DNA of 33,512 nt from a candidate division WWE3 bacterium (GTDB lineage Bacteria > Patescibacteriota > WWE3 > UBA101185 > UBA10185), in assembly GCA_014729135.1 (NCBI GenBank), contig WJKK01000001.1:695407-728918 (forward strand). Direction: 5' to 3'. Position 1 is the stretch's first letter, and each line of letters opens with the position of its first letter. The position numbers and the translations under genes were made by a program. A model generated the notes under the pieces. The model worked only from the letters and a program-made list of their open reading frames with translations. It did not search any database and had not been told where the DNA came from. This document shows positions 1 through 33,512 of the stretch, one piece after another.

Positions 1-545
1 CTAATGAAAATAAACAGATTGAGTGTAAGAAGGTTTTTTAGGTTAGACTGTTGGTGGAATTTTTCCATGTAATAAAAGGATAAAGTCATAAAAAAGAGGA
101 AATAGATTTCAGTCATGAACCCTAAAGAAGAGTAGATATACAAAGGGTTAAGAAAAAGGAGTAGAGAAATTAGAAGGGTAGGAAGTGGTTGAATATTTTT
201 TAACAGGAGTGTCTTTGCAAAAAAGTAAAACGTTAGAACTGAAAGGGTAAGGGTTAAAATTGGAAGCCGGCCTGTTCCAAAGAGGGCAGCAAAGACCATA
301 CCTAAAATACCCTGGGTATAAAAAGTGGTACTTATGTAAGGATGAAGGTTGAAGTTGCCTTGTAGGAATTGCTGTACTAAAAGGTAACGTGTGTGTTCGT
401 CGTTTTGTATGAAGTTTATGGAGAGGGTGAGTGGGAGGAGGAGAAGAAAAAGGAGTAAGGCGGTTATTTCAAGGTAGTACTTGTTTAAAAAGGACTTGAG
501 TTTGGCATTTTTTAGGCTAGATAATGATTTCGAAGCAAATAGCAT
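1..545 (-). CDS. Polytopic membrane protein, N-terminal part only (gene runs off the left edge); possibly GT-C (ArnT/PMT-like) glycosyltransferase
   Basis: Absent from the supplied ORF track. Hand translation of the minus strand from ATG at 545-543 gives 181 sense codons with no stop down to position 3 (MLFASKSLSSLKNAKLKSFLNKYYLEITALLLFLLLLPLTLSINFIQNDEHTRYLLVQQFLQGNF...). It has repeated hydrophobic spans. The acidic NDEHTRY loop after the first TM weakly resembles GT-C enzymes. Confidence 0.5.
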   Translation of the reverse strand, partial: MLFASKSLSSLKNAKLKSFLNKYYLEITALLLFLLLLPLTLSINFIQNDEHTRYLLVQQFLQGNFNLHPYISTTFYTQGILGMVFAALFGTGRLPILTLTLSVLTFYFFAKTLLLKNIQPLPTLLISLLLFLNPLYIYSSLGFMTEIYFLFFMTLSFYYMEKFHQQSNLKNLLTLNLFIFI

Positions 546-553
546 TACTTGGA

Positions 554-724
554 TTATCTACGAGAAAGGCAGTTTCTGCAAAAGCGAGCAGTAGCTTTGC
601 GAGCTTTAAAGCGCTTCCCACAACGACTGCACTTTCTAATGAAACGACCCCCATTTCTTTTTTTTACGTCCAAACATACTCCTATGTTAACACGAATAGA
701 AGTACCTAAAATCCGCCTATGCAT
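554..724 (-). CDS. Small zinc-ribbon protein, hypothetical
   Basis: C-terminal KCSRCGKRFKARKATARFCRNC is a CxxC-x12-CxxC knuckle pair. Its stop lies 8 nt before the ATG of the membrane-protein gene at 545. The track ORF starts at 793 and overlaps the divergent gene at 782, so the internal Met (MHRRILG, 724) is preferred. Weak call. Confidence 0.3.
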   Translation of the reverse strand: MHRRILGTSIRVNIGVCLDVKKRNGGRFIRKCSRCGKRFKARKATARFCRNCLSRR

Positions 725-781
725 AGATTCGCCGAATATTTGCGTAGGTTTACAAAAAGTGCTATAAATAATACATAAGAC

Positions 782-1507
782 ATGCGTAAACAAAGATTAA
801 GCATTGGAAAAGCTGCAGATTATCTAAATGTTTCCATAGATACGCTTAGAAGATGGGACAAAAAAGGAAAACTACCCGCTAACAGAACTAAAGGGGGTCA
901 TAGATTTTATTACAAGCACAATCTTGAACTTTACAAAAAAAACATATTTGCCCTCGCTAAGGAGTGGCTACTGAACAAACCCGCAGAACCCTCTCAAAAA
1001 TTTTATTGCCCTACAAGTCTAGAATTTAAACAAAAACTTTCACTATTAGAAAAAAATTTAAAAAGAAGAAAAAAGTTCGCAAAAGATTATCCATTAATTG
1101 TCGCAATAGCGGGGGAAATAGGAAACAACTCCTATGACCATAATCTAGGAAATTGGCCCGACATAAGCGGATCCTTTTTTGCTAATAACATAAATAAAAA
1201 ACAAATTGCCCTTGCCGACAGGGGGCAGGGGATTTTAAGGACATTAGGGAGAGTGAAGGAAAATATCCAAAGTGACAAAGAGGCTTTATACATTGCTTTT
1301 ACAAAGGTAATCTCAGGAAGAGCCCCTGAAACAAGAGGGAACGGCCTAAAATTTGTCCGCAATGTAATTCTACAAAGTGAAATAAAATTATCTCTAGAGT
1401 TTTACAGTGGAAAGGGAAGAGCAGTATTCATGAGTGGAAACGAGAAAGGGATGTTTAGTACAATAGACACGTATTATCCTGGATGTTTAGCATTATTAAA
1501 ATTTTAA
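782..1507 (+). CDS. MerR/excisionase-type HTH fused to a GHKL (HATPase_c-like, SpoIIAB/RsbW-like) ATP-binding domain
   Basis: N-terminus LSIGKAADYLNVSIDTLRRWDKKGKL...GGHRFY is an HTH_17/MerR-type motif. The C-terminal half carries an N-box-like EIGNNSYDHN, a G1-like ADRGQGI and a G2-like RGNGLKFV. Confidence 0.6.
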   Translation: MRKQRLSIGKAADYLNVSIDTLRRWDKKGKLPANRTKGGHRFYYKHNLELYKKNIFALAKEWLLNKPAEPSQKFYCPTSLEFKQKLSLLEKNLKRRKKFAKDYPLIVAIAGEIGNNSYDHNLGNWPDISGSFFANNINKKQIALADRGQGILRTLGRVKENIQSDKEALYIAFTKVISGRAPETRGNGLKFVRNVILQSEIKLSLEFYSGKGRAVFMSGNEKGMFSTIDTYYPGCLALLKF

Positions 1508-1516
1508 ACTAAAAAC

Positions 1517-1801
1517 ATGGAATTAAAGTTAAAAAAATTCGGACACATTTTAATATCACGACAAGATGGCAGAGAAGCTGTTGCCGCAATTAAACCTGTG
1601 CTAAAAGACTTGCCGGAAAACGAAAAAATTATATTAGACTTCGAGGGCGTTAGTACTTTTACACCCTCCTGGGGAGATGAGTTTCTTACTTACATGCTAG
1701 AAAAATATGGCGATAGAATAAAAATGGAAAATACTGAAAATCCTTCTGTGCAGGCGACACTTGAAATATTGAACTCTATAAAAGAGGATAAGGTCGTTTA
1801 G
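1517..1801 (+). CDS. STAS-like small protein (DUF4325-like)
   Basis: 94 aa starting 9 nt after the preceding gene. The pattern ISRQDGREAV...KIILDFEGVSTFTPSWGDEFL matches my recollection of the STAS-like DUF4325 family. Needs HMM confirmation. Confidence 0.55.
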   Translation: MELKLKKFGHILISRQDGREAVAAIKPVLKDLPENEKIILDFEGVSTFTPSWGDEFLTYMLEKYGDRIKMENTENPSVQATLEILNSIKEDKVV

Positions 1802-1918
1802 TAATCCAATAAACCCCAACGCAATTTAGAATTTGCAGACAAAAATCAAAAATGCTAAACTTAAATTAATGCGTCTCAAAAACCTGCTATAACGTGCACT
1901 TAATGAAGACGTTTAAAT

Positions 1919-2806
1919 ATGCCTAGAAAAATCTACAAAAAGAAAAAGCCTCAAACCTTTTTCACAAAAAACGGCAAAGAACTTAAAAGCTACAAAGACT
2001 TTAACTCAGTCTTCTCGCTACAGGAGGCTACAGAGGAGTTAGCCGAAGCACTCCCCAAGGAAGAGATTAAAAACTTTGACGCTAAGGCACAATTCCAAGA
2101 AGTCACTGCTAAAGTAAAAGCAGCAACCAAACAGGTAGGTAACCAAGCACAGGAACTCCTGGAAAGAGCAAAAACTGCAGATAAAGTTAAAATATCCATG
2201 GTCTCCTTAGGAATTAATGCGGCACTGCTAATAATTGTCGGCTTTCTGGTAGTAAATAACAGACCCTCCACAAGATACACCCCTAAATACTCAATCTTTT
2301 CATCCAAACCGCTCACCTCCAGAGGAGCTTCAGCAAATCTATTTGGGGGCGATACTAGAGCAGCAACGCTTGATAAAATTTTCGGCCTTTACAACTGCCC
2401 TCTAGAAGGACATGGAGAAACTTTTATTGAAGCTGCGGACAAAAACGACATACCTTATTGGCTGGTGGCGTCCATTGCCTTTCAGGAATCCAGCTGTGGA
2501 AAAAATACACCTAAATTAAAGGCACCGGGACAAGAAGATGTCACCGATCCTAACGAGCTGGAATTTATTGAAAGCTACAATGCTTGGGGATGGGGCGTGT
2601 GGGGCAAAAACCTGCGTACCTTTGAAAGTTGGGATGAAGGAATTAATCGAGTCTCGGAATACTTAGGCGATACCTTCTTTTCTAAAGGTATAACAAACAC
2701 CTGCGAGATTATGAAAATTTACACTCCACCTTCTGACGGCTCTTGGTGCAAGGGAGTTAATTATTTTGGAAATATGATCCAGAATTATTCATCTCCTGAA
2801 GATTGA
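1919..2806 (+). CDS. Membrane-anchored protein with a C-terminal putative peptidoglycan-hydrolase-like domain (paralog of 3035..3595)
   Basis: K-rich N-terminus, one TM (ISMVSLGINAALLIIVGFLVV), then YWLVASIAFQESSCGKNTP...YNAWGWGVWGKN...YTPPSDGSW. This domain is shared with the next gene. The ES motif is reminiscent of lytic transglycosylase catalytic Glu-Ser. Confidence 0.6.
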   Translation: MPRKIYKKKKPQTFFTKNGKELKSYKDFNSVFSLQEATEELAEALPKEEIKNFDAKAQFQEVTAKVKAATKQVGNQAQELLERAKTADKVKISMVSLGINAALLIIVGFLVVNNRPSTRYTPKYSIFSSKPLTSRGASANLFGGDTRAATLDKIFGLYNCPLEGHGETFIEAADKNDIPYWLVASIAFQESSCGKNTPKLKAPGQEDVTDPNELEFIESYNAWGWGVWGKNLRTFESWDEGINRVSEYLGDTFFSKGITNTCEIMKIYTPPSDGSWCKGVNYFGNMIQNYSSPED

Positions 2807-2904
2807 GCTTCGATTTAGTCTTAGCAAGATTCCACAAACCCACAAATCTTCTCTTTATTTTGCCCTTTATATAGCAACCTATAACTTGAGAAAGCGGTAA
2901 GTAA

Positions 2905-2913
2905 TGGTATAAT
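2905..2913 (+). promoter_or_regulatory. Extended -10 promoter (TGgTATAAT) followed by an approximately 115-nt structured leader
   Basis: tggtataat at 2905-2913. The leader contains an 8-bp stem aaatcccc (2958-2965) / ggggattt (3003-3010) followed by T residues. Confidence 0.4.
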
Positions 2914-3034
2914 AATCAGGTGTGTAAAAAAGGGCACAAACCCTTAGTACAGCACACAAATCCCCTTGTTTAAAGCATTTAAAGCCTATCTGGCTGTTTT
3001 GCGGGGATTTTTACCTAAAACTTAAGAAATTACT

Positions 3035-3595
3035 ATGACTAAAGTAAAAAGTGCCCACAACCTAATTGTGGGACTCTTCCTTTTAGCTTTTATCCTTTCA
3101 CTACAGGTTTCTAAGCCTAGTGAGGCTAAAAGCACTATAGCTAAAGGAAAAGAGGAAAAAAGAATAGAAAAAACACATGAAATTACCTTTACTACAGTAA
3201 ATAGGGTAGAGGTACTGAAGAAATTCCTGGAAAAGTATAACTCCCCTCTAGCAGAGGAGGCTGAAACTTTTGTAAGAGTTGCAGATGAAAAAAACCTGGA
3301 TTACAGGTTGCTACCTGCTATTTCTTGTATGGAATCTACATGTGGTAAGTTCACCCCTCAGGGAAGCTATAACGCTTGGGGATGGGGTATTTATGGCACT
3401 AATATGATTACTTTTAATTCTTGGGAAGAGGCTATAGAAACTGTAGGGGAGGGTATTGCTAAAAACTATGCAGCTAATGGTCTAAATACTCCCGAGGAGA
3501 TGGCTCCTGTTTATACACCTCCCAACTCTGTGAACTGGAGTAACGGTGTGCGCTTTTTTATGAATCAGATGGATGAAATTGCCTTAGATAGTTAA
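3035..3595 (+). CDS. Secreted putative peptidoglycan-hydrolase-like protein (paralog of the C-terminal domain of 1919..2806)
   Basis: Signal peptide-like N-terminus (LIVGLFLLAFILSLQVSKPSEA). Carries YRLLPAISCMESTCGKFTP...YNAWGWGIYGTN...YTPPNSVNW, colinear with the upstream paralog. Confidence 0.6.
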   Translation: MTKVKSAHNLIVGLFLLAFILSLQVSKPSEAKSTIAKGKEEKRIEKTHEITFTTVNRVEVLKKFLEKYNSPLAEEAETFVRVADEKNLDYRLLPAISCMESTCGKFTPQGSYNAWGWGIYGTNMITFNSWEEAIETVGEGIAKNYAANGLNTPEEMAPVYTPPNSVNWSNGVRFFMNQMDEIALDS

Positions 3596-3644
3596 CTCTT
3601 TTCCTTTTTCAACAAAATAATTTCACAGCGATAGGTCTAATCTG

Positions 3645-3653
3645 TGTTAAAAT
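3645..3653 (+). promoter_or_regulatory. Extended -10 promoter (TGtTAAAAT) upstream of the structured leader and tRNA-Leu
   Basis: tgttaaaat at 3645-3653. No coding ORF lies between it and the tRNA. Confidence 0.4.
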
Positions 3654-3659
3654 CGTTGC

Positions 3660-3793
3660 GTGTGTGAAGTAAGGGCGCTATCGCGACACCTGACGGGAGT
3701 TTAGAGTTCGCAAAAGTCCTTCGGACGTTTTGCGGCAGTTCGAAATGCTACGCATTTCGATCAGCTTAAAAACTCGCCGGAGGCGAGTGTTTT
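3660..3793 (+). ncRNA. Candidate structured small RNA or long 5' leader of tRNA-Leu (three consecutive hairpins)
   Basis: Hairpin 1: 3709-3734 (cgcaaaagtcc..ggacgttttgcg, 11 bp). Hairpin 2: 3740-3760 (tcgaaatgc tac gcatttcga, 9 bp perfect). Hairpin 3: 3772-3788 (actcgcc gga ggcgagt), followed by gtgtttt. Confidence 0.35.
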
Positions 3794-3795
3794 AA

Positions 3796-3880
3796 GGGCG
3801 AGTGGCGGAATTGGCATACGCGCACGGCTTAGAACCGTGTTCCGCAAGGAGTGTGGGTTCGAGTCCCACCTCGCCCACCA
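3796..3880 (+). tRNA. tRNA-Leu (anticodon TAG), class II with long variable arm, CCA encoded
   Basis: Acceptor GGGCGAG/CTCGCCC. Anticodon arm CACGG-CTTAGAA-CCGTG. Variable arm TCC-GCAA-GGA. T arm GTGGG-TTCGAGT-CCCAC. Discriminator A plus CCA. Confidence 0.9.
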
Positions 3881-3890
3881 AAATACGCTT

Positions 3891-4499
3891 ATGTCTGTGA
3901 AGTTTATTAGACATTATAAATACTTAGAGAAACCCTTTGATGACTGGACAGAAATTACTCTTGAGCAATACAACGACCTAGCGTCAGGAAAAATTGACCC
4001 AACAATTCGTAAGGACTTTAATATCTACTTAGCTAAAAATTATACTAAGAGTAGCTTTGACCACTATGATCTATTTCTCACTAGCAACTTGCGTAGGTGT
4101 ATTGACACCGGCAATGGGATAAAAGAAACCTTTCAATTGAAGGTTCCCATAATTGAATCGAAATACCTTGAAGAAGTGTTCTGGTCACCCAAAAGTATGA
4201 TTAATAAAAAAGCTTTTATTATGTCACAGAAATCCGGAAAATTAGATTTATATGATCAACGCTTATCACAATTTATGAGTGGAAGAGCTCCCAAAGATAT
4301 TTCGGATACCTTCAAACAACTTCGATCGTTAGAAAATCTGTTGTCGGAAAGGCGGAAAACAAACATCCTCTGTATAACGCATAGCTTCCTACTTAAAATG
4401 ATAAGTTTATACTTCATAGATCATATAAAGGATGAGAGCCACGTCACTCTGGAAATGCTTAAAGGTCTTAGAACACGCGAAATAGAAGTGAGTATTTGA
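3891..4499 (+). CDS. Histidine phosphatase (PGAM-like) superfamily protein, divergent
   Basis: The track ORF starts at 3837 inside the tRNA, so the start was moved to ATG 3891 (MSVKFIRHYKY). It has an RH motif near the N-terminus, TSNLRRCIDTG, IESKYLEEV and CITHSFLLKMI, in the order expected for this family. Confidence 0.5.
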   Translation: MSVKFIRHYKYLEKPFDDWTEITLEQYNDLASGKIDPTIRKDFNIYLAKNYTKSSFDHYDLFLTSNLRRCIDTGNGIKETFQLKVPIIESKYLEEVFWSPKSMINKKAFIMSQKSGKLDLYDQRLSQFMSGRAPKDISDTFKQLRSLENLLSERRKTNILCITHSFLLKMISLYFIDHIKDESHVTLEMLKGLRTREIEVSI

Positions 4500-4579
4500 T
4501 ATAGAAGGCTACAGCATCTCTAATAGGGCCCCACCCACAGAAGTTATAGAACAAAGCAGAATCTGCGTGTGTATAACGC

Positions 4580-4608
4580 TTGTATAACATTGCAAAAACA
4601 ATTATAAT
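4580..4608 (+). promoter_or_regulatory. Sigma70-like promoter (TTGTAT-17 nt-TATAAT) giving a leaderless vapB-like mRNA
   Basis: -35 at 4580-4585 and -10 at 4603-4608. The ATG at 4615 is only 6 nt after the -10 and there is no SD. Confidence 0.5.
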
Positions 4609-4614
4609 AAAACC

Positions 4615-4911
4615 ATGAAGAAAAGAAAAAAGACCGCTTCCGTTAGGGAAGTACAACATAATCTGGCAAAGTATCTAGATATAGCTCAAAACTCCCCCAT
4701 CACAATAACAAAGTACGGAAAGGAGGCTGCCCTTTTAGTCAATCCTCAAAAATACGAAATTAGACAAAAAAGAGGAAAAAGAAACATAAACATCGAGGCT
4801 ATTATGAACTCGGAATTTATTGGAATGTATGAAAATAGAGAAGACTGGCAAGACAAAACTACCCCAGAGATAGCGGAAAAACTAAGGAGGGATGCTTGGT
4901 ATGGAAAATAG
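4615..4911 (+). CDS. Type II antitoxin, Phd/YefM-like
   Basis: ASVREVQHNLAKYLDIAQNSPITITKYGKEAALLVNPQKYE matches the Phd/YefM N-terminal pattern. It overlaps the downstream PIN gene by 20 nt. Confidence 0.7.
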   Translation: MKKRKKTASVREVQHNLAKYLDIAQNSPITITKYGKEAALLVNPQKYEIRQKRGKRNINIEAIMNSEFIGMYENREDWQDKTTPEIAEKLRRDAWYGK

Positions 4912-5275
4912 AATACTAGCAGATACTAGTGTACTAATAGCTCTGCAAAGAAGGGATCCGCAGGCAGTAAGCTTCTTTAGAAAACATATCTACAAAATAG
5001 ATATCTCGAGAATATCGGCTTGTGAATTTATCTACGGATCCAGAAACAAAGGAGAGAAAAACATCAATAAAGATTTCCTAGAGTGGATGTACATTATAGA
5101 AATTGATGAAAATATATCCGAACGAGCCTTCGAAATAATTGATGAATATGGCCTTAAAGTTAAAATGGGTGTATCGGACGCCTTAATTGCAGCCACAGCG
5201 CTAGAAGAAAATATGAAACTTTGGACACTTAATCAAAAGCATTTCAAAGAAATTAAAAATGTAGAGTTAATTTAA
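4892..5275 (+). CDS. vapC: PIN-domain toxin, VapC-like
   Basis: ILADTSVLIAL supplies the N-terminal acidic residue, and further conserved acidic positions follow (...EIDE..., ...GVSDALIAATA...). Size is 127 aa and it is coupled to the antitoxin gene. Confidence 0.75.
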   Translation: MLGMENRILADTSVLIALQRRDPQAVSFFRKHIYKIDISRISACEFIYGSRNKGEKNINKDFLEWMYIIEIDENISERAFEIIDEYGLKVKMGVSDALIAATALEENMKLWTLNQKHFKEIKNVELI

Positions 5276-5296
5276 GCAACACCCTCCAAAAAAGCA

Positions 5297-5305
5297 TGCT
5301 ATAAT
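5297..5305 (+). promoter_or_regulatory. Extended -10 promoter (TGcTATAAT), 9 nt before the tig ATG
   Basis: tgctataat at 5297-5305. The ATG is at 5315 and there is no SD. Confidence 0.45.
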
Positions 5306-5314
5306 CCCACCGTT

Positions 5315-6304
5315 ATGAAAGCAAAAGTAAAAAAACTACCAAAATCAACACTTCAATTAGAAATATCTGTTCCGGCTGAAGACGTCAAAAAAGCTTACGA
5401 CACTGTTCTGGAAAAAGTAGCTAAATCTGCAGACATCAAAGGCTTTAGAAAAGGAAAAGCTCCCAAAGACATGGTCGAGAAAAACCTTGATCCCTCTAAA
5501 CTACGGGGAGAAGTTGTTAATCACCTCCTGGAAAAATACTACATCCAGGCGCTAAAAGAGAACAAAATTAATCCTATCTCAAACCCCAAAGTGGAAATTC
5601 AAAAATTTGACATGGAAGAAGATTTTGAATTTACAGCTACTGTGGCGACTCGCCCGGAAGTTAAACTAGGCGACTATAAAAAAGCGCTTAAAAAGAAACT
5701 GGAAGAACGCCATAATGAAGTGAAAAAGCAAAAGGAGCAAGCACTAAAAGAAGGCAAGAAGATGCCGGAAATTCATGACCATCTGCACACACAAGAAATT
5801 ATCCGGACTATAACGGAAACGGCAGAAGTAGAAGTTCCTGATTTGCTTGTAGAAGATGAAATTGATCGTATGCGCGCACGTCTAGTGGATCAAATGCAAA
5901 ATATAGACATGGGCCTAGATGATTATCTTAAGGCTAAAAATCAAACTGCCGAGCAATTAAATGCGGAGTTTACAGAGCAAGCGGTGCAGAATTTAAAAGC
6001 GGAGTTTGTTTTGGCGCAGGCCATTACTGAAACAGATATTGAGGTTACGGATGAAGAGATAGAGGAAATGGCTAAGGCCTCAGGGGATCCTGAAGCAATT
6101 GAAAACCTTAAAGATCCGGCTAACAAGTGGTATATAAAAAATATTTTGGAAAAAAATAAGTTCTTAACGGATTTGATGGAGGAGTTGGAGGGGTCTTCGG
6201 AGGAGAAAGGCGAAAAGGAAGAGGGCGCGAAAGGAAAAAAGTCAGAAAACAAAGAGACTAAAAAGAAAAAAGAAGATAAAGTTAACAAAAAGGAGGAAAA
6301 ATAA
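5315..6304 (+). CDS. tig: Trigger factor, short form apparently lacking the FKBP/PPIase domain, with a K/E-rich tail
   Basis: The N-domain carries the ribosome-binding signature GFRKGKAP. The C-terminal arm domain is recognisable (VPDLLVEDEIDRM...). The protein is only 329 aa including an approximately 45-aa KE-rich tail. Confidence 0.85.
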   Translation: MKAKVKKLPKSTLQLEISVPAEDVKKAYDTVLEKVAKSADIKGFRKGKAPKDMVEKNLDPSKLRGEVVNHLLEKYYIQALKENKINPISNPKVEIQKFDMEEDFEFTATVATRPEVKLGDYKKALKKKLEERHNEVKKQKEQALKEGKKMPEIHDHLHTQEIIRTITETAEVEVPDLLVEDEIDRMRARLVDQMQNIDMGLDDYLKAKNQTAEQLNAEFTEQAVQNLKAEFVLAQAITETDIEVTDEEIEEMAKASGDPEAIENLKDPANKWYIKNILEKNKFLTDLMEELEGSSEEKGEKEEGAKGKKSENKETKKKKEDKVNKKEEK

Positions 6305-6900
6305 TGAACCAAAACTCACTAGTACCAATAGTTGTAGAAAAAAACGCCCAAGGAAATGAGCGTTCCTACGACATTTACTCCCGATTATTAAAAGACTTCA
6401 TAGTTTTTGTCACCGGACCCATCGAAATGGGCATGGCAAACACTTTTATTGCCCAAATGCTCTACTTAGAAAGCGAAGATCCTGAAAGACAAATTAACGT
6501 TTACATCAACTCTCCCGGAGGCGTCGCCTATGCGGGAAGAGCTATGTACGACACCATTCGCCATGTTAAAAACCCTGTAAGCACCATTAACGTAGGCCTT
6601 GCAGCTTCAGCAGGCGCCATGCTTTTGGCAGGAGGCAACGAAGGACTCCGTTATGGATTGCCGGGTAGTTTTACAATGATTCATCAGGTTTTAGGTGGAG
6701 TTGAAGGGCAGGCAACGGATGTGGAAATTGAGGCTCGTCATATGTTAAATTTGCGAAAACAGTATGCTCAGATTATTGCGGATAGAACAGGGCAAGATTT
6801 GAAGAAGGTTCAGGATGATATTGAGCGCAATAATTGGATGGATGCGGAGGAGTCTCTGAATTACGGTATAATCGATAAGATTATGGAACCTAAGGATTAG
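6304..6900 (+). CDS. clpP: ATP-dependent Clp protease proteolytic subunit with Asn in place of the catalytic Asp
   Basis: YDIYSRLLKD and YINSPGG are present. The Ser is in GLAASAG and the His in MIHQ. The Asp position (RDNF in S. aureus and B. subtilis ClpP) reads RNNW. The start overlaps the tig stop (ATAATG). Confidence 0.9.
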   Translation: MNQNSLVPIVVEKNAQGNERSYDIYSRLLKDFIVFVTGPIEMGMANTFIAQMLYLESEDPERQINVYINSPGGVAYAGRAMYDTIRHVKNPVSTINVGLAASAGAMLLAGGNEGLRYGLPGSFTMIHQVLGGVEGQATDVEIEARHMLNLRKQYAQIIADRTGQDLKKVQDDIERNNWMDAEESLNYGIIDKIMEPKD

Positions 6901-6976
6901 GGCTCTTAGCTCAGCTGGTTAGAGCGCATCAGTGACATTGATGAGGTCACAGGTTCGAGTCCTGTAGAGCCCACCA
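6900..6976 (+). tRNA. tRNA-Val (anticodon GAC), CCA encoded
   Basis: Acceptor GGGCTCT/AGAGCCC. D arm GCTC-AGCTGGTTA-GAGC. Anticodon arm CATCA-GTGACAT-TGATG. T arm ACAGG-TTCGAGT-CCTGT. The first base is the last base of the clpP stop codon. Confidence 0.9.
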
Positions 6977-7068
6977 TTCAATCGTTTCAAATTGCAAGTT
7001 AAGGCAAACTAAAAGAACAGGCAACAATTACTAACATGTTAGAATATATGCCTAGAAATATTCTAATA

Positions 7069-7077
7069 TGATAGAAT
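7069..7077 (+). promoter_or_regulatory. Extended -10 promoter (TGaTAGAAT), 6 nt before the ATG
   Basis: tgatagaat at 7069-7077 and ATG at 7084. This implies a leaderless transcript. Confidence 0.45.
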
Positions 7078-7083
7078 ATATTC

Positions 7084-8346
7084 ATGCAGCGTTATTTTCA
7101 CGTTAAAAACCCCTGGTGGGAAAACAAATCCTTTAACACGGGAATAAAAAGACCCTACTACATTAAAAAACTCCAAAAAAACCTAAAGCAAGATTTGATG
7201 CAAATAATCACAGGTCTAAGAAGAGTAGGGAAAAGCACGATTGCCCTCCAACTAATAAATTCCATGATAAATGAAAATAAAATGGATCCCCAAAAAATAC
7301 TCTTCTTTTCCGTTGAAGAGCCCATAATTAAAGATACTCCAATAATAAAGATAATCAACGAATTTAGAGCAGAAAAAAATCTTAAAACCAATACTAAAAT
7401 TCATGTCTTCATAGACGAAATACAATTCAGAGAAGATTGGGAAAGAGAGATTAAGTCCCTTTACGATACTGAAAATATAAAATTCATACTCACAGGATCC
7501 TCTGCAATGCTTCTTTCAGAAAAGCTATCATATCTGACAGGACGCTATTTAAAAACGCAAATATATCCCCTAAATTTTGAAGAGTATCTAAATTTTAAAA
7601 AGGTTAAGACATCCAAAACAAACGAGCATCTTCTAAAAAAAGCGGCAAAAAATTTCCTTAAAACAGGAGGAATGCCTGAATTTGTATTAAAAAATCCCGA
7701 CAGATATCTAGAAACAACAGTAGAAAGCATCCTATTTAAGGATCTGGTTTCAAAATTTAAGCTTCGTAACCCTAAAGTTCTAACAGATCTTTTGTACTTA
7801 TTAGCTGACAGAGTGGGAACCACTTCAAGTGGAACAAAACTTTCAAATGTTTTGGAAATAAACAAAGATACTGTCATGACGTACCTCAACTATCTAAATA
7901 AAACTTTTATAACAGCAGAGCTGCCAAACTACACAACGTCAAGAAATAAAGAACTTTACAACCCGGCGAAAATTTTCTTTCAAGACACCGGAATAGCAAA
8001 CACATATGCAAGTAAATTTAATTATGGGGCTTTGGCGGAAAATGCAATTTACAATAAAATATCTCAAGAAATCGGGGAGGAGATGAGAGTAAAACTAGGC
8101 TACTGGTACGAGGAAAAGTCTGAAATTGATTTTATTTTACAGAGAAAGAAAAAGGTTACTGTAATAGAATCTAAAATGGTTAATACAATAGAGAACATAA
8201 ACTTTAAACCTTTGAGAAACCTGTTAAAGGATCAAAATGCGAATGAGATTATTTATGTCACAGAGGGCCTGGGGGGAATGGAAACCGTGGATAAGGCGGA
8301 TGTAAATTTCATTCCCTTGTATAAATTTTTGAAAGAGCCCCTCTAG
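7084..8346 (+). CDS. AAA-family ATPase (AAA_14 + DUF4143-type, COG1373-like)
   Basis: Walker A GLRRVGKST and Walker B-like HVFIDEIQ. The length and C-terminal region are typical of this widespread family of uncharacterised ATPases. Confidence 0.7.
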   Translation: MQRYFHVKNPWWENKSFNTGIKRPYYIKKLQKNLKQDLMQIITGLRRVGKSTIALQLINSMINENKMDPQKILFFSVEEPIIKDTPIIKIINEFRAEKNLKTNTKIHVFIDEIQFREDWEREIKSLYDTENIKFILTGSSAMLLSEKLSYLTGRYLKTQIYPLNFEEYLNFKKVKTSKTNEHLLKKAAKNFLKTGGMPEFVLKNPDRYLETTVESILFKDLVSKFKLRNPKVLTDLLYLLADRVGTTSSGTKLSNVLEINKDTVMTYLNYLNKTFITAELPNYTTSRNKELYNPAKIFFQDTGIANTYASKFNYGALAENAIYNKISQEIGEEMRVKLGYWYEEKSEIDFILQRKKKVTVIESKMVNTIENINFKPLRNLLKDQNANEIIYVTEGLGGMETVDKADVNFIPLYKFLKEPL

Positions 8347-9516
8347 ATGAATTCCGCAGGGATGAAAACCATAGGTATAGACGCACGTTTCTGGGGAGAG
8401 GCGGGTCCTGGGAGATATACAAAAGCTCTAATTGAGCATCTGGAAAAAGCGGATACTAAGAACAAATACCTTATTTTTTTGCGCAAAAAAGGATTTGAAA
8501 GTTACACTCCCCAAAACTCCAACTTCAAAAAAGTCCCGGCACACTATAAGTGGTACTCCTTTGAAGAACAAACAACCTATTTAATAAAACTCTTAAAATA
8601 CAAACCGGATCTTTACTACGTTCCCCACTTCAACGTTCCTATTTTATATCCGGGAACCTTAGTAACGGCAATTCCGGATATTATCATGCACAAGTTCAGC
8701 ACCAATCGAGCAACAACCCATACTAGCGTGAGATTCCTTATTAAAAAACTTGCATACCATTTGGCGATGTTTGTCGCTGTAGTACGCTCCAAAAATATAA
8801 TAGTGCCTACAAACGTTGTTAAAAAGGACTTTTTAGAGTTTTATCCGTTTTTAAAACCCGAAAAAATTGTTGTAGCTCCGGAGGGTATAGATCCTGATTT
8901 TACAGTAGACACTTCACCGGAATTTGAGAAAAAAACTTTGGAGAAATATGGGATTAAAAAGCCTTATTTGCTTTATGTAAGCAGCATGTACCGACATAAA
9001 AATGTTTACAATTTAATTAAGGCTTTCCGGATTTTGCAGGAGAAGTTTGATTTTAAGGGACAACTTGTTTTGGTAGGGAAGAGGGATTATTTTTCGGAAA
9101 AAGTAGGGGAGTATGTCGCTAAGAAAGGGCTAGAAGGAGATGTTATTTTACCGGGACTTCAAGAATATGTCGGAGATCCGGAGGTTGTGGCTCTGCGAAA
9201 AAATGCAAAGCTTTATGTTTTCCCCTCTCTACAGGAGGGTTTTAGCCTAACTCCTCTGGAGGGGATGATTTGGAATTTGCCGGCTGTAATTTCCGATATC
9301 CCTTGCCACAAAGAGGTTTATGGAGATGCGGTGGCGTACTTTAATCCGTTGAACCCTGAGAAGATTGCGGAGGCTATAAATAGAGTGTTACAAGATGAGG
9401 CTCTCCAGAAGGAACTTGTCAAGAGGGGGCTCAATAAAATAAAGGAGTATGATTGGCAAAAAACAGCTGATATAACTCTGGAGGTATTTGAGAAGGTTCT
9501 TGAAGATAGGAATTGA
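8347..9516 (+). CDS. Glycosyltransferase family 4 (GT-B fold)
   Basis: The C-terminal half has the E-x7-E region (PSLQEGFSLTPLEGM). An alternative start is Met at 8362 (MKTIGID). Confidence 0.8.
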   Translation: MNSAGMKTIGIDARFWGEAGPGRYTKALIEHLEKADTKNKYLIFLRKKGFESYTPQNSNFKKVPAHYKWYSFEEQTTYLIKLLKYKPDLYYVPHFNVPILYPGTLVTAIPDIIMHKFSTNRATTHTSVRFLIKKLAYHLAMFVAVVRSKNIIVPTNVVKKDFLEFYPFLKPEKIVVAPEGIDPDFTVDTSPEFEKKTLEKYGIKKPYLLYVSSMYRHKNVYNLIKAFRILQEKFDFKGQLVLVGKRDYFSEKVGEYVAKKGLEGDVILPGLQEYVGDPEVVALRKNAKLYVFPSLQEGFSLTPLEGMIWNLPAVISDIPCHKEVYGDAVAYFNPLNPEKIAEAINRVLQDEALQKELVKRGLNKIKEYDWQKTADITLEVFEKVLEDRN

Positions 9517-9634
9517 GCGAACTGTCTCTAGCTTTGTAAAGGAAACCTACGCCAAAGAATATTTGGAGACATTCAAAATCCACAAATAACTACTCCAAAC
9601 TTAAAAGTACCCGAATAAGAACTCACTATAACTA

Positions 9635-9664
9635 TTGACAAACGTGGACAAATAATATTAAAGT
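9635..9664 (+). promoter_or_regulatory. Candidate sigma70-like promoter (TTGACA ... TAAAGT/TATTAA)
   Basis: A perfect -35 ttgaca lies at 9635-9640. A-T-rich -10 candidates sit 15-18 nt downstream. Confidence 0.4.
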
Positions 9665-9749
9665 AAATATGTGCTGCCCCCACATGGTTGGGGGCATTTA
9701 AAACAATATGACAAGGACATGCCCGTCAACAAAATCTAAATAGTTTATC

Positions 9750-9773
9750 AGCAGGCTTTAAGCCTGCTTTTTT
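9750..9773 (+). terminator. Intrinsic terminator (8-bp stem, 3-nt loop, T5)
   Basis: agcaggct tta agcctgct ttttt. It lies 234 nt after the GT4 stop and 110 nt before the tasA-like start. Confidence 0.7.
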
Positions 9774-9882
9774 GTTGAAAAGTTTTAGGCAAACCTTACA
9801 AAGAGGCGAAGTAAGCAAAAGCACAAAAGGGCAGATTTGAAAAATAGTATTAACTTGAAACTCTAAAAGGAGGTGAAGAAGA

Positions 9883-10959
9883 ATGAAAAAGATTATAGCT
9901 AGCATAGCAACTATAGCTGTATTTGCTTCTGTAACTTATTTGGGAACTTCTGCACTATTTTCCGACACAGAAGAATCCTTGGACAATACTTTCACAACAG
10001 GAAGTATTGATATTTCAGTAGACGGTGAAAATCCTTGGGCACATTCGGAAGAGTACAATCTTACTGATATGAAGCCCGGTTACACCGACTACATGGAATT
10101 TGTAATCCATAACGTGGGAACAAATCCTGCTGAAATTACCAAGACGCTTTCAGACTTCACCGGATATGATGTAGTTACAACAGAACCCGAATGTGATGCT
10201 GAAAGTGGAACTGAGTGGACCTGGGATGAAGCATCAATGACCGGAGTATGTACCGGAAACACAGCAGTAACAGACTTGGAAAACGTTATCGACTACGACC
10301 TAATCGTAGAAGTTTATGACGTTAACCCTGATGAAGATGAAACTGCAGAACCTGTATGGATGCAGACCATCTACACAGAGGACCAGCCTGCTGATATGGC
10401 TCTCTTAGACGACCAGGCTATCCACTTGGGCATGCTTCCTGTAGGCTACTACATGAAAGTAACGCAAAGTTATCACATGGATGTAAACGCAGGAAACGAG
10501 TACCAAGCAGATGAGCTCTCCTTTGATATTCAACTTGCTGCAAATCAGCTACTGGCTGAAAATACAGTTAAGTTAGAAAATAAGGATGGAGATGATGACT
10601 GGATGCTAATCATGGATGACGCTATTGAAGGAACGTTGACCTATCAACTAAGAAGCCCAACTTTTGAGTTTGAATTTGATGGAACAGCTCCTTTAGCAAG
10701 CCGCAATTACGTTCTTGCAGCAGGATATGACGCTGACACTAACGTTGACACAAAACTAGGTGAAGGCACATCCGCAGCAGACGGAACCATTACCATTACA
10801 GGTGATGTTGAACTCGGCAAAGACATGAAAGACGTTAAAGTCTGGTTAGTACCTGCAGAAAACTGGACCGATGGAACAGGAATGACCGGCTGGGCCGGAA
10901 CACCTGGAAACTTCCTTTGGGAAACCAGCTTAATGTGGTACGAAGACACTAACAACTAG
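9883..10959 (+). CDS. TasA/camelysin-like secreted protein with SipW-cognate signal peptide (copy 1)
   Basis: The signal peptide ends in GTSALFSDTEESLDNTFTTGSIDISVDG. A strong SD (aaggaggtg) sits 7 nt upstream. MKVTQSYHMDVNAGNEYQADELSFDIQL is shared with copy 2. Confidence 0.8.
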   Translation: MKKIIASIATIAVFASVTYLGTSALFSDTEESLDNTFTTGSIDISVDGENPWAHSEEYNLTDMKPGYTDYMEFVIHNVGTNPAEITKTLSDFTGYDVVTTEPECDAESGTEWTWDEASMTGVCTGNTAVTDLENVIDYDLIVEVYDVNPDEDETAEPVWMQTIYTEDQPADMALLDDQAIHLGMLPVGYYMKVTQSYHMDVNAGNEYQADELSFDIQLAANQLLAENTVKLENKDGDDDWMLIMDDAIEGTLTYQLRSPTFEFEFDGTAPLASRNYVLAAGYDADTNVDTKLGEGTSAADGTITITGDVELGKDMKDVKVWLVPAENWTDGTGMTGWAGTPGNFLWETSLMWYEDTNN

Positions 10960-10975
10960 TTTAGTGACTTCTTTG

Positions 10976-11002
10976 GAGGTTCAATTAAAAAAATTGAACC
11001 TC
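10976..11002 (+). terminator. 11-bp hairpin after the first tasA-like gene (possible partial terminator)
   Basis: gaggttcaatt aaaaa aattgaacctc followed by ttat. Confidence 0.4.
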
Positions 11003-11010
11003 TTATAGAA

Positions 11011-11682
11011 GTGAACGAGATAAGTAAATTGGGTAAAAATAGGCAAAACAAAATGAAAACACTTAACAACCTAAAAAAACTAATAGGCACCTCCTACTGG
11101 ATCTTTGTAGGAATAATCCTCTTTTTTGGCCTACTAACAACTCTATCCTTAAGGGAGCTTCCCGGAGGAATTAGAGCATTTGTTGTTCAATCAGGATCCA
11201 TGGAACCTGCCATAAAAACCGGATCCGTTGTAGTAATAAAGCCTAAAGAAACTTACAAAATAGACGAAGTTATCACTTTTAAATTAAGACCCGATAGCAG
11301 CACAAAAACACCTAAAGATCTGGTTACACATAGAATCATTGAAAAAGCAGAGGATGAAGGCCGAAACACTTACCTAACAAAAGGAGATGCAAATGAGGAT
11401 GCCGATAGAGAAATGATCCGTGAAGATCAAATTTTGGGAAGGGTCTTTGTAAGTGTACCTTTAGTAGGGAAAATCCTGGCATTTTCGCAAACACAAGTAG
11501 GATTTATACTTTTGATAATACTTCCGGCCATTTTGATAATCTATACAGAACTTCAAAAAATCTTTAACAATCTCTTTAAGAAAAACTCCAAGGAAGGTGA
11601 CACCAAAAAAGAAACCCAAGCAAACACAGAAGACAACAATATTAAAAAAGAAACAAAAACCAAAGGAGGTGGAAATAAATGA
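11011..11682 (+). CDS. sipW: Signal peptidase I, archaeal/ER type (SipW-like, S26B)
   Basis: N-terminal TM, then the catalytic-Ser motif VQSGSMEPAIKTGSVVVIKP. It also has LVTHRII, KGDAN, a C-terminal TM and a K-rich tail. The track start is GTG 11011 and an alternative ATG is at 11053. Its stop overlaps the next ATG (ATGA). Confidence 0.85.
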   Translation: MNEISKLGKNRQNKMKTLNNLKKLIGTSYWIFVGIILFFGLLTTLSLRELPGGIRAFVVQSGSMEPAIKTGSVVVIKPKETYKIDEVITFKLRPDSSTKTPKDLVTHRIIEKAEDEGRNTYLTKGDANEDADREMIREDQILGRVFVSVPLVGKILAFSQTQVGFILLIILPAILIIYTELQKIFNNLFKKNSKEGDTKKETQANTEDNNIKKETKTKGGGNK

Positions 11683-12794
11683 AAAAGATATTAACAAGCT
11701 TACTAATAATTGCCGCAGTAGGAACATTCGGATACATCACAACAAGCGCATACTTTAGCGACACTGAAACCTCCGAGGAAAACACATTTACTGCCGGCAC
11801 TATAAACATTGCCGTTGACGGAGAGAGCCCCTGGACAACAACAGGAACCTTCTCTATTGACGATATGAAACCCGGATACGTATTTTACAGAGACGCCGAG
11901 ATTACAAACATTGGAAACAATCCTGCGGACATCTGGAAGAGACTATCTAACATGGCTTATGCTGACGGCGAAACTTCCGATGCAGAAGAGCCCGGCTCTG
12001 ATAACAACATTGGAGCAGTCATTCGCTACGACATGAGCATAGATGACGAGGTTTTGTTCGATGTAGATGCGGGATACGTCCTAGATGAGGGCCCACATCA
12101 ACTTGCAGAAACTACCGCGGTTGAGGGACTTTACATGTATTTAGGCCGCTTAGAGCCCGGAGAATCCATGACCGTAACACAAAGCTATCACATGGACCCA
12201 TCCGTTGGGAACTGGGCGCAAGGAGACATAATGACCTTGGATGTTGAGTTTTATGCTCAACAAACATCAGGAGGCGCTACAGCTCCTTCACCGGAACTGG
12301 AAGCTCTTGCAAAGGACAATCTGGACTACTTGGATATAGCAGCCTCAGACACAGCCGACATGCAACTTCATGATGCAAAAGGATGGCTGGATTATGCTCA
12401 GGGAGGCTATGGCGGACGTGACGGCGATGAAACTATCGCTATGGTAATGGGAGAAAACGGAGTCTGTGATGAAACCACAGAAAACGCAACTTTCATGATG
12501 TATGCAGGTGAAGCCACCGCTAACAACCTGGTACTTCGCCACTATGATGGGCAATCAGACGACTCCTTTGAGGTCTTTGTTGATGGAAATTCAGTTGGAA
12601 CCTATGCAAATCAGTACAACTCTGAAGATCCTTCTCACTGGATAACAGCAACATTCCCTGTCGACTTCACAGGATATGCTGAGGTGGAAATAGTAGCCAC
12701 AGGAGAACCCGGAAGCCTATGTGCTGCCGGAACTGACGGAACAGATTACTGGTATGGACAAGTTGCTCTAAATTGGGCTAAGATTACTGAGTAA
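11679..12794 (+). CDS. TasA/camelysin-like secreted protein with SipW-cognate signal peptide (copy 2)
   Basis: TTSAYFSDTETSEENTFTAGTINIAVDG. MTVTQSYHMDPSVGNWAQGDIMTLDVEF. It has an extra C-terminal domain relative to copy 1. Confidence 0.8.
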   Translation: MKKILTSLLIIAAVGTFGYITTSAYFSDTETSEENTFTAGTINIAVDGESPWTTTGTFSIDDMKPGYVFYRDAEITNIGNNPADIWKRLSNMAYADGETSDAEEPGSDNNIGAVIRYDMSIDDEVLFDVDAGYVLDEGPHQLAETTAVEGLYMYLGRLEPGESMTVTQSYHMDPSVGNWAQGDIMTLDVEFYAQQTSGGATAPSPELEALAKDNLDYLDIAASDTADMQLHDAKGWLDYAQGGYGGRDGDETIAMVMGENGVCDETTENATFMMYAGEATANNLVLRHYDGQSDDSFEVFVDGNSVGTYANQYNSEDPSHWITATFPVDFTGYAEVEIVATGEPGSLCAAGTDGTDYWYGQVALNWAKITE

Positions 12795-12814
12795 CCTCTA
12801 GTCGGTTTTTAGGG

Positions 12815-12836
12815 AGCCGGAGAAGTTTTTCCGGCT
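12815..12836 (+). terminator. Hairpin after the second tasA-like gene
   Basis: agccgga (12815-12821) pairs with tccggct (12830-12836), with an 8-nt T-rich loop. Confidence 0.3.
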
Positions 12837-12880
12837 TCCAATAAAGCTTACTAAGTAAAAAAACAAATATAAGGAGAATT

Positions 12881-14440
12881 ATGAATAAAACGATAAAAAA
12901 CATAATGTTAGTTTTAACTGCCTTGGGTGTTTTCAGCACTCTACAGCCTCAATATACTTGGGCAAGAGAGCCAAATATAAAATTTACAGACAAGGAAGAT
13001 CAAGAGGATATTTTGTTAGAAACTGAAAGTCTGGACATGGAAATGAGAGGAGGCCAGGACAACTTCGTAGAGGGAGACGATCTTTTCATAGGTGATACAA
13101 CGGCCAGGGACGTCTATATAAAAAATACAGGAACAACAGATTTCAAATATAAATCTTTTATCAAAGTAGGAGATGAAACTGACGAAAACCTTTGTGAAAA
13201 TTTAGAGCTCAAGGTTTGGTATAACAGATTTGATGAGAGCGGAAATAAACACGCAGAACTTAAGTACACAGGATCTTTGATGGATTTTGAAATGAATTTT
13301 GAGGGGGAGGACGAGGAACTTCAAATACCCAACGGTTACAGCTACGAAGAAAATCCAATGTATGCAGAAAAAGAACACTGGCTGTATTACAGAATTCAGG
13401 TCCCGGAGGAAGCTCCTTATGAAGTCTCACAAAAAGCATGTGACTTTGAAATCGTAACAATTGCATGGCAACAAGAGTTGATAGATGAGAATCAGGGCTT
13501 CTGGGATATCGAAAGTCTGCAATCCTCAATAACCACGGGAGATTGGACACCCTCTGCTCCCACGGGACTTAAAATCCTAAATCACAAAGAGGAAGAACTT
13601 GACTGTTCGGATCCGGAAAACCCTGCCATAACAAACAATAGAAACATTACTATAGACTGGACAGATAATCCTGAATTCGACTTAGAACATTATGACCTCG
13701 GAATCAAGGATAAGTTGGTACACGACGATTTCATAGAAGAATCTTTGAGACCAGCCACCGTAAGAGACGAGGATGGAGATTACAAATACAGAGTAAGGGC
13801 GGTAGACGAGGGCGGAAACATTAGCGAATGGTCTGATTGGTGTTATCTCATTTTAGACAGAACTATAGATGACGCCGAAGAGGGGGAAGTATTGATTAAT
13901 GAAGTCATGTGGTCGGGGTCCTCGGAAAATACGTCAGATGAGTGGATTGAGCTTTACAATGAGAGTGATAGAGAAATAAAACTTAAGAACTGGACCCTGT
14001 CAATTGGAGACGAAACAGAAATTACGTTGCCAGAAGATGAAGTAATCGAAGCACACAGCTATTTCCTAATCTCCAAGTACGATGAGGAAGATGGGAATTC
14101 AGCACTAAATGTGACACCCGATCTAGTTGCAGAAGAATTAAACTTAGAGGACGCCGGAAGCCGCCTAACTCTGAAAGATGCCTTCAACAACGAAATAGAC
14201 AGCATAGATGCATCGTCTGAATGGCCTGCGGGAGAAGTAAAAGAAGATCCCGAAATTCCTACAACATACCACTCCATGGAAAGAAGTGACGATCCCTCCA
14301 ACTGGCACACTTGTAAAGACAGCAGCTGCAATGATGCCATTTATTGGGATGTAACAACCTCGGAAGGAGAAGATCCAAACGAGGTGGGCACCAACTATGG
14401 AACGCCCGGATCAGAAAATTCACCGGAAGGGAGTAACTAA
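12881..14440 (+). CDS. Secreted multidomain protein: TasA-like N-domain, Fn3-like domain, lamin tail domain (LTD)
   Basis: Sec-type signal (..YTWA/RE). FIGDTTARDVYIKNTGTTDF...ACDFEIVTIAWQQ resembles the TasA-like sandwich. YKYRVRAVDEGGNISEWS is Fn3-like. VLINEVMWSGSSENTSDEWIELYNESDREIKLKNWTL is a typical LTD. Confidence 0.7.
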   Translation: MNKTIKNIMLVLTALGVFSTLQPQYTWAREPNIKFTDKEDQEDILLETESLDMEMRGGQDNFVEGDDLFIGDTTARDVYIKNTGTTDFKYKSFIKVGDETDENLCENLELKVWYNRFDESGNKHAELKYTGSLMDFEMNFEGEDEELQIPNGYSYEENPMYAEKEHWLYYRIQVPEEAPYEVSQKACDFEIVTIAWQQELIDENQGFWDIESLQSSITTGDWTPSAPTGLKILNHKEEELDCSDPENPAITNNRNITIDWTDNPEFDLEHYDLGIKDKLVHDDFIEESLRPATVRDEDGDYKYRVRAVDEGGNISEWSDWCYLILDRTIDDAEEGEVLINEVMWSGSSENTSDEWIELYNESDREIKLKNWTLSIGDETEITLPEDEVIEAHSYFLISKYDEEDGNSALNVTPDLVAEELNLEDAGSRLTLKDAFNNEIDSIDASSEWPAGEVKEDPEIPTTYHSMERSDDPSNWHTCKDSSCNDAIYWDVTTSEGEDPNEVGTNYGTPGSENSPEGSN

Positions 14441-16732
14441 ATGAAATTTACAAATAAAACAACAACAAAAAGAGTTTTGGGCTTAATTTTGATGCTGGGT
14501 GGAATATTCAGCTTAAGTGGCAGAGTTTATGCCGAAAACATAACCGTAACCTGCAACACAAATCCCGGAGACTGCGTAATGACTCCTTCTGCAGGAGCAG
14601 CACTATTTGCCGACACCGAAAACGACAACATAAACATGTTACCCGGACAAACCTCCCACAGAACAATTGATCTTATAAATAACTCCTCTGACACATGCGA
14701 AATTGTTTTAGGTGATGTAACAAACGTAAGACTAATAGGGGACACTCCCGAAACTTTTCCTTATGAACTTTGGACCGCTTTATCAGAAGGAGGACTTGCT
14801 TTTTACGGAGGACTTTCGTCAGGACAAGCTACAAGCACAAAAAGCTTAGGCGATTTATTTGACGGAGGGGACTTACCTATAACTAGCGTTCCCGGAGGAG
14901 ACAGCAAAACAGTGGACTGGCACGTAACGTTTAACCCTTTAGCCGGAAACGCTTACCAAAGCGCAGAAACTCGCTTTGACTTTGACATGCACTTTATGTG
15001 CGATGAAATTATGGAAACAACGGAATTTACCATCGCAAAGTTCACAAGCAGCTGGCCAACAAATCAAAATCCGGGAGACACCGTTACCTACACTTTAACA
15101 ATTCAGGCACCTGAAGAAAGAATCTACGATGTTGTGCTAACCGACCTTCCTCCTGAGACTTTTGAGTATGTAAATGGAAACTGGAACATTGCCTCAAACA
15201 TGCGCCTTTTAGCAGTAGGAGAGCCTACATATGCTTCTCCCGGTCAGTGGGATTTAGGGATGATGGAAGCCGGAGAAGTTTTAACGCTTACCTATGACGC
15301 TAAAATTTCTGACACTACCGAAGATGGGATTTATCCGGATTTAGCCTATGCTACGGGAAGAACTGCGGAAGAAGAGTTGGTTTATGCAGATTCTGTAGAT
15401 TCAGGATTTGAAATTAACGGAGGAGTTGTGGATGAAAACTTTGTAGGAACTCAAGTGAAAGTGAATCAGGAGCCTCCCGCTGAGGAAGCTGATATAGAAG
15501 TGGAAACGGAGGAGATTGAGGAGGAGGTTGAGGTTGAAGGCGAGGTCTTAGGATCTTCGGATCAGAGGCTTCCCGCTACAGGAGCTAGTTTATTTATTGG
15601 ATTAACCTGGATGCTTTCGATTTTAACGGGAGCAATGCTAATTTTTGTGAATAAGTTTAAAAAAGCAAAGGCTTTTAGTAAGGCGCCAATAATAGTAGTA
15701 GTAGTAGTAGTAGCAGCCATCTTCCTGGGAGTGGTGGTTTCGGGAAGAGCACATGCGCAAACGAGCACATTTGTCCTAAGAGTATCCGAGCCAGAAACTC
15801 CAACTAACAAGGAATTTAACGTTGAATTTGTAGTACTGGATCCTGCAGGTGACTCCGGTGAAAACATAACTGTAACGTGTGACCTTAAGAAACCGGGACA
15901 AACCTTCTCTACTTTAGATACGGCAAACTTAATTAAGGGAGGAGACTCCGGACTTTGCAAAATTTCAGAAAGCTTGTTAACAACAGATGGAACTTATGAA
16001 GTGAAAATTACGGCACAAAATTCCGGTGCGAGCAAGGCCGACACTGTATCCGTAGTCTACGACGGCAACGGACCCGGCAAACCCAAATGGATTGAAAAAG
16101 ACAAAAAATCCAGCTGTGAATACGACGTAAAATTTAAAACTTCCGATGACGGCGGTGAAACCTCCTATGTAGAAGTGTACAGATCCGACGACAAAGAATT
16201 CACCGTAAGCCCCTCCAGCAGAGTCAGAACCGTTTCAATAGGCTCCAACGAGGAACATGAGTTTACTCACAATTTGTATGGAGGCGACTGCGGAAGTTCT
16301 TACTATGCAGTTAGAGCTTTTGATGACGCCGGCAACTATTCGGATGTTCGCGTTGAAGAAGTTGAAGACATTGTGATTAAGGAGGTTTTTGTGGGGTCTG
16401 ATGAGGGAGGCGAGACAGAAGAAGGTGGAGAAGGCGCGGAATCCGGTGCAATCTTTTTGGAAGGAGGCGCCGGCTTGACTGAAGGAGAATTGGAAGGTGA
16501 GGTAGGCTTGGAAGAGGGAGGAGAAGCCGGAGAGGTGGCAGGTGAAACTACAGAAACTGAGGAGGGTGAAAGTGGGGAAGAGGCCAGTGGCGAAACTGCA
16601 GAAAATGAAGAAGGTGTTTTGGGTACTGCTGACAAGAAATTCCCCTGGTTCTTACTAGTTCCTGTTATACTTGTGGCCGGTTTTGTACTTTTAAGATCCA
16701 AGCGCAAAAAAGATGGAATCAGTTTCTCCTAA
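14441..16732 (+). CDS. Bipartite surface protein: TasA-like + DUF11-like domains, internal LPATG sorting signal, second signal-like segment, Fn3-like domain, G/E-rich linker, C-terminal TM anchor
   Basis: Signal peptide ..RVYA/EN. LPATG is at aa 377-381 (nt 15569-15583), followed by a hydrophobic stretch and KFKKAK. Then come IIVVVVVVAAIFLGVVVSGRAHA/QT, YYAVRAFDDAGNYSDV and the C-terminal FPWFLLVPVILVAGFVLLRSKRKK. Confidence 0.75.
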   Translation: MKFTNKTTTKRVLGLILMLGGIFSLSGRVYAENITVTCNTNPGDCVMTPSAGAALFADTENDNINMLPGQTSHRTIDLINNSSDTCEIVLGDVTNVRLIGDTPETFPYELWTALSEGGLAFYGGLSSGQATSTKSLGDLFDGGDLPITSVPGGDSKTVDWHVTFNPLAGNAYQSAETRFDFDMHFMCDEIMETTEFTIAKFTSSWPTNQNPGDTVTYTLTIQAPEERIYDVVLTDLPPETFEYVNGNWNIASNMRLLAVGEPTYASPGQWDLGMMEAGEVLTLTYDAKISDTTEDGIYPDLAYATGRTAEEELVYADSVDSGFEINGGVVDENFVGTQVKVNQEPPAEEADIEVETEEIEEEVEVEGEVLGSSDQRLPATGASLFIGLTWMLSILTGAMLIFVNKFKKAKAFSKAPIIVVVVVVAAIFLGVVVSGRAHAQTSTFVLRVSEPETPTNKEFNVEFVVLDPAGDSGENITVTCDLKKPGQTFSTLDTANLIKGGDSGLCKISESLLTTDGTYEVKITAQNSGASKADTVSVVYDGNGPGKPKWIEKDKKSSCEYDVKFKTSDDGGETSYVEVYRSDDKEFTVSPSSRVRTVSIGSNEEHEFTHNLYGGDCGSSYYAVRAFDDAGNYSDVRVEEVEDIVIKEVFVGSDEGGETEEGGEGAESGAIFLEGGAGLTEGELEGEVGLEEGGEAGEVAGETTETEEGESGEEASGETAENEEGVLGTADKKFPWFLLVPVILVAGFVLLRSKRKKDGISFS
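15693..15713 (+). repeat. Trinucleotide repeat (TAG)7 / (GTA)6 inside the surface-protein ORF
   Basis: aatagtagtagtagtagtagtagca encodes the VVVVVV run of the internal hydrophobic segment. Confidence 0.9.
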
Positions 16733-17357
16733 GGGCTTTAAAAAAGCAGGCCTTATATTTTTGGGCTTAGGACTCTTGGCAGGCCTGGTTCAATATTTTC
16801 CTGTTATTAAGGCTGAAATAGGATATCAATTTAAGGGAAACGCAAAAGAAACTGCGGAAGTTCGCTTAAGTGCTCCTTTAATAACCAATCAAGAGGAAGG
16901 GGCCCCGAAAGATTCCACTAAAGTCATTATCCCGGAAAGCAAAAGCTTTGGCCTGGTTATAAAAAAACTGGGAATTAACACTCCGATAATTGCTCAAGTG
17001 GATCCGTTTGATTCTAAAGTCTATCAAGAGGCTCTTGCTAAGGGAATTGCACATGCTAAAGACACTGCTCTGCCTAACGCAGGAGGAAATACAGTACTTT
17101 TTGCACATTCTTCGGATAACTTTTACAATGCTAATCGATATAATGCGGTCTTTTACCTATTAAATAAGCTGGAAACGGGGGATGAGATTCATGTGGCTTT
17201 TGAGAATAAGCTTTACGAGTATGAGGTGGCTGAAAAGAAGGTGGTTTCTCCGGAGGAGATGAGTTATATGGAGTCTTCTAAGGAGTCTAAGTTGACGTTA
17301 ATTACATGCTGGCCTCCCGGAACTACGTTGAAGAGGCTTGTTGTGGTTGCAAAATAG
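16713..17357 (+). CDS. Sortase family transpeptidase
   Basis: N-terminal TM, His in VLFAHS, catalytic Cys in LTLITCWP, and Arg in KRLVVVA. It overlaps the LPATG protein gene by 20 nt. Confidence 0.85.
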   Translation: MESVSPKGFKKAGLIFLGLGLLAGLVQYFPVIKAEIGYQFKGNAKETAEVRLSAPLITNQEEGAPKDSTKVIIPESKSFGLVIKKLGINTPIIAQVDPFDSKVYQEALAKGIAHAKDTALPNAGGNTVLFAHSSDNFYNANRYNAVFYLLNKLETGDEIHVAFENKLYEYEVAEKKVVSPEEMSYMESSKESKLTLITCWPPGTTLKRLVVVAK

Positions 17358-17374
17358 TCGAAAAATAAAAAATA

Positions 17375-17399
17375 GAGGCTCCTTTAAAATGGGAACCTC
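17375..17399 (+). terminator. Weak hairpin after the sortase gene
   Basis: gaggctcc / ggaacctc pairs 7 of 8 positions with a 9-nt loop. There is no clear T-run. Confidence 0.25.
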
Positions 17400-17450
17400 C
17401 AAATTTGCACACACAAAACCCCCACTAGTATAATCACTATACTAACCAAA

Positions 17451-18269
17451 ATGACCAAAAAAGCTGCCTACATCAAAACCCTAATAACCGCCTCCACCAT
17501 CTTTGTAGTAAGCTACTTTCTAACCCACTCCCTCATAAACTACTTTGAAACTCAAGGATACTTTGCGCTCAACTTTAACTTAATCTCCGGTGTAGGCTTA
17601 TTAATCTTAGGGTTAACCTATGCCGTAAGCCTTTCGTCACCTGCTTGGGGAGAATGGAGCCAGTTTATAATCGTTCCTTTACCTTTTATTTTGGGAGTTT
17701 ACTTAAATTTAGTCACTTTGGAACCGGCAAATGCTTTAGTTTTTTCCATTTTAATTTTTTTAATCTTGAGCTTCTTTATAGAAAAATCCATTAACTTGGA
17801 GCAGTTGCTAGCTAAAAACATTCCTGTAGTTTTTTTGCGGCCGGGAATAAAAGGATTACTGCTCTGTATTTCAATGGTGGCAGCTACAGTGGTGCTTTTA
17901 AATCCAAGGGATAAAGCTCAGGAGTTAACCGAGACCGTACAAGAGGCGGCTAATTCGCGCGTTTCTAAGTTTTTTGATAACGGGATTTTTACGGAAAATC
18001 CTGAAGTAGGGGCTTTGCTGGAATATACTTCATTGGAACAAAGTTTAGGGGAGGAGATTACTACGCAGGTTAAGAGTGCTATTGAGCCTTATCGGCATTT
18101 GATTAATATTTTTATGGCGGTGTTTATCTTTTTGGCTATGCAAGGATTTAATGCTGTTGTTTATTTGGTTTATTCTATTAGTATAGGGTTTTTGTTTTGG
18201 ATTGCACGTAAAACGGGCTTTGTAAAGAAAAAAACGGAGTTGATTGAAAAAGAGGTTTTAAGGTTTTAA
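17451..18269 (+). CDS. Polytopic membrane protein, hypothetical
   Basis: 272 aa with at least 6 hydrophobic spans. No family recognised. Confidence 0.6.
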   Translation: MTKKAAYIKTLITASTIFVVSYFLTHSLINYFETQGYFALNFNLISGVGLLILGLTYAVSLSSPAWGEWSQFIIVPLPFILGVYLNLVTLEPANALVFSILIFLILSFFIEKSINLEQLLAKNIPVVFLRPGIKGLLLCISMVAATVVLLNPRDKAQELTETVQEAANSRVSKFFDNGIFTENPEVGALLEYTSLEQSLGEEITTQVKSAIEPYRHLINIFMAVFIFLAMQGFNAVVYLVYSISIGFLFWIARKTGFVKKKTELIEKEVLRF

Positions 18270-18938
18270 AGCTTGGTCAATGGTGAGGGAGTTTTCTAAA
18301 GTGTAAGGGCCTACTTTTGTACGAACCAGATTAGACAGCACCGCACCCATCCCCAAATCTTTACCAACATCATAAACTAAACTTCTAATGTATGTTCCTT
18401 TACTGCAATTTACACGCCCTTTAATGAAAGGTAATTCTACCCCCTTTCCCGTAACGGGAAATTGTTTTGTATCAACATATTCTAATAATTCCAAGTCGTA
18501 AATTGTAACCTCCTTGGTTGGAATCATATCCTCCTTTAATTTGCCCTCCCGAGCATACTTATACAACGGTTTTCCTTTGTGTTTTACTGCCGAAAAAGGA
18601 GGTACTTTTTGTTGAATTGTACCTTTATAAGAAGAAAAAGCTTCCAAAACTTCATTTTCAGAGGGAGTAGTAAAACCCTCAGTAAAATCCAAAGGTCCTT
18701 CCAAGTCGTAAGTAGGGGAAGTAACTCCTAAAAACATCTCAAATTCATATTCTTTAGGCATTTGCATAAACTTTTGCTGTTTTTTAGTATCTTTATTAGT
18801 GAGAATAATTAAAACTCCCGTAGCTAAGGGATCTAAAGTTCCTGCATGACCTACTTTTTTAATACCTAAACCCGAACGGATTTTCTTAACCACGTCAAAA
18901 CTGCTCCATTCTAGAGGTTTGTTTATGTTTAAAATCAT
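18258..18938 (-). CDS. truB: tRNA pseudouridine(55) synthase
   Basis: KVGHAGTLDPLATGVLIIL contains the catalytic Asp motif. The start was moved to Met at 18938 (MILNINKP). Its 3' end overlaps the convergent membrane-protein gene by 12 nt. Confidence 0.9.
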   Translation of the reverse strand: MILNINKPLEWSSFDVVKKIRSGLGIKKVGHAGTLDPLATGVLIILTNKDTKKQQKFMQMPKEYEFEMFLGVTSPTYDLEGPLDFTEGFTTPSENEVLEAFSSYKGTIQQKVPPFSAVKHKGKPLYKYAREGKLKEDMIPTKEVTIYDLELLEYVDTKQFPVTGKGVELPFIKGRVNCSKGTYIRSLVYDVGKDLGMGAVLSNLVRTKVGPYTLENSLTIDQALKP

Positions 18939-19039
18939 AGAAGCATTATAGCAGTATGATAACTTAACCAAAATCAAGATCTAAGCTCTAATCAAGCTCT
19001 AAAGAGGTAGGAGGATGAAGTATCATACTCACACAAAAG

Positions 19040-19068
19040 TTGACTTTTAGTTATATGTAGGATATAAA
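19040..19068 (+). promoter_or_regulatory. Sigma70-like promoter TTGACT-17 nt-TATAAA facing thrS
   Basis: -35 at 19040-19045 and -10 at 19063-19068. It is bracketed by a 12-nt direct repeat agtatcatactc (19019-19030 and 19084-19095). Confidence 0.45.
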
Positions 19069-19167
19069 ACAGCTATATGATCCAGTATCATACTCGAAGC
19101 ACTCTAAATACATTCACTACAACCCCTTAGGGGGAGATATTTCGTATTCAAACTTATAAGTTCTTTG

Positions 19168-19274
19168 TCCTGAATTCAGGAGATAAGTAGGATCCCGGAT
19201 CAAGTCCGGGATGACAAAACACACCGTCATCCTGATGAAAATCAGGATCCCGGATCCTGAGTCAAGCTCAGGAT
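19168..19274. repeat. Cluster of four related hairpin repeats (GTCATCC..GGATGAC family)
   Basis: First, the palindrome tcctgaattcagga at 19168-19181. Then three 8-bp hairpins: 19192-19212 (atcccgga tcaag tccgggat), 19229-19248 (atcctgat gaaa atcaggat) and 19254-19274 (atcctgag tcaag ctcaggat). The first and third hairpins end in ggatgac; the middle one is inverted and begins gtcatcc. Confidence 0.8.
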
Positions 19275-19320
19275 GACGCGTACGTAGATGAGATGACGCG
19301 CGCAGAAAAGAGATGACGAG
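19272..19320 (+). repeat. Three direct repeats GATGACG(C/A)G spaced exactly 20 nt apart
   Basis: gatgacgcg at 19272, gatgacgcg at 19292 and gatgacgag at 19312. Related gatgac/aatgac copies occur at 19210 and 19327. Confidence 0.7.
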
Positions 19321-19406
19321 AACGAAAATGACATTTCACTGCTAAACAAAAAAGTATTTAATAAACAACCATTTTCCATTAAAATGGAAAGGAAAGTAAA
19401 AAACAC

Positions 19407-21200
19407 ATGAAATCAAAACAACAAAAAAACAATAAACAAAACTTAGAAGCACTGCGCCATACAGCAGAGCATGTACTTCATACGGCAATGCAAAACCTCT
19501 ACCCGAATCTTAAAAAAGTCATGGGACCTCCTATTGAAACCGGATTCTATTTTGACTTTGATCTAGAAGGGCAAAACATCTCCTCTGAAGACTTCCCAAA
19601 AATTGAAGCTGAAATGCAAAAAATAATAGATGCTGATTTACCCATTACCAAAAGAGAAGTCTCCGCTAAAGAAGCAAAAGAAATCTTTGCAGACAACCCC
19701 TACAAACTGGAAACAATAGCCAAAATAGAAGATGAGGGCGCCAAAATAACCTTCTATGAATTTGGCTCTAAAGACAGCAAGTACCATGACACAGACCTCT
19801 GCAAAGGACCTCACGTAGAAAGCACAGGTGAAGTAAAAGCCTTTAAACTCTTAAGTGTTGCAGGAGCCTATTACAAAGGAGACGAGAACAACAAGATGCT
19901 CCAAAGAATTTACGGGACAGCATTTCCTTCAAAGGAGCAACTACAAAAACACCTAGACTATCTGGAAGAAGCAAAAAAGCGAGATCATAGAAAACTGGGA
20001 CAACAACTCGATTTGTTCACCTTTTCACCTCTTGTAGGACCCGGTCTTCCATTATTTACACCTAAAGGCACAATCATAAAAGAGGAACTTCAAAAACATA
20101 TAGAAAAAGTCTGTCGAAATTACGGTTTCCAAAAAATCCTGACCCCTCCTCTCGCAAAGATAAAGCTATATAAGCTTTCGGGGCACGCTAAAAAGTTCTC
20201 AGAAGAACTCTTTCATGTAACCTCAGCAAGAAACCATGAATTTGTAATGAGACCCGTTCAATGCCCTCATCAAACACAGGTTTTCGCTTCAAGAATGCGT
20301 TCTTATAGGGACCTGCCGATTAGGTATATGGAATCCGAAAAACAATATAGAGCAGAAAAAGGAGGAGAGGTCGGAGGACTTAACAGAGTCTACGCTATTA
20401 ACATAGAAGATGGTCACTCCTTTTGCCGAGTAGATCAAGTAAAAGACGAGGTTAAAGGAATGATAAACATTATTAAAGATTTTTACTCCGCTCTAGGGCT
20501 TTGGGGAAATCATTGGATATCACTTTCAGTCAGAGACTATGACCATCCGGAAAAATATATTGGATCCACCGAAGATTGGGATGTATGTGAGCAGATGCTT
20601 ACAGATGTAAACGAGGAAATGAATCTGGAGGCGAAACGTTGCGAAGGAGAGGCCGCTTTATACGGCCCAAAAATTGACGTAATGTTTAAGGATGCTTTAG
20701 GTAAGGAAGTCCAAATTCCAACAGTTCAAGTGGATTTCGCAACACCTAAACGATTTGACCTTTACTACATAAACAAAGCAGGCAATAAAGTTCCTCCGGT
20801 AATGGTGCATCGTGCTATTTTAGGCTCTTACGAAAGGATGATAGCGCTCCTAATAGAACACTTTGCAGGGGCATTTCCTGTTTGGCTAGCTCCTGTGCAG
20901 GTGCAAATCATCCCTGTGAGTGAAAAAAACAACAGCTATGCCCAAAAAGTAGCTTCTACCTTAAAGAAAAACGAAATTAGAGTGGAAATGGACGACTCCG
21001 ATAACACAATGCAAGCAAAAATTCGAGATGCGCAAATGCAGAAGGTCCCTTATATGTTGATTTTAGGCGATAGGGAAGAGAAGGCTGAAACAGTAAGTGT
21101 TCGGCTTAGAACTGAAGAAAATAAGGGAGCCTTGCCACTAGAGGAATTTGTTGAAAAAGTTAAGGATAAATATTTGACCAAAGACTTAGAGTTGTGGTAA
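19407..21200 (+). CDS. thrS: Threonine--tRNA ligase lacking the N-terminal TGS domain
   Basis: It starts directly at the editing domain (LRHTAEHVLHTAM, DLCKGPH). Class II catalytic and anticodon-binding domains follow. Length is 597 aa. Confidence 0.9.
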   Translation: MKSKQQKNNKQNLEALRHTAEHVLHTAMQNLYPNLKKVMGPPIETGFYFDFDLEGQNISSEDFPKIEAEMQKIIDADLPITKREVSAKEAKEIFADNPYKLETIAKIEDEGAKITFYEFGSKDSKYHDTDLCKGPHVESTGEVKAFKLLSVAGAYYKGDENNKMLQRIYGTAFPSKEQLQKHLDYLEEAKKRDHRKLGQQLDLFTFSPLVGPGLPLFTPKGTIIKEELQKHIEKVCRNYGFQKILTPPLAKIKLYKLSGHAKKFSEELFHVTSARNHEFVMRPVQCPHQTQVFASRMRSYRDLPIRYMESEKQYRAEKGGEVGGLNRVYAINIEDGHSFCRVDQVKDEVKGMINIIKDFYSALGLWGNHWISLSVRDYDHPEKYIGSTEDWDVCEQMLTDVNEEMNLEAKRCEGEAALYGPKIDVMFKDALGKEVQIPTVQVDFATPKRFDLYYINKAGNKVPPVMVHRAILGSYERMIALLIEHFAGAFPVWLAPVQVQIIPVSEKNNSYAQKVASTLKKNEIRVEMDDSDNTMQAKIRDAQMQKVPYMLILGDREEKAETVSVRLRTEENKGALPLEEFVEKVKDKYLTKDLELW

Positions 21201-21278
21201 GTTTAACATCGCTGTAAAGCTGTTATGGAGAGCAATGTATAAAACAATAATCCAAAACAGCCTAAGGAGGAAACGCTT

Positions 21279-21785
21279 ATAGAAAAACGATACTTAACAA
21301 ATGGAAAAATTAGAGCACCTAAGCTTCGGGTAATTACCGGAAATGGCGATAATTTGGGCGTAATGGATCGAAATGATGCTCTAAAGGAGGCTAAGTCCAA
21401 AGGATTGGATTTGGTGCTCGTAGCTGAGAAAGCTAACCCTCCGGTTGCAAAGATCTTGGACTTTAACAAGTTTTTGTATGAAGAAAATAAAAAAGCGCAG
21501 CAAGCAAAAGCAGGATCTAAGAAGAGCGAGTTAAAGGAGTTTCGGTTTGGACCAACTATCGAGGAAGGCGATTTGCAAACTCGAATTAGGAGGACGAGAG
21601 ATTTCTTGAAGGATGGTGATCGTGTTAAGATTACGATCTATATGCGCGGGCGGGAGATGATGCATCCGCAAAATGCTTTTGAGAAGATTGAGAAGATGCG
21701 GGAAGAGCTTGATGACATTGCACGAGTGGAGAAGGAGCCTAAGAAAAAAGGTAATCTTATCTCTACTACTTTTGTGAGAAAGTAA
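21279..21785 (+). CDS. infC: Translation initiation factor IF-3, probable non-AUG (ATA) start
   Basis: The frame is open from 21243. AAGGAGG at 21264-21270 is followed 8 nt later by ATA (21279). The added residues (..TNGKIRAPKLRVITGNGDNLGV) match the conserved IF-3 N-terminus. The track ORF starts later at TTG 21354. Confidence 0.8.
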   Translation: MEKRYLTNGKIRAPKLRVITGNGDNLGVMDRNDALKEAKSKGLDLVLVAEKANPPVAKILDFNKFLYEENKKAQQAKAGSKKSELKEFRFGPTIEEGDLQTRIRRTRDFLKDGDRVKITIYMRGREMMHPQNAFEKIEKMREELDDIARVEKEPKKKGNLISTTFVRK

Positions 21786-21795
21786 GAAGTACCAC

Positions 21796-21820
21796 GTCAT
21801 TCCGGCGAAAGCCGGAATCA
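21796..21820. repeat. GNRA-loop hairpin repeat (gtcattccggc gaaa gccggaatca) after infC
   Basis: 8-bp stem attccggc/gccggaat with loop gaaa. It belongs to the same family as the hairpins upstream of thrS. It generates the spurious antisense ORF beginning MIPAFAGMT. Confidence 0.75.
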
Positions 21821-21838
21821 TTAAAAGGAAAAGTAACT

Positions 21839-22060
21839 ATGCCAAAACTAAAAACCAAAAAAACACTAAAAAAACGAGTAAAAATAACCGGAAGCGGTAA
21901 GGTCATGGTAGGACATGGCAGAAACGGACACCTTAAGAGAAAGGAATCCGCAAATCAGAAAAACCGCAAAAAAGGCTACAAAGAATACAAAGACAACGCC
22001 TTTAAAAAGAAACTCAAAAAACTTTTAGGGAAAAAAGGAGCAAACATCTCCATAAAATAG
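21839..22060 (+). CDS. rpmI: 50S ribosomal protein L35
   Basis: MPKLKTKKTLKKRVKITGSGKV... Confidence 0.9.
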   Translation: MPKLKTKKTLKKRVKITGSGKVMVGHGRNGHLKRKESANQKNRKKGYKEYKDNAFKKKLKKLLGKKGANISIK

Positions 22061-22073
22061 GAGCAAAATAGAT

Positions 22074-22421
22074 ATGCCAAGAGTAAAAGGAGGGCCAAGA
22101 GCCCGAAAAAGACATAAAAAAGTCCTGAAAAAAGCTAAAGGTTACAGAATGACCCGAAGTAAGCTCTTTAAGAGAGCTAATGAAGCTGTAATGCGCGCAG
22201 GAGAACATGCCTTCCATGGAAGAAAAGAAAAAAAGCGAGACTTTCGTAAGCTTTGGATTCAAAGAATTACCGCTGCTTTAGATGGAACCGGCCTAAACTA
22301 CAGCCGTTTTATTAACCTTCTAAAAAAGAAAAACATTACGCTAAACCGTAAAATGCTTTCACAACTTGCTATCATTGACCTGGAAGGGTTTAGTAGCGTT
22401 GTGGAAGAAGTGCAAAAGTAA
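22074..22421 (+). CDS. rplT: 50S ribosomal protein L20
   Basis: MPRVKGGPRARKRHKKVLKKAKGY...RDFRKLWIQRI. Confidence 0.95.
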   Translation: MPRVKGGPRARKRHKKVLKKAKGYRMTRSKLFKRANEAVMRAGEHAFHGRKEKKRDFRKLWIQRITAALDGTGLNYSRFINLLKKKNITLNRKMLSQLAIIDLEGFSSVVEEVQK

Positions 22422-22475
22422 AAAACCCCTGCTATTATAGTAAATAAGCACTTAAAGTTTTTACAACCTGCAGTA

Positions 22476-23468
22476 ATGGATCAAAAAATCAAAACTCTAA
22501 AGGAACAATTCAAAAAGGACATTCAAGAGATTCAGGATCCGGATGCGCTTTATTTAAAGTATTTTTCTAAAAGTAAAGGGCTGGTTACACAGCTTTTAAA
22601 GGGGCTTCCGGGTCTTTCCATTGATGAAAAAAGGGAATTTGGGCCTAAATTAAATCAGCTTCAACAGGATCTAAAGCAAAAAATAGAGGTGACTCAAAAG
22701 GAAAAGGAGTCTGAAACGGCTAATGAAACGCTGGACGACCTAACTATTCCTTACTCGGCTAAAAAAACAGGCCACATTCACCCCACAAATGCCTTTATAA
22801 AAGAAATGAATAAGTTTTTTACATATTATGGTTTTTCGATTGTGGAAGGCCCTGAAATTGAGACAGCAGAGTACAATTTTAGAAAGCTGAATCTTCCCGA
22901 GAATCATCCGGCTACTGACTTGCAGGATACTTTGTTTATTAAGTCTCCGGGTTTGCTTTTGCGAACGCATACTTCTTCGGTGGAGGCGCGCATCTTAACG
23001 GATTATGATCCGCCCATTAGAGTGGTTAATGCAGGCAAAGTTTATAGAAACGAAACTCAAAGTAAGACCAATACAGCATTTTTTCACCACTACCAGGGAG
23101 TTTTCGTCGACAAAGGAGTCACTTTGCAACACTTAAAAGCCACTTTAACAAGATTCCATCAGTTTTTGTTTGGTGATGATGTAGAGCTTCGGTTTAGATA
23201 CAAGTATTATCCCGAAGTTTCCCCCGGAATGGGCGTAGACATGAAGTGTAGTTTCTGCAACGGCGCAGGATGTGATGTTTGCAAGCAGCGAGGTTGGATT
23301 GAGGTTTTAGGATCAGGAATGATTCACTATAATACTTTAAAAATGTGTGAAATTGACCCTGAAGTTTATACAGGTTTTGCCTTTGGAATGGGTCTTGATA
23401 GATTGGTCATGCAAAAATATGGTATTGATGATATTAGGAAGTTATATGGAAGCGTCTTTGACTATTAG
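22476..23468 (+). CDS. pheS: Phenylalanine--tRNA ligase alpha subunit
   Basis: Class II motifs are present (LLRTHTSSV, FRYKYYPEVSPG, GFAFGMGLDRL), as is the CxxC..CxxC knuckle seen in many PheS proteins. Confidence 0.9.
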   Translation: MDQKIKTLKEQFKKDIQEIQDPDALYLKYFSKSKGLVTQLLKGLPGLSIDEKREFGPKLNQLQQDLKQKIEVTQKEKESETANETLDDLTIPYSAKKTGHIHPTNAFIKEMNKFFTYYGFSIVEGPEIETAEYNFRKLNLPENHPATDLQDTLFIKSPGLLLRTHTSSVEARILTDYDPPIRVVNAGKVYRNETQSKTNTAFFHHYQGVFVDKGVTLQHLKATLTRFHQFLFGDDVELRFRYKYYPEVSPGMGVDMKCSFCNGAGCDVCKQRGWIEVLGSGMIHYNTLKMCEIDPEVYTGFAFGMGLDRLVMQKYGIDDIRKLYGSVFDY

Positions 23469-23481
23469 GAGCTAAATGCTT

Positions 23482-23548
23482 CGGGATACCATCCTTTTTC
23501 GCTCAGGTTGGCGAGTACGCCAAAATTCGCTCAAAAGGAGATATCCCG
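23482..23548 (+). other. 67-nt imperfect long hairpin in the pheS-pheT spacer
   Basis: Outer stem cgggata/tatcccg. Second stem tcctttt/aaaagga. Apical hairpin ttggcg agta cgccaa. The symmetric internal loops both contain tcgctc. Confidence 0.5.
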
Positions 23549-23602
23549 TTCGCAAATTAGTCCAAATCGTTGGAAAAGGCCTTGAAGTTTAGAATTTAAA
23601 TT

Positions 23603-25576
23603 ATGGTTTTGCCTATTGAATGGTTAAAAGAATACGTAAACACAAACAAATCTGCTGAAGAAATTGCAGAAACCTTTACGGCTTTGGGGTTAATGCTTGA
23701 TAAACCTATTGAAGAAAGCACTTTTGGAAATGCAGTTTTAGACCTGGAACACCGCATGGATAGGGCAGATTGGCTCTCCATTTTAGGATGTGCCAGAGAT
23801 TTTGCTGCAATGGAAGGTTTGGAACTAAAAACTCCCGAAAGAGAAATAAAAAAACCCACCCCTATAACCAAAAATGAGCAAATTCCCGTAACGGTAAATT
23901 GCCCTGAACTCGTTTCCAGATTCAACACCCGAATAATTAAAGATATTAAAGTTGAAGAATCCCCAAAATGGATGCAACAAAGACTTCAAGAATACGGCAT
24001 CCCTGCCATAAATAACATTGTAGATATAACAAACTACGTCATGGTGGAATATGGACAACCTCTACATGCTCAGGATATCGCCAAATTTGAAAAAAGAGAA
24101 ATTGTAATTCGCAAAGCCAAAGAAGACGAAACACTAACCACTTTAGATGGAACTGTCATAAAACTAACTCCCAAAATGTTTGTGTTAACTCAAAATGACA
24201 AGCCAATTACTTTGGGCGGTATTGTAGGAGGCAAGGAAACCGCTGTAACAAACGAAACTACAGATATTGTTTTAGATGCAGGAAACTATAACCAAGCAAA
24301 TATTCGCCACACTGCAAGAGCCTTAAGTATAAGAAATGAGACAGTTTTGCGATCCGAAAAGTTCTTACATCCAAAACTTACTCAAGTGGCTTTAGAAAGG
24401 GCTATTAAGTTGATTCTGGAAATTGCAGGAGGGGAGTGCTATACGAATCAGGATTGGTATCCGGCTCCACAAGAACCTCAAACTATGCAATTGCGCTACA
24501 AAAGGATTGAAAAAATTGGAGGGGAGGCGGTAAAACCCTCTGTTGTAAAGGATCTCTTGCAAAAAATAGATTATGAAATTCTGGAAGAAAGCAAGGAGGG
24601 CCTAAAACTGCAAATTCCTTATTTTAGAACGGATGTTTTGGTTGAGGATGACATTGTTTCGGACGTTCTGCGACTCCAAAATTATGAAAATATTAAAACT
24701 ATTATGCCTCCGCAAGCTCCTCCTAAAAACATTACTTTTAAGGAGCATAAGATGAAGCAAGCTGTTAGGGAGGCGTTAACTAAAATTGGAGCAGATGAGT
24801 ATGTTACAAATCCTTTGGTGGCAGCTGATTTGGAGAAGGAAGATCAGGTGCGACTGGAAAATGCTTTATCTAAAGAACAGAGTGCTTTAAGAGCTGATAT
24901 TAAGGAGACTTTGGGGAAGGTTGCAAAGGAGGCGTTTAAGCAGGGAAAACCGGGACTTATTTTTGAAGTTGGGCGGGTTTATTATAAGAAAGGTGCAGGA
25001 GCTAAGAAGGCTGAGAAGGCTTTTAAAGATTATGCAGAAGCGCGTAAGGTGACGGCTATTCAAGTGCCTTCTAAGGGTGGATATCTTAAAGAAGTGCATA
25101 AAAATTTGAAGACGGCTCTTGCCGGTTTGTTTAGTGAGCTTGAAATTAAGGATTTTTATTTTGAGCAGCCTAAAGATTCAGAAAAAGCTTTTATAAAGCA
25201 GGAGAATTTGAAGTTGGGAACGATAGAGACAACTAGTTTTAGTTTAGATATTGAGGCTTTAATAGAGGCGCAAAAAACACCTCCAAAGATTATAAGGGAG
25301 CATACAAATTCAAGTACTCTGGATTTTTCGCTTGTAGTTTCAAAGGAGCAGCGTATTGGTGAGATTACGCATGCTATTGAGATTTTGGATGAGAGAATAA
25401 AGGAGTGTAAGATTTTGGAGGAGTATACAGGCGAGGAGATTGAAAAGGGGAGTAGGGGGGTTTTACTGGAAGTTTTAATAAGCGCTGTTGATTTAACAGG
25501 GGATGATATTCAAGAGATTCAGGAAGCTGTTACAAAAAAGCTAGAAAAAACACATGGAGTAAAAATAAGAAAGTAG
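23603..25576 (+). CDS. pheT: Phenylalanine--tRNA ligase beta subunit, short form lacking the B2 (OB/tRNA-binding) domain
   Basis: The B1 start (LPIEWLKEYV) runs directly into the B3/B4 region (LDLEHRMDRADWLSILG). The B5 and FDX-ACB-like C-terminus are present. Length is 657 aa. Confidence 0.9.
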   Translation: MVLPIEWLKEYVNTNKSAEEIAETFTALGLMLDKPIEESTFGNAVLDLEHRMDRADWLSILGCARDFAAMEGLELKTPEREIKKPTPITKNEQIPVTVNCPELVSRFNTRIIKDIKVEESPKWMQQRLQEYGIPAINNIVDITNYVMVEYGQPLHAQDIAKFEKREIVIRKAKEDETLTTLDGTVIKLTPKMFVLTQNDKPITLGGIVGGKETAVTNETTDIVLDAGNYNQANIRHTARALSIRNETVLRSEKFLHPKLTQVALERAIKLILEIAGGECYTNQDWYPAPQEPQTMQLRYKRIEKIGGEAVKPSVVKDLLQKIDYEILEESKEGLKLQIPYFRTDVLVEDDIVSDVLRLQNYENIKTIMPPQAPPKNITFKEHKMKQAVREALTKIGADEYVTNPLVAADLEKEDQVRLENALSKEQSALRADIKETLGKVAKEAFKQGKPGLIFEVGRVYYKKGAGAKKAEKAFKDYAEARKVTAIQVPSKGGYLKEVHKNLKTALAGLFSELEIKDFYFEQPKDSEKAFIKQENLKLGTIETTSFSLDIEALIEAQKTPPKIIREHTNSSTLDFSLVVSKEQRIGEITHAIEILDERIKECKILEEYTGEEIEKGSRGVLLEVLISAVDLTGDDIQEIQEAVTKKLEKTHGVKIRK

Positions 25577-25589
25577 CAGTAAGCAACCC

Positions 25590-28283
25590 CTAGTAACCAC
25601 CAATCCGTACACGCACCGAATCAGAACCCTCTCGCCCCTCATCATCCTCAACCTCCACCTTCAACTCAAGCTCCTTACCAATCTCCCCATAACCAAAATC
25701 AAAATTATACCCATAAGGATCCGACTCATCCTCCGCTATCTTATCTCCATTAACGTAAATCCTAACCTCGTCAACGTCATCCGAAGCAGAAACCTCCGCC
25801 TTTAACCTAAACACCATAGGAATAGTATCGCCATCCTCAATATTTACAATCTCAATAACCGGATCCCTATCCTTAACATCACCATCATCCTCAAACTCCA
25901 AATGCGACTTCATTTGCGGGGGATAATACCGCGAATCCGAGCCATAATTCTCATAAACCCACTGATCCACACTATACTGCCACTCCGGCAAAGCTGCAGT
26001 AATCTTTACAAAAGTCTCCACATCAGTATCGCCATCATCCTTACAGGAGTCATTAGCAATTCGACCATCCTCCTCACAAATCTCGATCTTTTGATACCAG
26101 TTACTTCGCGCTGTTGGCTCTGTTCCTTTAATAAACCACTCCGGACGAGACGGAAAATCCTCAAACGGCAACATCCCTGTAAGCTCATCAACAACAACCT
26201 TCTCTACAGTTTCTGGCACCGAAAACTCCACAGGGTCACGCTCCTCCAAATAAGCAAGCATAAACTCGCGCCAAACAGGAGTAGCCCCCGAAATACCCGA
26301 CGCCACATAAGGATTCATTTTCTCATTGTTGTTATTGCCTACCCAAACGCCGGCCACTATTTCAGGCGTAAAGCCAATAGCATAGTTATCGCGCTTGTCA
26401 TCAGTAGTACCGGTTTTCACTGCCACGTCATGCCCAGAAATGTAAAGCAGACTTCGCGGGCCAAAAACTGCTGACCTAGCACCATCATCCGATAAAATGT
26501 CAGAAATTAAAAAAGCCACCTCTTTGGAGAGCACTTGCCGGCCATTGCTGGAATGCGTATATAAAACATTCCCGTGGGCATCCTTAACCTCCAAAATTGG
26601 AGTCGCCTTGCGATAAACGCCTTCACCGGCAAAAACACCAAAGGCATTAGTCATTTCTAAAAGCTTAGTTTCACCGCCACCTAAAGTTAAAGCTAACCCA
26701 AAACGCTGCCGATCCGTAAACGTGGTAATGCCCATCTCTTCGGCCATATCAATCATGTTGTCAATGCCTGCAATTTTTAGGGCTTTAACGGCGGGAATAT
26801 TTAGCGAATTACCTAAAGACTTTCGCAGGGACATAGGGCCTCTAAAGATTCCATCGTAGTTTTCGGGGACGTACGGCTTAGTAGGGGAGGAGCCTTCAAA
26901 TTTTGTGGGCACGTCCAGTAGAGGGTAAGAAGCGGGATAACCTTGTTCTAAAAGCGTGGCATAGGTTATGGGTTTAATACTGGATCCCGGTTGGCGTGGG
27001 GATAAAGCGACGTTTAGTTGCGGATCAAACTTACAGCCGTCCGGACCGGCAATTCCCGAGGTACACCCTTGTGGTTCTTGGCTTAAGAAAAATCCCTTGG
27101 AGCCCACCATTGCCAAAACCTCGCCAGTTTGCGGATCCATAGCCACCAAAGACCCATTATAAACATTTAAACTATTTTTGGCGGATTCAATTTCTTCGTA
27201 AACTATTTCTTGGGCTTTTTTCTGAAGCTCCAAATCAAGCGAGGTGGTCACCTGCAAACCGCCCTGCTCCACAACGTCCTCACCAAACATGTCGATTAAA
27301 ACGCTTTTTGCCCAAAACACAAAGTGGGGCGCTTCAAAGGAAATAGCAGCTGACTGAAATTGGAGCTCTTCCGACTTGGCGGCTTCATATTCTTCATCGC
27401 TAATATAGTGGCGCTTACCGTCGGAACCGGCCCAACCTTTGTCGTGCATTAAAGAAAGCACGTAGTTTTTGCGCTCTATTCCGGCTTGCGGATTTGCGCC
27501 AAATTGAGAGTAGTAGCTGGGGCTTTGCGGGAGTCCTGCAATGTAGGCTGCTTCTGCTAAACTTAAGTCTTTAGGGTCTTTTGCAAAGTAGGCTTTTGCT
27601 GCGGTATAGACTCCGTAGTTTTGCCCACCATAAGGGGTTTCGTTTAAGTACATTTGGATAATTTGCTCTTTGCCGTATTTGTTTTCTAGTTGAAGCGATA
27701 AAATAAATTCTTTGATTTTTCTTGAAATGGTGCGCTCTTGCGTTAATAAAGTGTTTTTGACGACTTGTTGGGTTAGTGTGGACCCTCCCTGGAGGCCTTC
27801 GCCAAATATGGTGTTTTTAAAGGCTCTTATCATGGCTTTTAAGGAGTAGCCGGAGTGTTGGTAAAAGGTGGCGTCTTCTGTTGCTAGGGTGGCGTTTATG
27901 ACGTGGGGGGAGATTTCGTCGAGGGTTACAAGGATTCGGTTTTTTTCGCCGTAGACTTCAAAGATGGCGTTGCCGTCACGGTCGTAGAGTTTTGTGGAGA
28001 GGTCTTGGCTTCTTTCAAGGAGTGTGTTGGGGTTGGGTAGGAAGCGGGAGTAGTAGGCGAAGGTTCCTATTATGAGGAGGATTCCGGAGATCATACCGAT
28101 TAAGGTTGCGGTTGTTAGGAAGGTTAGGGTTTTGGTGAGTTTTGTGTTTTGGGCGTTGGTTTTTGTGGAGGTTCTGGAGTGCGCTCTAATAATTTTTCCG
28201 GTGAATTTAGCAGCTACTGCTTTTTTATATTCTGAAATTGCTTTTTTTATCGGGTAAAAAGGCGAGTTTCGTTTGATTTTCAT
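25590..28283 (-). CDS. Class A penicillin-binding protein (GT51 transglycosylase + transpeptidase) with C-terminal extension
   Basis: GT51 motifs ATEDATFYQHSGY, GSTLTQQ and RKIKE. Transpeptidase motifs SSIKP, SLN and KTGTT. N-terminal TM anchor and an acidic Ig-like C-terminal tail. Confidence 0.9.
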   Translation of the reverse strand: MKIKRNSPFYPIKKAISEYKKAVAAKFTGKIIRAHSRTSTKTNAQNTKLTKTLTFLTTATLIGMISGILLIIGTFAYYSRFLPNPNTLLERSQDLSTKLYDRDGNAIFEVYGEKNRILVTLDEISPHVINATLATEDATFYQHSGYSLKAMIRAFKNTIFGEGLQGGSTLTQQVVKNTLLTQERTISRKIKEFILSLQLENKYGKEQIIQMYLNETPYGGQNYGVYTAAKAYFAKDPKDLSLAEAAYIAGLPQSPSYYSQFGANPQAGIERKNYVLSLMHDKGWAGSDGKRHYISDEEYEAAKSEELQFQSAAISFEAPHFVFWAKSVLIDMFGEDVVEQGGLQVTTSLDLELQKKAQEIVYEEIESAKNSLNVYNGSLVAMDPQTGEVLAMVGSKGFFLSQEPQGCTSGIAGPDGCKFDPQLNVALSPRQPGSSIKPITYATLLEQGYPASYPLLDVPTKFEGSSPTKPYVPENYDGIFRGPMSLRKSLGNSLNIPAVKALKIAGIDNMIDMAEEMGITTFTDRQRFGLALTLGGGETKLLEMTNAFGVFAGEGVYRKATPILEVKDAHGNVLYTHSSNGRQVLSKEVAFLISDILSDDGARSAVFGPRSLLYISGHDVAVKTGTTDDKRDNYAIGFTPEIVAGVWVGNNNNEKMNPYVASGISGATPVWREFMLAYLEERDPVEFSVPETVEKVVVDELTGMLPFEDFPSRPEWFIKGTEPTARSNWYQKIEICEEDGRIANDSCKDDGDTDVETFVKITAALPEWQYSVDQWVYENYGSDSRYYPPQMKSHLEFEDDGDVKDRDPVIEIVNIEDGDTIPMVFRLKAEVSASDDVDEVRIYVNGDKIAEDESDPYGYNFDFGYGEIGKELELKVEVEDDEGREGSDSVRVRIGGY

Positions 28284-28352
28284 TGTCTGATTATATCACG
28301 CGGGATTTAGGGGACGAGGGTAAAAAGTGGGTTTAAATTTCTAGGTACGACA

Positions 28353-28387
28353 CCCACGAGCGGACTTATACAAAATCCGCCCGTGGG
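28353..28387 (-). terminator. GC-rich 12-bp hairpin downstream of the small-ORF cassette (putative terminator, no U-run)
   Basis: cccacgagcgga (28353-28364) pairs with tccgcccgtggg (28376-28387), 11 of 12 positions, with an 11-nt loop. Confidence 0.4.
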
Positions 28388-28401
28388 CAGGGGAAGGCAC
28401 T

Positions 28402-28614
28402 CTAAGTAAAAATGTAACTGCGAATGCGCTCCCGTGCAGAATCCCAGCAACCAACGTAAGGGTTCTGTGCAGCAGCATCTAGGTCGTCAAGAATGCGAAT
28501 CAGATACGGATGGGCGGTCATCTTCCGAATACGCTTGGAACGATCTTTGACAAACTCTACATCCACCTCTAGCTGAGACAGCTCCGCATACAACTCTTCG
28601 AGTAACTTGAACAT
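28402..28614 (-). CDS. Small helical protein, cassette member D (70 aa)
   Basis: GGAGG lies 8 nt upstream of ATG 28614; the track start is GTG 28623. MFKLLEELYAELSQLE...AHPYLIRILDDLDAAAQNPYVGCWDSARERIRSYI. Confidence 0.55.
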   Translation of the reverse strand: MFKLLEELYAELSQLEVDVEFVKDRSKRIRKMTAHPYLIRILDDLDAAAQNPYVGCWDSARERIRSYIFT

Positions 28615-28627
28615 AGATCCCACCTCC

Positions 28628-28843
28628 CTAATAGTTTCTCTTTAAATACCGATCCAACTCCATGGCACAACGCTGACATGCCTTAACGTTGGATGTATCG
28701 GAGAGCCAAATATTTATGGCATCCAATATCCCTATGAGGTCAGCGTCCCGCGTCTCGTCGCGGATAAAACTTAGATCCTGCGCTCCCGGGGCACGGTACC
28801 CTTGAAGTGCGCGCAAAACACGTCGCAATGTCTCTTTCACCAC
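28628..28843 (-). CDS. Small helical protein, cassette member C (71 aa)
   Basis: GTG start preceded by AGGAGG at a 4-nt spacing. ...RDADLIGILDAINIWLSDTSNVKACQRCAMELDRYL. Confidence 0.55.
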   Translation of the reverse strand: MVKETLRRVLRALQGYRAPGAQDLSFIRDETRDADLIGILDAINIWLSDTSNVKACQRCAMELDRYLKRNY

Positions 28844-28853
28844 AACACCTCCT

Positions 28854-29084
28854 TTACCAACTACCGTCCAACCAACCTACCAACCAATCATGTAGTCCAG
28901 CCCAATCCGCCTCCTGGGGGTTCTTAAGAGACCACTCGAGCGACCCCCAAAAGTTTGCCAAAGACGGATCTCGTGAAAGGGCTCTGGCCTGGAGCATAAG
29001 CTCATTGATCTTTTGGATATCCCGAAATTCGGTCGTATCCAGATAATCAAGAAGCGCCCGGATCACCTGTATAAAAGAAGCCAT
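28854..29084 (-). CDS. Small helical protein, cassette member B (76 aa)
   Basis: The ATG immediately follows the TAG stop of member A, in the same frame. GAGGAGGAG lies just upstream. ...RDPSLANFWGSLEWSLKNPQEADWAGLHDWLVGWL. Confidence 0.55.
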   Translation of the reverse strand: MASFIQVIRALLDYLDTTEFRDIQKINELMLQARALSRDPSLANFWGSLEWSLKNPQEADWAGLHDWLVGWLDGSW

Positions 29085-29282
29085 CTACTCCTCCTCTACG
29101 TAACCGGCGTCTTCAAGCTCTCGGAGAGCATTCAAAATCTCCTCTCTGGAACGCCGTTTAATAATGTTGCAGAGATAATCCAGATCTCCGCTGCCACCAT
29201 TCAACATATGGGTGAGTATTGCATCAGCCAAAGTGCTTAGGGCATCTCGCGGATCCTTTACACCTGTGCCTACCTTATACAC
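29085..29282 (-). CDS. Small protein, cassette member A (65 aa), possibly HTH-like
   Basis: GTG start with AGGAGG 6 nt upstream. KDPRDALSTLADAILTHMLNGGSGDLDYLCNIIK followed by SREEILNALRELEDAGYV, which looks like the end of a winged helix. Confidence 0.55.
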   Translation of the reverse strand: MYKVGTGVKDPRDALSTLADAILTHMLNGGSGDLDYLCNIIKRRSREEILNALRELEDAGYVEEE

Positions 29283-29359
29283 ACAGCACCTCCTCTAGGT
29301 AAGATTGTCAACGCTCGTAGTATACCCCATAGCGACTCCAAAAACAAAAAACTCCCTTG

Positions 29360-29368
29360 TGCTAAAAT
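29360..29368 (+). promoter_or_regulatory. Extended -10 promoter (TGcTAAAAT), 6 nt before the tyrS ATG
   Basis: tgctaaaat at 29360-29368 and ATG at 29375. Confidence 0.45.
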
Positions 29369-29374
29369 CAAACC

Positions 29375-30565
29375 ATGGCAGTTAACACAGACCCGCGAAA
29401 AATCGATGAGATCCTCACTAGAGGAGTGCACGAAATCTTCACCAAAGAGGACCTGCGTGAAAGACTCCTTAGTGGAAAGCAACTACACCTAAAGCTAGGC
29501 ACCGACGTTACAGGCCCCCGCCTCCATTTAGGACACGCCGTAGTCCACCGCAAAATTCGCGACTTCCAAGAACTTGGCCACAAAGTCACTCTGGTGATTG
29601 GTGATTACACAACTTTGGTAGGCGACCACTCCGACAAAGTAGACATGCGCGCTGAAATCACTCCCGAGGAAATCAAAAAGAATGAGGAAACCTACAAGGA
29701 ACAGTTTTTTAAGACCGTCAAAAAGGAGCAAACTGAAATTAAGCACAACTCCGACTGGCTTGCTGACCTGCAACTTTTGGACGTTATTAATCTGACAAAA
29801 CAGTTCACAATTGCGCAAATGCTGGATCGCGAAACTTTTAAGCTTAGATACGAGCAAAACAAGCCTATCGGGCTAGATGAGTTTTTGTATCCGCTAATGC
29901 AGGGCTATGATTCGGTGGCGCTAAAATGCGACGTTGAGTTTGGCGGTACAGATCAGACTTTTAATTTGTTGGCGGGAAGAAAGTTGATGGAGGTGTTTGA
30001 TCAAAAACCTCAATGCGCTTTTGTTATGAGGCTTTTAACAGGAGCGGATGGGCGACCTATGGGAAAGAGTCTTAAGAATTTTATTCCTCTTACTGACAAT
30101 GCTAATGACATGTATGGAAAAGTTATGGCAGTTGTGGATGAGGTGATTTTTGAATATTTTGAGCTGGTGACACGTGTTCCTATGGAGGAGATTAGCAAAA
30201 TGCAGGCCGCTGTTGAGACGGGGGAAAATCCTATGAAGTTTAAGAAGCGCCTGGCTAGAGAGATTGTTACTTTTTATCATTCTAAGGAGGCGGCGCAAAA
30301 GGCGGAGGAGTTTTTTGAGAGCACGGTTCAAGGGGAAGAGCTTCCGGAGGAGATGCCTGAAATTGAAGTTGAGGAGGACGTAGCTTTGTATGTGAATGCC
30401 TCTAAGGTAGCACCAAAAATGTCCAAGTCGCAGGTGCGTAGAATCATTAAGCAGGGTGGTTTTGAGGTGAATGGCGAGAAAATGACGGATCCTTTGGCGG
30501 AGGTTACTTTGAAATCGGGGGATGTTTTAAAGCTTGGCAAGCGCCGTTATGGGAGGGTTAAATAG
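29375..30565 (+). CDS. tyrS: Tyrosine--tRNA ligase with C-terminal S4-like domain
   Basis: HIGH-type HLGH, KMSKS-type PMGKS, GTDQ, and a C-terminal SKSQVRRIIKQGGFEVNGEK S4 fold. Confidence 0.85.
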   Translation: MAVNTDPRKIDEILTRGVHEIFTKEDLRERLLSGKQLHLKLGTDVTGPRLHLGHAVVHRKIRDFQELGHKVTLVIGDYTTLVGDHSDKVDMRAEITPEEIKKNEETYKEQFFKTVKKEQTEIKHNSDWLADLQLLDVINLTKQFTIAQMLDRETFKLRYEQNKPIGLDEFLYPLMQGYDSVALKCDVEFGGTDQTFNLLAGRKLMEVFDQKPQCAFVMRLLTGADGRPMGKSLKNFIPLTDNANDMYGKVMAVVDEVIFEYFELVTRVPMEEISKMQAAVETGENPMKFKKRLAREIVTFYHSKEAAQKAEEFFESTVQGEELPEEMPEIEVEEDVALYVNASKVAPKMSKSQVRRIIKQGGFEVNGEKMTDPLAEVTLKSGDVLKLGKRRYGRVK

Positions 30566-30577
30566 GGATTTTAGACT

Positions 30578-30898
30578 ATGAAGTTTTTGAATTCTTTAAA
30601 GGAGGCTCTAAAAGGAGCAAAGAAAAAGAAGAGGTATTGCTTAATTTCTAAGTGGGGAAAGACGTTGGGAAAACTCCATAGGGAGAAGTGTTTTTTTGTG
30701 AAGTTACAGGAGCAGTTTAAAAAGCGCCGTAAAAAGAAGAAGGCTAAGCATAATTTTAGGAAGATTTTTAAGAGTATTCGAAAGGGTGTGCGTAAGTTTT
30801 TTAAGACGTTGTTTAAAAAGGAGACGCTGGCAAAGATTTTGATTGTTGTGGCTACGGTGTCTATGCTCCTTCCGTTGATTCTGCCGTTTTTGGGCTAA
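30578..30898 (+). CDS. Highly basic tail-anchored small membrane protein, hypothetical
   Basis: 106 aa. The N-terminal approximately 80 aa are extremely K/R-rich (KKKKRY, KKRRKKKKAKH). There is a single C-terminal TM (ILIVVATVSMLLPLILPFLG). Confidence 0.5.
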   Translation: MKFLNSLKEALKGAKKKKRYCLISKWGKTLGKLHREKCFFVKLQEQFKKRRKKKKAKHNFRKIFKSIRKGVRKFFKTLFKKETLAKILIVVATVSMLLPLILPFLG

Positions 30899-30984
30899 TT
30901 TACCTTTACTTTCGAAATAAAAATGTTAATCTTCCCTCAGGTGATTGACCAGAGTACATAGTTAAGGTGGAAAAAGGAGGTCTT

Positions 30985-31182
30985 ATGAAAAGCGTGGATT
31001 TGGCATATGCGTTAAACGCAGCAATGTGCACCGAGGAAGGCCCAAATCCCTCACAAATCAAATGCCTCAAGGCTCAAGCCGACGAAGGAACAACCCTTCA
31101 TGAATTTGCACTGGCATGCGAGAGAAGGGATTATAACGAGGCTTGTCGCCTTTTCTCGGAGTGGGCCCGTTGTTCAGCATGA
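30985..31182 (+). CDS. Small Cys-rich helical protein (65 aa), cassette-like member E
   Basis: AGGAGG lies 5 nt before ATG 30985; the track start is GTG 30967. MKSVDLAYALNAAMCTEEGPNPSQIKCLKAQ... Composition is GC-richer. Confidence 0.5.
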   Translation: MKSVDLAYALNAAMCTEEGPNPSQIKCLKAQADEGTTLHEFALACERRDYNEACRLFSEWARCSA

Positions 31183-31184
31183 AA

Positions 31185-31228
31185 TTTTCCGCAGGCGGAA
31201 GCCGTTAAGAAGTGCCGCCTGTGGAAAA
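31185..31228 (+). terminator. 14-bp hairpin after the small ORF (putative terminator, no U-run)
   Basis: ttttccgcaggcgg (31185-31198) pairs with ccgcctgtggaaaa (31215-31228), including one G-U pair, with a 16-nt loop. Confidence 0.4.
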
Positions 31229-31290
31229 CTCCCCCATAAATACACAATACTATCCCTCCCGCATCGCTTTAAACACCACCCACGACAAAG

Positions 31291-31296
31291 TATAAT
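31291..31296 (+). promoter_or_regulatory. Consensus -10 (TATAAT), 7 nt before the recG ATG
   Basis: tataat at 31291-31296 and ATG at 31304. No SD. Confidence 0.4.
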
Positions 31297-31303
31297 ACTC
31301 CAG

Positions 31304-33355
31304 ATGAAACTTGATGATAAAGTTACAAAAGTACCTCAAGTAGGCCCAAAATCCAAAGAAAAACTTGCAAACCTAAAAATTGAAACCATAAAAGACCTCC
31401 TTTATCACTTTCCCTTTCGCTACGAGGACCGCTCAAAAATAGAAAACATCCAAAACGTCCTTAAAAGTCATCAAAATGGCAAAGACACGCAAAATCCCGT
31501 TACTATAAAGGCAAAACTCACCAAAATTAAAAACATTTACACAAAAAATTGCAAGCGCCTTACAAGGGCAGCAGCTCAAGACGAAACCGGCGAAATTCAA
31601 CTTATCTGGTTTAATATGCACTATTTAAAGCGGTCGCTTAGAGTAGGGGAGACCTATTTGATTAGCGGGAAGGTTGGCACTTTTAGTGGGAAAACTTCGC
31701 TGATTGTGCCTCAAATGGAAAAGGAGCAGGTGACAAACCTACATATTGGACGTATTGTCCCTATTTATCATCAAACGGAAGGTATTAGCTCACGTTGGCT
31801 GCGTTCCAGGATTAACGACGTCTTGGCGGGGGTTGAGGAGGAAAAATTTGGTGGGCTTGTTGAGGAGTTTTTGCCGGAGAAATTGCTAGAAAAGTATGCG
31901 CATTTGGTTTTAGGCGAGGCTTTAAAGCAGATTCACTTTCCGGATGATTTTGATTTGCTGGAAAAGGCGCGGGCTCGGCTGGGTTATAACGAGCTTTTTC
32001 ATGAGCTTGTGCGTGTGGAAAAGGTTAAGCAAAAGTGGGAGCTGCAGCATAATCCGGTGGAGATTGACTTTGATGAGGGGATTTTGGAGGATTTTGTGGA
32101 GAAGCTGCCTTTTAGGCTTACTAATGAGCAGATAGTGGCTGTGGAGGAGATTCTGGAGGACTTTAGGGAGGGGGCAGCGGGGCTTCCAATGAATCGATTG
32201 CTGGAGGGGGATGTGGGGACAGGCAAGACGGTGGTGGCTATTGTGGCGGCGCTTGCTAACTTGGAGTCAGGACGAAATGTTTTGTATATGGCTCCTACGG
32301 AGATTCTGGCCCGGCAGCACTTTGCAACGTTTGCTAAATTCCTACCTGAGAAGTGGAGACCGTACCTACAGCTCGTAACAGGGGACAGTCCTCGCAGAGG
32401 ACTGTCCCCTGAGAGGACTGTCCTTTCAAAGGACAGTCCCCTCATCACTATAGGCACGCACGCGCTACTTTACAAAAAGCAGAAATACAAAAACGTAGGG
32501 CTTGTAATCATCGACGAACAGCACCGCTTTGGCGTAGAACAACGAGAAAAACTCCTTAGTTACAACAGCGACAAAACCACTCCACATCTTCTAACCATGA
32601 CCGCAACACCCATTCCAAGAACGTTGGCGCTTACCTTGTATGGCGACCTGGAAATTAGCACGCTAACCGAAAAACCCCGCAAAGAAGCGAAAATCATCAC
32701 CAAAGTTGTGCCTAACTCCAAGCGAAAAGAAATCTTCAAGTGGATAGCAGCCAAAAACGAGCCCACCTTCATAGTTTGCCCTTTTGTAGAGGAAAGCACA
32801 CATCCGGCGTTCGCTGACGTGAAAGCAGCTACAACCGAATATGAAACCCTTAAAAAAGGCGCACTTAAAGGCAAGAAAGTAGGCGTTTTGCATGGGCAGC
32901 TTTCCTCACAAGAAAAGCAAAAAGTGGTGGAAAAGTTTGAAAAAGGCAAGTTGGACGTTTTGGTCTCCACGCCGGTCATAGAGGTGGGCATAGACATTCC
33001 CGATGCAACTGTTATGGTTATTGAAAGTGCTGAAAGGTTTGGGTTGGCTTCGCTTCATCAGTTGAGGGGGCGTGTAGGGCGTGGCAAAAAAGATGGTTAT
33101 TGTTTTGTTTTTGCCAGTAGTGAGGAAAAGGAGCGGGGGGAGTCTAATGCTATTAAGCGTTTGAAGAATTTGGAGAAGTTTGAGGATGGTTTGAGTTTGG
33201 CGGAGATTGATTTGAAGATGCGTGGGCCGGGGGAGATTTATGGAGTGGAGCAGCATGGGTTTAAGAATTTTAAGATTGCAGATTTGAGCGATATTAACTT
33301 GATTGAAAATGTGAAAAAGGATGTTAAGATGTACCTCGAAAGTTTTCAAGGATGA
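31304..33355 (+). CDS. recG: ATP-dependent DNA helicase RecG
   Basis: The start was moved from the track's 31100 to Met 31304 (MKLDDKVTKVPQVGPKSKEKL..LYHFPFRYEDRS). Wedge domain, GDVGTGKT, MAPTEILARQH, DEQHRFG, TATPIPRT and QLRGRVGRG are all present. Confidence 0.9.
   Translation: MKLDDKVTKVPQVGPKSKEKLANLKIETIKDLLYHFPFRYEDRSKIENIQNVLKSHQNGKDTQNPVTIKAKLTKIKNIYTKNCKRLTRAAAQDETGEIQLIWFNMHYLKRSLRVGETYLISGKVGTFSGKTSLIVPQMEKEQVTNLHIGRIVPIYHQTEGISSRWLRSRINDVLAGVEEEKFGGLVEEFLPEKLLEKYAHLVLGEALKQIHFPDDFDLLEKARARLGYNELFHELVRVEKVKQKWELQHNPVEIDFDEGILEDFVEKLPFRLTNEQIVAVEEILEDFREGAAGLPMNRLLEGDVGTGKTVVAIVAALANLESGRNVLYMAPTEILARQHFATFAKFLPEKWRPYLQLVTGDSPRRGLSPERTVLSKDSPLITIGTHALLYKKQKYKNVGLVIIDEQHRFGVEQREKLLSYNSDKTTPHLLTMTATPIPRTLALTLYGDLEISTLTEKPRKEAKIITKVVPNSKRKEIFKWIAAKNEPTFIVCPFVEESTHPAFADVKAATTEYETLKKGALKGKKVGVLHGQLSSQEKQKVVEKFEKGKLDVLVSTPVIEVGIDIPDATVMVIESAERFGLASLHQLRGRVGRGKKDGYCFVFASSEEKERGESNAIKRLKNLEKFEDGLSLAEIDLKMRGPGEIYGVEQHGFKNFKIADLSDINLIENVKKDVKMYLESFQG
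32381..32443. repeat. In-frame GC-rich double palindrome inside recG
   Basis: The first palindrome is ggggacagtcctc gca gaggactgtcccc, a 13-bp perfect stem. The second is gaggactgtcc tttcaaa ggacagtcccctc. Together they encode GDSPRRGLSPERTVLSKDSPL. Confidence 0.85.
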
Positions 33356-33489
33356 TCCTTAGTTAAGCAGGTGCTTTTCCTTTTTATAGAAGGACAGAAG
33401 TGGGATTAGACCAAGGATAATCCTTGAAAAGCGTGCCTGAATCACTTTAACGAAAAGACGTAAGAGGTATTTACACAAGGATAATCCTT
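33347..33489. repeat. Three copies of the 14-bp palindrome CAAGGAT(A/G)ATCCTT at 64-65 bp spacing
   Basis: Copies lie at 33347-33360 (it contains the recG stop), 33412-33425 and 33476-33489. Each is followed by an A-rich tract. The series reaches the window edge. Confidence 0.8.
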
Positions 33490-33512
33490 AAAAACGAGAA
33501 CATGTTAAGAAT

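Follow-up and report, generated by a model that had tools for sequence, protein, structure and literature searches.

Within the 33.5 kb of DNA analysed here (the window, part of an 864-kb contig of an uncultured, small-genome CPR bacterium), many genes are rich in A and C at third codon positions in their 5' parts and rich in G and T in their 3' parts, a keto/amino skew and not one of G and C alone. Along the coding strand, from 5' to 3', the change corresponds to C-to-T and A-to-G. The original prediction had described it as C giving way to G; that trend stands, and G versus C is indeed the stronger axis, but the fuller axis sets G+T against A+C. All 13 of the 60-nt block counts behind that prediction were reproduced exactly: pheT goes from C16/G8 (23881-23940) to G22/C2 (25381-25440) and G21/C4 (25441-25500), clpP from C17/G8 (6361-6420) to G19/C5 (6781-6840), thrS from C17/G11 (19441-19500) to G19/C6 (21061-21120), the minus-strand PBP gene from C19/G7 (28141-28200) to G29/C3 (25621-25680), and recG through C13/G5 (31501-31560), G28/C9 (32161-32220), C21/G8 (32581-32640) and G22/C4 (33121-33180).

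Positions at which C/T or A/G are synonymous were scored, G and T counting as keto and A and C as amino. In a metagene of all 33 ORFs, GC3 skew runs by decile through -0.34, -0.34, -0.17, -0.02, +0.15, +0.07, +0.16, +0.16, +0.29 and +0.32, and TA3 skew moves from -0.25 to +0.13. With synonymous codons shuffled within genes as the null model, the difference in GC3 skew between last and first third is 0.069 +/- 0.032, as against an observed 0.514 (z = 14), and the TA3 trend stands at z = 11; the gene-scale polarity proposed at the outset is therefore real, and stronger than had been claimed. Synonymous choice shifts with position, as was also proposed, keto use rising from 5' to 3' in 25 of the 33 ORFs (Wilcoxon p = 1e-4), with single-gene values of p < 1e-11 for clpP, memb272, pheT and tyrS and p = 5e-57 for PBP (rho +0.51). 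The trend is largest at codon position 3, where GC skew changes between first and last third from -0.28 to +0.92 in pheT, -0.72 to +0.59 in PBP, -0.63 to +0.79 in clpP, -0.57 to +0.88 in memb272 and -0.37 to +0.68 in tyrS. Because the skew lies chiefly at these synonymous positions, it is not a matter of amino-acid composition. The features concerned are as follows.

1 to 33512, no strand assigned: rising sawtooth of keto/amino skew at synonymous sites (150-nt skew profile, HMM, metagene and shuffle).
1 to 545, minus strand: 5' part of a membrane-protein ORF that continues past the left window end (skew profile, HMM).
5315 to 6900, plus strand: tig and clpP, overlapping at 6304 (keto fractions, HMM); keto 0.32 then 0.56 in tig, 0.25 up to 6648 and 0.78 from 6649 in clpP.
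8347 to 9516, plus strand: family-1/4 glycosyltransferase gene, GT389 (keto profile).
9883 to 16045, plus strand: two camelysin/TasA-like genes, a signal peptidase gene, a lamin-tail-domain (LTD) gene and the first part of an LPXTG surface ORF, with little or no gradient.
17351 to 18320, plus strand: membrane protein gene memb272 (17451-18269) with its upstream spacer (keto blocks, HMM); A/C-rich over 17351-17630, including 93 nt of spacer, and keto-rich over 17945-18318.
19407 to 23030, plus strand: multi-ORF units (keto fractions, HMM).
23603 to 25576, plus strand: pheT; keto 0.38 at 23606-24376 and 0.70 at 24377-25573.
25590 to 28283, minus strand: class A PBP gene (Transgly, Transpeptidase, Big_7), the strongest case; keto 0.17 at 28280-27462 (5' part), 0.54 at 27461-26319 and 0.85 at 26315-25593 (3' part).
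28290 to 28298, minus strand: extended -10-like box (TGnTAnAAT or TATAAT) preceding an ATG.
29375 to 30898, plus strand: tyrS and the following 106-codon ORF (orf106, 30578-30898) as one unit (keto fractions by block); keto 0.33 at 29378-29755 and 0.72 at 29759-30562 in tyrS.
31304 to 33355, plus strand: recG, two cycles; keto 0.30 (31205-31606), 0.79 (31610-32335), 0.38 (32336-33007) and 0.83 (33008-33352).
4603, 5297, 7069, 17429, 29360 and 31291 (plus strand) and 18953 (minus strand): further -10-like boxes, considered by their distance to the ATG.

Along the PBP gene the keto fraction at synonymous sites ranges from 0.09 to 0.91, and in pheT C3 is 0.00-0.05 across the last ~250 codons. The ORF at the left window end, in which the coding strand is A/C-rich for the first ~60 codons (a plus-strand keto fraction of 0.79 over 348-528), is the third minus-strand ORF with the same 5'-end polarity. 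Two cycles had been predicted for recG and for the surface ORF, and both have them, the latter more weakly; the weakness foreseen for the tasA-like genes and small ORFs proved to be absence. Nor was the pattern found in several genes with promoters of their own (truB, a MerR-like gene and an antitoxin gene). The relative L075 carries the LTD, surface-ORF and sortase genes in synteny, so that recent acquisition does not explain why the pattern is missing from them.

Every codon family moves from NNC to NNT and from NNA to NNG between 5' and 3' blocks: the share of GAC among Asp codons falls from 0.68 to 0.15, of GAA (Glu) from 0.80 to 0.29, of ACC (Thr) from 0.47 to 0.04 and of TAC (Tyr) from 0.73 to 0.15. 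No dependence of the shift on neighbouring bases and no sequence-context motif was found in the window. Third positions hold A 0.37, C 0.33, G 0.11 and T 0.20 in 5' blocks and T 0.38, G 0.36, C 0.06 and A 0.19 in 3' blocks. Each state approximates the complement of the other, as expected from one process acting on opposite strands. At fourfold sites the purine fraction climbs from 0.40 to 0.51, a change that a process of transitions only would not fully explain. Amino-acid usage shifts as well, Thr going from 7.9% to 4.5% and Glu from 7.4% to 11.8%.

Read 5' to 3' on either strand, the 150-nt profile climbs gradually within units of ~0.7-2.7 kb and falls abruptly at their ends. A three-state HMM (emissions 0.20/0.43/0.75) passes directly from keto to amino (K->M) seven times and from amino to keto (M->K) never; a gradual, saturating rise with an abrupt drop fits graded exposure. 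At least 12 genes open with the A/C-rich block, which is 100-270 codons long, yet correspondence with ORFs is loose. Some units are smaller than one ORF (recG, the surface ORF) and others larger: thrS, with a weak A/C-rich start, and keto-rich infC form one rise, and rpmI (keto 0.16), rplT and the 5' half of pheS (0.70) another, the gradient of pheS being opposite to that of other genes. Resets are offset from start codons, lying 98 nt before or 120 nt after them. They also fall within ORFs: in recG, in the surface ORF, near 6206 (~98 nt before the end of tig and 5' of the clpP ATG) and ~40 codons into GT389, which is keto-rich from 8866 to its stop codon. Between tyrS and orf106 there is no reset at the start codon, and orf106 remains keto-rich. 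Operon-internal ORFs and those with their own promoters, the comparison suggested with the original prediction, have similar gradients (mean rho ~0.21 and ~0.17, a hand average of per-gene values). The low-to-high profile is its own reverse complement, so that "follows gene direction" says the same as "plus-strand skew rises in every unit and drops at its ends". Occurrence on both strands thus excludes a replichore-wide skew, as had been argued, but cannot separate gene-direction from boundary-based models.

The pattern is specific to this lineage. Comparison with related genomes, likewise proposed at the outset, found 729 ORFs from 74 WWE3/Microgenomates loci flat (mean rho +0.005, sd 0.065, maximum 0.21), and 10 of 22 window ORFs exceed the 99th percentile of these relatives. 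Orthologues of PBP (n = 57), pheT (n = 65) and recG (n = 41) are flat at keto fractions of 0.51-0.57, 0.40-0.48 and 0.42-0.46, respectively. Nor was a gradient found in L075, the closest relative with synteny to the window, whose gene order and leaderless-type promoters are the same. Positions 1 and 2 are drawn along: their keto deviation from orthologues tracks that of third positions (r = 0.61, p = 1.6e-9, 81 bins; recG r = 0.90, PBP r = 0.83), and the effect reaches beyond codon choice.

It also reaches beyond the mRNA. The -10-like boxes lie 6-8 nt before the ATG (21 nt at memb272), which suggests leaderless or near-leaderless mRNAs; the likely true start of recG is 31304, with TATAAT at 31291. 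Six of ~15 resets coincide with such boxes, and L075 has the same boxes before memb272, tyrS and recG, 6-10 nt 5' of the same ATGs. In the 100 nt upstream of memb272, tyrS, recG and thrS the keto fraction is 0.30-0.34; intergenic upstream regions of relatives (n = 421) average 0.48 +/- 0.06, with 1.9% at or below 0.35. The A/C-rich state thus extends ~100 nt into promoter DNA, outside the mRNA of genes predicted to be leaderless.

What kind of process could leave such a pattern? From the sequence comparisons we favour, at about an even chance, a lineage-specific, strand-asymmetric mutation pressure whose polarity flips in kb-scale domains roughly matching genes or transcription units. Acting on the genome mostly through transitions, it would let the template strand gain G/T where a unit begins (from ~100 nt 5' of the start codon onwards), leaving the coding strand A/C-rich, and let the coding strand itself gain G/T, by C-to-T and A-to-G, towards the stop codon; purifying selection on proteins would hide most change at positions 1 and 2, making the pressure visible mainly as a synonymous switch. 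We infer that the pressure is mutational and that its source is a difference between the two strands in single-strand exposure or in resynthesis. Deamination of single-stranded DNA has just this combination, C-to-T plus A-to-G on one strand, as its signature. This signature, the pull on positions 1 and 2, the reach into promoters, the lack of a motif and the likeness of all codon families are why we favour the general mutational form. One of the hypotheses first offered, a transcription-associated asymmetry, fits best in that form; its growth with distance from the start fails, given the non-neutral 5' state, the resets within ORFs and the missing one between tyrS and orf106. With the nearest relative's PheT only 57% identical, direction and rate of the changes are read from composition alone.

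Two candidate processes would fit the polarity: a pair of transcription-linked regimes, one promoter-proximal and one of distance-dependent non-template exposure, for example through R-loops; or repeated stalling, breaks or nicks at the ends of units with subsequent 5'-to-3' resection, which would expose the 3'-ended strand on each side and give a rising sawtooth with abrupt drops. Exposure of the lagging-strand template that grows along fixed Okazaki fragments would, on theoretical grounds, produce a falling sawtooth and does not fit. Several points count against the mutational reading, among them the genes with promoters of their own that lack the pattern, the opposite course of pheS and the purine rise at fourfold sites. 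To our knowledge, no bacterial process exposes one strand in the first half of a gene and the other strand in the second. Moreover, in the one testable 3' UTR, that of GT389, the sequence up to the terminator hairpin (9750-9768) is not keto-rich; that the keto state ends at the stop codon points to the ORF and not the transcript.

An end at the stop codon and not at the terminator would suit selection on RNA, a possible but doubtful explanation, under which the 5' message would be A/C-rich (non-self-pairing, C-rich and G-poor, open to ribosomes and, if untranslated, to Rho) and the 3' message G/U-rich, structured and Rho-resistant; as the profile is self-reverse-complementary, a Rho-loading stretch would likewise stand at the start of antisense transcripts that enter a gene from its 3' end. 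Many genes look leaderless, the C/G ratio derived from block composition is ~1.4 in 5' and ~0.45 in 3' blocks, and folding is predicted to be very weak over the first 700 nt of PBP (-6 to -15 kcal/mol per 120 nt, compared with -23 to -35 further on) and over both A/C-rich blocks of recG. However, no such lack of structure is seen in the 5' blocks of tyrS and clpP, L075 combines the same leaderless promoters with a flat profile, and the A/C-rich state covers promoter DNA outside the message, observations that leave the initial idea that structure-poor 5' halves support leaderless initiation unsupported. Stretches of 100-270 codons far exceed the needs of initiation or of a ~80-nt rut site, selection would have to be effective at nearly all synonymous sites in genes of low expression, for instance recG and PBP, and resets occur within ORFs. 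Rho prefers pyrimidine-rich RNA whereas T3 falls and A rises in 5' blocks, so that of the Rho-loading idea first offered only the C/G ratio fits.

Translational codon selection, in which A/C-ending codons that pair by Watson-Crick rules with the UNN/GNN anticodons of a minimal tRNA set would be favoured early and wobble-read G/T-ending codons left for later, appears unlikely. The two tRNA genes in the window (anticodons GAC for Val and TAG for Leu) fit such a sparing set, and rpmI, encoding a ribosomal protein, has almost only A/C-ending codons; in L075, though, rpmI and rplT stand at keto 0.39 and 0.48, and the relatives lack the pattern. Positions 1 and 2 and the promoter DNA upstream of predicted leaderless starts shift in the same direction, near-mirror states are not what tRNA supply would create, and the 3' state is no relaxed AT-drift, with G3 reaching 0.35-0.55; resets are offset from start codons, one of which has none. 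A recombination mosaic, with segments imported from a lineage of opposite strand bias and hence alternating, sharp-bordered blocks, we regard as very unlikely: borders are fairly sharp in clpP, recG and tyrS, and two of those in PBP, at codons 273 and 655, are close to the Pfam domain borders at 278 and 638, but a mosaic should be non-polar, unlike the block order and HMM transitions seen, PBP, tig and memb272 show a graded rise, and 5.8 billion proteins contain no donor-like sequence above the 57% of PheT. An artefact of sequencing, assembly or damage, such as strand-specific base conversion, is scarcely credible, for although these proteins occur on a single contig only, the shift is concentrated at synonymous sites in a reading-frame-aware manner, the ORFs are intact and their products align full-length with orthologues at 50-75% identity.

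The pattern, seen in many genes of the window and not in ~740 genes of relatives, looks like the footprint of a strand-switching mutation process, and its elements have parallels elsewhere. Transcription in bacteria leaves an excess of C-to-T on the non-transcribed strand (e.g. Francino & Ochman; Beletskii & Bhagwat). This asymmetry, linked to single-strandedness of the non-template strand, enriches the coding strand in G/T as in our 3' parts; the known effect is weak and of one sign throughout a unit, whereas here the sign reverses, 5' parts are equally biased and resets occur inside operons and ORFs. Vertebrate mitochondrial DNA carries a strand-bias gradient set by time spent single-stranded. 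There, too, C-to-T and A-to-G accumulate together on one strand, with a graded, saturating dependence on position and near-loss of one base at synonymous sites, but in one replication-set gradient per genome, not in ~15 units within 33 kb on alternating strands. Replication-associated GC/keto skew and mammalian N-domains share the axis (a G+T-rich strand and its A+C-rich complement) and the sawtooth; N-domains, however, jump up at fixed origins and fall linearly, while here a gradual rise ends in an abrupt drop over ~1-3 kb. The 5' codon ramp and the reduced mRNA structure near start codons resemble our 5' ends in their distinct synonymous usage and, in some, low folding potential, yet these effects span ~10-50 codons and occur across bacteria, whereas ours spans 100-270 codons, has a mirror-image 3' state and is lacking in relatives.

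We found no bacterial report of such a skew in the literature. The closest precedent, which qualifies the initial statement that no mechanism has been described, is fungal: genes of unicellular fungi have opposite 5' and 3' GC skews, for which the authors suggest, as possibilities, mutational regimes that differ between initiation and termination or an adaptive avoidance of C (PMC3315797). As here, negative skew is already present in the promoter, positive skew is highest at the stop codon and not at the transcript end, and amino-acid usage shifts in parallel (PMC3315797). Those organisms are eukaryotes with RNA polymerase II and ours is a bacterium; their AT skew is flat, from which the authors argue against deamination, whereas here TA3 moves with GC3 in a deamination-type combination; and all their codon positions are about equally affected, where ours are dominated by the third (PMC3315797). 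The fungal skew is clade-wide, while this one is absent from 75 related loci (74 and L075), and its amplitude is far larger, GC3 skew running from -0.7 to +0.9 within single genes.

Base composition in the window is polar along genes, most strongly at third codon positions. The original prediction, that coding strands start with at least as much C as G and finish with G far in excess of C, was built on 13 hand counts of 60-nt blocks; all 13 were exact on recount, and splitting the genes by codon position bore the polarity out at the third. Between the opening and closing thirds of the gene, GC3 skew moves from -0.28 to +0.92 in pheT, -0.72 to +0.59 in the gene for a class A penicillin-binding protein (PBP), -0.63 to +0.79 in clpP, -0.57 to +0.88 in a membrane protein gene (memb272), and -0.37 to +0.68 in tyrS. 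In 40-codon bins, A3 and C3 drop jointly as G3 and T3 climb: PBP codons 40-160 have C3 ~0.6, A3 ~0.33, G3 ~0.02 and T3 ~0.07, and codons 760-897 have T3 ~0.5, G3 ~0.4, A3 0.05 and C3 0.05. We then scored synonymous choices between C and T or between A and G, counting G and T as keto and A and C as amino. The keto fraction climbs from 5′ to 3′ in 25 of the 33 window ORFs, with a per-gene Spearman correlation (rho) of +0.51 in PBP (p = 5e-57) and p < 1e-11 in each of clpP, memb272, pheT and tyrS. Averaged over the 33 ORFs, GC3 skew runs from -0.34 to +0.32 and TA3 skew from -0.25 to +0.13, at z = 14 and z = 11, respectively, against within-gene shuffling of synonymous codons. The two skews shift in concert, G and T being enriched on the same strand, and the metagene amplitude is 0.66 at the third position versus 0.37 at position 1, where relatives already reach 0.20. 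Since this metagene does trend systematically from 5′ to 3′ at third positions, the observation stands.

The data come from one 33.5-kb window of one genome, with 41% G+C, ~34 ORFs (mostly on the + strand) and ORF-based gene starts. It contains:

MerR-like regulator gene
antitoxin/PIN pair
tig
clpP
AAA_14/DUF4143 ATPase gene
8347-9516 (+), glycosyltransferase gene (GT389)
two camelysin/TasA-like genes
signal peptidase gene
lamin-tail-domain protein gene
14441-16732, LPXTG surface ORF
sortase gene
17451-18269 (+), membrane protein gene (memb272)
truB (-)
thrS
infC
rpmI
rplT
pheS
23603-25576 (+), pheT
25590-28283 (-), class A PBP gene
four small ORFs (-)
tyrS
31304-33355 (+), recG
tRNA-Leu(TAG)
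tRNA-Val(GAC)

PheT occurs in the record on a single contig, of 864,248 nt. Among 5.8 billion proteins its nearest relative is 57% identical, and the hits that carry a name come from candidate division WWE3 or elsewhere in the Patescibacteria, which makes the organism a deep branch within the candidate phyla radiation. Several local arrangements were recorded along the way. The tRNA-Val(GAC) gene (6898-6976) begins on the final base of the clpP stop codon (6900), and tig, clpP and the tRNA thus probably form a single transcript requiring processing. For infC (21201-21353), the longest ATG-, GTG- or TTG-initiated ORF has 143 codons versus 174 in the closest syntenic relative locus (L075); its true start is probably an unusual codon further upstream, as is common for this gene. 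Between the infC stop codon and rpmI lies a GC-rich hairpin (TTCCGGCgaaaGCCGGAA). Upstream of thrS, the 468-nt truB-thrS spacer carries repeated GGATCCCGGATC/CAGGATCC palindromes and several GATGACG repeats at 19170-19340; it matches no Rfam family at threshold, T-box included, and the region could be an uncharacterised leader or a site of protein binding. ORFs 1919-2806 and 3035-3595 have N-terminal membrane anchors and end in a common C-terminal module that carries YNAWGWG. Neither matches Pfam, and the pair probably encodes secreted enzymes that are paralogues of an unassigned family. At 28402-29282 (-), four ORFs of 65-76 codons follow one another in tandem, all with strong Shine-Dalgarno sequences, and a fifth, of 71 codons, precedes recG at 30967-31182 (+). 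None of the five has a Pfam match, and their mutual similarity is faint (12-21% identity, with one common Asp and a leucine pattern); the stretch they occupy is the G+C maximum of the window (0.46-0.49).

What shape does the skew take? Change-point blocks, spanning 59-273 codons, give successive keto fractions of 0.17, 0.54 and 0.85 in PBP; 0.30, 0.79, 0.38 and 0.83 in recG; 0.25 and 0.78 in clpP; 0.38 and 0.70 in pheT; and 0.33 and 0.72 in tyrS. In 60-codon bins the rises appear saturating and graded, as in PBP, tyrS and pheT. A profile that starts amino-rich and ends keto-rich looks the same after reverse complementation, and along the + strand every unit climbs whatever the gene orientation, then falls abruptly at the unit end (a reset). 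A three-state hidden Markov model found seven direct keto-to-amino drops and no direct amino-to-keto jump; the pattern is therefore a polar sawtooth, not a random mosaic. As the sign on the + strand switches ~15 times in 33.5 kb, the initial view that this is not replication skew holds.

Units match ORF borders only loosely. recG and the surface ORF each comprise two units, whereas thrS with infC, tyrS with the 106-codon ORF after it, and rpmI with rplT and the 5′ part of pheS are single units; the reset preceding clpP falls ~98 nt inside tig, and that of GT389 ~40 codons past its start. The gradient is as strong in operon-internal ORFs as in those with their own promoter (means hand-averaged from per-gene rho). 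The surface ORF (763 codons) encodes an LPXTG anchor, hydrophobic stretch and basic tail at residues 374-420, followed by a second hydrophobic segment, ~340 residues, an acidic Gly/Glu-rich tail and another membrane anchor; judged by this layout, it looks like two surface proteins fused in a single frame, and its counterpart in L075 is likewise single, with 724 codons. Its second skew cycle begins shortly after the internal anchor.

The pattern is specific to the lineage of the window. Related genomes were collected by a PheT-alignment scan with one genome per GTDB species, yielding 74 loci from WWE3, Microgenomates and related groups. Their metagene is flat, and rho averages +0.005 (sd 0.065, maximum 0.21) over the 729 ORFs they hold of 150 codons or more; 10 of 22 window ORFs exceed the 99th percentile of this set. 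In nine genes compared with 17-65 aligned orthologues each, orthologue keto fractions stay at ~0.36-0.57 throughout, while the window copy ranges from 0.09 to 0.93. Even L075, which shares the gene order from the lamin-tail gene to recG, essentially lacks the gradient (rho 0.12 in PBP, 0.13 in recG, near zero in others). In all, 75 related loci lack the pattern.

On what does the underlying force act? All codon families switch in the same direction between 5′ and 3′ blocks, whatever the neighbouring bases. Third positions of 5′ blocks (A 0.37, C 0.33, G 0.11, T 0.20) are approximately the complement of those of 3′ blocks (T 0.38, G 0.36, C 0.06, A 0.19); the blocks in these codon-family and base-context statistics were picked by the keto statistic, a choice that fixed the keto total only and not its partition among A, C, G and T. 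Codon positions 1 and 2 deviate from orthologues in the same way and in the same places as third positions (r = 0.61, p = 1.6e-9), and amino-acid usage follows, Thr falling from 7.9% to 4.5% and Glu rising from 7.4% to 11.8% between gene halves. The amino-rich state also extends into promoter DNA: the 100 nt upstream of memb272, tyrS, recG and thrS have keto fractions of 0.30-0.34, as amino-rich as coding 5′ blocks, against 0.48 +/- 0.06 in relatives, and GC skew is -0.39 to -0.43 upstream of memb272, tyrS and recG. Together, the uniform codon switching, mirror-image states, shift at positions 1 and 2 and amino-rich promoter DNA point to a force that shapes DNA composition, not codon choice or the message.

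Extended -10-like boxes (TGnTAnAAT or TATAAT), called as consensus matches, occur at:

4603 (+)
5297 (+)
7069 (+)
17429 (+)
29360 (+)
31291 (+)
18953 (-)
28298 (-)

They precede the antitoxin gene, tig, the ATPase gene, memb272, tyrS, recG, truB and PBP. Because they stand only 6-8 nt (21 nt for memb272) ahead of the ATG, the mRNAs of these first genes are predicted to be probably leaderless or near-leaderless. Strong AGGAGG Shine-Dalgarno sequences are found at surface-protein genes, clpP and small ORFs. L075, the 57%-identical relative, keeps this arrangement, with -10-like boxes upstream of its positions 4871, 15572 and 17267; its upstream composition is ordinary.

These promoters bear on the idea that selection keeps 5′ RNA open and accessible to Rho and 3′ RNA structured. 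Leaderless promoters would fit such selection, as would the very weak predicted folding of the PBP and recG 5′ blocks, but L075 has identical promoters and no gradient, the amino-rich state reaches past the predicted start sites into promoter DNA, the blocks are too long, and folding in tyrS and clpP does not conform; we consider this explanation unlikely. Selection on wobble pairing or tRNA supply is a much poorer prospect, failing on the mirror-image states, the shift at positions 1 and 2 and the amino-rich promoter DNA. A mosaic assembled by recombination, poorer again, founders on the polarity of the sawtooth, and an artefact, which could not respect the reading frame, is scarcely credible.

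A mutational cause, taken as a class with no sub-model preferred, commands about half of our confidence. From 5′ to 3′, T/(C+T) rises from 0.3 to 0.85 and G/(A+G) from 0.17 to 0.62, both at the level of composition. Changes of C to T and of A to G on one strand are the classic signature of single-stranded DNA deamination. The 3′ state would accordingly reflect deamination-type C-to-T and A-to-G change on the coding strand, and, given its mirror image, the 5′ state would have the template strand exposed. Somewhat more tentatively, the window may preserve the natural trace of a mutational process that depends on position and switches strands at single-gene scale: within each domain, about the size of a transcription unit, the template strand would be the more exposed, or the more often resynthesised, close to the promoter, and the coding strand towards the end. 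To our knowledge, no gene-scale mutational sawtooth has been described in any prokaryote. Two geometries can be envisaged: two transcription-linked regimes, one promoter-proximal and one growing with distance (for example, if R-loops formed more often over distal positions), or stalling, nicking or breakage recurring at unit borders, followed by 5′-to-3′ resection that would expose the 3′-ended strand on each side. Lost repair of deaminated bases could amplify either and explain a large effect in one lineage only. Exposure along fixed Okazaki fragments was rejected by reasoning, as it predicts a falling sawtooth, the opposite of the observed shape. C/T and A/G choices showed no TC-, WRC- or CpG-like dependence on neighbouring bases, and hence no sign of a motif-specific deaminase. 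A simple transcription-unit model is at odds with several exceptions (truB, pheS, the surface-protein genes) and with the 3′ UTR of GT389, the only testable one, which from stop codon to terminator hairpin is not keto-rich: the keto-rich state stops at the stop codon.

Consensus scans for promoters and terminators gave match counts equal to those in shuffled sequence and were uninformative overall; two sites were used individually:

9750-9768, GT389 terminator hairpin
17406-17434, box before memb272

Six intragenic resets shared no common box or -10-like element, and short inverted repeats were found at the recG reset only. Protein-domain borders, tried as block borders, match in PBP and the glycosyltransferase and fail in recG, tyrS and the single-domain clpP. 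Within recG, four palindromic GGACWGTCC cores at 32379-32444 are spaced 16 nt apart and build nested inverted repeats whose arms of 15-23 nt are 83-100% complementary; the internal skew reset lies 45-100 nt upstream of this stretch. Translated in frame, the copies read 'GDSPRRGLSPERTVLSKDSP'. The rest of the window has no further copy of the motif, and predicted RNA folding across the repeats reaches -58 kcal/mol per 120 nt; presumably the stretch substitutes, at about equal length, for the segment between helicase motifs Ia and II in other RecG proteins. Facing the most skewed parts of PBP and recG are antisense ORFs of 145-190 codons, probably by-products of skewed composition and not genes:

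25902-26474 (+), opposite PBP
31999-32457 (-), opposite recG
32560-32997 (-), opposite recG
32906-33349 (-), opposite recG

If the cause is mutational, synonymous sites in a single genome would chart the DNA strand at risk along each gene, and transcription- or repair-linked mutagenesis in an uncultivable bacterium would become readable from its sequence alone. Local mutation bias would then be shown able to override genome-wide codon usage and to steer amino-acid composition measurably, as in the Thr and Glu shifts. If selection is responsible instead, no synonymous constraint known in bacterial messages would come close to this one in range. Such genomes will mislead codon-usage gene finders, horizontal-transfer tests and per-gene GC-skew tests of gene inversion, and their long, probably spurious antisense ORFs, as opposite recG and PBP, would mislead gene finders further.

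How does the pattern compare with known systems? Replication strand skew keeps a constant sign over a replichore, switching only at origin and terminus; the window shares its co-enrichment of G and T on one strand but not the constant sign, although a slight excess of G over C on the + strand (7426 versus 6336) may stem from ordinary replication skew. Uniform transcription-associated asymmetry enriches the coding strand in G and T with a single sign over the whole transcription unit, UTRs included, whereas here 5′ parts have the opposite sign and the GT389 3′ UTR is not keto-rich. The 5′ ramp, or avoidance of start-proximal structure, is limited to roughly 10-50 initial codons and recurs in related organisms, unlike blocks of 59-273 codons with flat relatives. 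Rut regions are C-rich, G-poor, pyrimidine-rich, unstructured RNAs of ~80 nt in Rho-bearing organisms; window 5′ blocks likewise have C above G, but are unstructured in some genes only and, with T3 lower and A3 higher, are not rich in pyrimidines. A mitochondrial-type deamination gradient presupposes a process that leaves one strand unpaired for longer at some positions than at others; its rise of C-to-T and A-to-G change with position on the same strand is matched at the level of composition. Searches of the literature outside subscription journals yielded no bacterial counterpart of a gene-scale skew. The Microgenomates genome Ch65 has a whole-strand G/C disparity (PMC7143001), rejected as the same phenomenon because it has a single chromosome-wide sign and no AT component. 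The nearest described phenomenon is the opposite 5′ and 3′ GC skew in genes of unicellular fungi, where the coding strand is C-biased 5′ and G-biased 3′, degenerate sites included, amino acids are pulled along and the mechanism is unsettled (PMC3315797). Fungal AT skew is flat, whereas TA3 skew in the window moves from -0.25 to +0.13; the fungal skew is equal at all codon positions and modest in amplitude compared with that of the window, which is dominated by third positions; and the fungal trait is genome-wide and clade-wide (PMC3315797). In the window the pattern is seen in 25 of 33 ORFs, and 75 related loci lack it. Common to both are the C-to-G outline, including degenerate sites, the pull on amino acids, and a negative skew that reaches into the promoter and gives way to a positive peak at the stop codon, as judged in the window from the one 3′ UTR checked (PMC3315797).

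Follow-up and report, generated by a model that had tools for sequence, protein, structure and literature searches.

Six co-directional genes on the forward strand of a tiny-genome Patescibacteria (CPR) bacterium form an operon at positions 9883-17357 of the window, the 33,512-nucleotide stretch of DNA analysed here. We read it, with somewhat better than even confidence, as one surface-fibre operon that joins a TasA-type fibre (module A) to a sortase-anchored base (module B). Two TasA/camelysin paralogues flank a SipW-type signal peptidase and are followed by a TasA-like/Fn3/LTD protein, a TasA-like/DUF11/LPATG protein and a sortase. TasA-family clusters tied to LPXTG proteins and sortases have already been reported, as predictions, in two recent preprints (PMC11580942; 10.64898/2026.01.04.697558), and the first-pass annotation of this DNA, which named no characterised system combining these machineries, overstated the case. 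No LPXTG/sortase-linked TasA-family system has been characterised experimentally so far. What is unusual here is the internal cleavage site in the anchor protein.

Operon layout and the TasA-family genes

The features discussed below are as follows.

9635..9778, forward strand: upstream leader containing TTGACA and TAAAGT hexamers that resemble a promoter, two hairpins and, at 9750-9768, a further hairpin plus T-run resembling a terminator
9883-10959, forward strand: g1, 358 aa, TasA/camelysin-family subunit 1 with a SipW-type signal peptide
11011-11682, forward strand: g2, 223 aa, GTG start, SipW-like (ER/archaeal-type, S26B) signal peptidase I
11679-12794, forward strand: g3, 371 aa, TasA-family subunit 2 with a SipW-type signal
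12881-14440, forward strand: g4, 519 aa, secreted protein with TasA-like N-domain, Fn3-like and lamin-tail (LTD) domains
14441-16732, forward strand: g5, whole ORF, 763 aa
14441..15583, forward strand: g5 N-terminal part, with Sec-type signal, TasA-like domain, DUF11, acidic linker and LPATG
15584..15757, forward strand: g5 junction, with TM1 (sorting-signal helix), basic loop KFKKAK and signal-peptide-like TM2 ending GRAHA↓Q
15758..16732, forward strand: g5C module, with two Ig/Fn3-like domains, Gly/Glu-rich linker, C-terminal TM helix and basic tail
16713-17357, forward strand: g6, 214 aa, sortase with N-terminal TM anchor
17451..18269, forward strand: g7, 272 aa, polytopic membrane protein with about 6-7 hydrophobic segments by hydropathy

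ORF inspection confirmed the six-gene operon, and both overlaps described previously can be read in the sequence: ATGA (4 nt, 11679-11682) is shared by g2 and g3, and 20 nt (16713-16732) are shared by g5 and g6. In addition, the start of g5 abuts the stop of g4 (14440/14441). The overlaps imply co-translation. The region had been drawn from 9635, which marks only the promoter-like hexamer pair (consensus scan, overall not above shuffles); g1 begins at 9883, and the terminator-like hairpin at 9750-9768 stands between the hexamers and the gene. The leader matched no Rfam family and did not align with the upstream DNA of relatives.

Profile searches bear out the two SipW-cognate signals around an S26B peptidase. 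The motifs GTSALFSDTEES in g1 and TTSAYFSDTETS in g3 both lie at residue 21, the cognate_SipW model TIGR04088 scores 19.4 and 26.9 bits, respectively (cut-off 19), and the cleavage predicted for g1 is GTSA↓LFSDTEE. The TasA/camelysin assignment of both proteins is likewise upheld by matches to Peptidase_M73 far beyond chance (7e-11 for g1; 4e-11 for g3, with the full model covered). The two are paralogues (32% identity, E 4e-34), and both have an additional C-terminal domain: residues ~225-358 in g1 and, behind the TasA jelly-roll (~40-200), a carbohydrate-binding-module (CBM)-like β-sandwich (~215-371) in g3. The g3 family profile matches TasA structures 8aur and 5of1 at 4-6e-6, and in Foldseek the AF2 model of g3 (pLDDT 85; donor segment below 50) retrieves the TasA fibre 8aur_A (E 2.8e-4) and CBM6/35/36-type modules. 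The peptidase g2 has SGSMEP at residue 61, which includes Ser63, as well as His107, two TM helices and a C-terminal tail rich in Lys and Glu; it matches sigpep_I_arch TIGR02228 at 2e-30 (105.7 bits, cut-off 51.85) and NF046067 SipW at 7e-29 (100.8 bits, under the 190-bit equivalog cut-off).

In g4, the TasA-like domain (~27-215) is followed by the Fn3-like domain (~225-325), the lamin-tail domain (333-443; LTD profile, 3.6e-15) and a Cys-containing tail. The TasA-like N-domains of g4 and g5 gave no match by BLASTP or Pfam; nevertheless, the TasA sandwich signature noticed in them earlier was recovered by hhalign against the TasA-family profile, with 97.4% probability (E 9e-12) for g4 and 97.1% (E 5.8e-11) for g5. 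Ordinary Sec signals had been assigned to both of these larger proteins. This holds for g5, whose signal is Sec-type, and is doubtful for g4: its relatives retain TasA-type N-termini ('AYFSDTE'/'AFLNDGE') and in two loci (L091 and L007) the SipW gene is fused to a gene of the TasA-LTD type, so that g4 is probably a SipW substrate too.

In the proposed mechanism of module A (g1-g4), the dedicated peptidase g2 would remove the special signal peptides of g1, g3 and probably g4, and the freed N-terminal strand would allow head-to-tail polymerisation of the subunits through the donor-strand exchange known from Bacillus TasA; precedents are TasA donor-strand exchange itself and TapA as a strand donor (PMC9674648; PMC10151520). 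Since the subunits bear extra C-terminal β-sandwich domains (CBM-like in g3) and g4 adds Fn3 and LTD, the fibre may be an adhesive, lectin-decorated filament, with g4 as a likely candidate for the tip or adhesin subunit.

The LPATG protein, its fused membrane module and the sortase

The N-terminal part of g5 comprises the TasA-like domain (~59-192), DUF11 (207-306; 8.5e-8), the acidic linker and LPATG (377-381, nt 15569-15583), of which L377, P378, T380 and G381 are invariant among 11 homologues. Its N-terminus is a disulfide hairpin (ITVTC...C), which takes the place of the canonical 'FSDTE-NTFTAGTIDI' donor segment absent from g5, and which AF2 models as structured (pLDDT about 70-78; domains 70-88). 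This part is the predicted sortase substrate and fibre base. The first-pass annotation recognised the motif and the sortase residues, both of which are present, and missed that LPATG is internal and that g5 is fused to g5C. The motif lies 387 residues before the C-terminus, with TM1, a basic loop and TM2 behind it and then about 325 residues more; it is no C-terminal sorting signal. The internal position results from the fusion of the anchor protein to a second membrane protein. AF2 places the junction helices at 382-408 and 416-436, in agreement with hydropathy, and comparison of fused and split loci showed that the junction corresponds to the C-terminal sorting signal of 'split' relatives joined to the signal peptide of the following gene; Ala439 is 99% conserved in 74 sequences. 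g5C is a separate gene (~310-355 aa) in 38 of 77 related loci, where it overlaps the LPXTG-protein gene, typically by 8 nt, and is fused to it in 32. The g5 ORF is an LPXTG protein fused to g5C, a conserved sortase-associated membrane protein with two Ig domains. g5C has conserved Cys pairs (C480/C506, C559/C617) and falls above cut-off in no Pfam or NCBIfam family.

The sortase g6 has the catalytic residues H132, C199 (in TLITC) and R208 and matches Pfam Sortase (2.5e-25), TIGR01076 (59.7 bits, cut-off 39.35) and PDB sortases (E 1e-9); the LTD, DUF11 and Pfam Sortase matches, too, are far beyond chance. It fits no curated sortase class, the class C, D, E and F models all being far under their cut-offs, with class C the best (71.7 bits vs 160).

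Module B (g5-g6) is a variant form of a three-part module, common among Patescibacteria, that consists of an LPXTG surface protein, g5C and a dedicated sortase. The TasA-like N-domain of g5, which belongs to an 'anchored' subclass (see below), would join the fibre through strand complementation, as its cell-proximal end. After cutting g5 at the internal LPATG, the sortase would attach the TasA-like/DUF11 part to a nucleophile of the cell envelope; the simplest candidate is lipid II and, through it, peptidoglycan. Signal peptidase cleavage after Ala439 would release g5C as a type-I membrane protein in its own right. A class A PBP encoded in the window (25590-28283) shows that the organism makes peptidoglycan, and with its peptidoglycan synthesis genes the default lipid II acceptor is available.

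These genes also argue against a quite improbable alternative, in which the sortase would join the LPAT-terminated part of g5 to g5C (through a conserved Lys or the new N-terminus), yielding a covalent membrane-tethered stalk by analogy with pilin-to-pilin ligation by class C sortases. Such ligation would agree with the obligate linkage of LPXTG protein, g5C and sortase, fusion in 32 loci and overlap in 38 implying 1:1 stoichiometry, with class C as the best, though sub-threshold, model of g6, with the conservation of g5C K553 (84%), and with the resemblance of g5C to PamR, the proposed membrane anchor of CPR Pam pili (10.64898/2026.03.03.709456), and the presence of RbmA among its Foldseek matches. 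However, no pilin motif was found, none of the Lys residues of g5C is invariant and its mature N-terminal residue varies. The class C similarity, together with a weak match of the DUF11 region to the isopeptide-forming fimbrial domain TIGR04226 (E 0.017), could also suggest that the sortase polymerises copies of g5 to build a covalent pilus of the classical Gram-positive type, with the TasA-like proteins as unrelated secreted proteins or proteases (the old 'camelysin' reading). We consider this very improbable: the locus has a single LPXTG protein, the class C score is less than half its cut-off, g5 includes a fused membrane protein, and it is now established that TasA-family proteins form fibres and are not peptidases (PMC11580942; PMC9674648).

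Related loci and the linkage between the two modules

The order TasA(1-4)/SipW/TasA-LTD/TasA-like LPXTG protein/sortase recurs in L086, L009, L037, L040, L043/L095, L017 and L092-L094, from WWE3 and other Patescibacteria groups, with protein identities of only 32-39%. Instead of being scattered, which had been named as evidence against the system, the genes are syntenic across diverged lineages, and this supports one conserved unit over a chance neighbourhood. The TasA-like N-domain of the g5 type is confined to loci with SipW and TasA-LTD genes, or what deletion has left of them, immediately upstream: among 76 GTDB loci found through g5, both genes directly precede all four with this domain versus three of the 72 others (hypergeometric about 3e-5, with lineages not independent). 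Of the best 150 representatives of this domain type, 133 have a cell tether, which is TM only in 109 and an LPXTG-like motif plus TM in 24; L091, L090 and L008 have TM-anchored versions in the same position behind SipW and TasA-LTD. It is thus a special 'anchored' TasA-like subclass, nearly always attached to the cell, and the earlier idea that a sortase handles the base or tip of the fibre is best read as referring to the base.

The LPXTG DUF11-repeat protein/g5C/sortase module, defined in this analysis, was found in 76 GTDB species-level loci, with the sortase directly downstream in nearly all. Most of them encode a giant repeat adhesin (up to about 3,300 aa), with no TasA-like domain and no SipW nearby. 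The closest relatives show decay or loss of the SipW half (L086 TasA1 is without signal and donor strand; L001/L002 are without TasA and SipW, and their LTD gene has no 5' part), while g5, the sortase and g7 are intact. The two halves are therefore separable modules, and module B functions without module A. g7 follows the sortase in the closest relatives only (L001, L002, L004, L086 and L088) and has no family in Pfam/NCBIfam profile searches; whether it is part of the fibre system is uncertain.

Separability would also fit two adjoining independent systems, a SipW/TasA-like matrix or fibre (g1-g4) and a monomeric sortase-anchored adhesin g5 outside any fibre. Consistent with this rather unlikely view, SipW is absent near 69 of the 76 g5-type loci, and a sortase is absent near most examined Patescibacteria TasA/SipW loci (L005-L008). 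The g5 hairpin, modelled as structured whereas the g3 donor segment is not, could self-complement the TasA-like domain and make g5 a stand-alone adhesin. Against independence stand the confinement of the g5N-type domain to positions directly downstream of SipW and TasA-LTD, in an order kept across lineages at 30-40% identity, its dedicated 'anchored' form, the co-translation implied by gene overlaps, and the predicted pairing of LPXTG anchors with fibril subunits in Clostridia (10.64898/2026.01.04.697558). We retain the reading of one fibre operon; the earlier interpretation is partly supported.

Comparison with known systems

The locus resembles Bacillus subtilis tapA-sipW-tasA in that a dedicated S26B-type SipW peptidase gene lies beside or between genes of TasA-family subunits with a special signal peptide, and g3 resembles TasA in both profile and fold. 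TapA, an accessory protein that has a strand or domain related to TasA and is proposed to be cell-proximal (PMC10151520), is comparable to g5 in its proposed position, but no TapA homologue is present here and the anchor has an LPXTG signal and its own sortase. Other differences are the extra CBM-like, Fn3 and LTD domains of the subunits, the number of TasA-like proteins (two to four, in three subclasses), the Patescibacteria host, and the score of g2 below the equivalog cut-off for Bacillus SipW.

Further counterparts are TasA-superfamily clusters of Clostridia, such as the bsa locus of C. perfringens, which has srtB and BsaB homologues bearing LPXTG, and the abpX-like cluster of Clostridium amylolyticum (PMC11580942; 10.64898/2026.01.04.697558). 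In these, a sortase and several TasA-like paralogues share one neighbourhood with a signal peptidase and an LPXTG protein. AF3 predicts that LPXTG anchor and fibril subunit pair by donor strand (10.64898/2026.01.04.697558), and a srtB mutant of C. perfringens strain 13 still makes BsaA oligomers (PMC11580942). Unlike the host of the window, these are Firmicutes, and their clusters are known from neighbourhood analysis and AF3 models alone; in the window, moreover, the LPXTG is internal, the sortase gene overlaps its substrate gene and the set includes an LTD-bearing TasA protein.

Within Patescibacteria, g5 (DUF11, LPATG and g5C) and the g6 behind it belong to the LPXTG/g5C/sortase module, on which we found no publication; unlike in most members, the LPXTG protein is short and has a TasA-like N-domain swapped in. 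Pam pili of the episymbiotic CPR bacterium Ca. Mycosynbacter amalyticus are thin donor-strand-exchange filaments, for which no SipW, TasA fold or sortase is reported (10.64898/2026.03.03.709456). By described architecture, g5C is like their anchor PamR (two FnIII domains, C-terminal TM helix, conserved N-terminal strand), whereas Pam pilins have ordinary Sec signals and membrane-anchored PapD-like chaperones. Finally, as in SpaA-type covalent pili, a dedicated sortase gene adjoins that of an LPXTG substrate with Ig-like (DUF11/CnaB-like) domains. Unlike in those pili, there is a single LPXTG protein and no pilin motif was detected, g6 scores below the class C cut-off, and the proposed polymerisation would be non-covalent, through TasA-type strand exchange.

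Layout of the operon and families of its products

Six operon genes, g1-g6, and a seventh ORF, g7, are tightly packed on the + strand:

Features of the locus
9883-10959, +, g1, TasA-type protein
11011-11682, +, g2, SipW-type peptidase
11679-12794, +, g3, TasA-type protein
12881-14440, +, g4, TasA-LTD protein
14441-16732, +, g5, LPATG protein
16713-17357, +, g6, sortase
17451-18269, +, g7, seventh ORF, 3' of g6

The overlapping operon layout described in the first-pass annotation is present in the sequence, with an ATGA overlap between g2 and g3 and 20 nt shared by g5 and g6; in addition, the stop codon of g4 abuts the start of g5. The operon is flanked on one side by a gene for a GT4 glycosyltransferase (8347-9516) and on the other by truB (18258-18977), which is convergent, in a neighbourhood of housekeeping genes (trigger factor, ClpP, ThrRS, IF3, L35, L20, PheST and a class A PBP) on a source contig of 864 kb. 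All close protein relatives come from Patescibacteria MAGs or metagenomes. The 366-nt gap 5' of g1 includes a stretch (9635-9778) in which a promoter-like pair of hexamers is accompanied by three hairpins (~9671-9700, ~9709-9728 and 9750-9768), the third of them terminator-like and with a T-run; from there it is ~100 nt to the ribosome-binding site of g1. This stretch may represent a small RNA, or a leader of the attenuator type; it was not alignable to the upstream DNA of relatives, and Rfam returned no family either in it or elsewhere in the operon. A promoter and terminator scan gave no enrichment over shuffles, and the operon boundaries are therefore based on gene spacing only. The gene g7, with a promoter-like site at 17406-17434, encodes a 272-aa polytopic membrane protein with no family match; its position directly 3' of the sortase is conserved in no loci but those of the nearest relatives (L001, L002, L004, L086 and L088). 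Variation is seen in the interval that separates clpP and its tRNA from the GT4 gene (6900-9516 in the window versus 1575-6056 in L001): the window carries an AAA_14/DUF4143 ATPase gene (7084-8346), and L001 and L085 have small ORFs, among them one for a PemK-type toxin.

Profile searches agree with the initial reading of g1 and g3 as TasA/camelysin-like proteins that have SipW-cognate signals and flank an S26B signal peptidase. Both match PF12389 (Peptidase_M73; gathering cut-off 22.5) with ~1e-11, g1 at 42.7 bits over the N-terminal 78 model positions only and g3 at 43.5 bits over positions 20-194 of 196. They are paralogues (32% identity over 300 residues, E 4e-34) and reach the cut-off of 19 for TIGR04088, the SipW-cognate signal model, with 19.4 and 26.9 bits, respectively; this model did not match g4 or g5. 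The peptidase encoded between them, g2, belongs to the ER/archaeal-type signal peptidase I family (TIGR02228, 2e-30, 105.7 bits against a cut-off of 51.85) and has the catalytic residues Ser63 (SGSMEP) and His107 (VTHRI). Because its match to the Bacillus SipW equivalog NF046067 (7e-29, 100.8 bits) falls under the cut-off of 190, g2 is SipW-like but does not have equivalog status.

A phmmer search with g3 against PDB sequences found no match; a profile of the g3 family (57 sequences) matched the B. subtilis TasA structures 8aur (4e-6) and 5of1 (6e-6). The AF2 model of g3 (pLDDT 85) has two domains, of which the N-terminal one resembles the TasA fibre 8aur_A (E 2.8e-4, probability 1.0, TM(target) 0.42) and the C-terminal one (~215-371) resembles carbohydrate-binding modules of CBM6/35/36 type and similar lectin-like sandwiches. 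In this model of the monomer, the donor segment (residues 28-37) has no defined structure, which is the sole pointer, and a hint at most, to fibre assembly via N-terminal donor-strand exchange.

At the other end of the operon, g6 is a sortase, as first proposed (PF04203, 89.1 bits against 26.6, 2.5e-25; TIGR01076, 59.7 bits against 39.35; PDB sortases, E 1e-9), with the expected residues H132, C199 (TLITC) and R208. It reached none of the curated classes NF033745-8, the best being class C (71.7 bits against 160), followed by D (61.5 against 165), E (45.7 against 160) and F (31.7 against 166). A class C, sortase-assembled covalent pilus, which would call for at least two LPXTG pilins and a pilin-motif Lys, was rejected on this missed cut-off and on the presence of a single LPXTG substrate; of the lysines of g5C, K553 shows no more than 84% conservation.

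Divergent TasA-like domains and an internal sorting signal

The lamin-tail domain noted in g4 (PF00932, residues 333-443, 56.7 bits against 34.3, 3.6e-15) and the DUF11-like domain noted in g5 (PF01345, residues 207-306, 33.0 bits against 24.6, 8.5e-8) were both recovered. The TasA signature that the two proteins were said to share is a more remote matter: it was seen by profile-profile comparison and not by Pfam or BLASTP. PF12389 did not match either N-domain at E<=1, and BLASTP gave nothing significant when g4 and g5 were compared with g3 or with each other. Using hhalign, an alignment of g4-type N-domains matched a 121-sequence TasA-family alignment with 97.4% probability (E 9e-12), and 13 g5-type N-domains did so with 97.1% (E 5.8e-11, residues 59-192). 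Judging from these alignments, both are probably distant members of the superfamily that lie outside the Pfam-level family. Relatives of g4 retain the canonical TasA-type N-terminus (…AYFSDTENS…, …YAFLNDGE…), and one of them, P0154, has PF12389 and LTD together in its precomputed Pfam annotation. The profile of the g5 N-domain (g5N) found no match among PDB sequences, and for the full-length g5 model all Foldseek matches were generic, to tandem Ig/Fn3 and macroglobulin structures; V. cholerae RbmA is one of the matches.

Domains of g5 type lack the 'FSDTE-NTFTAGTIDI' donor segment, which is replaced by a disulfide hairpin (hxhxC…CxVxPS…ALF) that is conserved and comes straight after a signal peptide of ordinary type. 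With g5N as query, an exhaustive phmmer search collected 196 representatives; among the best 150, 109 are anchored by C-terminal TM segments alone, 24 combine TM with an LPXTG-like motif, and the 17 with neither are mostly short. This anchoring bias argues that g5N represents a 'tethered' subclass of TasA-like domains. In P0249 (2,584 aa), nine separate stretches match residues 129-166 of the domain, which suggests that part of it also serves as a tandem repeat unit elsewhere.

The LPATG pentapeptide reported in one large protein lies in g5 (residues 377-381), followed by a TM helix (382-408) and the basic loop KFKKAK; TIGR01167 and PF00746 score just under their cut-offs (13.4 versus 15.9 and 17.3 versus 20). 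The sorting signal is internal rather than at the extreme C-terminus, with ~355 residues beyond the basic tail, and 31 other loci are likewise fused. After KFKKAK comes a second TM helix, the counterpart of a cleavable signal, with an AxA site at its end (GRAHA↓Q; arrows mark cleavage sites), and then g5C (15758-16732), a two-Ig-domain membrane protein. It starts with a conserved strand (LxVRhxxPxxPTN) and continues with two Ig/FnIII-like domains, in which cysteine pairs are conserved, a linker rich in Gly and Glu, the third and C-terminal TM helix and a basic tail. This architecture is kept in 10 homologues (32-57% identity), and L377, P378, T380 and G381 are invariant in 11. Sequencing read-through of two genes was rejected, the fused frame being kept in the 10 homologues and in the 31 further loci.

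We scanned GTDB species genomes for g5-like genes and obtained 76 loci (L009-L084) from WWE3, Saccharibacteria, Microgenomates and other groups, whose ORFs were called and searched with the domains of the window. The split form is present in 38 loci, where the LPXTG protein stops 29-44 residues past the motif and g5C is a separate gene of 310-355 aa, typically overlapping by 8 nt; the fused form accounts for 32, the window included. The sortase gene is next in nearly all g5-type loci. The split junction reads '…LPATG-helix-KMRRYHA-stop' then 'MRK-helix-VFA↓K…LSIRLEQPKTPTN', and the fused one '…LPATG-helix-KFKKAK-helix-AHA↓Q…FVLRVSEPETPTN'; position -1 of the second cleavage site is held by Ala439, with 99% conservation across 74 sequences. 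The two junctions are equivalent, so that sortase and signal-peptidase cleavage would yield the same two mature products from either form.

Our literature search for internal LPXTG signals found nothing, and we found no publication on the module of LPXTG protein, g5C and sortase. In Patescibacteria the module is spread in a form with a giant DUF11-repeat LPXTG protein (up to ~3,300 aa), a ~320-aa two-Ig membrane protein and a sortase, for example L022 (1742-12266) and L052 (1343-12128) among the 76 GTDB loci. A bolder and rather improbable generalization is that in many Patescibacteria the sortase substrate and the two-Ig membrane protein are made as a single precursor or are translationally coupled, and that a dedicated sortase works at the internal LPXTG as a processing transpeptidase, cutting the adhesin or the base of the fibre free of the precursor in the membrane and perhaps ligating it to the partner protein instead of peptidoglycan; in the window, this mechanism would anchor a TasA-type donor-strand fibre.

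Synteny and decay of two modules

The expected synteny of sipW and sortase was found: the full order TasA(1-4), SipW, TasA-LTD, g5 with a TasA-like N-domain, [g5C] and sortase recurs in the following loci:

Loci with the full gene order
L086, close relative, lacking g3
L009, L037, L040 and L043, WWE3
L017, Moraniibacteria
L092-L095, metagenome

Among the 76 GTDB loci, SipW and TasA-LTD lie directly upstream in 4/4 of the g5N type versus 3/72 of the others (~3e-5 by our own arithmetic, with lineages that are not independent). Moreover, SipW and a g4-type TasA-like/Fn3/LTD protein form one ORF in L091 (7950-10016) and L007 (2316-3767), a Rosetta-stone link; the peptidase seems to provide, with its final TM helix, the signal peptide for its own substrate (…AVSSYA↓LGLNNNE…). 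At the equivalent position, L091, L090 and L008 encode a g5N-type protein that ends in TM helices and has no LPXTG. Directly 3' of the TasA/SipW-LTD/anchor cluster, L091 carries (11047-16744) a response-regulator-like gene and a run of at least 7 genes whose products have N-termini like those of type IV pilins (KKGFTLIELL…).

The closest relatives form a decay series in which g5, the sortase and g7 stay intact. TasA1 of L086 (2213-3244) lacks the signal peptide and donor segment. L001 (6057-6460, equal to L087) and L002, the upstream DNA of which matches that of L086, have a clean deletion that begins near codon 4 of TasA1 and reaches into the middle of the LTD gene, to ~codon 195; the protein P0134 begins MNKSSIKTIAWQ and has no signal peptide. 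An intergenic stretch like the 3' half of a tRNA (minus strand, …TGGTGGAGGTGAGGGGAATCGAACCCC…) lies at 6277-6350 of L001 and ~2040-2120 of L086; ARAGORN made no tRNA call in L001, and the stretch is possibly a tRNA remnant at an old integration or deletion site.

SipW is absent from most g5-type loci, and no sortase was found on the contigs of four fetched g3-type TasA loci. The recurrent order, together with decay or deletion within g1-g4 where g5-g6 are intact, argues that the operon is a conserved composite of two separable modules. That separability is also what speaks for the main rival, in which g1-g4 and g5-g6 are two adjacent, independent systems; weighed together with the recurrent order and the g5N/SipW association, we regard it as unlikely.

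A candidate fibre and its relation to known systems

Gene content, homologies, conserved order, equivalence of fused and split forms and anchoring bias are established, and we lean, without great confidence, towards reading the whole operon as one integrated TasA-type fibre. In the integrated reading, the SipW-like g2 would process g1, g3 and probably g4, and the processed subunits would polymerise through N-terminal donor-strand exchange, with TasA as precedent, into a filament made adhesive by its CBM-like, Fn3 and LTD domains, g4 being the likely tip. The TasA-like domain of g5 would form the cell-proximal end through strand complementation. It could accept a strand, since the canonical donor is absent from g5, or it might donate its N-terminal 'ITVTC' strand in a TapA-like manner. 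The sortase g6 would cut after Thr380 and join the N-terminal part of g5 to the envelope; the default acceptor would be lipid II, a class A PBP being present, and g5C may act as a scaffold, or might itself be what the sortase uses as acceptor.

Patescibacteria are ultrasmall and mostly episymbionts, and their biology therefore hinges on host-cell attachment, to which, to our knowledge, only type IV pili and the recent Pam pili have been tied so far. With this operon, a third appendage has a concrete candidate that can be tested: a TasA-type fibre decorated with lectin-like domains, which would bear an LTD protein at its tip and be fixed at its base by a sortase. The operon also brings to light a module of LPXTG protein, membrane protein and sortase that is widespread in CPR and in which internal sorting signals are frequent; as far as we know, classical sortase biology does not foresee these. 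Fused versus split forms, TM- versus LPXTG-anchored bases, SipW-substrate fusions and deletion variants amount to natural 'experiments'. If true, the precursor-severing sortase would be a third, covalent tether for TasA-type fibres, in organisms attached to other cells.

Donor-strand exchange is established for TasA (PMC9674648; PMC10151520), and TasA homologues have been noted in Patescibacteria (PMC9245690). In most C. perfringens strains an LPXTG-bearing BsaB homologue adjoins srtB (PMC11580942), and the AbpX preprint (10.64898/2026.01.04.697558) describes bacterial clusters of the TasA superfamily that include sortases and LPXTG anchors, an AF3 prediction of donor-strand oligomers of such an anchor and the fibril subunit, and archaeal Tafi loci with sets of tip adhesin and membrane anchor. 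Assembly of B. cereus TasA/CalY is explicitly sortase-independent. The feature is real and conserved, and the first-pass annotation was right on its content and largely right in its interpretation, with two details to be corrected and its novelty overstated: the principle of combining TasA and sortase had already been proposed in silico. The worth of the locus is that of a clean, compact model and not of a new principle, sortase/LPXTG anchoring of TasA-like fibres having been predicted in the literature.

CPR Pam pili (10.64898/2026.03.03.709456) are a separate donor-strand system without SipW or sortase, described as consisting of PamA/B-type two-domain pilins, PapD-like membrane chaperones and the anchor PamR. 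By that description, the window differs in having SipW/TasA-type subunits and no chaperone-like genes, and the Pam system was rejected as an explanation, its Sec signals, PapD-like chaperones and lack of SipW and sortase being a mismatch; g5C is like PamR, the proposed two-FnIII membrane anchor, in described architecture only. Relative to these systems, what is new here is the Patescibacteria context, the internal LPXTG, the fusion to g5C, the tethered g5N subclass, the TasA-LTD subunit with its SipW fusions, and the CBM-decorated subunits.

What the first reader, a model, noticed from the sequence alone, without database searches (positions are those of the whole stretch)
14441..16732. One ORF, two surface modules: internal LPATG sorting signal followed by a second signal-peptide-like segment and a second, degenerate sorting signal
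Seen: LPATG at aa 377-381 is followed by a hydrophobic stretch (ASLFIGLTWMLSILTGAMLIF) and a basic patch (KFKKAK). That is a complete sortase sorting signal, but it sits in the middle of a 763-aa ORF. Immediately afterwards comes IIVVVVVVAAIFLGVVVSGRAHA/QT, which looks like the h- and c-regions of a signal peptide with an AxA site. A second ectodomain follows (Fn3-like plus a G/E-rich linker), then a terminal TM and RSKRKK. The two ends are homologous: EGEVLGSSDQRLPATG versus EEGVLGTADKKFPWF. The G/C-skew polarity also runs through two cycles in this ORF (G27/C2 at 15481-15540, G12/C11 at 15781-15840, G30/C5 at 16381-16440). Inference: this is a fusion of two tandem genes. Sortase cleavage at T/G would release module 1 to the wall or fibre, leaving module 2 as a separate membrane-anchored protein with N-out, in, out, in topology. 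Alternatively, an internal start (ATG 15635, MLIFVNKFKK...) gives an independent secreted product.
Basis: partly seen in the sequence, partly recalled or inferred. Interest (0 to 1): 0.7.

Follow-up and report, generated by a model that had tools for sequence, protein, structure and literature searches.

The report
Fused sortase-substrate and membrane-partner polyprotein
This gene from an ultra-small (CPR/Patescibacteria) bacterium joins two neighbouring surface-protein genes into one reading frame and keeps a complete sortase cut-and-anchor signal and a second export signal in the middle, so one precursor is probably cut into a wall-linked adhesin and a membrane-anchored partner.

Summary
ORF 14441-16732 (763 aa) has LPATG at aa 377-381, followed by a hydrophobic segment, KFKKAK, a second hydrophobic segment ending AHA/Q, a two-domain Ig/Fn3 ectodomain, a Gly/Glu linker, a third TM and RSKRKK. 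It is not an assembly artefact. All 10 homologues (32-57% identity) share the layout, with L, P, T and G invariant. A module-2 profile finds 406 clusters at E<=1e-30. Of the top 157 representatives, 111 are fused in this way.

The fusion inference is supported. In 76 Patescibacteria species genomes, 33 loci are fused and 38 are split. In split loci, gene A ends LPxTG-TM-RRKYA-stop, and gene B usually starts 5 nt before that stop with its own signal peptide. A sortase gene lies directly downstream in about 66 of 71 loci, and here it overlaps the ORF end.

The likely mechanism is processing by sortase at T380/G381 and by signal peptidase at A438/Q439. This would give the same two products as the split genes.

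The "second degenerate sorting signal" is not supported: FPW-like motifs occur in only 18 of 155 C-termini and no LPxTG-like motif occurs in any. A conserved VLG motif at both ends is real and unexplained. An internal start is not general.

The closest precedent is the streptococcal Zmp/IgA1-protease N-terminal LPXTG anchor.

The parts
14441..16732 (+). 763-aa polyprotein ORF (module 1 + internal sorting signal + internal signal peptide + module 2 + membrane anchor)
   Evidence: Homologues with the same layout.
14441..14533 (+). N-terminal Sec-type signal peptide, aa 1-31 (K-rich n-region, h-region VLGLILMLGGIFSL, c-region SGRVYA/E)
   Evidence: Read directly from the sequence. Its c-region SGRVYA/E resembles the internal SGRAHA/Q.
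14534..15010 (+). Module 1 N-terminal domain (aa 32-190), TasA-like fold
   Evidence: AF2 model pLDDT 78. Best Foldseek PDB hit is TasA 5OF2 (E 6.5e-4, the only hit at E<=1e-3); second is the archaeal bundling pilus 7UEG. A weak hhalign match covers the C-terminal GNxxQ strand of the window's camelysin-like ORF. No Pfam M73 hit.
15029..15460 (+). CLIPPER/DUF11 (CnaA-like) domain, aa ~197-340. This is the conserved C-terminal domain of module 1 across the family.
   Evidence: PF01345 at aa 207-306, 33 bits against a 24.6 cutoff. K200 92%, D235 95% and D300 100% conserved in 111 relatives. Domain described in PMC12617251.
15473..15568 (+). Acidic linker ending in the conserved EVLG motif (VLG aa 369-371)
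   Evidence: VLG invariant. [VIL]LG lies 3-5 aa before LPxTG in 104/111 relatives.
15569..15583 (+). LPATG sortase motif, aa 377-381. Predicted cleavage between T380 and G381.
   Evidence: L, P, T and G invariant. 85/111 LPATG; the rest LPSTG, LPGTG, LPETG, LPQTG, LPDTG, LPVTG or LPKTG.
15584..15652 (+). TM1 (aa 382-404), hydrophobic part of the sorting signal, out-to-in
   Evidence: KD 2.1. Median 25 aa in 111 fused relatives.
15653..15682 (+). Basic cytoplasmic loop KFKKAKAFSK (aa 405-414). Corresponds to the sorting-signal tail fused to the n-region of the second signal peptide.
   Evidence: loop net charge median +4, minimum +1. Split loci show tail-stop/ATG at this point.
15683..15754 (+). 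TM2 / internal signal peptide h- and c-regions (aa 415-438), ending AHA. Predicted signal-peptidase cleavage A438/Q439.
   Evidence: KD 3.2. An AxA-type site is visible at the same place in all junctions listed. A439 column nearly invariant. Homologous to the N-terminal signal peptide of stand-alone gene B.
15755..16375 (+). Module 2 core (aa 439-645): two Ig/Fn3-like domains, each with a conserved Cys pair (C480/C506, C559/C617)
   Evidence: AF2 pLDDT 89. Foldseek top hits are tandem FN3 pairs. Cysteines invariant. No Pfam or NCBIfam model reaches its cut-off.
16376..16642 (+). Gly/Glu-rich linker of module 2, with a second VLG motif (aa 726-728)
   Evidence: [VIL]LG in 131/146 module-2 linkers against 8% in shuffles.
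16643..16729 (+). TM3 (aa 735-753) plus basic tail RSKRKKDGISFS: C-terminal membrane anchor of module 2
   Evidence: TM plus K/R tail in the module-2 C-termini listed; no LPxTG-like motif in 155 C-termini.
16713..17357 (+). Sortase gene, overlapping the polyprotein ORF end by 20 nt. N-terminal TM; TLITC active-site motif.
   Evidence: PF04203 2.5e-25. TIGR01076 59.7 bits against a 39.35 cutoff; no class model reaches its cutoff. PDB sortases at 1e-9. Downstream of module 2 in ~66/71 loci.
12881..14440 (+). Upstream secreted Fn3 + lamin-tail-domain protein. Its stop abuts the polyprotein ATG. Conserved neighbour in close relatives.
   Evidence: PF00932 3.6e-15. Synteny in L001, L002, L004, L005, L033, L036 and L039.
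9883..12794 (+). Two TasA/camelysin-like genes with SipW-type signals (9883-10959, 11679-12794) flanking a SipW-type signal peptidase (11011-11682). Same strand, tightly packed with the genes above.
   Evidence: PF12389, TIGR04088 and TIGR02228 2e-30.

Best explanation
The ORF is a natural polyprotein made by in-frame fusion of two translationally coupled neighbour genes of a cassette that is widespread in Patescibacteria (CPR). The cassette consists of gene A, gene B and a sortase. Gene A is a surface protein whose last ~190 aa are a CLIPPER/DUF11 domain, an acidic linker, VLG and a canonical LPxTG-TM-basic sorting signal. Gene B has a signal peptide, two Ig/Fn3 domains, an acidic linker and a C-terminal TM.

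Proposed course of events; every step is inferred:
1. The N-terminal signal peptide starts Sec export.
2. Module 1 (TasA-like domain plus CLIPPER domain) crosses the membrane.
3. TM1 stops transfer and the K-rich loop stays in the cytoplasm.
4. TM2 re-starts translocation as an internal signal peptide.
5. Module 2 crosses and TM3 anchors it.
6. The co-encoded membrane sortase cleaves LPAT/G and transfers module 1 to its acceptor, most simply the peptidoglycan precursor; a class A PBP is encoded in the window.
7. Signal peptidase cleaves after AHA438, leaving module 2 as a type I membrane protein.
8. The 58-residue TM hairpin (G381-A438) is discarded.

The end products are the same as in relatives that keep two genes. 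The tight 1:1 coupling of A and B (8-nt overlap or fusion) argues that module 2 is a stoichiometric membrane-side partner of the anchored protein, not a second sortase substrate. In this operon, module 1 may tether a TasA-like fibre made by the upstream TasA-like/SipW genes.
For: Shown by computation:
- The architecture is real and conserved.
- 111 of the 157 best module-2 cluster representatives are fused, each with LPxTG, TM, a positive loop, an h-region and a small -3/-1 site.
- 33 fused and 38 split loci in 76 species genomes. In split loci gene A ends ...LPATG-TM-RRKYA-stop, and gene B usually begins 5 nt before that stop with M-K/R-h-region-AxA.
- L014 is fused but nested among split sisters, and keeps gene B's relic ATG (SMFHKF versus MFKQF) after upstream indels.
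- A rough NJ tree needs at least 8 fused/split changes.
- A sortase gene lies directly downstream in ~66/71 loci and overlaps the ORF here.
- This is the only LPxTG in the window.
- The c-regions of the two signal peptides are alike (SGRVYA/E and SGRAHA/Q).
- Module 2 is two Ig/Fn3 domains.
- The module 1 N-domain has a TasA-like fold, and TasA-like/SipW genes lie upstream.
- A PBP gene is present.

Precedent: streptococcal Zmp proteases have SP-LPXTG-two hydrophobic segments-second signal peptidase site (PMC3518915).
Against: - No experimental evidence for either cleavage exists; everything rests on sequence signals and on equivalence with the split forms.
- The sortase does not reach any class-specific cutoff, so its nucleophile is unknown.
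- The -3/-1 test I applied is lenient. No SignalP-type predictor was available.
- The function of module 2 is not established. No invariant Lys was found (K553 is Lys in 87% of relatives) and there is no family annotation.
- The TasA-like assignment is moderate only (E 6.5e-4, TM 0.48-0.51, pLDDT 78, no Pfam hit).
- The NJ tree is rough, so the number and direction of fusion or fission events are uncertain.
Confidence: 0.7

Rival explanations
1. Two products arise by translation rather than proteolysis. An internal start (ATG 15635, M399, or a nearby GTG) yields an independent secreted/anchored module 2. The upstream reading frame yields module 1 with its sorting signal. The in-frame fusion is then incidental.
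For: ATG 15635 is preceded by GGGAG. The product MLIFVNKFKKAK...AHA/Q would be a plausible signal peptide. 44/111 fused relatives keep a Met in the loop, in some cases clearly gene B's relic start.
Against: M399 lies inside TM1 and is not conserved. The window has lost the Met at the relic position after the basic patch. 67/111 fused forms have no Met in the loop, for example L004 and L005. The SD-like GGGAG is only 2 nt from the ATG. No promoter-like site lies between 15123 and 17100. Even with internal initiation, full-length translation would still occur because there is no stop codon.
Confidence: 0.12
2. Cut-and-rejoin. The sortase transfers module 1 (Thr380) not to peptidoglycan but onto module 2, either onto the new N-terminus made by signal peptidase or onto a lysine such as K553. 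The TM hairpin is excised and a covalent module 1-module 2 complex stays anchored by TM3.
For: A, B and the sortase are strictly co-located. A and B are coupled 1:1 or fused. The best, sub-threshold sortase class hit is class C, the pilin-polymerising class. K553 is Lys in 87% of relatives and sits at the interdomain junction. A VLG motif is shared by both linkers.
Against: No Lys is invariant in module 2; K553 is Val in 15/157. The residues after the AxA site are variable. No pilin motif was recognised. The class C cutoff is not met (71.7 against 160 bits).
Confidence: 0.1
3. The protein stays as one uncleaved three-TM polypeptide. The internal LPATG and AxA are relics of the fusion with no present function.
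For: No direct evidence of cleavage exists. Fusions can be recent (L014).
Against: Relics would decay. Instead LPxTG, TM1, the positive loop, the h-region and the -3/-1 site are kept in all 111 fused representatives, down to ~30% identity, and L, P, T and G are invariant. The sortase gene is retained directly downstream of fused genes with no other local substrate.
Confidence: 0.06
4. Sequencing or assembly frameshift artefact that joined two genes.
For: Split versions differ from fused ones by small indels near an 8-nt gene overlap, so a 1-nt error could mimic a fusion.
Against: The fused layout is seen in independent assemblies from JGI, ENA, Logan and NCBI, in 33 GTDB species genomes and in 111 cluster representatives. 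The closest relatives (53-55% identity) are all fused.
Confidence: 0.02

Closest known systems
Streptococcal zinc metalloproteases Zmp (IgA1 protease, ZmpB, ZmpC, ZmpD) with an atypical N-terminal LPXTG anchor (PMC3518915, citing Bender & Weiser 2006)
   Same: Same order of signals: signal peptide, LPXTG, two hydrophobic segments. The second segment is proposed to act as a second signal peptide with a signal-peptidase site (S2), followed by a large ectodomain. Both have an LPXTG that is not at the C-terminus.
   Different: In Zmp the segment before LPXTG is short, whereas here it is a full 345-aa two-domain surface protein. The Zmp ectodomain is an M26 protease without a C-terminal TM, whereas here it is a two-Ig/Fn3 protein with its own TM anchor. 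There is no sequence relationship. Here split two-gene versions exist, showing origin by gene fusion. The phylum differs (Patescibacteria versus Bacillota).
Canonical sortase-dependent LPXTG surface proteins (Gram_pos_anchor, PF00746/TIGR01167)
   Same: N-terminal signal peptide, LPATG, a ~23-aa hydrophobic segment, a basic patch, an adjacent sortase gene, and a CnaA-like (CLIPPER/DUF11) stalk domain. The split relatives are canonical members.
   Different: The sorting signal lies 380 residues from the C-terminus and is followed by another exported protein.
Sortase-assembled pilus loci (pilins plus class C sortase)
   Same: Operon of Ig-like surface proteins with a dedicated sortase. The best sortase class hit is class C. 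A membrane-side basal component is conceivable.
   Different: The class C cutoff is not met. No pilin motif or invariant Lys was found. Only one LPxTG protein per locus. The partner protein lacks a sorting signal.
Polyproteins matured by signal peptidase at internal signal sequences (flavivirus structural polyprotein; Bradyrhizobium fbcH cytochrome b/c1 precursor; both from my own knowledge, not checked here)
   Same: A TM hairpin whose second helix serves as the signal sequence for the next module and is cut by signal peptidase.
   Different: Those use no sortase and are unrelated proteins. The chance Pfam hit to the flavivirus E stem/anchor at aa 382-424 (E 0.042) reflects only the TM hairpin.
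TasA/TapA/SipW biofilm-fibre system of Bacillus subtilis and TasA-like archaeal bundling pili
   Same: The operon has two TasA/camelysin-like genes with SipW-type signals and a SipW-type peptidase. The module 1 N-domain best matches the TasA fold (5OF2), then 7UEG.
   Different: B. subtilis has no sortase-anchored TasA-like protein in that operon. The fold match is moderate and there is no Pfam M73 hit for module 1.
Pam pilus system of CPR bacteria (bioRxiv 10.64898/2026.03.03.709456)
   Same: It is CPR-specific and has membrane-anchored accessory proteins (PamC/PamD) built of two beta-sandwich domains plus a C-terminal TM, like module 2.
   Different: Pam assembly is sortase-independent donor-strand exchange. 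Module 2's Foldseek hits are generic tandem FN3, not PapD-like chaperones.

Membership tests
Sortase-dependent LPXTG surface protein (canonical sorting signal) | N-terminal signal peptide | tested here: met
   aa 1-31: K-rich n-region, hydrophobic core, SGRVYA/E. Read from the sequence; no predictor was run.
Sortase-dependent LPXTG surface protein (canonical sorting signal) | LPXTG motif followed by a hydrophobic segment and a positively charged tail | tested here: met
   LPATG 377-381, hydrophobic 382-404, KFKKAK 405-410. Invariant in homologues. The PF00746 hit is weak (E 0.0045, 17.3 bits against a cutoff of 20).
Sortase-dependent LPXTG surface protein (canonical sorting signal) | Sorting signal at the extreme C-terminus | tested here: not met
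   353 residues follow the basic patch. The feature is met in 38 split relatives.
Sortase-dependent LPXTG surface protein (canonical sorting signal) | Cognate sortase present | tested here: met
   PF04203 2.5e-25; the gene overlaps the ORF end. Conserved synteny.
Sortase-dependent LPXTG surface protein (canonical sorting signal) | Cleavage between T and G and covalent linkage to peptidoglycan | not testable with these tools
   Needs biochemistry or mass spectrometry.
Zmp-type N-terminal LPXTG anchor (streptococcal M26 proteases) | LPXTG followed by two hydrophobic segments and a second signal-peptidase site | tested here: met
   Family description in PMC3518915.
Zmp-type N-terminal LPXTG anchor (streptococcal M26 proteases) | LPXTG close to the N-terminus and an M26 zinc-metalloprotease ectodomain | tested here: not met
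   LPATG is at aa 377. There is no peptidase domain in the Pfam or NCBIfam scans. Module 2 is tandem Ig/Fn3.
Sortase-assembled pilin / class C sortase system | Class C sortase | tested here: not met
   NF033745 scores 71.7 bits against a cutoff of 160. Only the generic TIGR01076 passes.
Sortase-assembled pilin / class C sortase system | Conserved acceptor lysine (pilin motif) | tested here: inconclusive
   No invariant Lys in module 2; the best is K553 at 87%. K200 in the CLIPPER domain (92%) is more likely an intramolecular isopeptide residue.
CLIPPER/DUF11 (PF01345) CnaA-like domain | Pfam model above the gathering score | tested here: met
   33 bits against 24.6, aa 207-306. TIGR01451 scores 21.1 against 24, below its cutoff.
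TasA/camelysin (Peptidase_M73) family, for the module 1 N-domain | Sequence-model match and SipW-type signal peptide | tested here: not met
   No PF12389 or TIGR04088 hit for this ORF. hhalign gives probability 3.6% only.
TasA/camelysin (Peptidase_M73) family, for the module 1 N-domain | TasA-like jelly-roll fold | tested here: inconclusive
   Foldseek best hit is TasA 5OF2 (E 6.5e-4, TMq 0.48), then 7UEG. The model has pLDDT 78 from 8 sequences.

The most novel reading that the evidence does not exclude
The cassette is a two-enzyme protein 'cut-and-rejoin' device. Signal peptidase exposes the N-terminus of module 2, or a lysine at its interdomain hinge is used. The dedicated sortase then ligates Thr380 of module 1 onto it. 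The TM hairpin is excised from the precursor, and a covalently re-joined adhesin-stalk-anchor molecule is left in the membrane of a CPR cell. The VLG motifs in both linkers would serve as sortase docking elements. This would be a sortase used for intramolecular splicing or membrane anchoring rather than wall anchoring.
Probability: 0.08. Interest if true: 0.85.

Novelty: new variant of a known kind. Interest (0 to 1): 0.58.

Why it matters
Sortase sorting signals are treated as C-terminal by definition, and annotation pipelines look for them there. Here a complete sorting signal sits in the middle of a protein, in a family with hundreds of sequence clusters across the CPR. The fused and split states have interconverted more than once. 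Together these give a natural 'Rosetta stone' that links an LPxTG adhesin to an uncharacterised two-Ig-domain membrane protein and a dedicated sortase.

If the predicted processing is right, several things follow. It would be a bacterial example of polyprotein maturation that combines a transpeptidase with signal peptidase. It would point to a stoichiometric partner needed for surface-protein anchoring in ultra-small, host-attached bacteria whose envelopes are barely studied. It would also give a concrete, testable handle (peptide substrate, recombinant sortase, tagged precursor) on CPR surface biogenesis.

Practically, gene callers and domain annotators should not assume that such ORFs are frameshift errors.

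Tried and rejected
- **Assembly artefact:** rejected. The fused layout appears in independent assemblies and in 111 clusters.
- **Second degenerate sorting signal at the C-terminus:** rejected at family level. No LPxTG-like motif in 0/155 C-termini; FPW-like motif in 18/155.
- **Acceptor lysine in module 2:** no invariant Lys found.
- **Family models for module 2:** Pfam and NCBIfam gave only sub-threshold noise, such as InlK_D3, PKD and MXAN_2561.
- **Sequence link of the module 1 N-domain to TasA:** no Pfam hit. hhalign probability is 3.6%. The PDB profile search found nothing. Only the fold search points to TasA.
- **Internal promoter or terminator near the junction:** counts are no higher than in shuffles. 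No promoter-like site lies between 15123 and 17100. The terminator-like hit at 15567-15586 is weak and within chance.
- **Sortase class:** no class-specific NCBIfam cutoff is reached. PDB hits are spread over classes A, C and D.
- **Literature:** 'internal LPXTG' returned 0 papers. 'sortase + Patescibacteria + LPXTG' and 'sortase + candidate phyla radiation' returned nothing describing this architecture. Bender & Weiser 2006 is not held.
- **Second word-indexed homologue search with the alignment:** added only 7 proteins. The exhaustive representative search was needed.
- **G/C skew 'two cycles':** real counts, but explained by the Glu/Gly codon content of the two linkers.
Full report

Yes. 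ORF 14441..16732 (+) encodes 763 aa. A direct read and a Kyte-Doolittle scan place the features as follows:
- LPATG at aa 377-381 (nt 15569-15583).
- A hydrophobic segment at aa 382-404.
- KFKKAK at aa 405-410.
- A very hydrophobic second segment, IIVVVVVVAAIFLGVVV, followed by SGRAHA/Q (aa 415-438/439).
- A third hydrophobic segment (TM3, aa 735-753) followed by RSKRKK.

ATG 15635 is M399. They correspond to the GAR/GGN codons of the two acidic or Gly-rich linkers before each anchor. The N-terminal signal peptide ends SGRVYA/E, very like the internal SGRAHA/Q. This LPATG is the only L[PA]xTG in a plausible gene of the whole window.

**2. Gene context**

The ORF lies in a tight same-strand block:

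| Coordinates | Gene |
|---|---|
| 9883-10959 | TasA/camelysin-like, SipW-type signal |
| 11011-11682 | SipW-type signal peptidase (TIGR02228, 2e-30) |
| 11679-12794 | Second TasA/camelysin-like gene |
| 12881-14440 | Secreted Fn3 + lamin-tail-domain protein; its stop abuts the ATG at 14441 |
| 14441-16732 | The polyprotein ORF |
| 16713-17357 | Sortase (PF04203, 2.5e-25), overlapping the ORF end by 20 nt |
| 17451-18269 | 272-aa multi-TM protein with no family hit |

Housekeeping genes follow (ThrRS, IF3, L20, PheST, a class A PBP, TyrRS, RecG). The sortase passes only the generic sortase model. The best class-specific hit is class C, at 71.7 bits against a cutoff of 160.

**3. Not an artefact: a conserved family**

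Ten homologues at 32-57% identity, from JGI, ENA, Logan and NCBI, all have the same fused layout. In their alignment L377, P378, T380, G381 and V369-L370-G371 are invariant. The residue after the AxA site is nearly invariant, and both Cys pairs of module 2 are invariant. Contigs of three homologues show the same order: LTD protein, fused gene, overlapping sortase, 272-aa membrane protein. In the most distant one, at least the overlapping sortase is present.

An exhaustive profile search with the module 2 core (aa 439-645) found 1606 cluster representatives at E<=1e-3 and 406 at E<=1e-30. Of the 157 representatives held:
- 111 carry module 2 far inside a longer protein (513 to >3000 aa), immediately preceded by LPxTG (85 are LPATG).
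- About 38 are stand-alone proteins of 300-370 aa with their own N-terminal signal peptide.

In all 111 fused forms, LPxTG is followed by:
- a hydrophobic segment, median 25 aa;
- a loop of net positive charge (median +4, minimum +1);
- a second hydrophobic segment (KD >= 1.9);
- small residues at -3/-1 just before module 2. That last test is lenient, but the listed junctions look like ordinary AxA c-regions.

**4. Split versus fused**

A scan of one genome per species (GTDB) returned 76 loci. By their record titles or gene content, all are Patescibacteria: WWE3, Roizman-, Gottesman-, Davies-, Levy-, Woese-, Moran-, Nomura- and Dojkabacteria and others. Several are labelled Gammaproteobacteria or Pseudomonadales in the record title.

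I mapped module 1 (aa 191-381), module 2 and the sortase onto these loci with tblastn and read the junctions:
- 33 loci are fused, 38 are split and 5 are incomplete.
- In split loci, gene A ends with a textbook sorting signal, for example ...EVLGASTELPATG-TM-RRKYA-stop.
- Gene B usually starts 5 nt before that stop codon (an 8-nt overlap) with M-K/R-rich n-region, h-region and AxA, followed by the conserved L-x-V-R-[ILV]-x-x-P start of module 2.
- The fused loop therefore corresponds to the tail of A joined to the n-region of B.
- The sortase gene follows module 2 on the same strand in about 66 of 71 loci.

L014 is fused but sits among split sisters (L053, L055, L058) in a module 2 tree. It retains gene B's start as an in-frame Met (SMFHKF versus MFKQF) after small indels upstream. 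A rough NJ tree needs at least 8 fused/split changes, with fused forms on the deeper branches. I treat the number and direction of events as provisional. Recurrence is clear.

**5. What the modules are**

Module 1 here consists of:
- An N-terminal domain (aa 32-190). Its AF2 model (pLDDT 78) best matches B. subtilis TasA (5OF2, E 6.5e-4, the only hit at E<=1e-3), then the TasA-like archaeal bundling pilus 7UEG.
- A CLIPPER/DUF11 CnaA-like domain (PF01345, 33 bits). This domain class is known from fibrillar adhesin stalks and often carries an intramolecular isopeptide bond (PMC12617251). K200, D235 and D300 are 92-100% conserved.

Across the family, only the last ~190 aa of gene A are conserved: CLIPPER, acidic linker, VLG and LPxTG. 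The N-terminal passenger varies from nothing to about 2800 aa.

Module 2 is two Ig/Fn3-like domains (AF2 pLDDT 89; Foldseek top hits are tandem FN3 pairs). A low-complexity acidic linker of about 76 aa (median), a TM and a basic tail follow. No Pfam or NCBIfam model reaches its cut-off for it.

**6. The 'second sorting signal'**

At family level, the C-terminus of module 2 is a TM plus a K/R tail. None of 155 C-termini has an LPxTG-like motif, and [FS]PW[FTVY] occurs in only 18 (the window's close relatives and WWE3). I therefore read it as a plain membrane anchor.

What is real and unexplained is a [VIL]LG motif in both pre-anchor linkers:
- It lies 3-5 aa before LPxTG in 104/111 fused forms (shuffle expectation 3%).
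- It lies a median of 19 aa before TM3 in 131/146 module-2 tails (shuffle expectation 8%, maximum 14%).

**7. Mechanism**

Best explanation, confidence about 0.7. The precursor is exported through its N-terminal signal peptide. TM1 acts as stop-transfer and the basic loop stays inside. TM2 re-initiates translocation in signal-peptide orientation. TM3 anchors the end. This gives out-in-out-in, consistent with the positive-inside rule.

The adjacent sortase cleaves LPAT/G and moves module 1 to its acceptor. Signal peptidase cleaves AHA/Q. The 58-residue hairpin is discarded.

All of these steps are inferred. Three lines of argument support them:
- The products would be identical to those of the two-gene relatives.
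- All signals are maintained in fused genes down to ~30% identity.
- Streptococcal Zmp proteases provide a precedent. They have SP-LPXTG-two hydrophobic segments-second signal-peptidase site (PMC3518915).

The 1:1 coupling of A and B, by overlap or by fusion, suggests that module 2 is a stoichiometric membrane-side partner of the anchored protein. Its exact role is open: docking, presentation to the sortase, or acceptor. The TasA-like N-domain, with TasA-like/SipW genes upstream, suggests that in this organism module 1 may tether a TasA-type fibre. This is a lead, not a result.

**8. Rivals**

- **Internal initiation at M399 (about 0.12).** M399 is not conserved and lies inside TM1. Only 44/111 fused forms have any Met in the loop. 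The GGGAG is 2 nt from the ATG. No promoter-like site lies nearby. It could still add a minor product.
- **Ligation of module 1 onto module 2, cut-and-rejoin (about 0.1).** Attractive given the coupling and the class C-like sortase. However, no Lys is invariant (K553 is 87% Lys and Val in 15/157), and the residues after AxA vary.
- **Uncleaved three-TM protein with relic motifs (about 0.06).** Contradicted by the conservation.
- **Artefact (about 0.02).** Contradicted by many independent assemblies.

**9. Novelty and verdict**

I found no paper describing this architecture in CPR bacteria. A 2026 preprint on CPR Pam pili describes membrane-anchored two-domain chaperones with a C-terminal TM. 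That is worth comparing with module 2, but the system is sortase-independent.

The finding is a new variant of a known kind: a sortase substrate with an internal sorting signal. The streptococcal Zmp anchor is the only comparable case I found in these searches. What is new is an origin by gene fusion that comparative data demonstrate, a wide distribution in Patescibacteria, and a conserved uncharacterised partner protein.

It is wrong on the second sorting signal. The internal start is unlikely to be the main route.

Noticed in passing
window 9883-12794 (+): Two TasA/camelysin-like genes with SipW-type signal peptides flank a SipW-type (archaeal-type) signal peptidase. A terminator-like hairpin at 12802-12820 follows the second one. 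A strong terminator-like hairpin (9750-9768) and promoter-like sites (9635, 9855) precede the block. This looks like a TasA-type fibre operon in a CPR bacterium that continues into the LTD, polyprotein and sortase genes.
   Followed up: partly
window 15545-15553 and 16616-16624; family-wide in P0001-P0161: A [VIL]LG motif is conserved in both pre-anchor linkers. It lies 3-5 aa before LPxTG in 94% of relatives and a median of 19 aa before the C-terminal TM of module 2 in 90%, against 3-8% in shuffles. Its function is unknown.
   Followed up: partly
window 17451-18269 (+): A 272-aa multi-TM protein with no Pfam or NCBIfam hit is conserved immediately downstream of the sortase in the close relatives (L001, L002 and L004; 56-62% identity). 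It is not found in the wider family.
   Followed up: partly
window 12881-14440 (+): A secreted protein with an Fn3-like segment (YKYRVRAVDEGGNISEWS) and a lamin-tail domain, with no anchor. Its stop codon abuts the polyprotein start. It is a conserved upstream neighbour in L001, L002, L004, L005, L033, L036 and L039.
   Followed up: partly
L037, L049, L067 (junction regions): Some fused relatives carry variant motifs in place of LPxTG: LQNTG, LQVTG and LAVTG (the last resembles the class E LAxTG motif). L037 and L067 have no sortase hit in the fetched flank, and in L049 the only hit lies upstream of the fused gene.
   Followed up: no
L016, L021, L025, L028, L030, L038, L040, L041 and others: About 25 of the GTDB records carrying this Patescibacteria-type cassette are titled 'uncultured Gammaproteobacteria' or 'Pseudomonadales'. 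These are probably submitter or placeholder labels rather than true taxonomy.
   Followed up: no
P0036, P0049, P0136 and others; L011, L016, L019: Gene A/module 1 ranges from about 200 aa to about 2800 aa, and fused proteins reach 3151 aa. Only the last ~190 aa are conserved. The CLIPPER-LPxTG-module 2-sortase unit behaves as an anchoring cassette for very different passenger domains (SpaA-like, SdrD_B and others).
   Followed up: partly
window 4892-5275 (+), 7084-8346 (+), 782-1507 (+): A PIN-domain protein (possible toxin of a toxin-antitoxin pair), an AAA_14/DUF4143 ATPase and a MerR-family regulator lie upstream of the surface-protein block. Trigger factor and ClpP lie in between (5315-6900).
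   Followed up: no
window 14441-16732, aa 382-424: A chance Pfam hit to the flavivirus E stem/anchor (E 0.042) falls exactly on the TM1-loop-TM2 hairpin. It is an analogy of layout (a TM hairpin whose second helix is an internal signal sequence), not homology.
   Followed up: yes

Follow-up and report, generated by a model that had tools for sequence, protein, structure and literature searches.

A cassette of four small orphan ORFs inserted at the PBP/tyrS promoter junction of a candidate division WWE3 bacterium

In the genome of an uncultivated bacterium of candidate division WWE3, an insertion of about 1.05 kb splits the back-to-back leaderless promoters of a class A PBP gene and tyrS. It almost certainly carries genes, in tight linkage, for four small helical proteins, referred to as A to D here. 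The insertion lies in a 33,512-nt stretch of DNA, the whole of which we analyzed and call the window. We think it probable that the four ORFs form a real orphan operon on a junction insertion, likely a piece of a mobile element, and that they specify a small regulator and three protein-binding bundles. The cassette itself is real; its function is a guess. Genomes of CPR/Patescibacteria are small, streamlined, and rich in orphan small proteins, and this cassette is a clean example of orphan genes, in that its borders within the conserved promoter junction are well defined, its translation signals are strong, and one of its products has a confidently predicted fold.

Insertion site and layout of the cassette

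Across Patescibacteria, PBP and tyrS are kept as a divergent pair, with a gap of about 0 to 150 bp at most loci. The surrounding genes in the window are thrS, infC, rplT, pheST, PBP, tyrS, and recG, and the gap between PBP and tyrS contains four minus-strand ORFs (Table 1), all of them where an earlier, sequence-only reading of this DNA had placed them. They are arranged in the order A, B, C, D along the minus strand, and the cassette faces the PBP gene. Both leaderless -10 boxes are kept at the borders of the insert. The extended -10 motif of the PBP gene is also present in relatives L082 and L005, and equivalents of the tyrS box, TGCTATAAT and TGATATACT, were found in relatives L007 and L005. 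In L082 and L005, which have no insert, the two boxes are 4 to 60 nt apart. The cassette, previously described as wedged between the two genes, is a lineage-specific insertion at a conserved junction. The nearest TyrS proteins recovered in genome, metagenome, and protein searches were 68 to 71% identical.

Table 1. Features of the insertion and its borders, in window positions
Feature	Positions	Strand	Description
Extended -10 box of the PBP gene	28290..28298	-	TGATATAAT; 6 nt upstream of ATG, leaderless; left border of the insert
Inserted DNA	28299..29359		about 1.05 kb; bounded by the -10 boxes of the two leaderless promoters, PBP and tyrS
Hairpin	28352..28388	-	GC rich, 16 bp; 13 nt past the stop of D; terminator or insulator, no clear U tract
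Gene D	28402..28614	-	70 aa from ATG; ORF reaches 28623 from an alternative GTG
Gene C	28628..28843	-	71 aa (70 from second GTG); basic, pI 8.7; four predicted helices
Gene B	28854..29084	-	76 aa; ATG right after the TAG of A; acidic; 6 Trp; four predicted helices
Gene A	29085..29282	-	65 aa; GTG start; acidic, pI 4.7; three helices predicted, with a weak HTH-like signal
Candidate -10 box of the cassette promoter	29319..29324	-	TATACT; putative, read off the sequence
Extended -10 box of tyrS	29360..29368	+	TGCTAAAAT; 6 nt upstream of ATG, leaderless; right border of the insert

Relatives carry other DNA at the same site. Unrelated inserts occupy the PBP/tyrS junction at nine other loci, a 166-bp element with inverted repeats is found in L004/L084, and other WWE3 genomes have their own small-gene arrays there, on the opposite strand and unrelated to A to D. 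Because the cargo differs and is unrelated among WWE3 relatives, the analysis documents this junction as a hot spot that has been used repeatedly for insertion.

The ORFs are closely packed, and their spacing agrees with that reported earlier. A and B are separated by 0 nt, with the TAG of A followed by the ATG of B in the same frame; the gap between B and C is 10 nt; and that between C and D is 13 nt to the ATG of D or 4 nt to its GTG. GGAGG lies upstream of all four starts (4/4) and, for B, C, and D, no more than 10 nt from the preceding stop codon. It occurs as GAGGAGG 6 nt upstream of the start of A, as AAGGAGG 4 to 7 nt upstream of that of C, and 8 nt upstream of the ATG of D, and the SD of B (29090-29094) lies inside the last codons of A, formed by its terminal GAG GAG GAG. 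This layout, with GGAGG before all starts, a TAG/ATG junction between A and B, and gaps of 10 to 13 nt, fits translational coupling. The contrast drawn earlier with the neighboring genes also holds, since many of these are leaderless or SD-less; operon-internal neighbors carry AAGGAGG. The alternative GTG of D (28623) overlaps the SD, and NCBI nr has D in its 70-aa form; we place the true start most probably at the ATG (28614), which gives a protein of 70 aa.

A consensus promoter scan of the cassette revealed no canonical -35/-10 pair. The GC-rich hairpin previously noted as closing the cassette is real and strong, with a folding energy of -32.2 kcal/mol (z = -5.7) that was equaled by 0 of 200 shuffles, and a terminator scan picked an inner 5-bp stem (28377-28390) within it. 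In the mechanism that we propose, a dedicated promoter upstream of A would drive the cassette, ribosomes would move from cistron to cistron and so make the four proteins in similar quantities, and the hairpin would block read-through into the PBP gene.

Coding evidence for the four ORFs

We conclude that A to D are real genes, and that two shadow ORFs on the plus strand are not, on the basis of tiling, SD placement, frame-specific codon scores, and the confident predicted fold of D. Four ORFs tiled over 867 nt were found in about 0.1% of 5,000 dinucleotide-preserving shuffles (P about 0.001). Four of the five minus-strand GGAGG motifs in the insert directly precede the starts of A to D, and the plus strand has none (0). 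For each ORF, its own frame was the best of six by codon log-odds, at +0.07 to +0.36 bits/codon (A, +0.36; C, +0.14), and both shadow ORFs, which had been raised as the possible true genes, scored negative. Further, NCBI nr independently calls A, C, and D as genes; it contains the exact protein for A, and both A and C are singletons there. These results support the earlier reading of four small-protein genes in a genuine cassette with translational coupling.

B has the lowest codon log-odds of the four (+0.07) and is absent from the public protein collection and its annotation. We count both observations against the main explanation.

The same data bear on whether the ORFs are nonfunctional, either as chance or decaying frames in a noncoding or remnant insert or as part of an unrecognized structured RNA. 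Such an origin would be in keeping with the lack of conservation evidence, no homologue having been found, and with the low coding score and missing annotation of B. We nevertheless consider it very unlikely given the result of the tiling analysis, four well-spaced SD sites confined to the coding strand, a frame-specific codon signal in 4/4 ORFs, a model of D with a pLDDT of 88.7, and the absence of any Rfam family at the cassette. Rfam covariance models gave no match at the gathering threshold and, at E ≤ 10, only two chance-level matches at the edge of the PBP gene; a T-box leader or another Rfam family in place of genes was rejected on these results. Two other arrangements were also rejected. 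Read-through of the TAG to fuse A and B was dismissed because TAG ends 10 of the 28 genes in the window and so serves there as a normal stop. As for a pseudogene of one long frameshifted protein, an SD and a start are present for each cistron separately, and the concatenated protein has no homologue.

Predicted structures and relationships of the products

Searches for homologues recovered only the window's own proteins. This was the outcome of a word-indexed search of 5.8 billion proteins (queries, B by itself and a concatenate of A, C, and D), of scans of viral and metagenome contigs with the cassette peptides, and of exact look-ups of contigs encoding A to D; a full phmmer search with concatenated A to D against 1.84 billion representative proteins returned self matches only, and tblastn of the cassette against phage and plasmid collections found no homologue. 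Pfam, PHROGs, PADLOC, and NCBIfam yielded only weak HTH or regulator matches for A, and none of the four proteins matched a PADLOC defense model at E ≤ 10 (0 families). The sequence-only reading had recognized no family, and the profile libraries and protein searches bear this out. With no homologue in any searched collection, neither conservation nor selection is in evidence for A to D, and no family offers a function.

A is a predicted three-helix protein unrelated to B, C, and D, with a weak HTH signal. Its predicted helices span residues 11-28, 35-41, and 46-58, with no strands, and its AlphaFold2 pLDDT was low (37 to 61 by 10-residue block). The proposal that A carries at its N terminus a core shared with the other three proteins was not upheld, as no similarity was detected (z about 0). 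A matched Pfam HTH_36 with an E value of 0.012 (15.8 bits, below the 25-bit curated cut-off), CodY-HTH with an E value of 0.035 (14.2 bits, below the cut-off of 27), and phrog_2440, a transcriptional regulator, with an E value of 0.0046. These matches overlap, mostly in the C-terminal two thirds of the protein, and all are weak; none of the profiles reached a curated cut-off. In the comparison with these winged-helix/HTH regulators, residues 28-64 of A match helix 2 and the recognition helix, and three helices are predicted in A too. A differs from them in its subthreshold scores, in being acidic (net charge about -5), and in ending where the wing would begin. In our proposed mechanism, A would be a DNA binder that regulates its own operon; speaking against this role are its acidity, which is unusual for such proteins, and HTH matches below the curated cut-offs. 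A PDB sequence search with A gave annexin repeats as the best match (E = 0.29), which we took as chance.

B looks like a divergent paralogue of D by sequence comparison, with a BLASTP E value of 6e-4 over the full length and significant similarity relative to shuffles (z = 4.1, p = 0.0025), and the limits of their predicted helices agree when the two are aligned. A rotation null was discarded for this pair as uninformative because most of the alignment remains in register when a sequence is rotated. C matches B and D in its predicted helix layout, without significant sequence similarity. Four helices are predicted in each protein; helices 3 and 4 coincide at offsets of B = D+4 and C = D-2, with helix 4 of C coinciding to within 3 residues, although an all-alpha layout is weak evidence by itself. 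Pairwise similarity was not significant for C and D or for B and C, and a profile-profile comparison (hhalign) of C with the B/D profile was marginal (P = 0.037, probability 1.4%). Thus, the common core previously described for B, C, and D stands for B and D, and for C it is not statistically shown.

The AlphaFold2 single-sequence model of D is an up-down four-helix bundle with a pTM of 0.74. The two-helix hairpin fold suggested earlier gives way to four helices in the models, and the suggestion of secretion finds no support, A to D having neither a signal peptide nor a membrane segment and showing negative GRAVY values. A Foldseek search with the D model against PDB and BFVD found only generic four-helix bundles, with E values of at least 0.5; a Foldseek search on a model of the concatenated proteins was set aside as meaningless. 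A PDB search with the B/D profile gave SHQ1 (E = 0.026), again taken as chance.

As a predicted 70-aa up-down bundle, D resembles four-helix-bundle binders such as HPt domains, Im7/Im9, and cytochrome b562-like proteins. HPt domains were its top Foldseek matches, with query-normalized TM-scores of 0.58 to 0.64, but the E values were about 1 or more, the identity was 13 to 18%, and no Pfam Hpt match was found. Further, the single His of D begins helix 3, and D has no HxxKG-type phospho-acceptor motif. D therefore does not qualify as an HPt domain by fold, sequence, or phospho-accepting His. With respect to colicin/pyocin or bacteriocin immunity proteins, there was no Pfam or NCBIfam match and none was present among the top 50 Foldseek matches of D, and the genes adjacent to the cassette are housekeeping genes with no toxin gene among them. 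We propose that B, C, and D would be soluble, cytoplasmic, stoichiometric proteins that bind other proteins or each other, in a mode like that of small accessory genes of phages and plasmids with immunity, anti-defense, or host-modulating functions.

The helix predictions also bear on a further reading, with B, C, and D as secreted WXG100/ESAT-6-like hairpins or with the cassette as a toxin-antitoxin module. Like WXG100/ESAT-6 proteins, these are small helical products of a gene cluster, and B has a W-x-G motif (W-A-G) in the turn that joins helix 3 to helix 4. We regard this reading as extremely improbable, since the proteins have 70 to 76 aa rather than about 100, are modeled with four helices in place of the two of a hairpin, lack the motif in C and D, and carry neither a signal peptide nor a membrane segment. 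None of the WXG100 or toxin-antitoxin profiles matched (for PF06013, with Pfam at E ≤ 10), and there are no secretion genes within the window.

Composition and origin of the cassette

The GC content of the insert (0.49) is in the top 1% of 1,091-nt windows here and only 0.03 to 0.04 above that of the adjacent PBP, tyrS, and recG genes. The elevated GC content reported earlier is thus correct relative to the window but was overstated, being barely above that of the immediate neighbors. Similarly, synonymous codon usage in the cassette differs from that of the whole window (p = 6e-7) but not from that of PBP, tyrS, and recG (p = 0.19). The compositional case for horizontal acquisition therefore fails against the immediate neighbors and leaves a foreign origin unproven; neighbor-like codon usage is as compatible with long residence or a native origin as with acquisition. 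The Arg/Lys ratio is inverted, with 8.9% R and 4.3% K in the cassette versus 3.8 to 5.7% R and 6.3 to 10% K in the neighbors. No integrase or repeat borders were found at the cassette, and direct and inverted flanking repeats of 10 to 11 nt were rejected as element borders because they occur at chance expectation.

The codon usage shared with flanking core genes would suit a native, lineage-specific operon that arose de novo or by extreme divergence at a permissive site, as would the lack of homologues in all searches, the lack of mobile-element hallmarks, the orientation toward the PBP gene, and the small-gene arrays that other WWE3 genomes hold at the junction. Such an operon might serve the cell envelope, since the PBP gene follows the cassette directly on its strand. 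However, the strong hairpin and the separate leaderless promoter of the PBP gene uncouple the two, the Arg/Lys ratio is unlike that of host genes, the arrays of relatives are unrelated and opposite in strand, and very young de novo genes would be less expected to yield highly ordered four-helix bundles that include a paralogue pair. We therefore judge a native origin unlikely.

The origin that we consider most likely is that the cassette is a piece of a mobile element from an unsampled CPR virome or plasmidome. It resembles phage and plasmid accessory operons (moron, early-gene, and acr-aca operons) in its coupled ORFs of 65 to 76 aa, strong SD sites, putative small HTH protein, mostly acidic products, lack of homologues, and variable insertion site. 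It differs from them in lacking a mobile-element context, integrase, or att repeats, in having no match in phage collections or PHROGs beyond the weak regulator match of A, and in having its HTH gene first in the operon.

By analogy with acr-aca loci and orphan immunity arrays, the cassette might be a strict immunity or anti-defense array, with A repressing in the manner of an Aca protein and the other three inhibiting a defense system or toxin. The tight operon of small, mostly acidic orphans, with paralogues and a putative HTH gene among them, has this arrangement. The HTH gene is usually last in acr-aca loci, whereas here it is first; PADLOC, PHROG, and Pfam gave no match to defense, Acr/Aca, or immunity families; and there is no toxin gene or defense system nearby, only housekeeping genes. 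Taken together, these points make an array of this kind decidedly doubtful.

Slightly less doubtful, and still a long shot, is a bolder reading, in which B, C, and D would found a new family of four-helix-bundle inhibitors of about 70 aa, serving anti-defense, immunity, or host takeover, from an unsampled CPR lineage of phages or plasmids and controlled by a tiny HTH repressor, or would instead be very young genes that arose in place where the promoter junction is permissive. Whether as anti-defense or immunity factors or as genes born in place, they would then offer a handle on how genes are acquired and tested in tiny-genome episymbionts. At present, the yield is mainly annotation, namely, the addition of gene B to what public records hold and the assignment of the ATG as the start of D.

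An insertion between the PBP gene and tyrS

The divergent PBP and tyrS genes, followed by recG, are widely conserved in Patescibacteria, and in most patescibacterial loci the two genes lie ~0 to 150 bp apart. In the short-junction relatives L005, L082, and L007, the spacer consists almost entirely of two extended −10 boxes placed back to back, each 6 to 9 nt from its start codon, and both mRNAs are therefore leaderless. These conserved boxes are retained in the window, with ~1.05 kb between them; compared with the ancestral arrangement, the cassette of four small ORFs (A to D) has therefore been inserted. The comparison with relatives that had been proposed from the sequence alone bears this out, as the junctions of L005, L082, and L007 lack the insert. 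In many first genes of the genome, an extended −10 box (TGnTAnAAT) lies only 6 to 9 nt ahead of the start and there is no Shine-Dalgarno (SD) sequence, which implies leaderless mRNAs (for example, the regions upstream of 5315, 7084, and 17451), and operon-internal genes use AAGGAGG.

Features of the PBP/tyrS region in the window and cargo at the same junction in relatives (loci designated L)
Feature	Position	Strand	Remarks
PBP gene, class A	25590-28283	minus	transglycosylase and transpeptidase
PBP extended −10 box TGATATAAT	28290-28298	minus	retained
Hairpin	28352-28388		−32.2 kcal/mol, z = −5.7
Gene D	28402-28623	minus	73 aa with GTG; 70 aa with ATG at 28614
Gene C	28628-28843	minus	71 aa, GTG start
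Gene B	28854-29084	minus	76 aa, ATG start
Gene A	29085-29282	minus	65 aa, GTG start
tyrS extended −10 box TGCTAAAAT	29360-29368	plus	retained
tyrS	29375-30565	plus	
106-aa ORF	30578-30898		lysine-rich, hydrophobic tail; tyrS-recG interval
71-aa ORF	30967-31182		tyrS-recG interval
~166-bp element	L004:5803-5968, L084:407-586		two WWE3 relatives; 26- to 33-nt inverted repeats (TAGGTTTCACCCAGCTCCACC...)
Glyoxalase-family gene	L036		
PAP2 gene and unknown genes	L028		
~1-kb inserts	L003:5026-5967, L006:4967-5973		ORFs of no family
170-aa gene	L165		
Recurrent family	L161:3709-4916, L164:4559-4906, L002:5541-5891, L089:4601-4924	tyrS strand	~107 to 128 aa

Other relatives carry different DNA at this junction. 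In L004 and L084, the element resembles either a large hairpin or a miniature inverted-repeat element. The inserts of L006 and L003 have GC contents of 0.44 and 0.50 against genome backgrounds of 0.38 and 0.44, respectively; they matched no Rfam family at the gathering threshold, Pfam recognized none of their scanned ORFs, and neither insert resembles the other or the window. The recurrent family, carried by several WWE3 genomes and often in tandem with up to three copies, has the motif GG..SGVT[IV][RK]..GI.L..SGY.L and pairwise BLASTP E values of 1e-22 to 1e-3; it had no Pfam match where scanned (L002 and L089) and is not present in the window. The relatives' cargo is mutually unrelated, and neither its DNA nor its proteins resemble A to D or the window insert. 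The junction therefore behaves as a permissive hot spot, and we recognize it as a site of repeated insertion in WWE3.

Gene models and coding evidence

Between the PBP gene and tyrS, the four ORFs are tiled on the minus strand, with GGAGG 4 to 8 nt before each start. The junctions described in the sequence-only reading were found as stated: the TAG of A adjoins the ATG of B, B and C are separated by 10 nt, and C and D by 4 or 13 nt. The GTG start candidate of D overlaps its own SD sequence, and the ATG is therefore most probably the real start; the version of D in NCBI nr is the ATG form.

Of 5,000 dinucleotide-preserving shuffles of the 1,091-nt intergenic stretch, 0.08% had at least four tiled ORFs no shorter than 60 aa, and 0.1% had a tiled length of 867 nt or more. 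GGAGG is found five times on the minus strand of this stretch and never on the plus strand, and four of the five copies directly precede the cassette starts. Under a codon log-odds model built from 25 long window ORFs, A, B, C, and D each scored highest in their own frames (+0.36, +0.07, +0.14, and +0.23 bits per codon, respectively, compared with +0.17 to +0.54 for host genes). The rival plus-strand shadow ORFs (28807 to 29046 and 29013 to 29240) scored negative, in favor of the minus strand as the coding one; they are also absent from NCBI nr. Modeled without an alignment, D is predicted to be a four-helix bundle (mean pLDDT, 88.7; pTM, 0.74). A structured RNA reading of the region was rejected, as no Rfam family matched.

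NCBI nr holds A, C, and D as singleton clusters, all from one 864,248-bp contig. B was not found in a 15-billion-protein public collection, though its neighbors A, C, and D are present, and it was apparently left out when the 864-kb contig was publicly annotated. On codon score alone B is the least certain cassette gene; we accept it because of its perfect SD sequence and ATG start and its similarity to D. We conclude that A to D are real protein-coding genes, in a corrected gene model to which B is added and in which D begins at ATG.

Relationships, folds, and homolog searches

The cassette had been described as a paralogous family of helical hairpins, a claim that was supported, as far as paralogy is concerned, for B and D. 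These two proteins align over their full length (BLASTP E = 6e-4), with a local score of 41 versus 23.0 ± 4.4 in shuffles (z = 4.1, p = 0.0025), and the ungapped 35-residue B-D core proposed earlier has a z of about 5; they are probably paralogs. No significant pairwise similarity was detected for B-C, C-D, or any pair containing A. C matched the B/D profile at P = 0.037 (probability, 1.4%), in exactly the register proposed by the sequence-only reading. A did not match this profile, and the suggestion that it carries the same core was not upheld. In AlphaFold2 models of the concatenated proteins, B, C, and D have four helices each and A has three, and helices 3 and 4 fall at matching positions in B, C, and D under the alignment-implied offsets (B = D + 4, C = D − 2); the predicted fold is a four-helix bundle instead of a hairpin. 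C has the same architecture and a short motif in common with B and D (R/A-D/H-x-x-L-I/A-x-I/F-L/W), and its homology to them is not demonstrable. A is a protein of a different kind. The outcome is evidence for B and D as paralogous four-helix bundles.

The source of the window is a WWE3 bacterium (Patescibacteria/CPR). Across species-representative genomes, JGI metagenomes, and 5.8 billion predicted proteins, the window TyrS found at most 68 to 71% identity, its best matches being WWE3-named. For A to D, a word-indexed search gave no homologs, a full phmmer search of 1.84 billion representatives returned self matches only, and none were found in viral contigs, metagenome contigs, or phage and plasmid collections, in agreement with the initial failure to recognize a family. 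PADLOC gave no match for the cassette proteins, and NCBIfam gave just two chance-level matches (E = 0.03 and 0.19), far under the cutoffs. A weakly matched HTH_36 (E = 0.012) and CodY-HTH (E = 0.035) at residues 28 to 63 and a transcriptional-regulator PHROG (E = 0.0046) at residues 8 to 64, all under curated cutoffs. It is acidic and poorly modeled by AlphaFold2. The best PDB sequence match of A, at residues 18 to 56, is an annexin repeat (LNGGSGDLDYLCNIIKRRSREEIL versus LKGAGTDEKVLTEIIASRTPEEL, E = 0.29); annexin identity was rejected, as this E value is not significant and the Pfam Annexin model had no match. Foldseek with D returned generic four-helix bundles only, the best matches being HPt domains with TM scores of 0.58 to 0.64 but E values of about 1; matches to uncharacterized phage proteins had E values of at least 0.5. 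No signal or membrane segments were found in the cassette proteins, which are hydrophilic. Any specific functional reading of the cassette is, at best, unlikely.

Origin and proposed expression of the cassette

Horizontal acquisition was also suggested at the outset. The GC content of the insert is 0.489, which places it among the highest 1% when segments of its length are compared across this stretch. Synonymous codon usage in the insert differs from that of all window genes (p = 6e-7), but the difference is gone when the cassette is compared with PBP, tyrS, and recG alone (p = 0.19). The 25.6- to 33.5-kb segment as a whole is richer in GC, and GC3 at 25590 to 33512 (PBP, cassette, tyrS, and recG) is 0.47 to 0.54, whereas the listed genes average 0.38 over the whole window; the cassette is therefore not distinct from its immediate neighbors. 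Only its inverted Arg/Lys ratio stands out compositionally. No integrase genes were found, and short flanking repeats were discarded as mobile-element borders because their frequency is at chance level. The surrounding genes are thrS, infC, rplT, pheS, pheT, PBP, tyrS, and recG. Insertion at this site is evident; a horizontal origin is plausible but unproven.

The gene layout, SD sites, coupling distances, hairpin, and retained leaderless promoters of both neighbors are plain in the DNA. Transcription would start upstream of A, possibly at the −10 sequence TATACT (29319 to 29324); a search for a canonical cassette promoter found none. Coupled translation would yield similar amounts of A, B, C, and D, and the hairpin may insulate the PBP gene. 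A could be a small DNA-binding regulator, and B, C, and D might be soluble binding modules, like phage and plasmid accessory genes. We consider it likely that the cassette is a genuine operon of orphan genes that was inserted at a hot spot. CPR genomes commonly carry operons of orphan small proteins, and public databases already contain the products of three of the cassette genes as unnamed proteins; the cassette is therefore no new system.

Beyond tyrS, the interval before recG (30578 to 31304) contains two ORFs. The RecG alignment of relatives starts at residue 52 to 69 of the 751-aa ORF, so the recG start may lie downstream of 31100.
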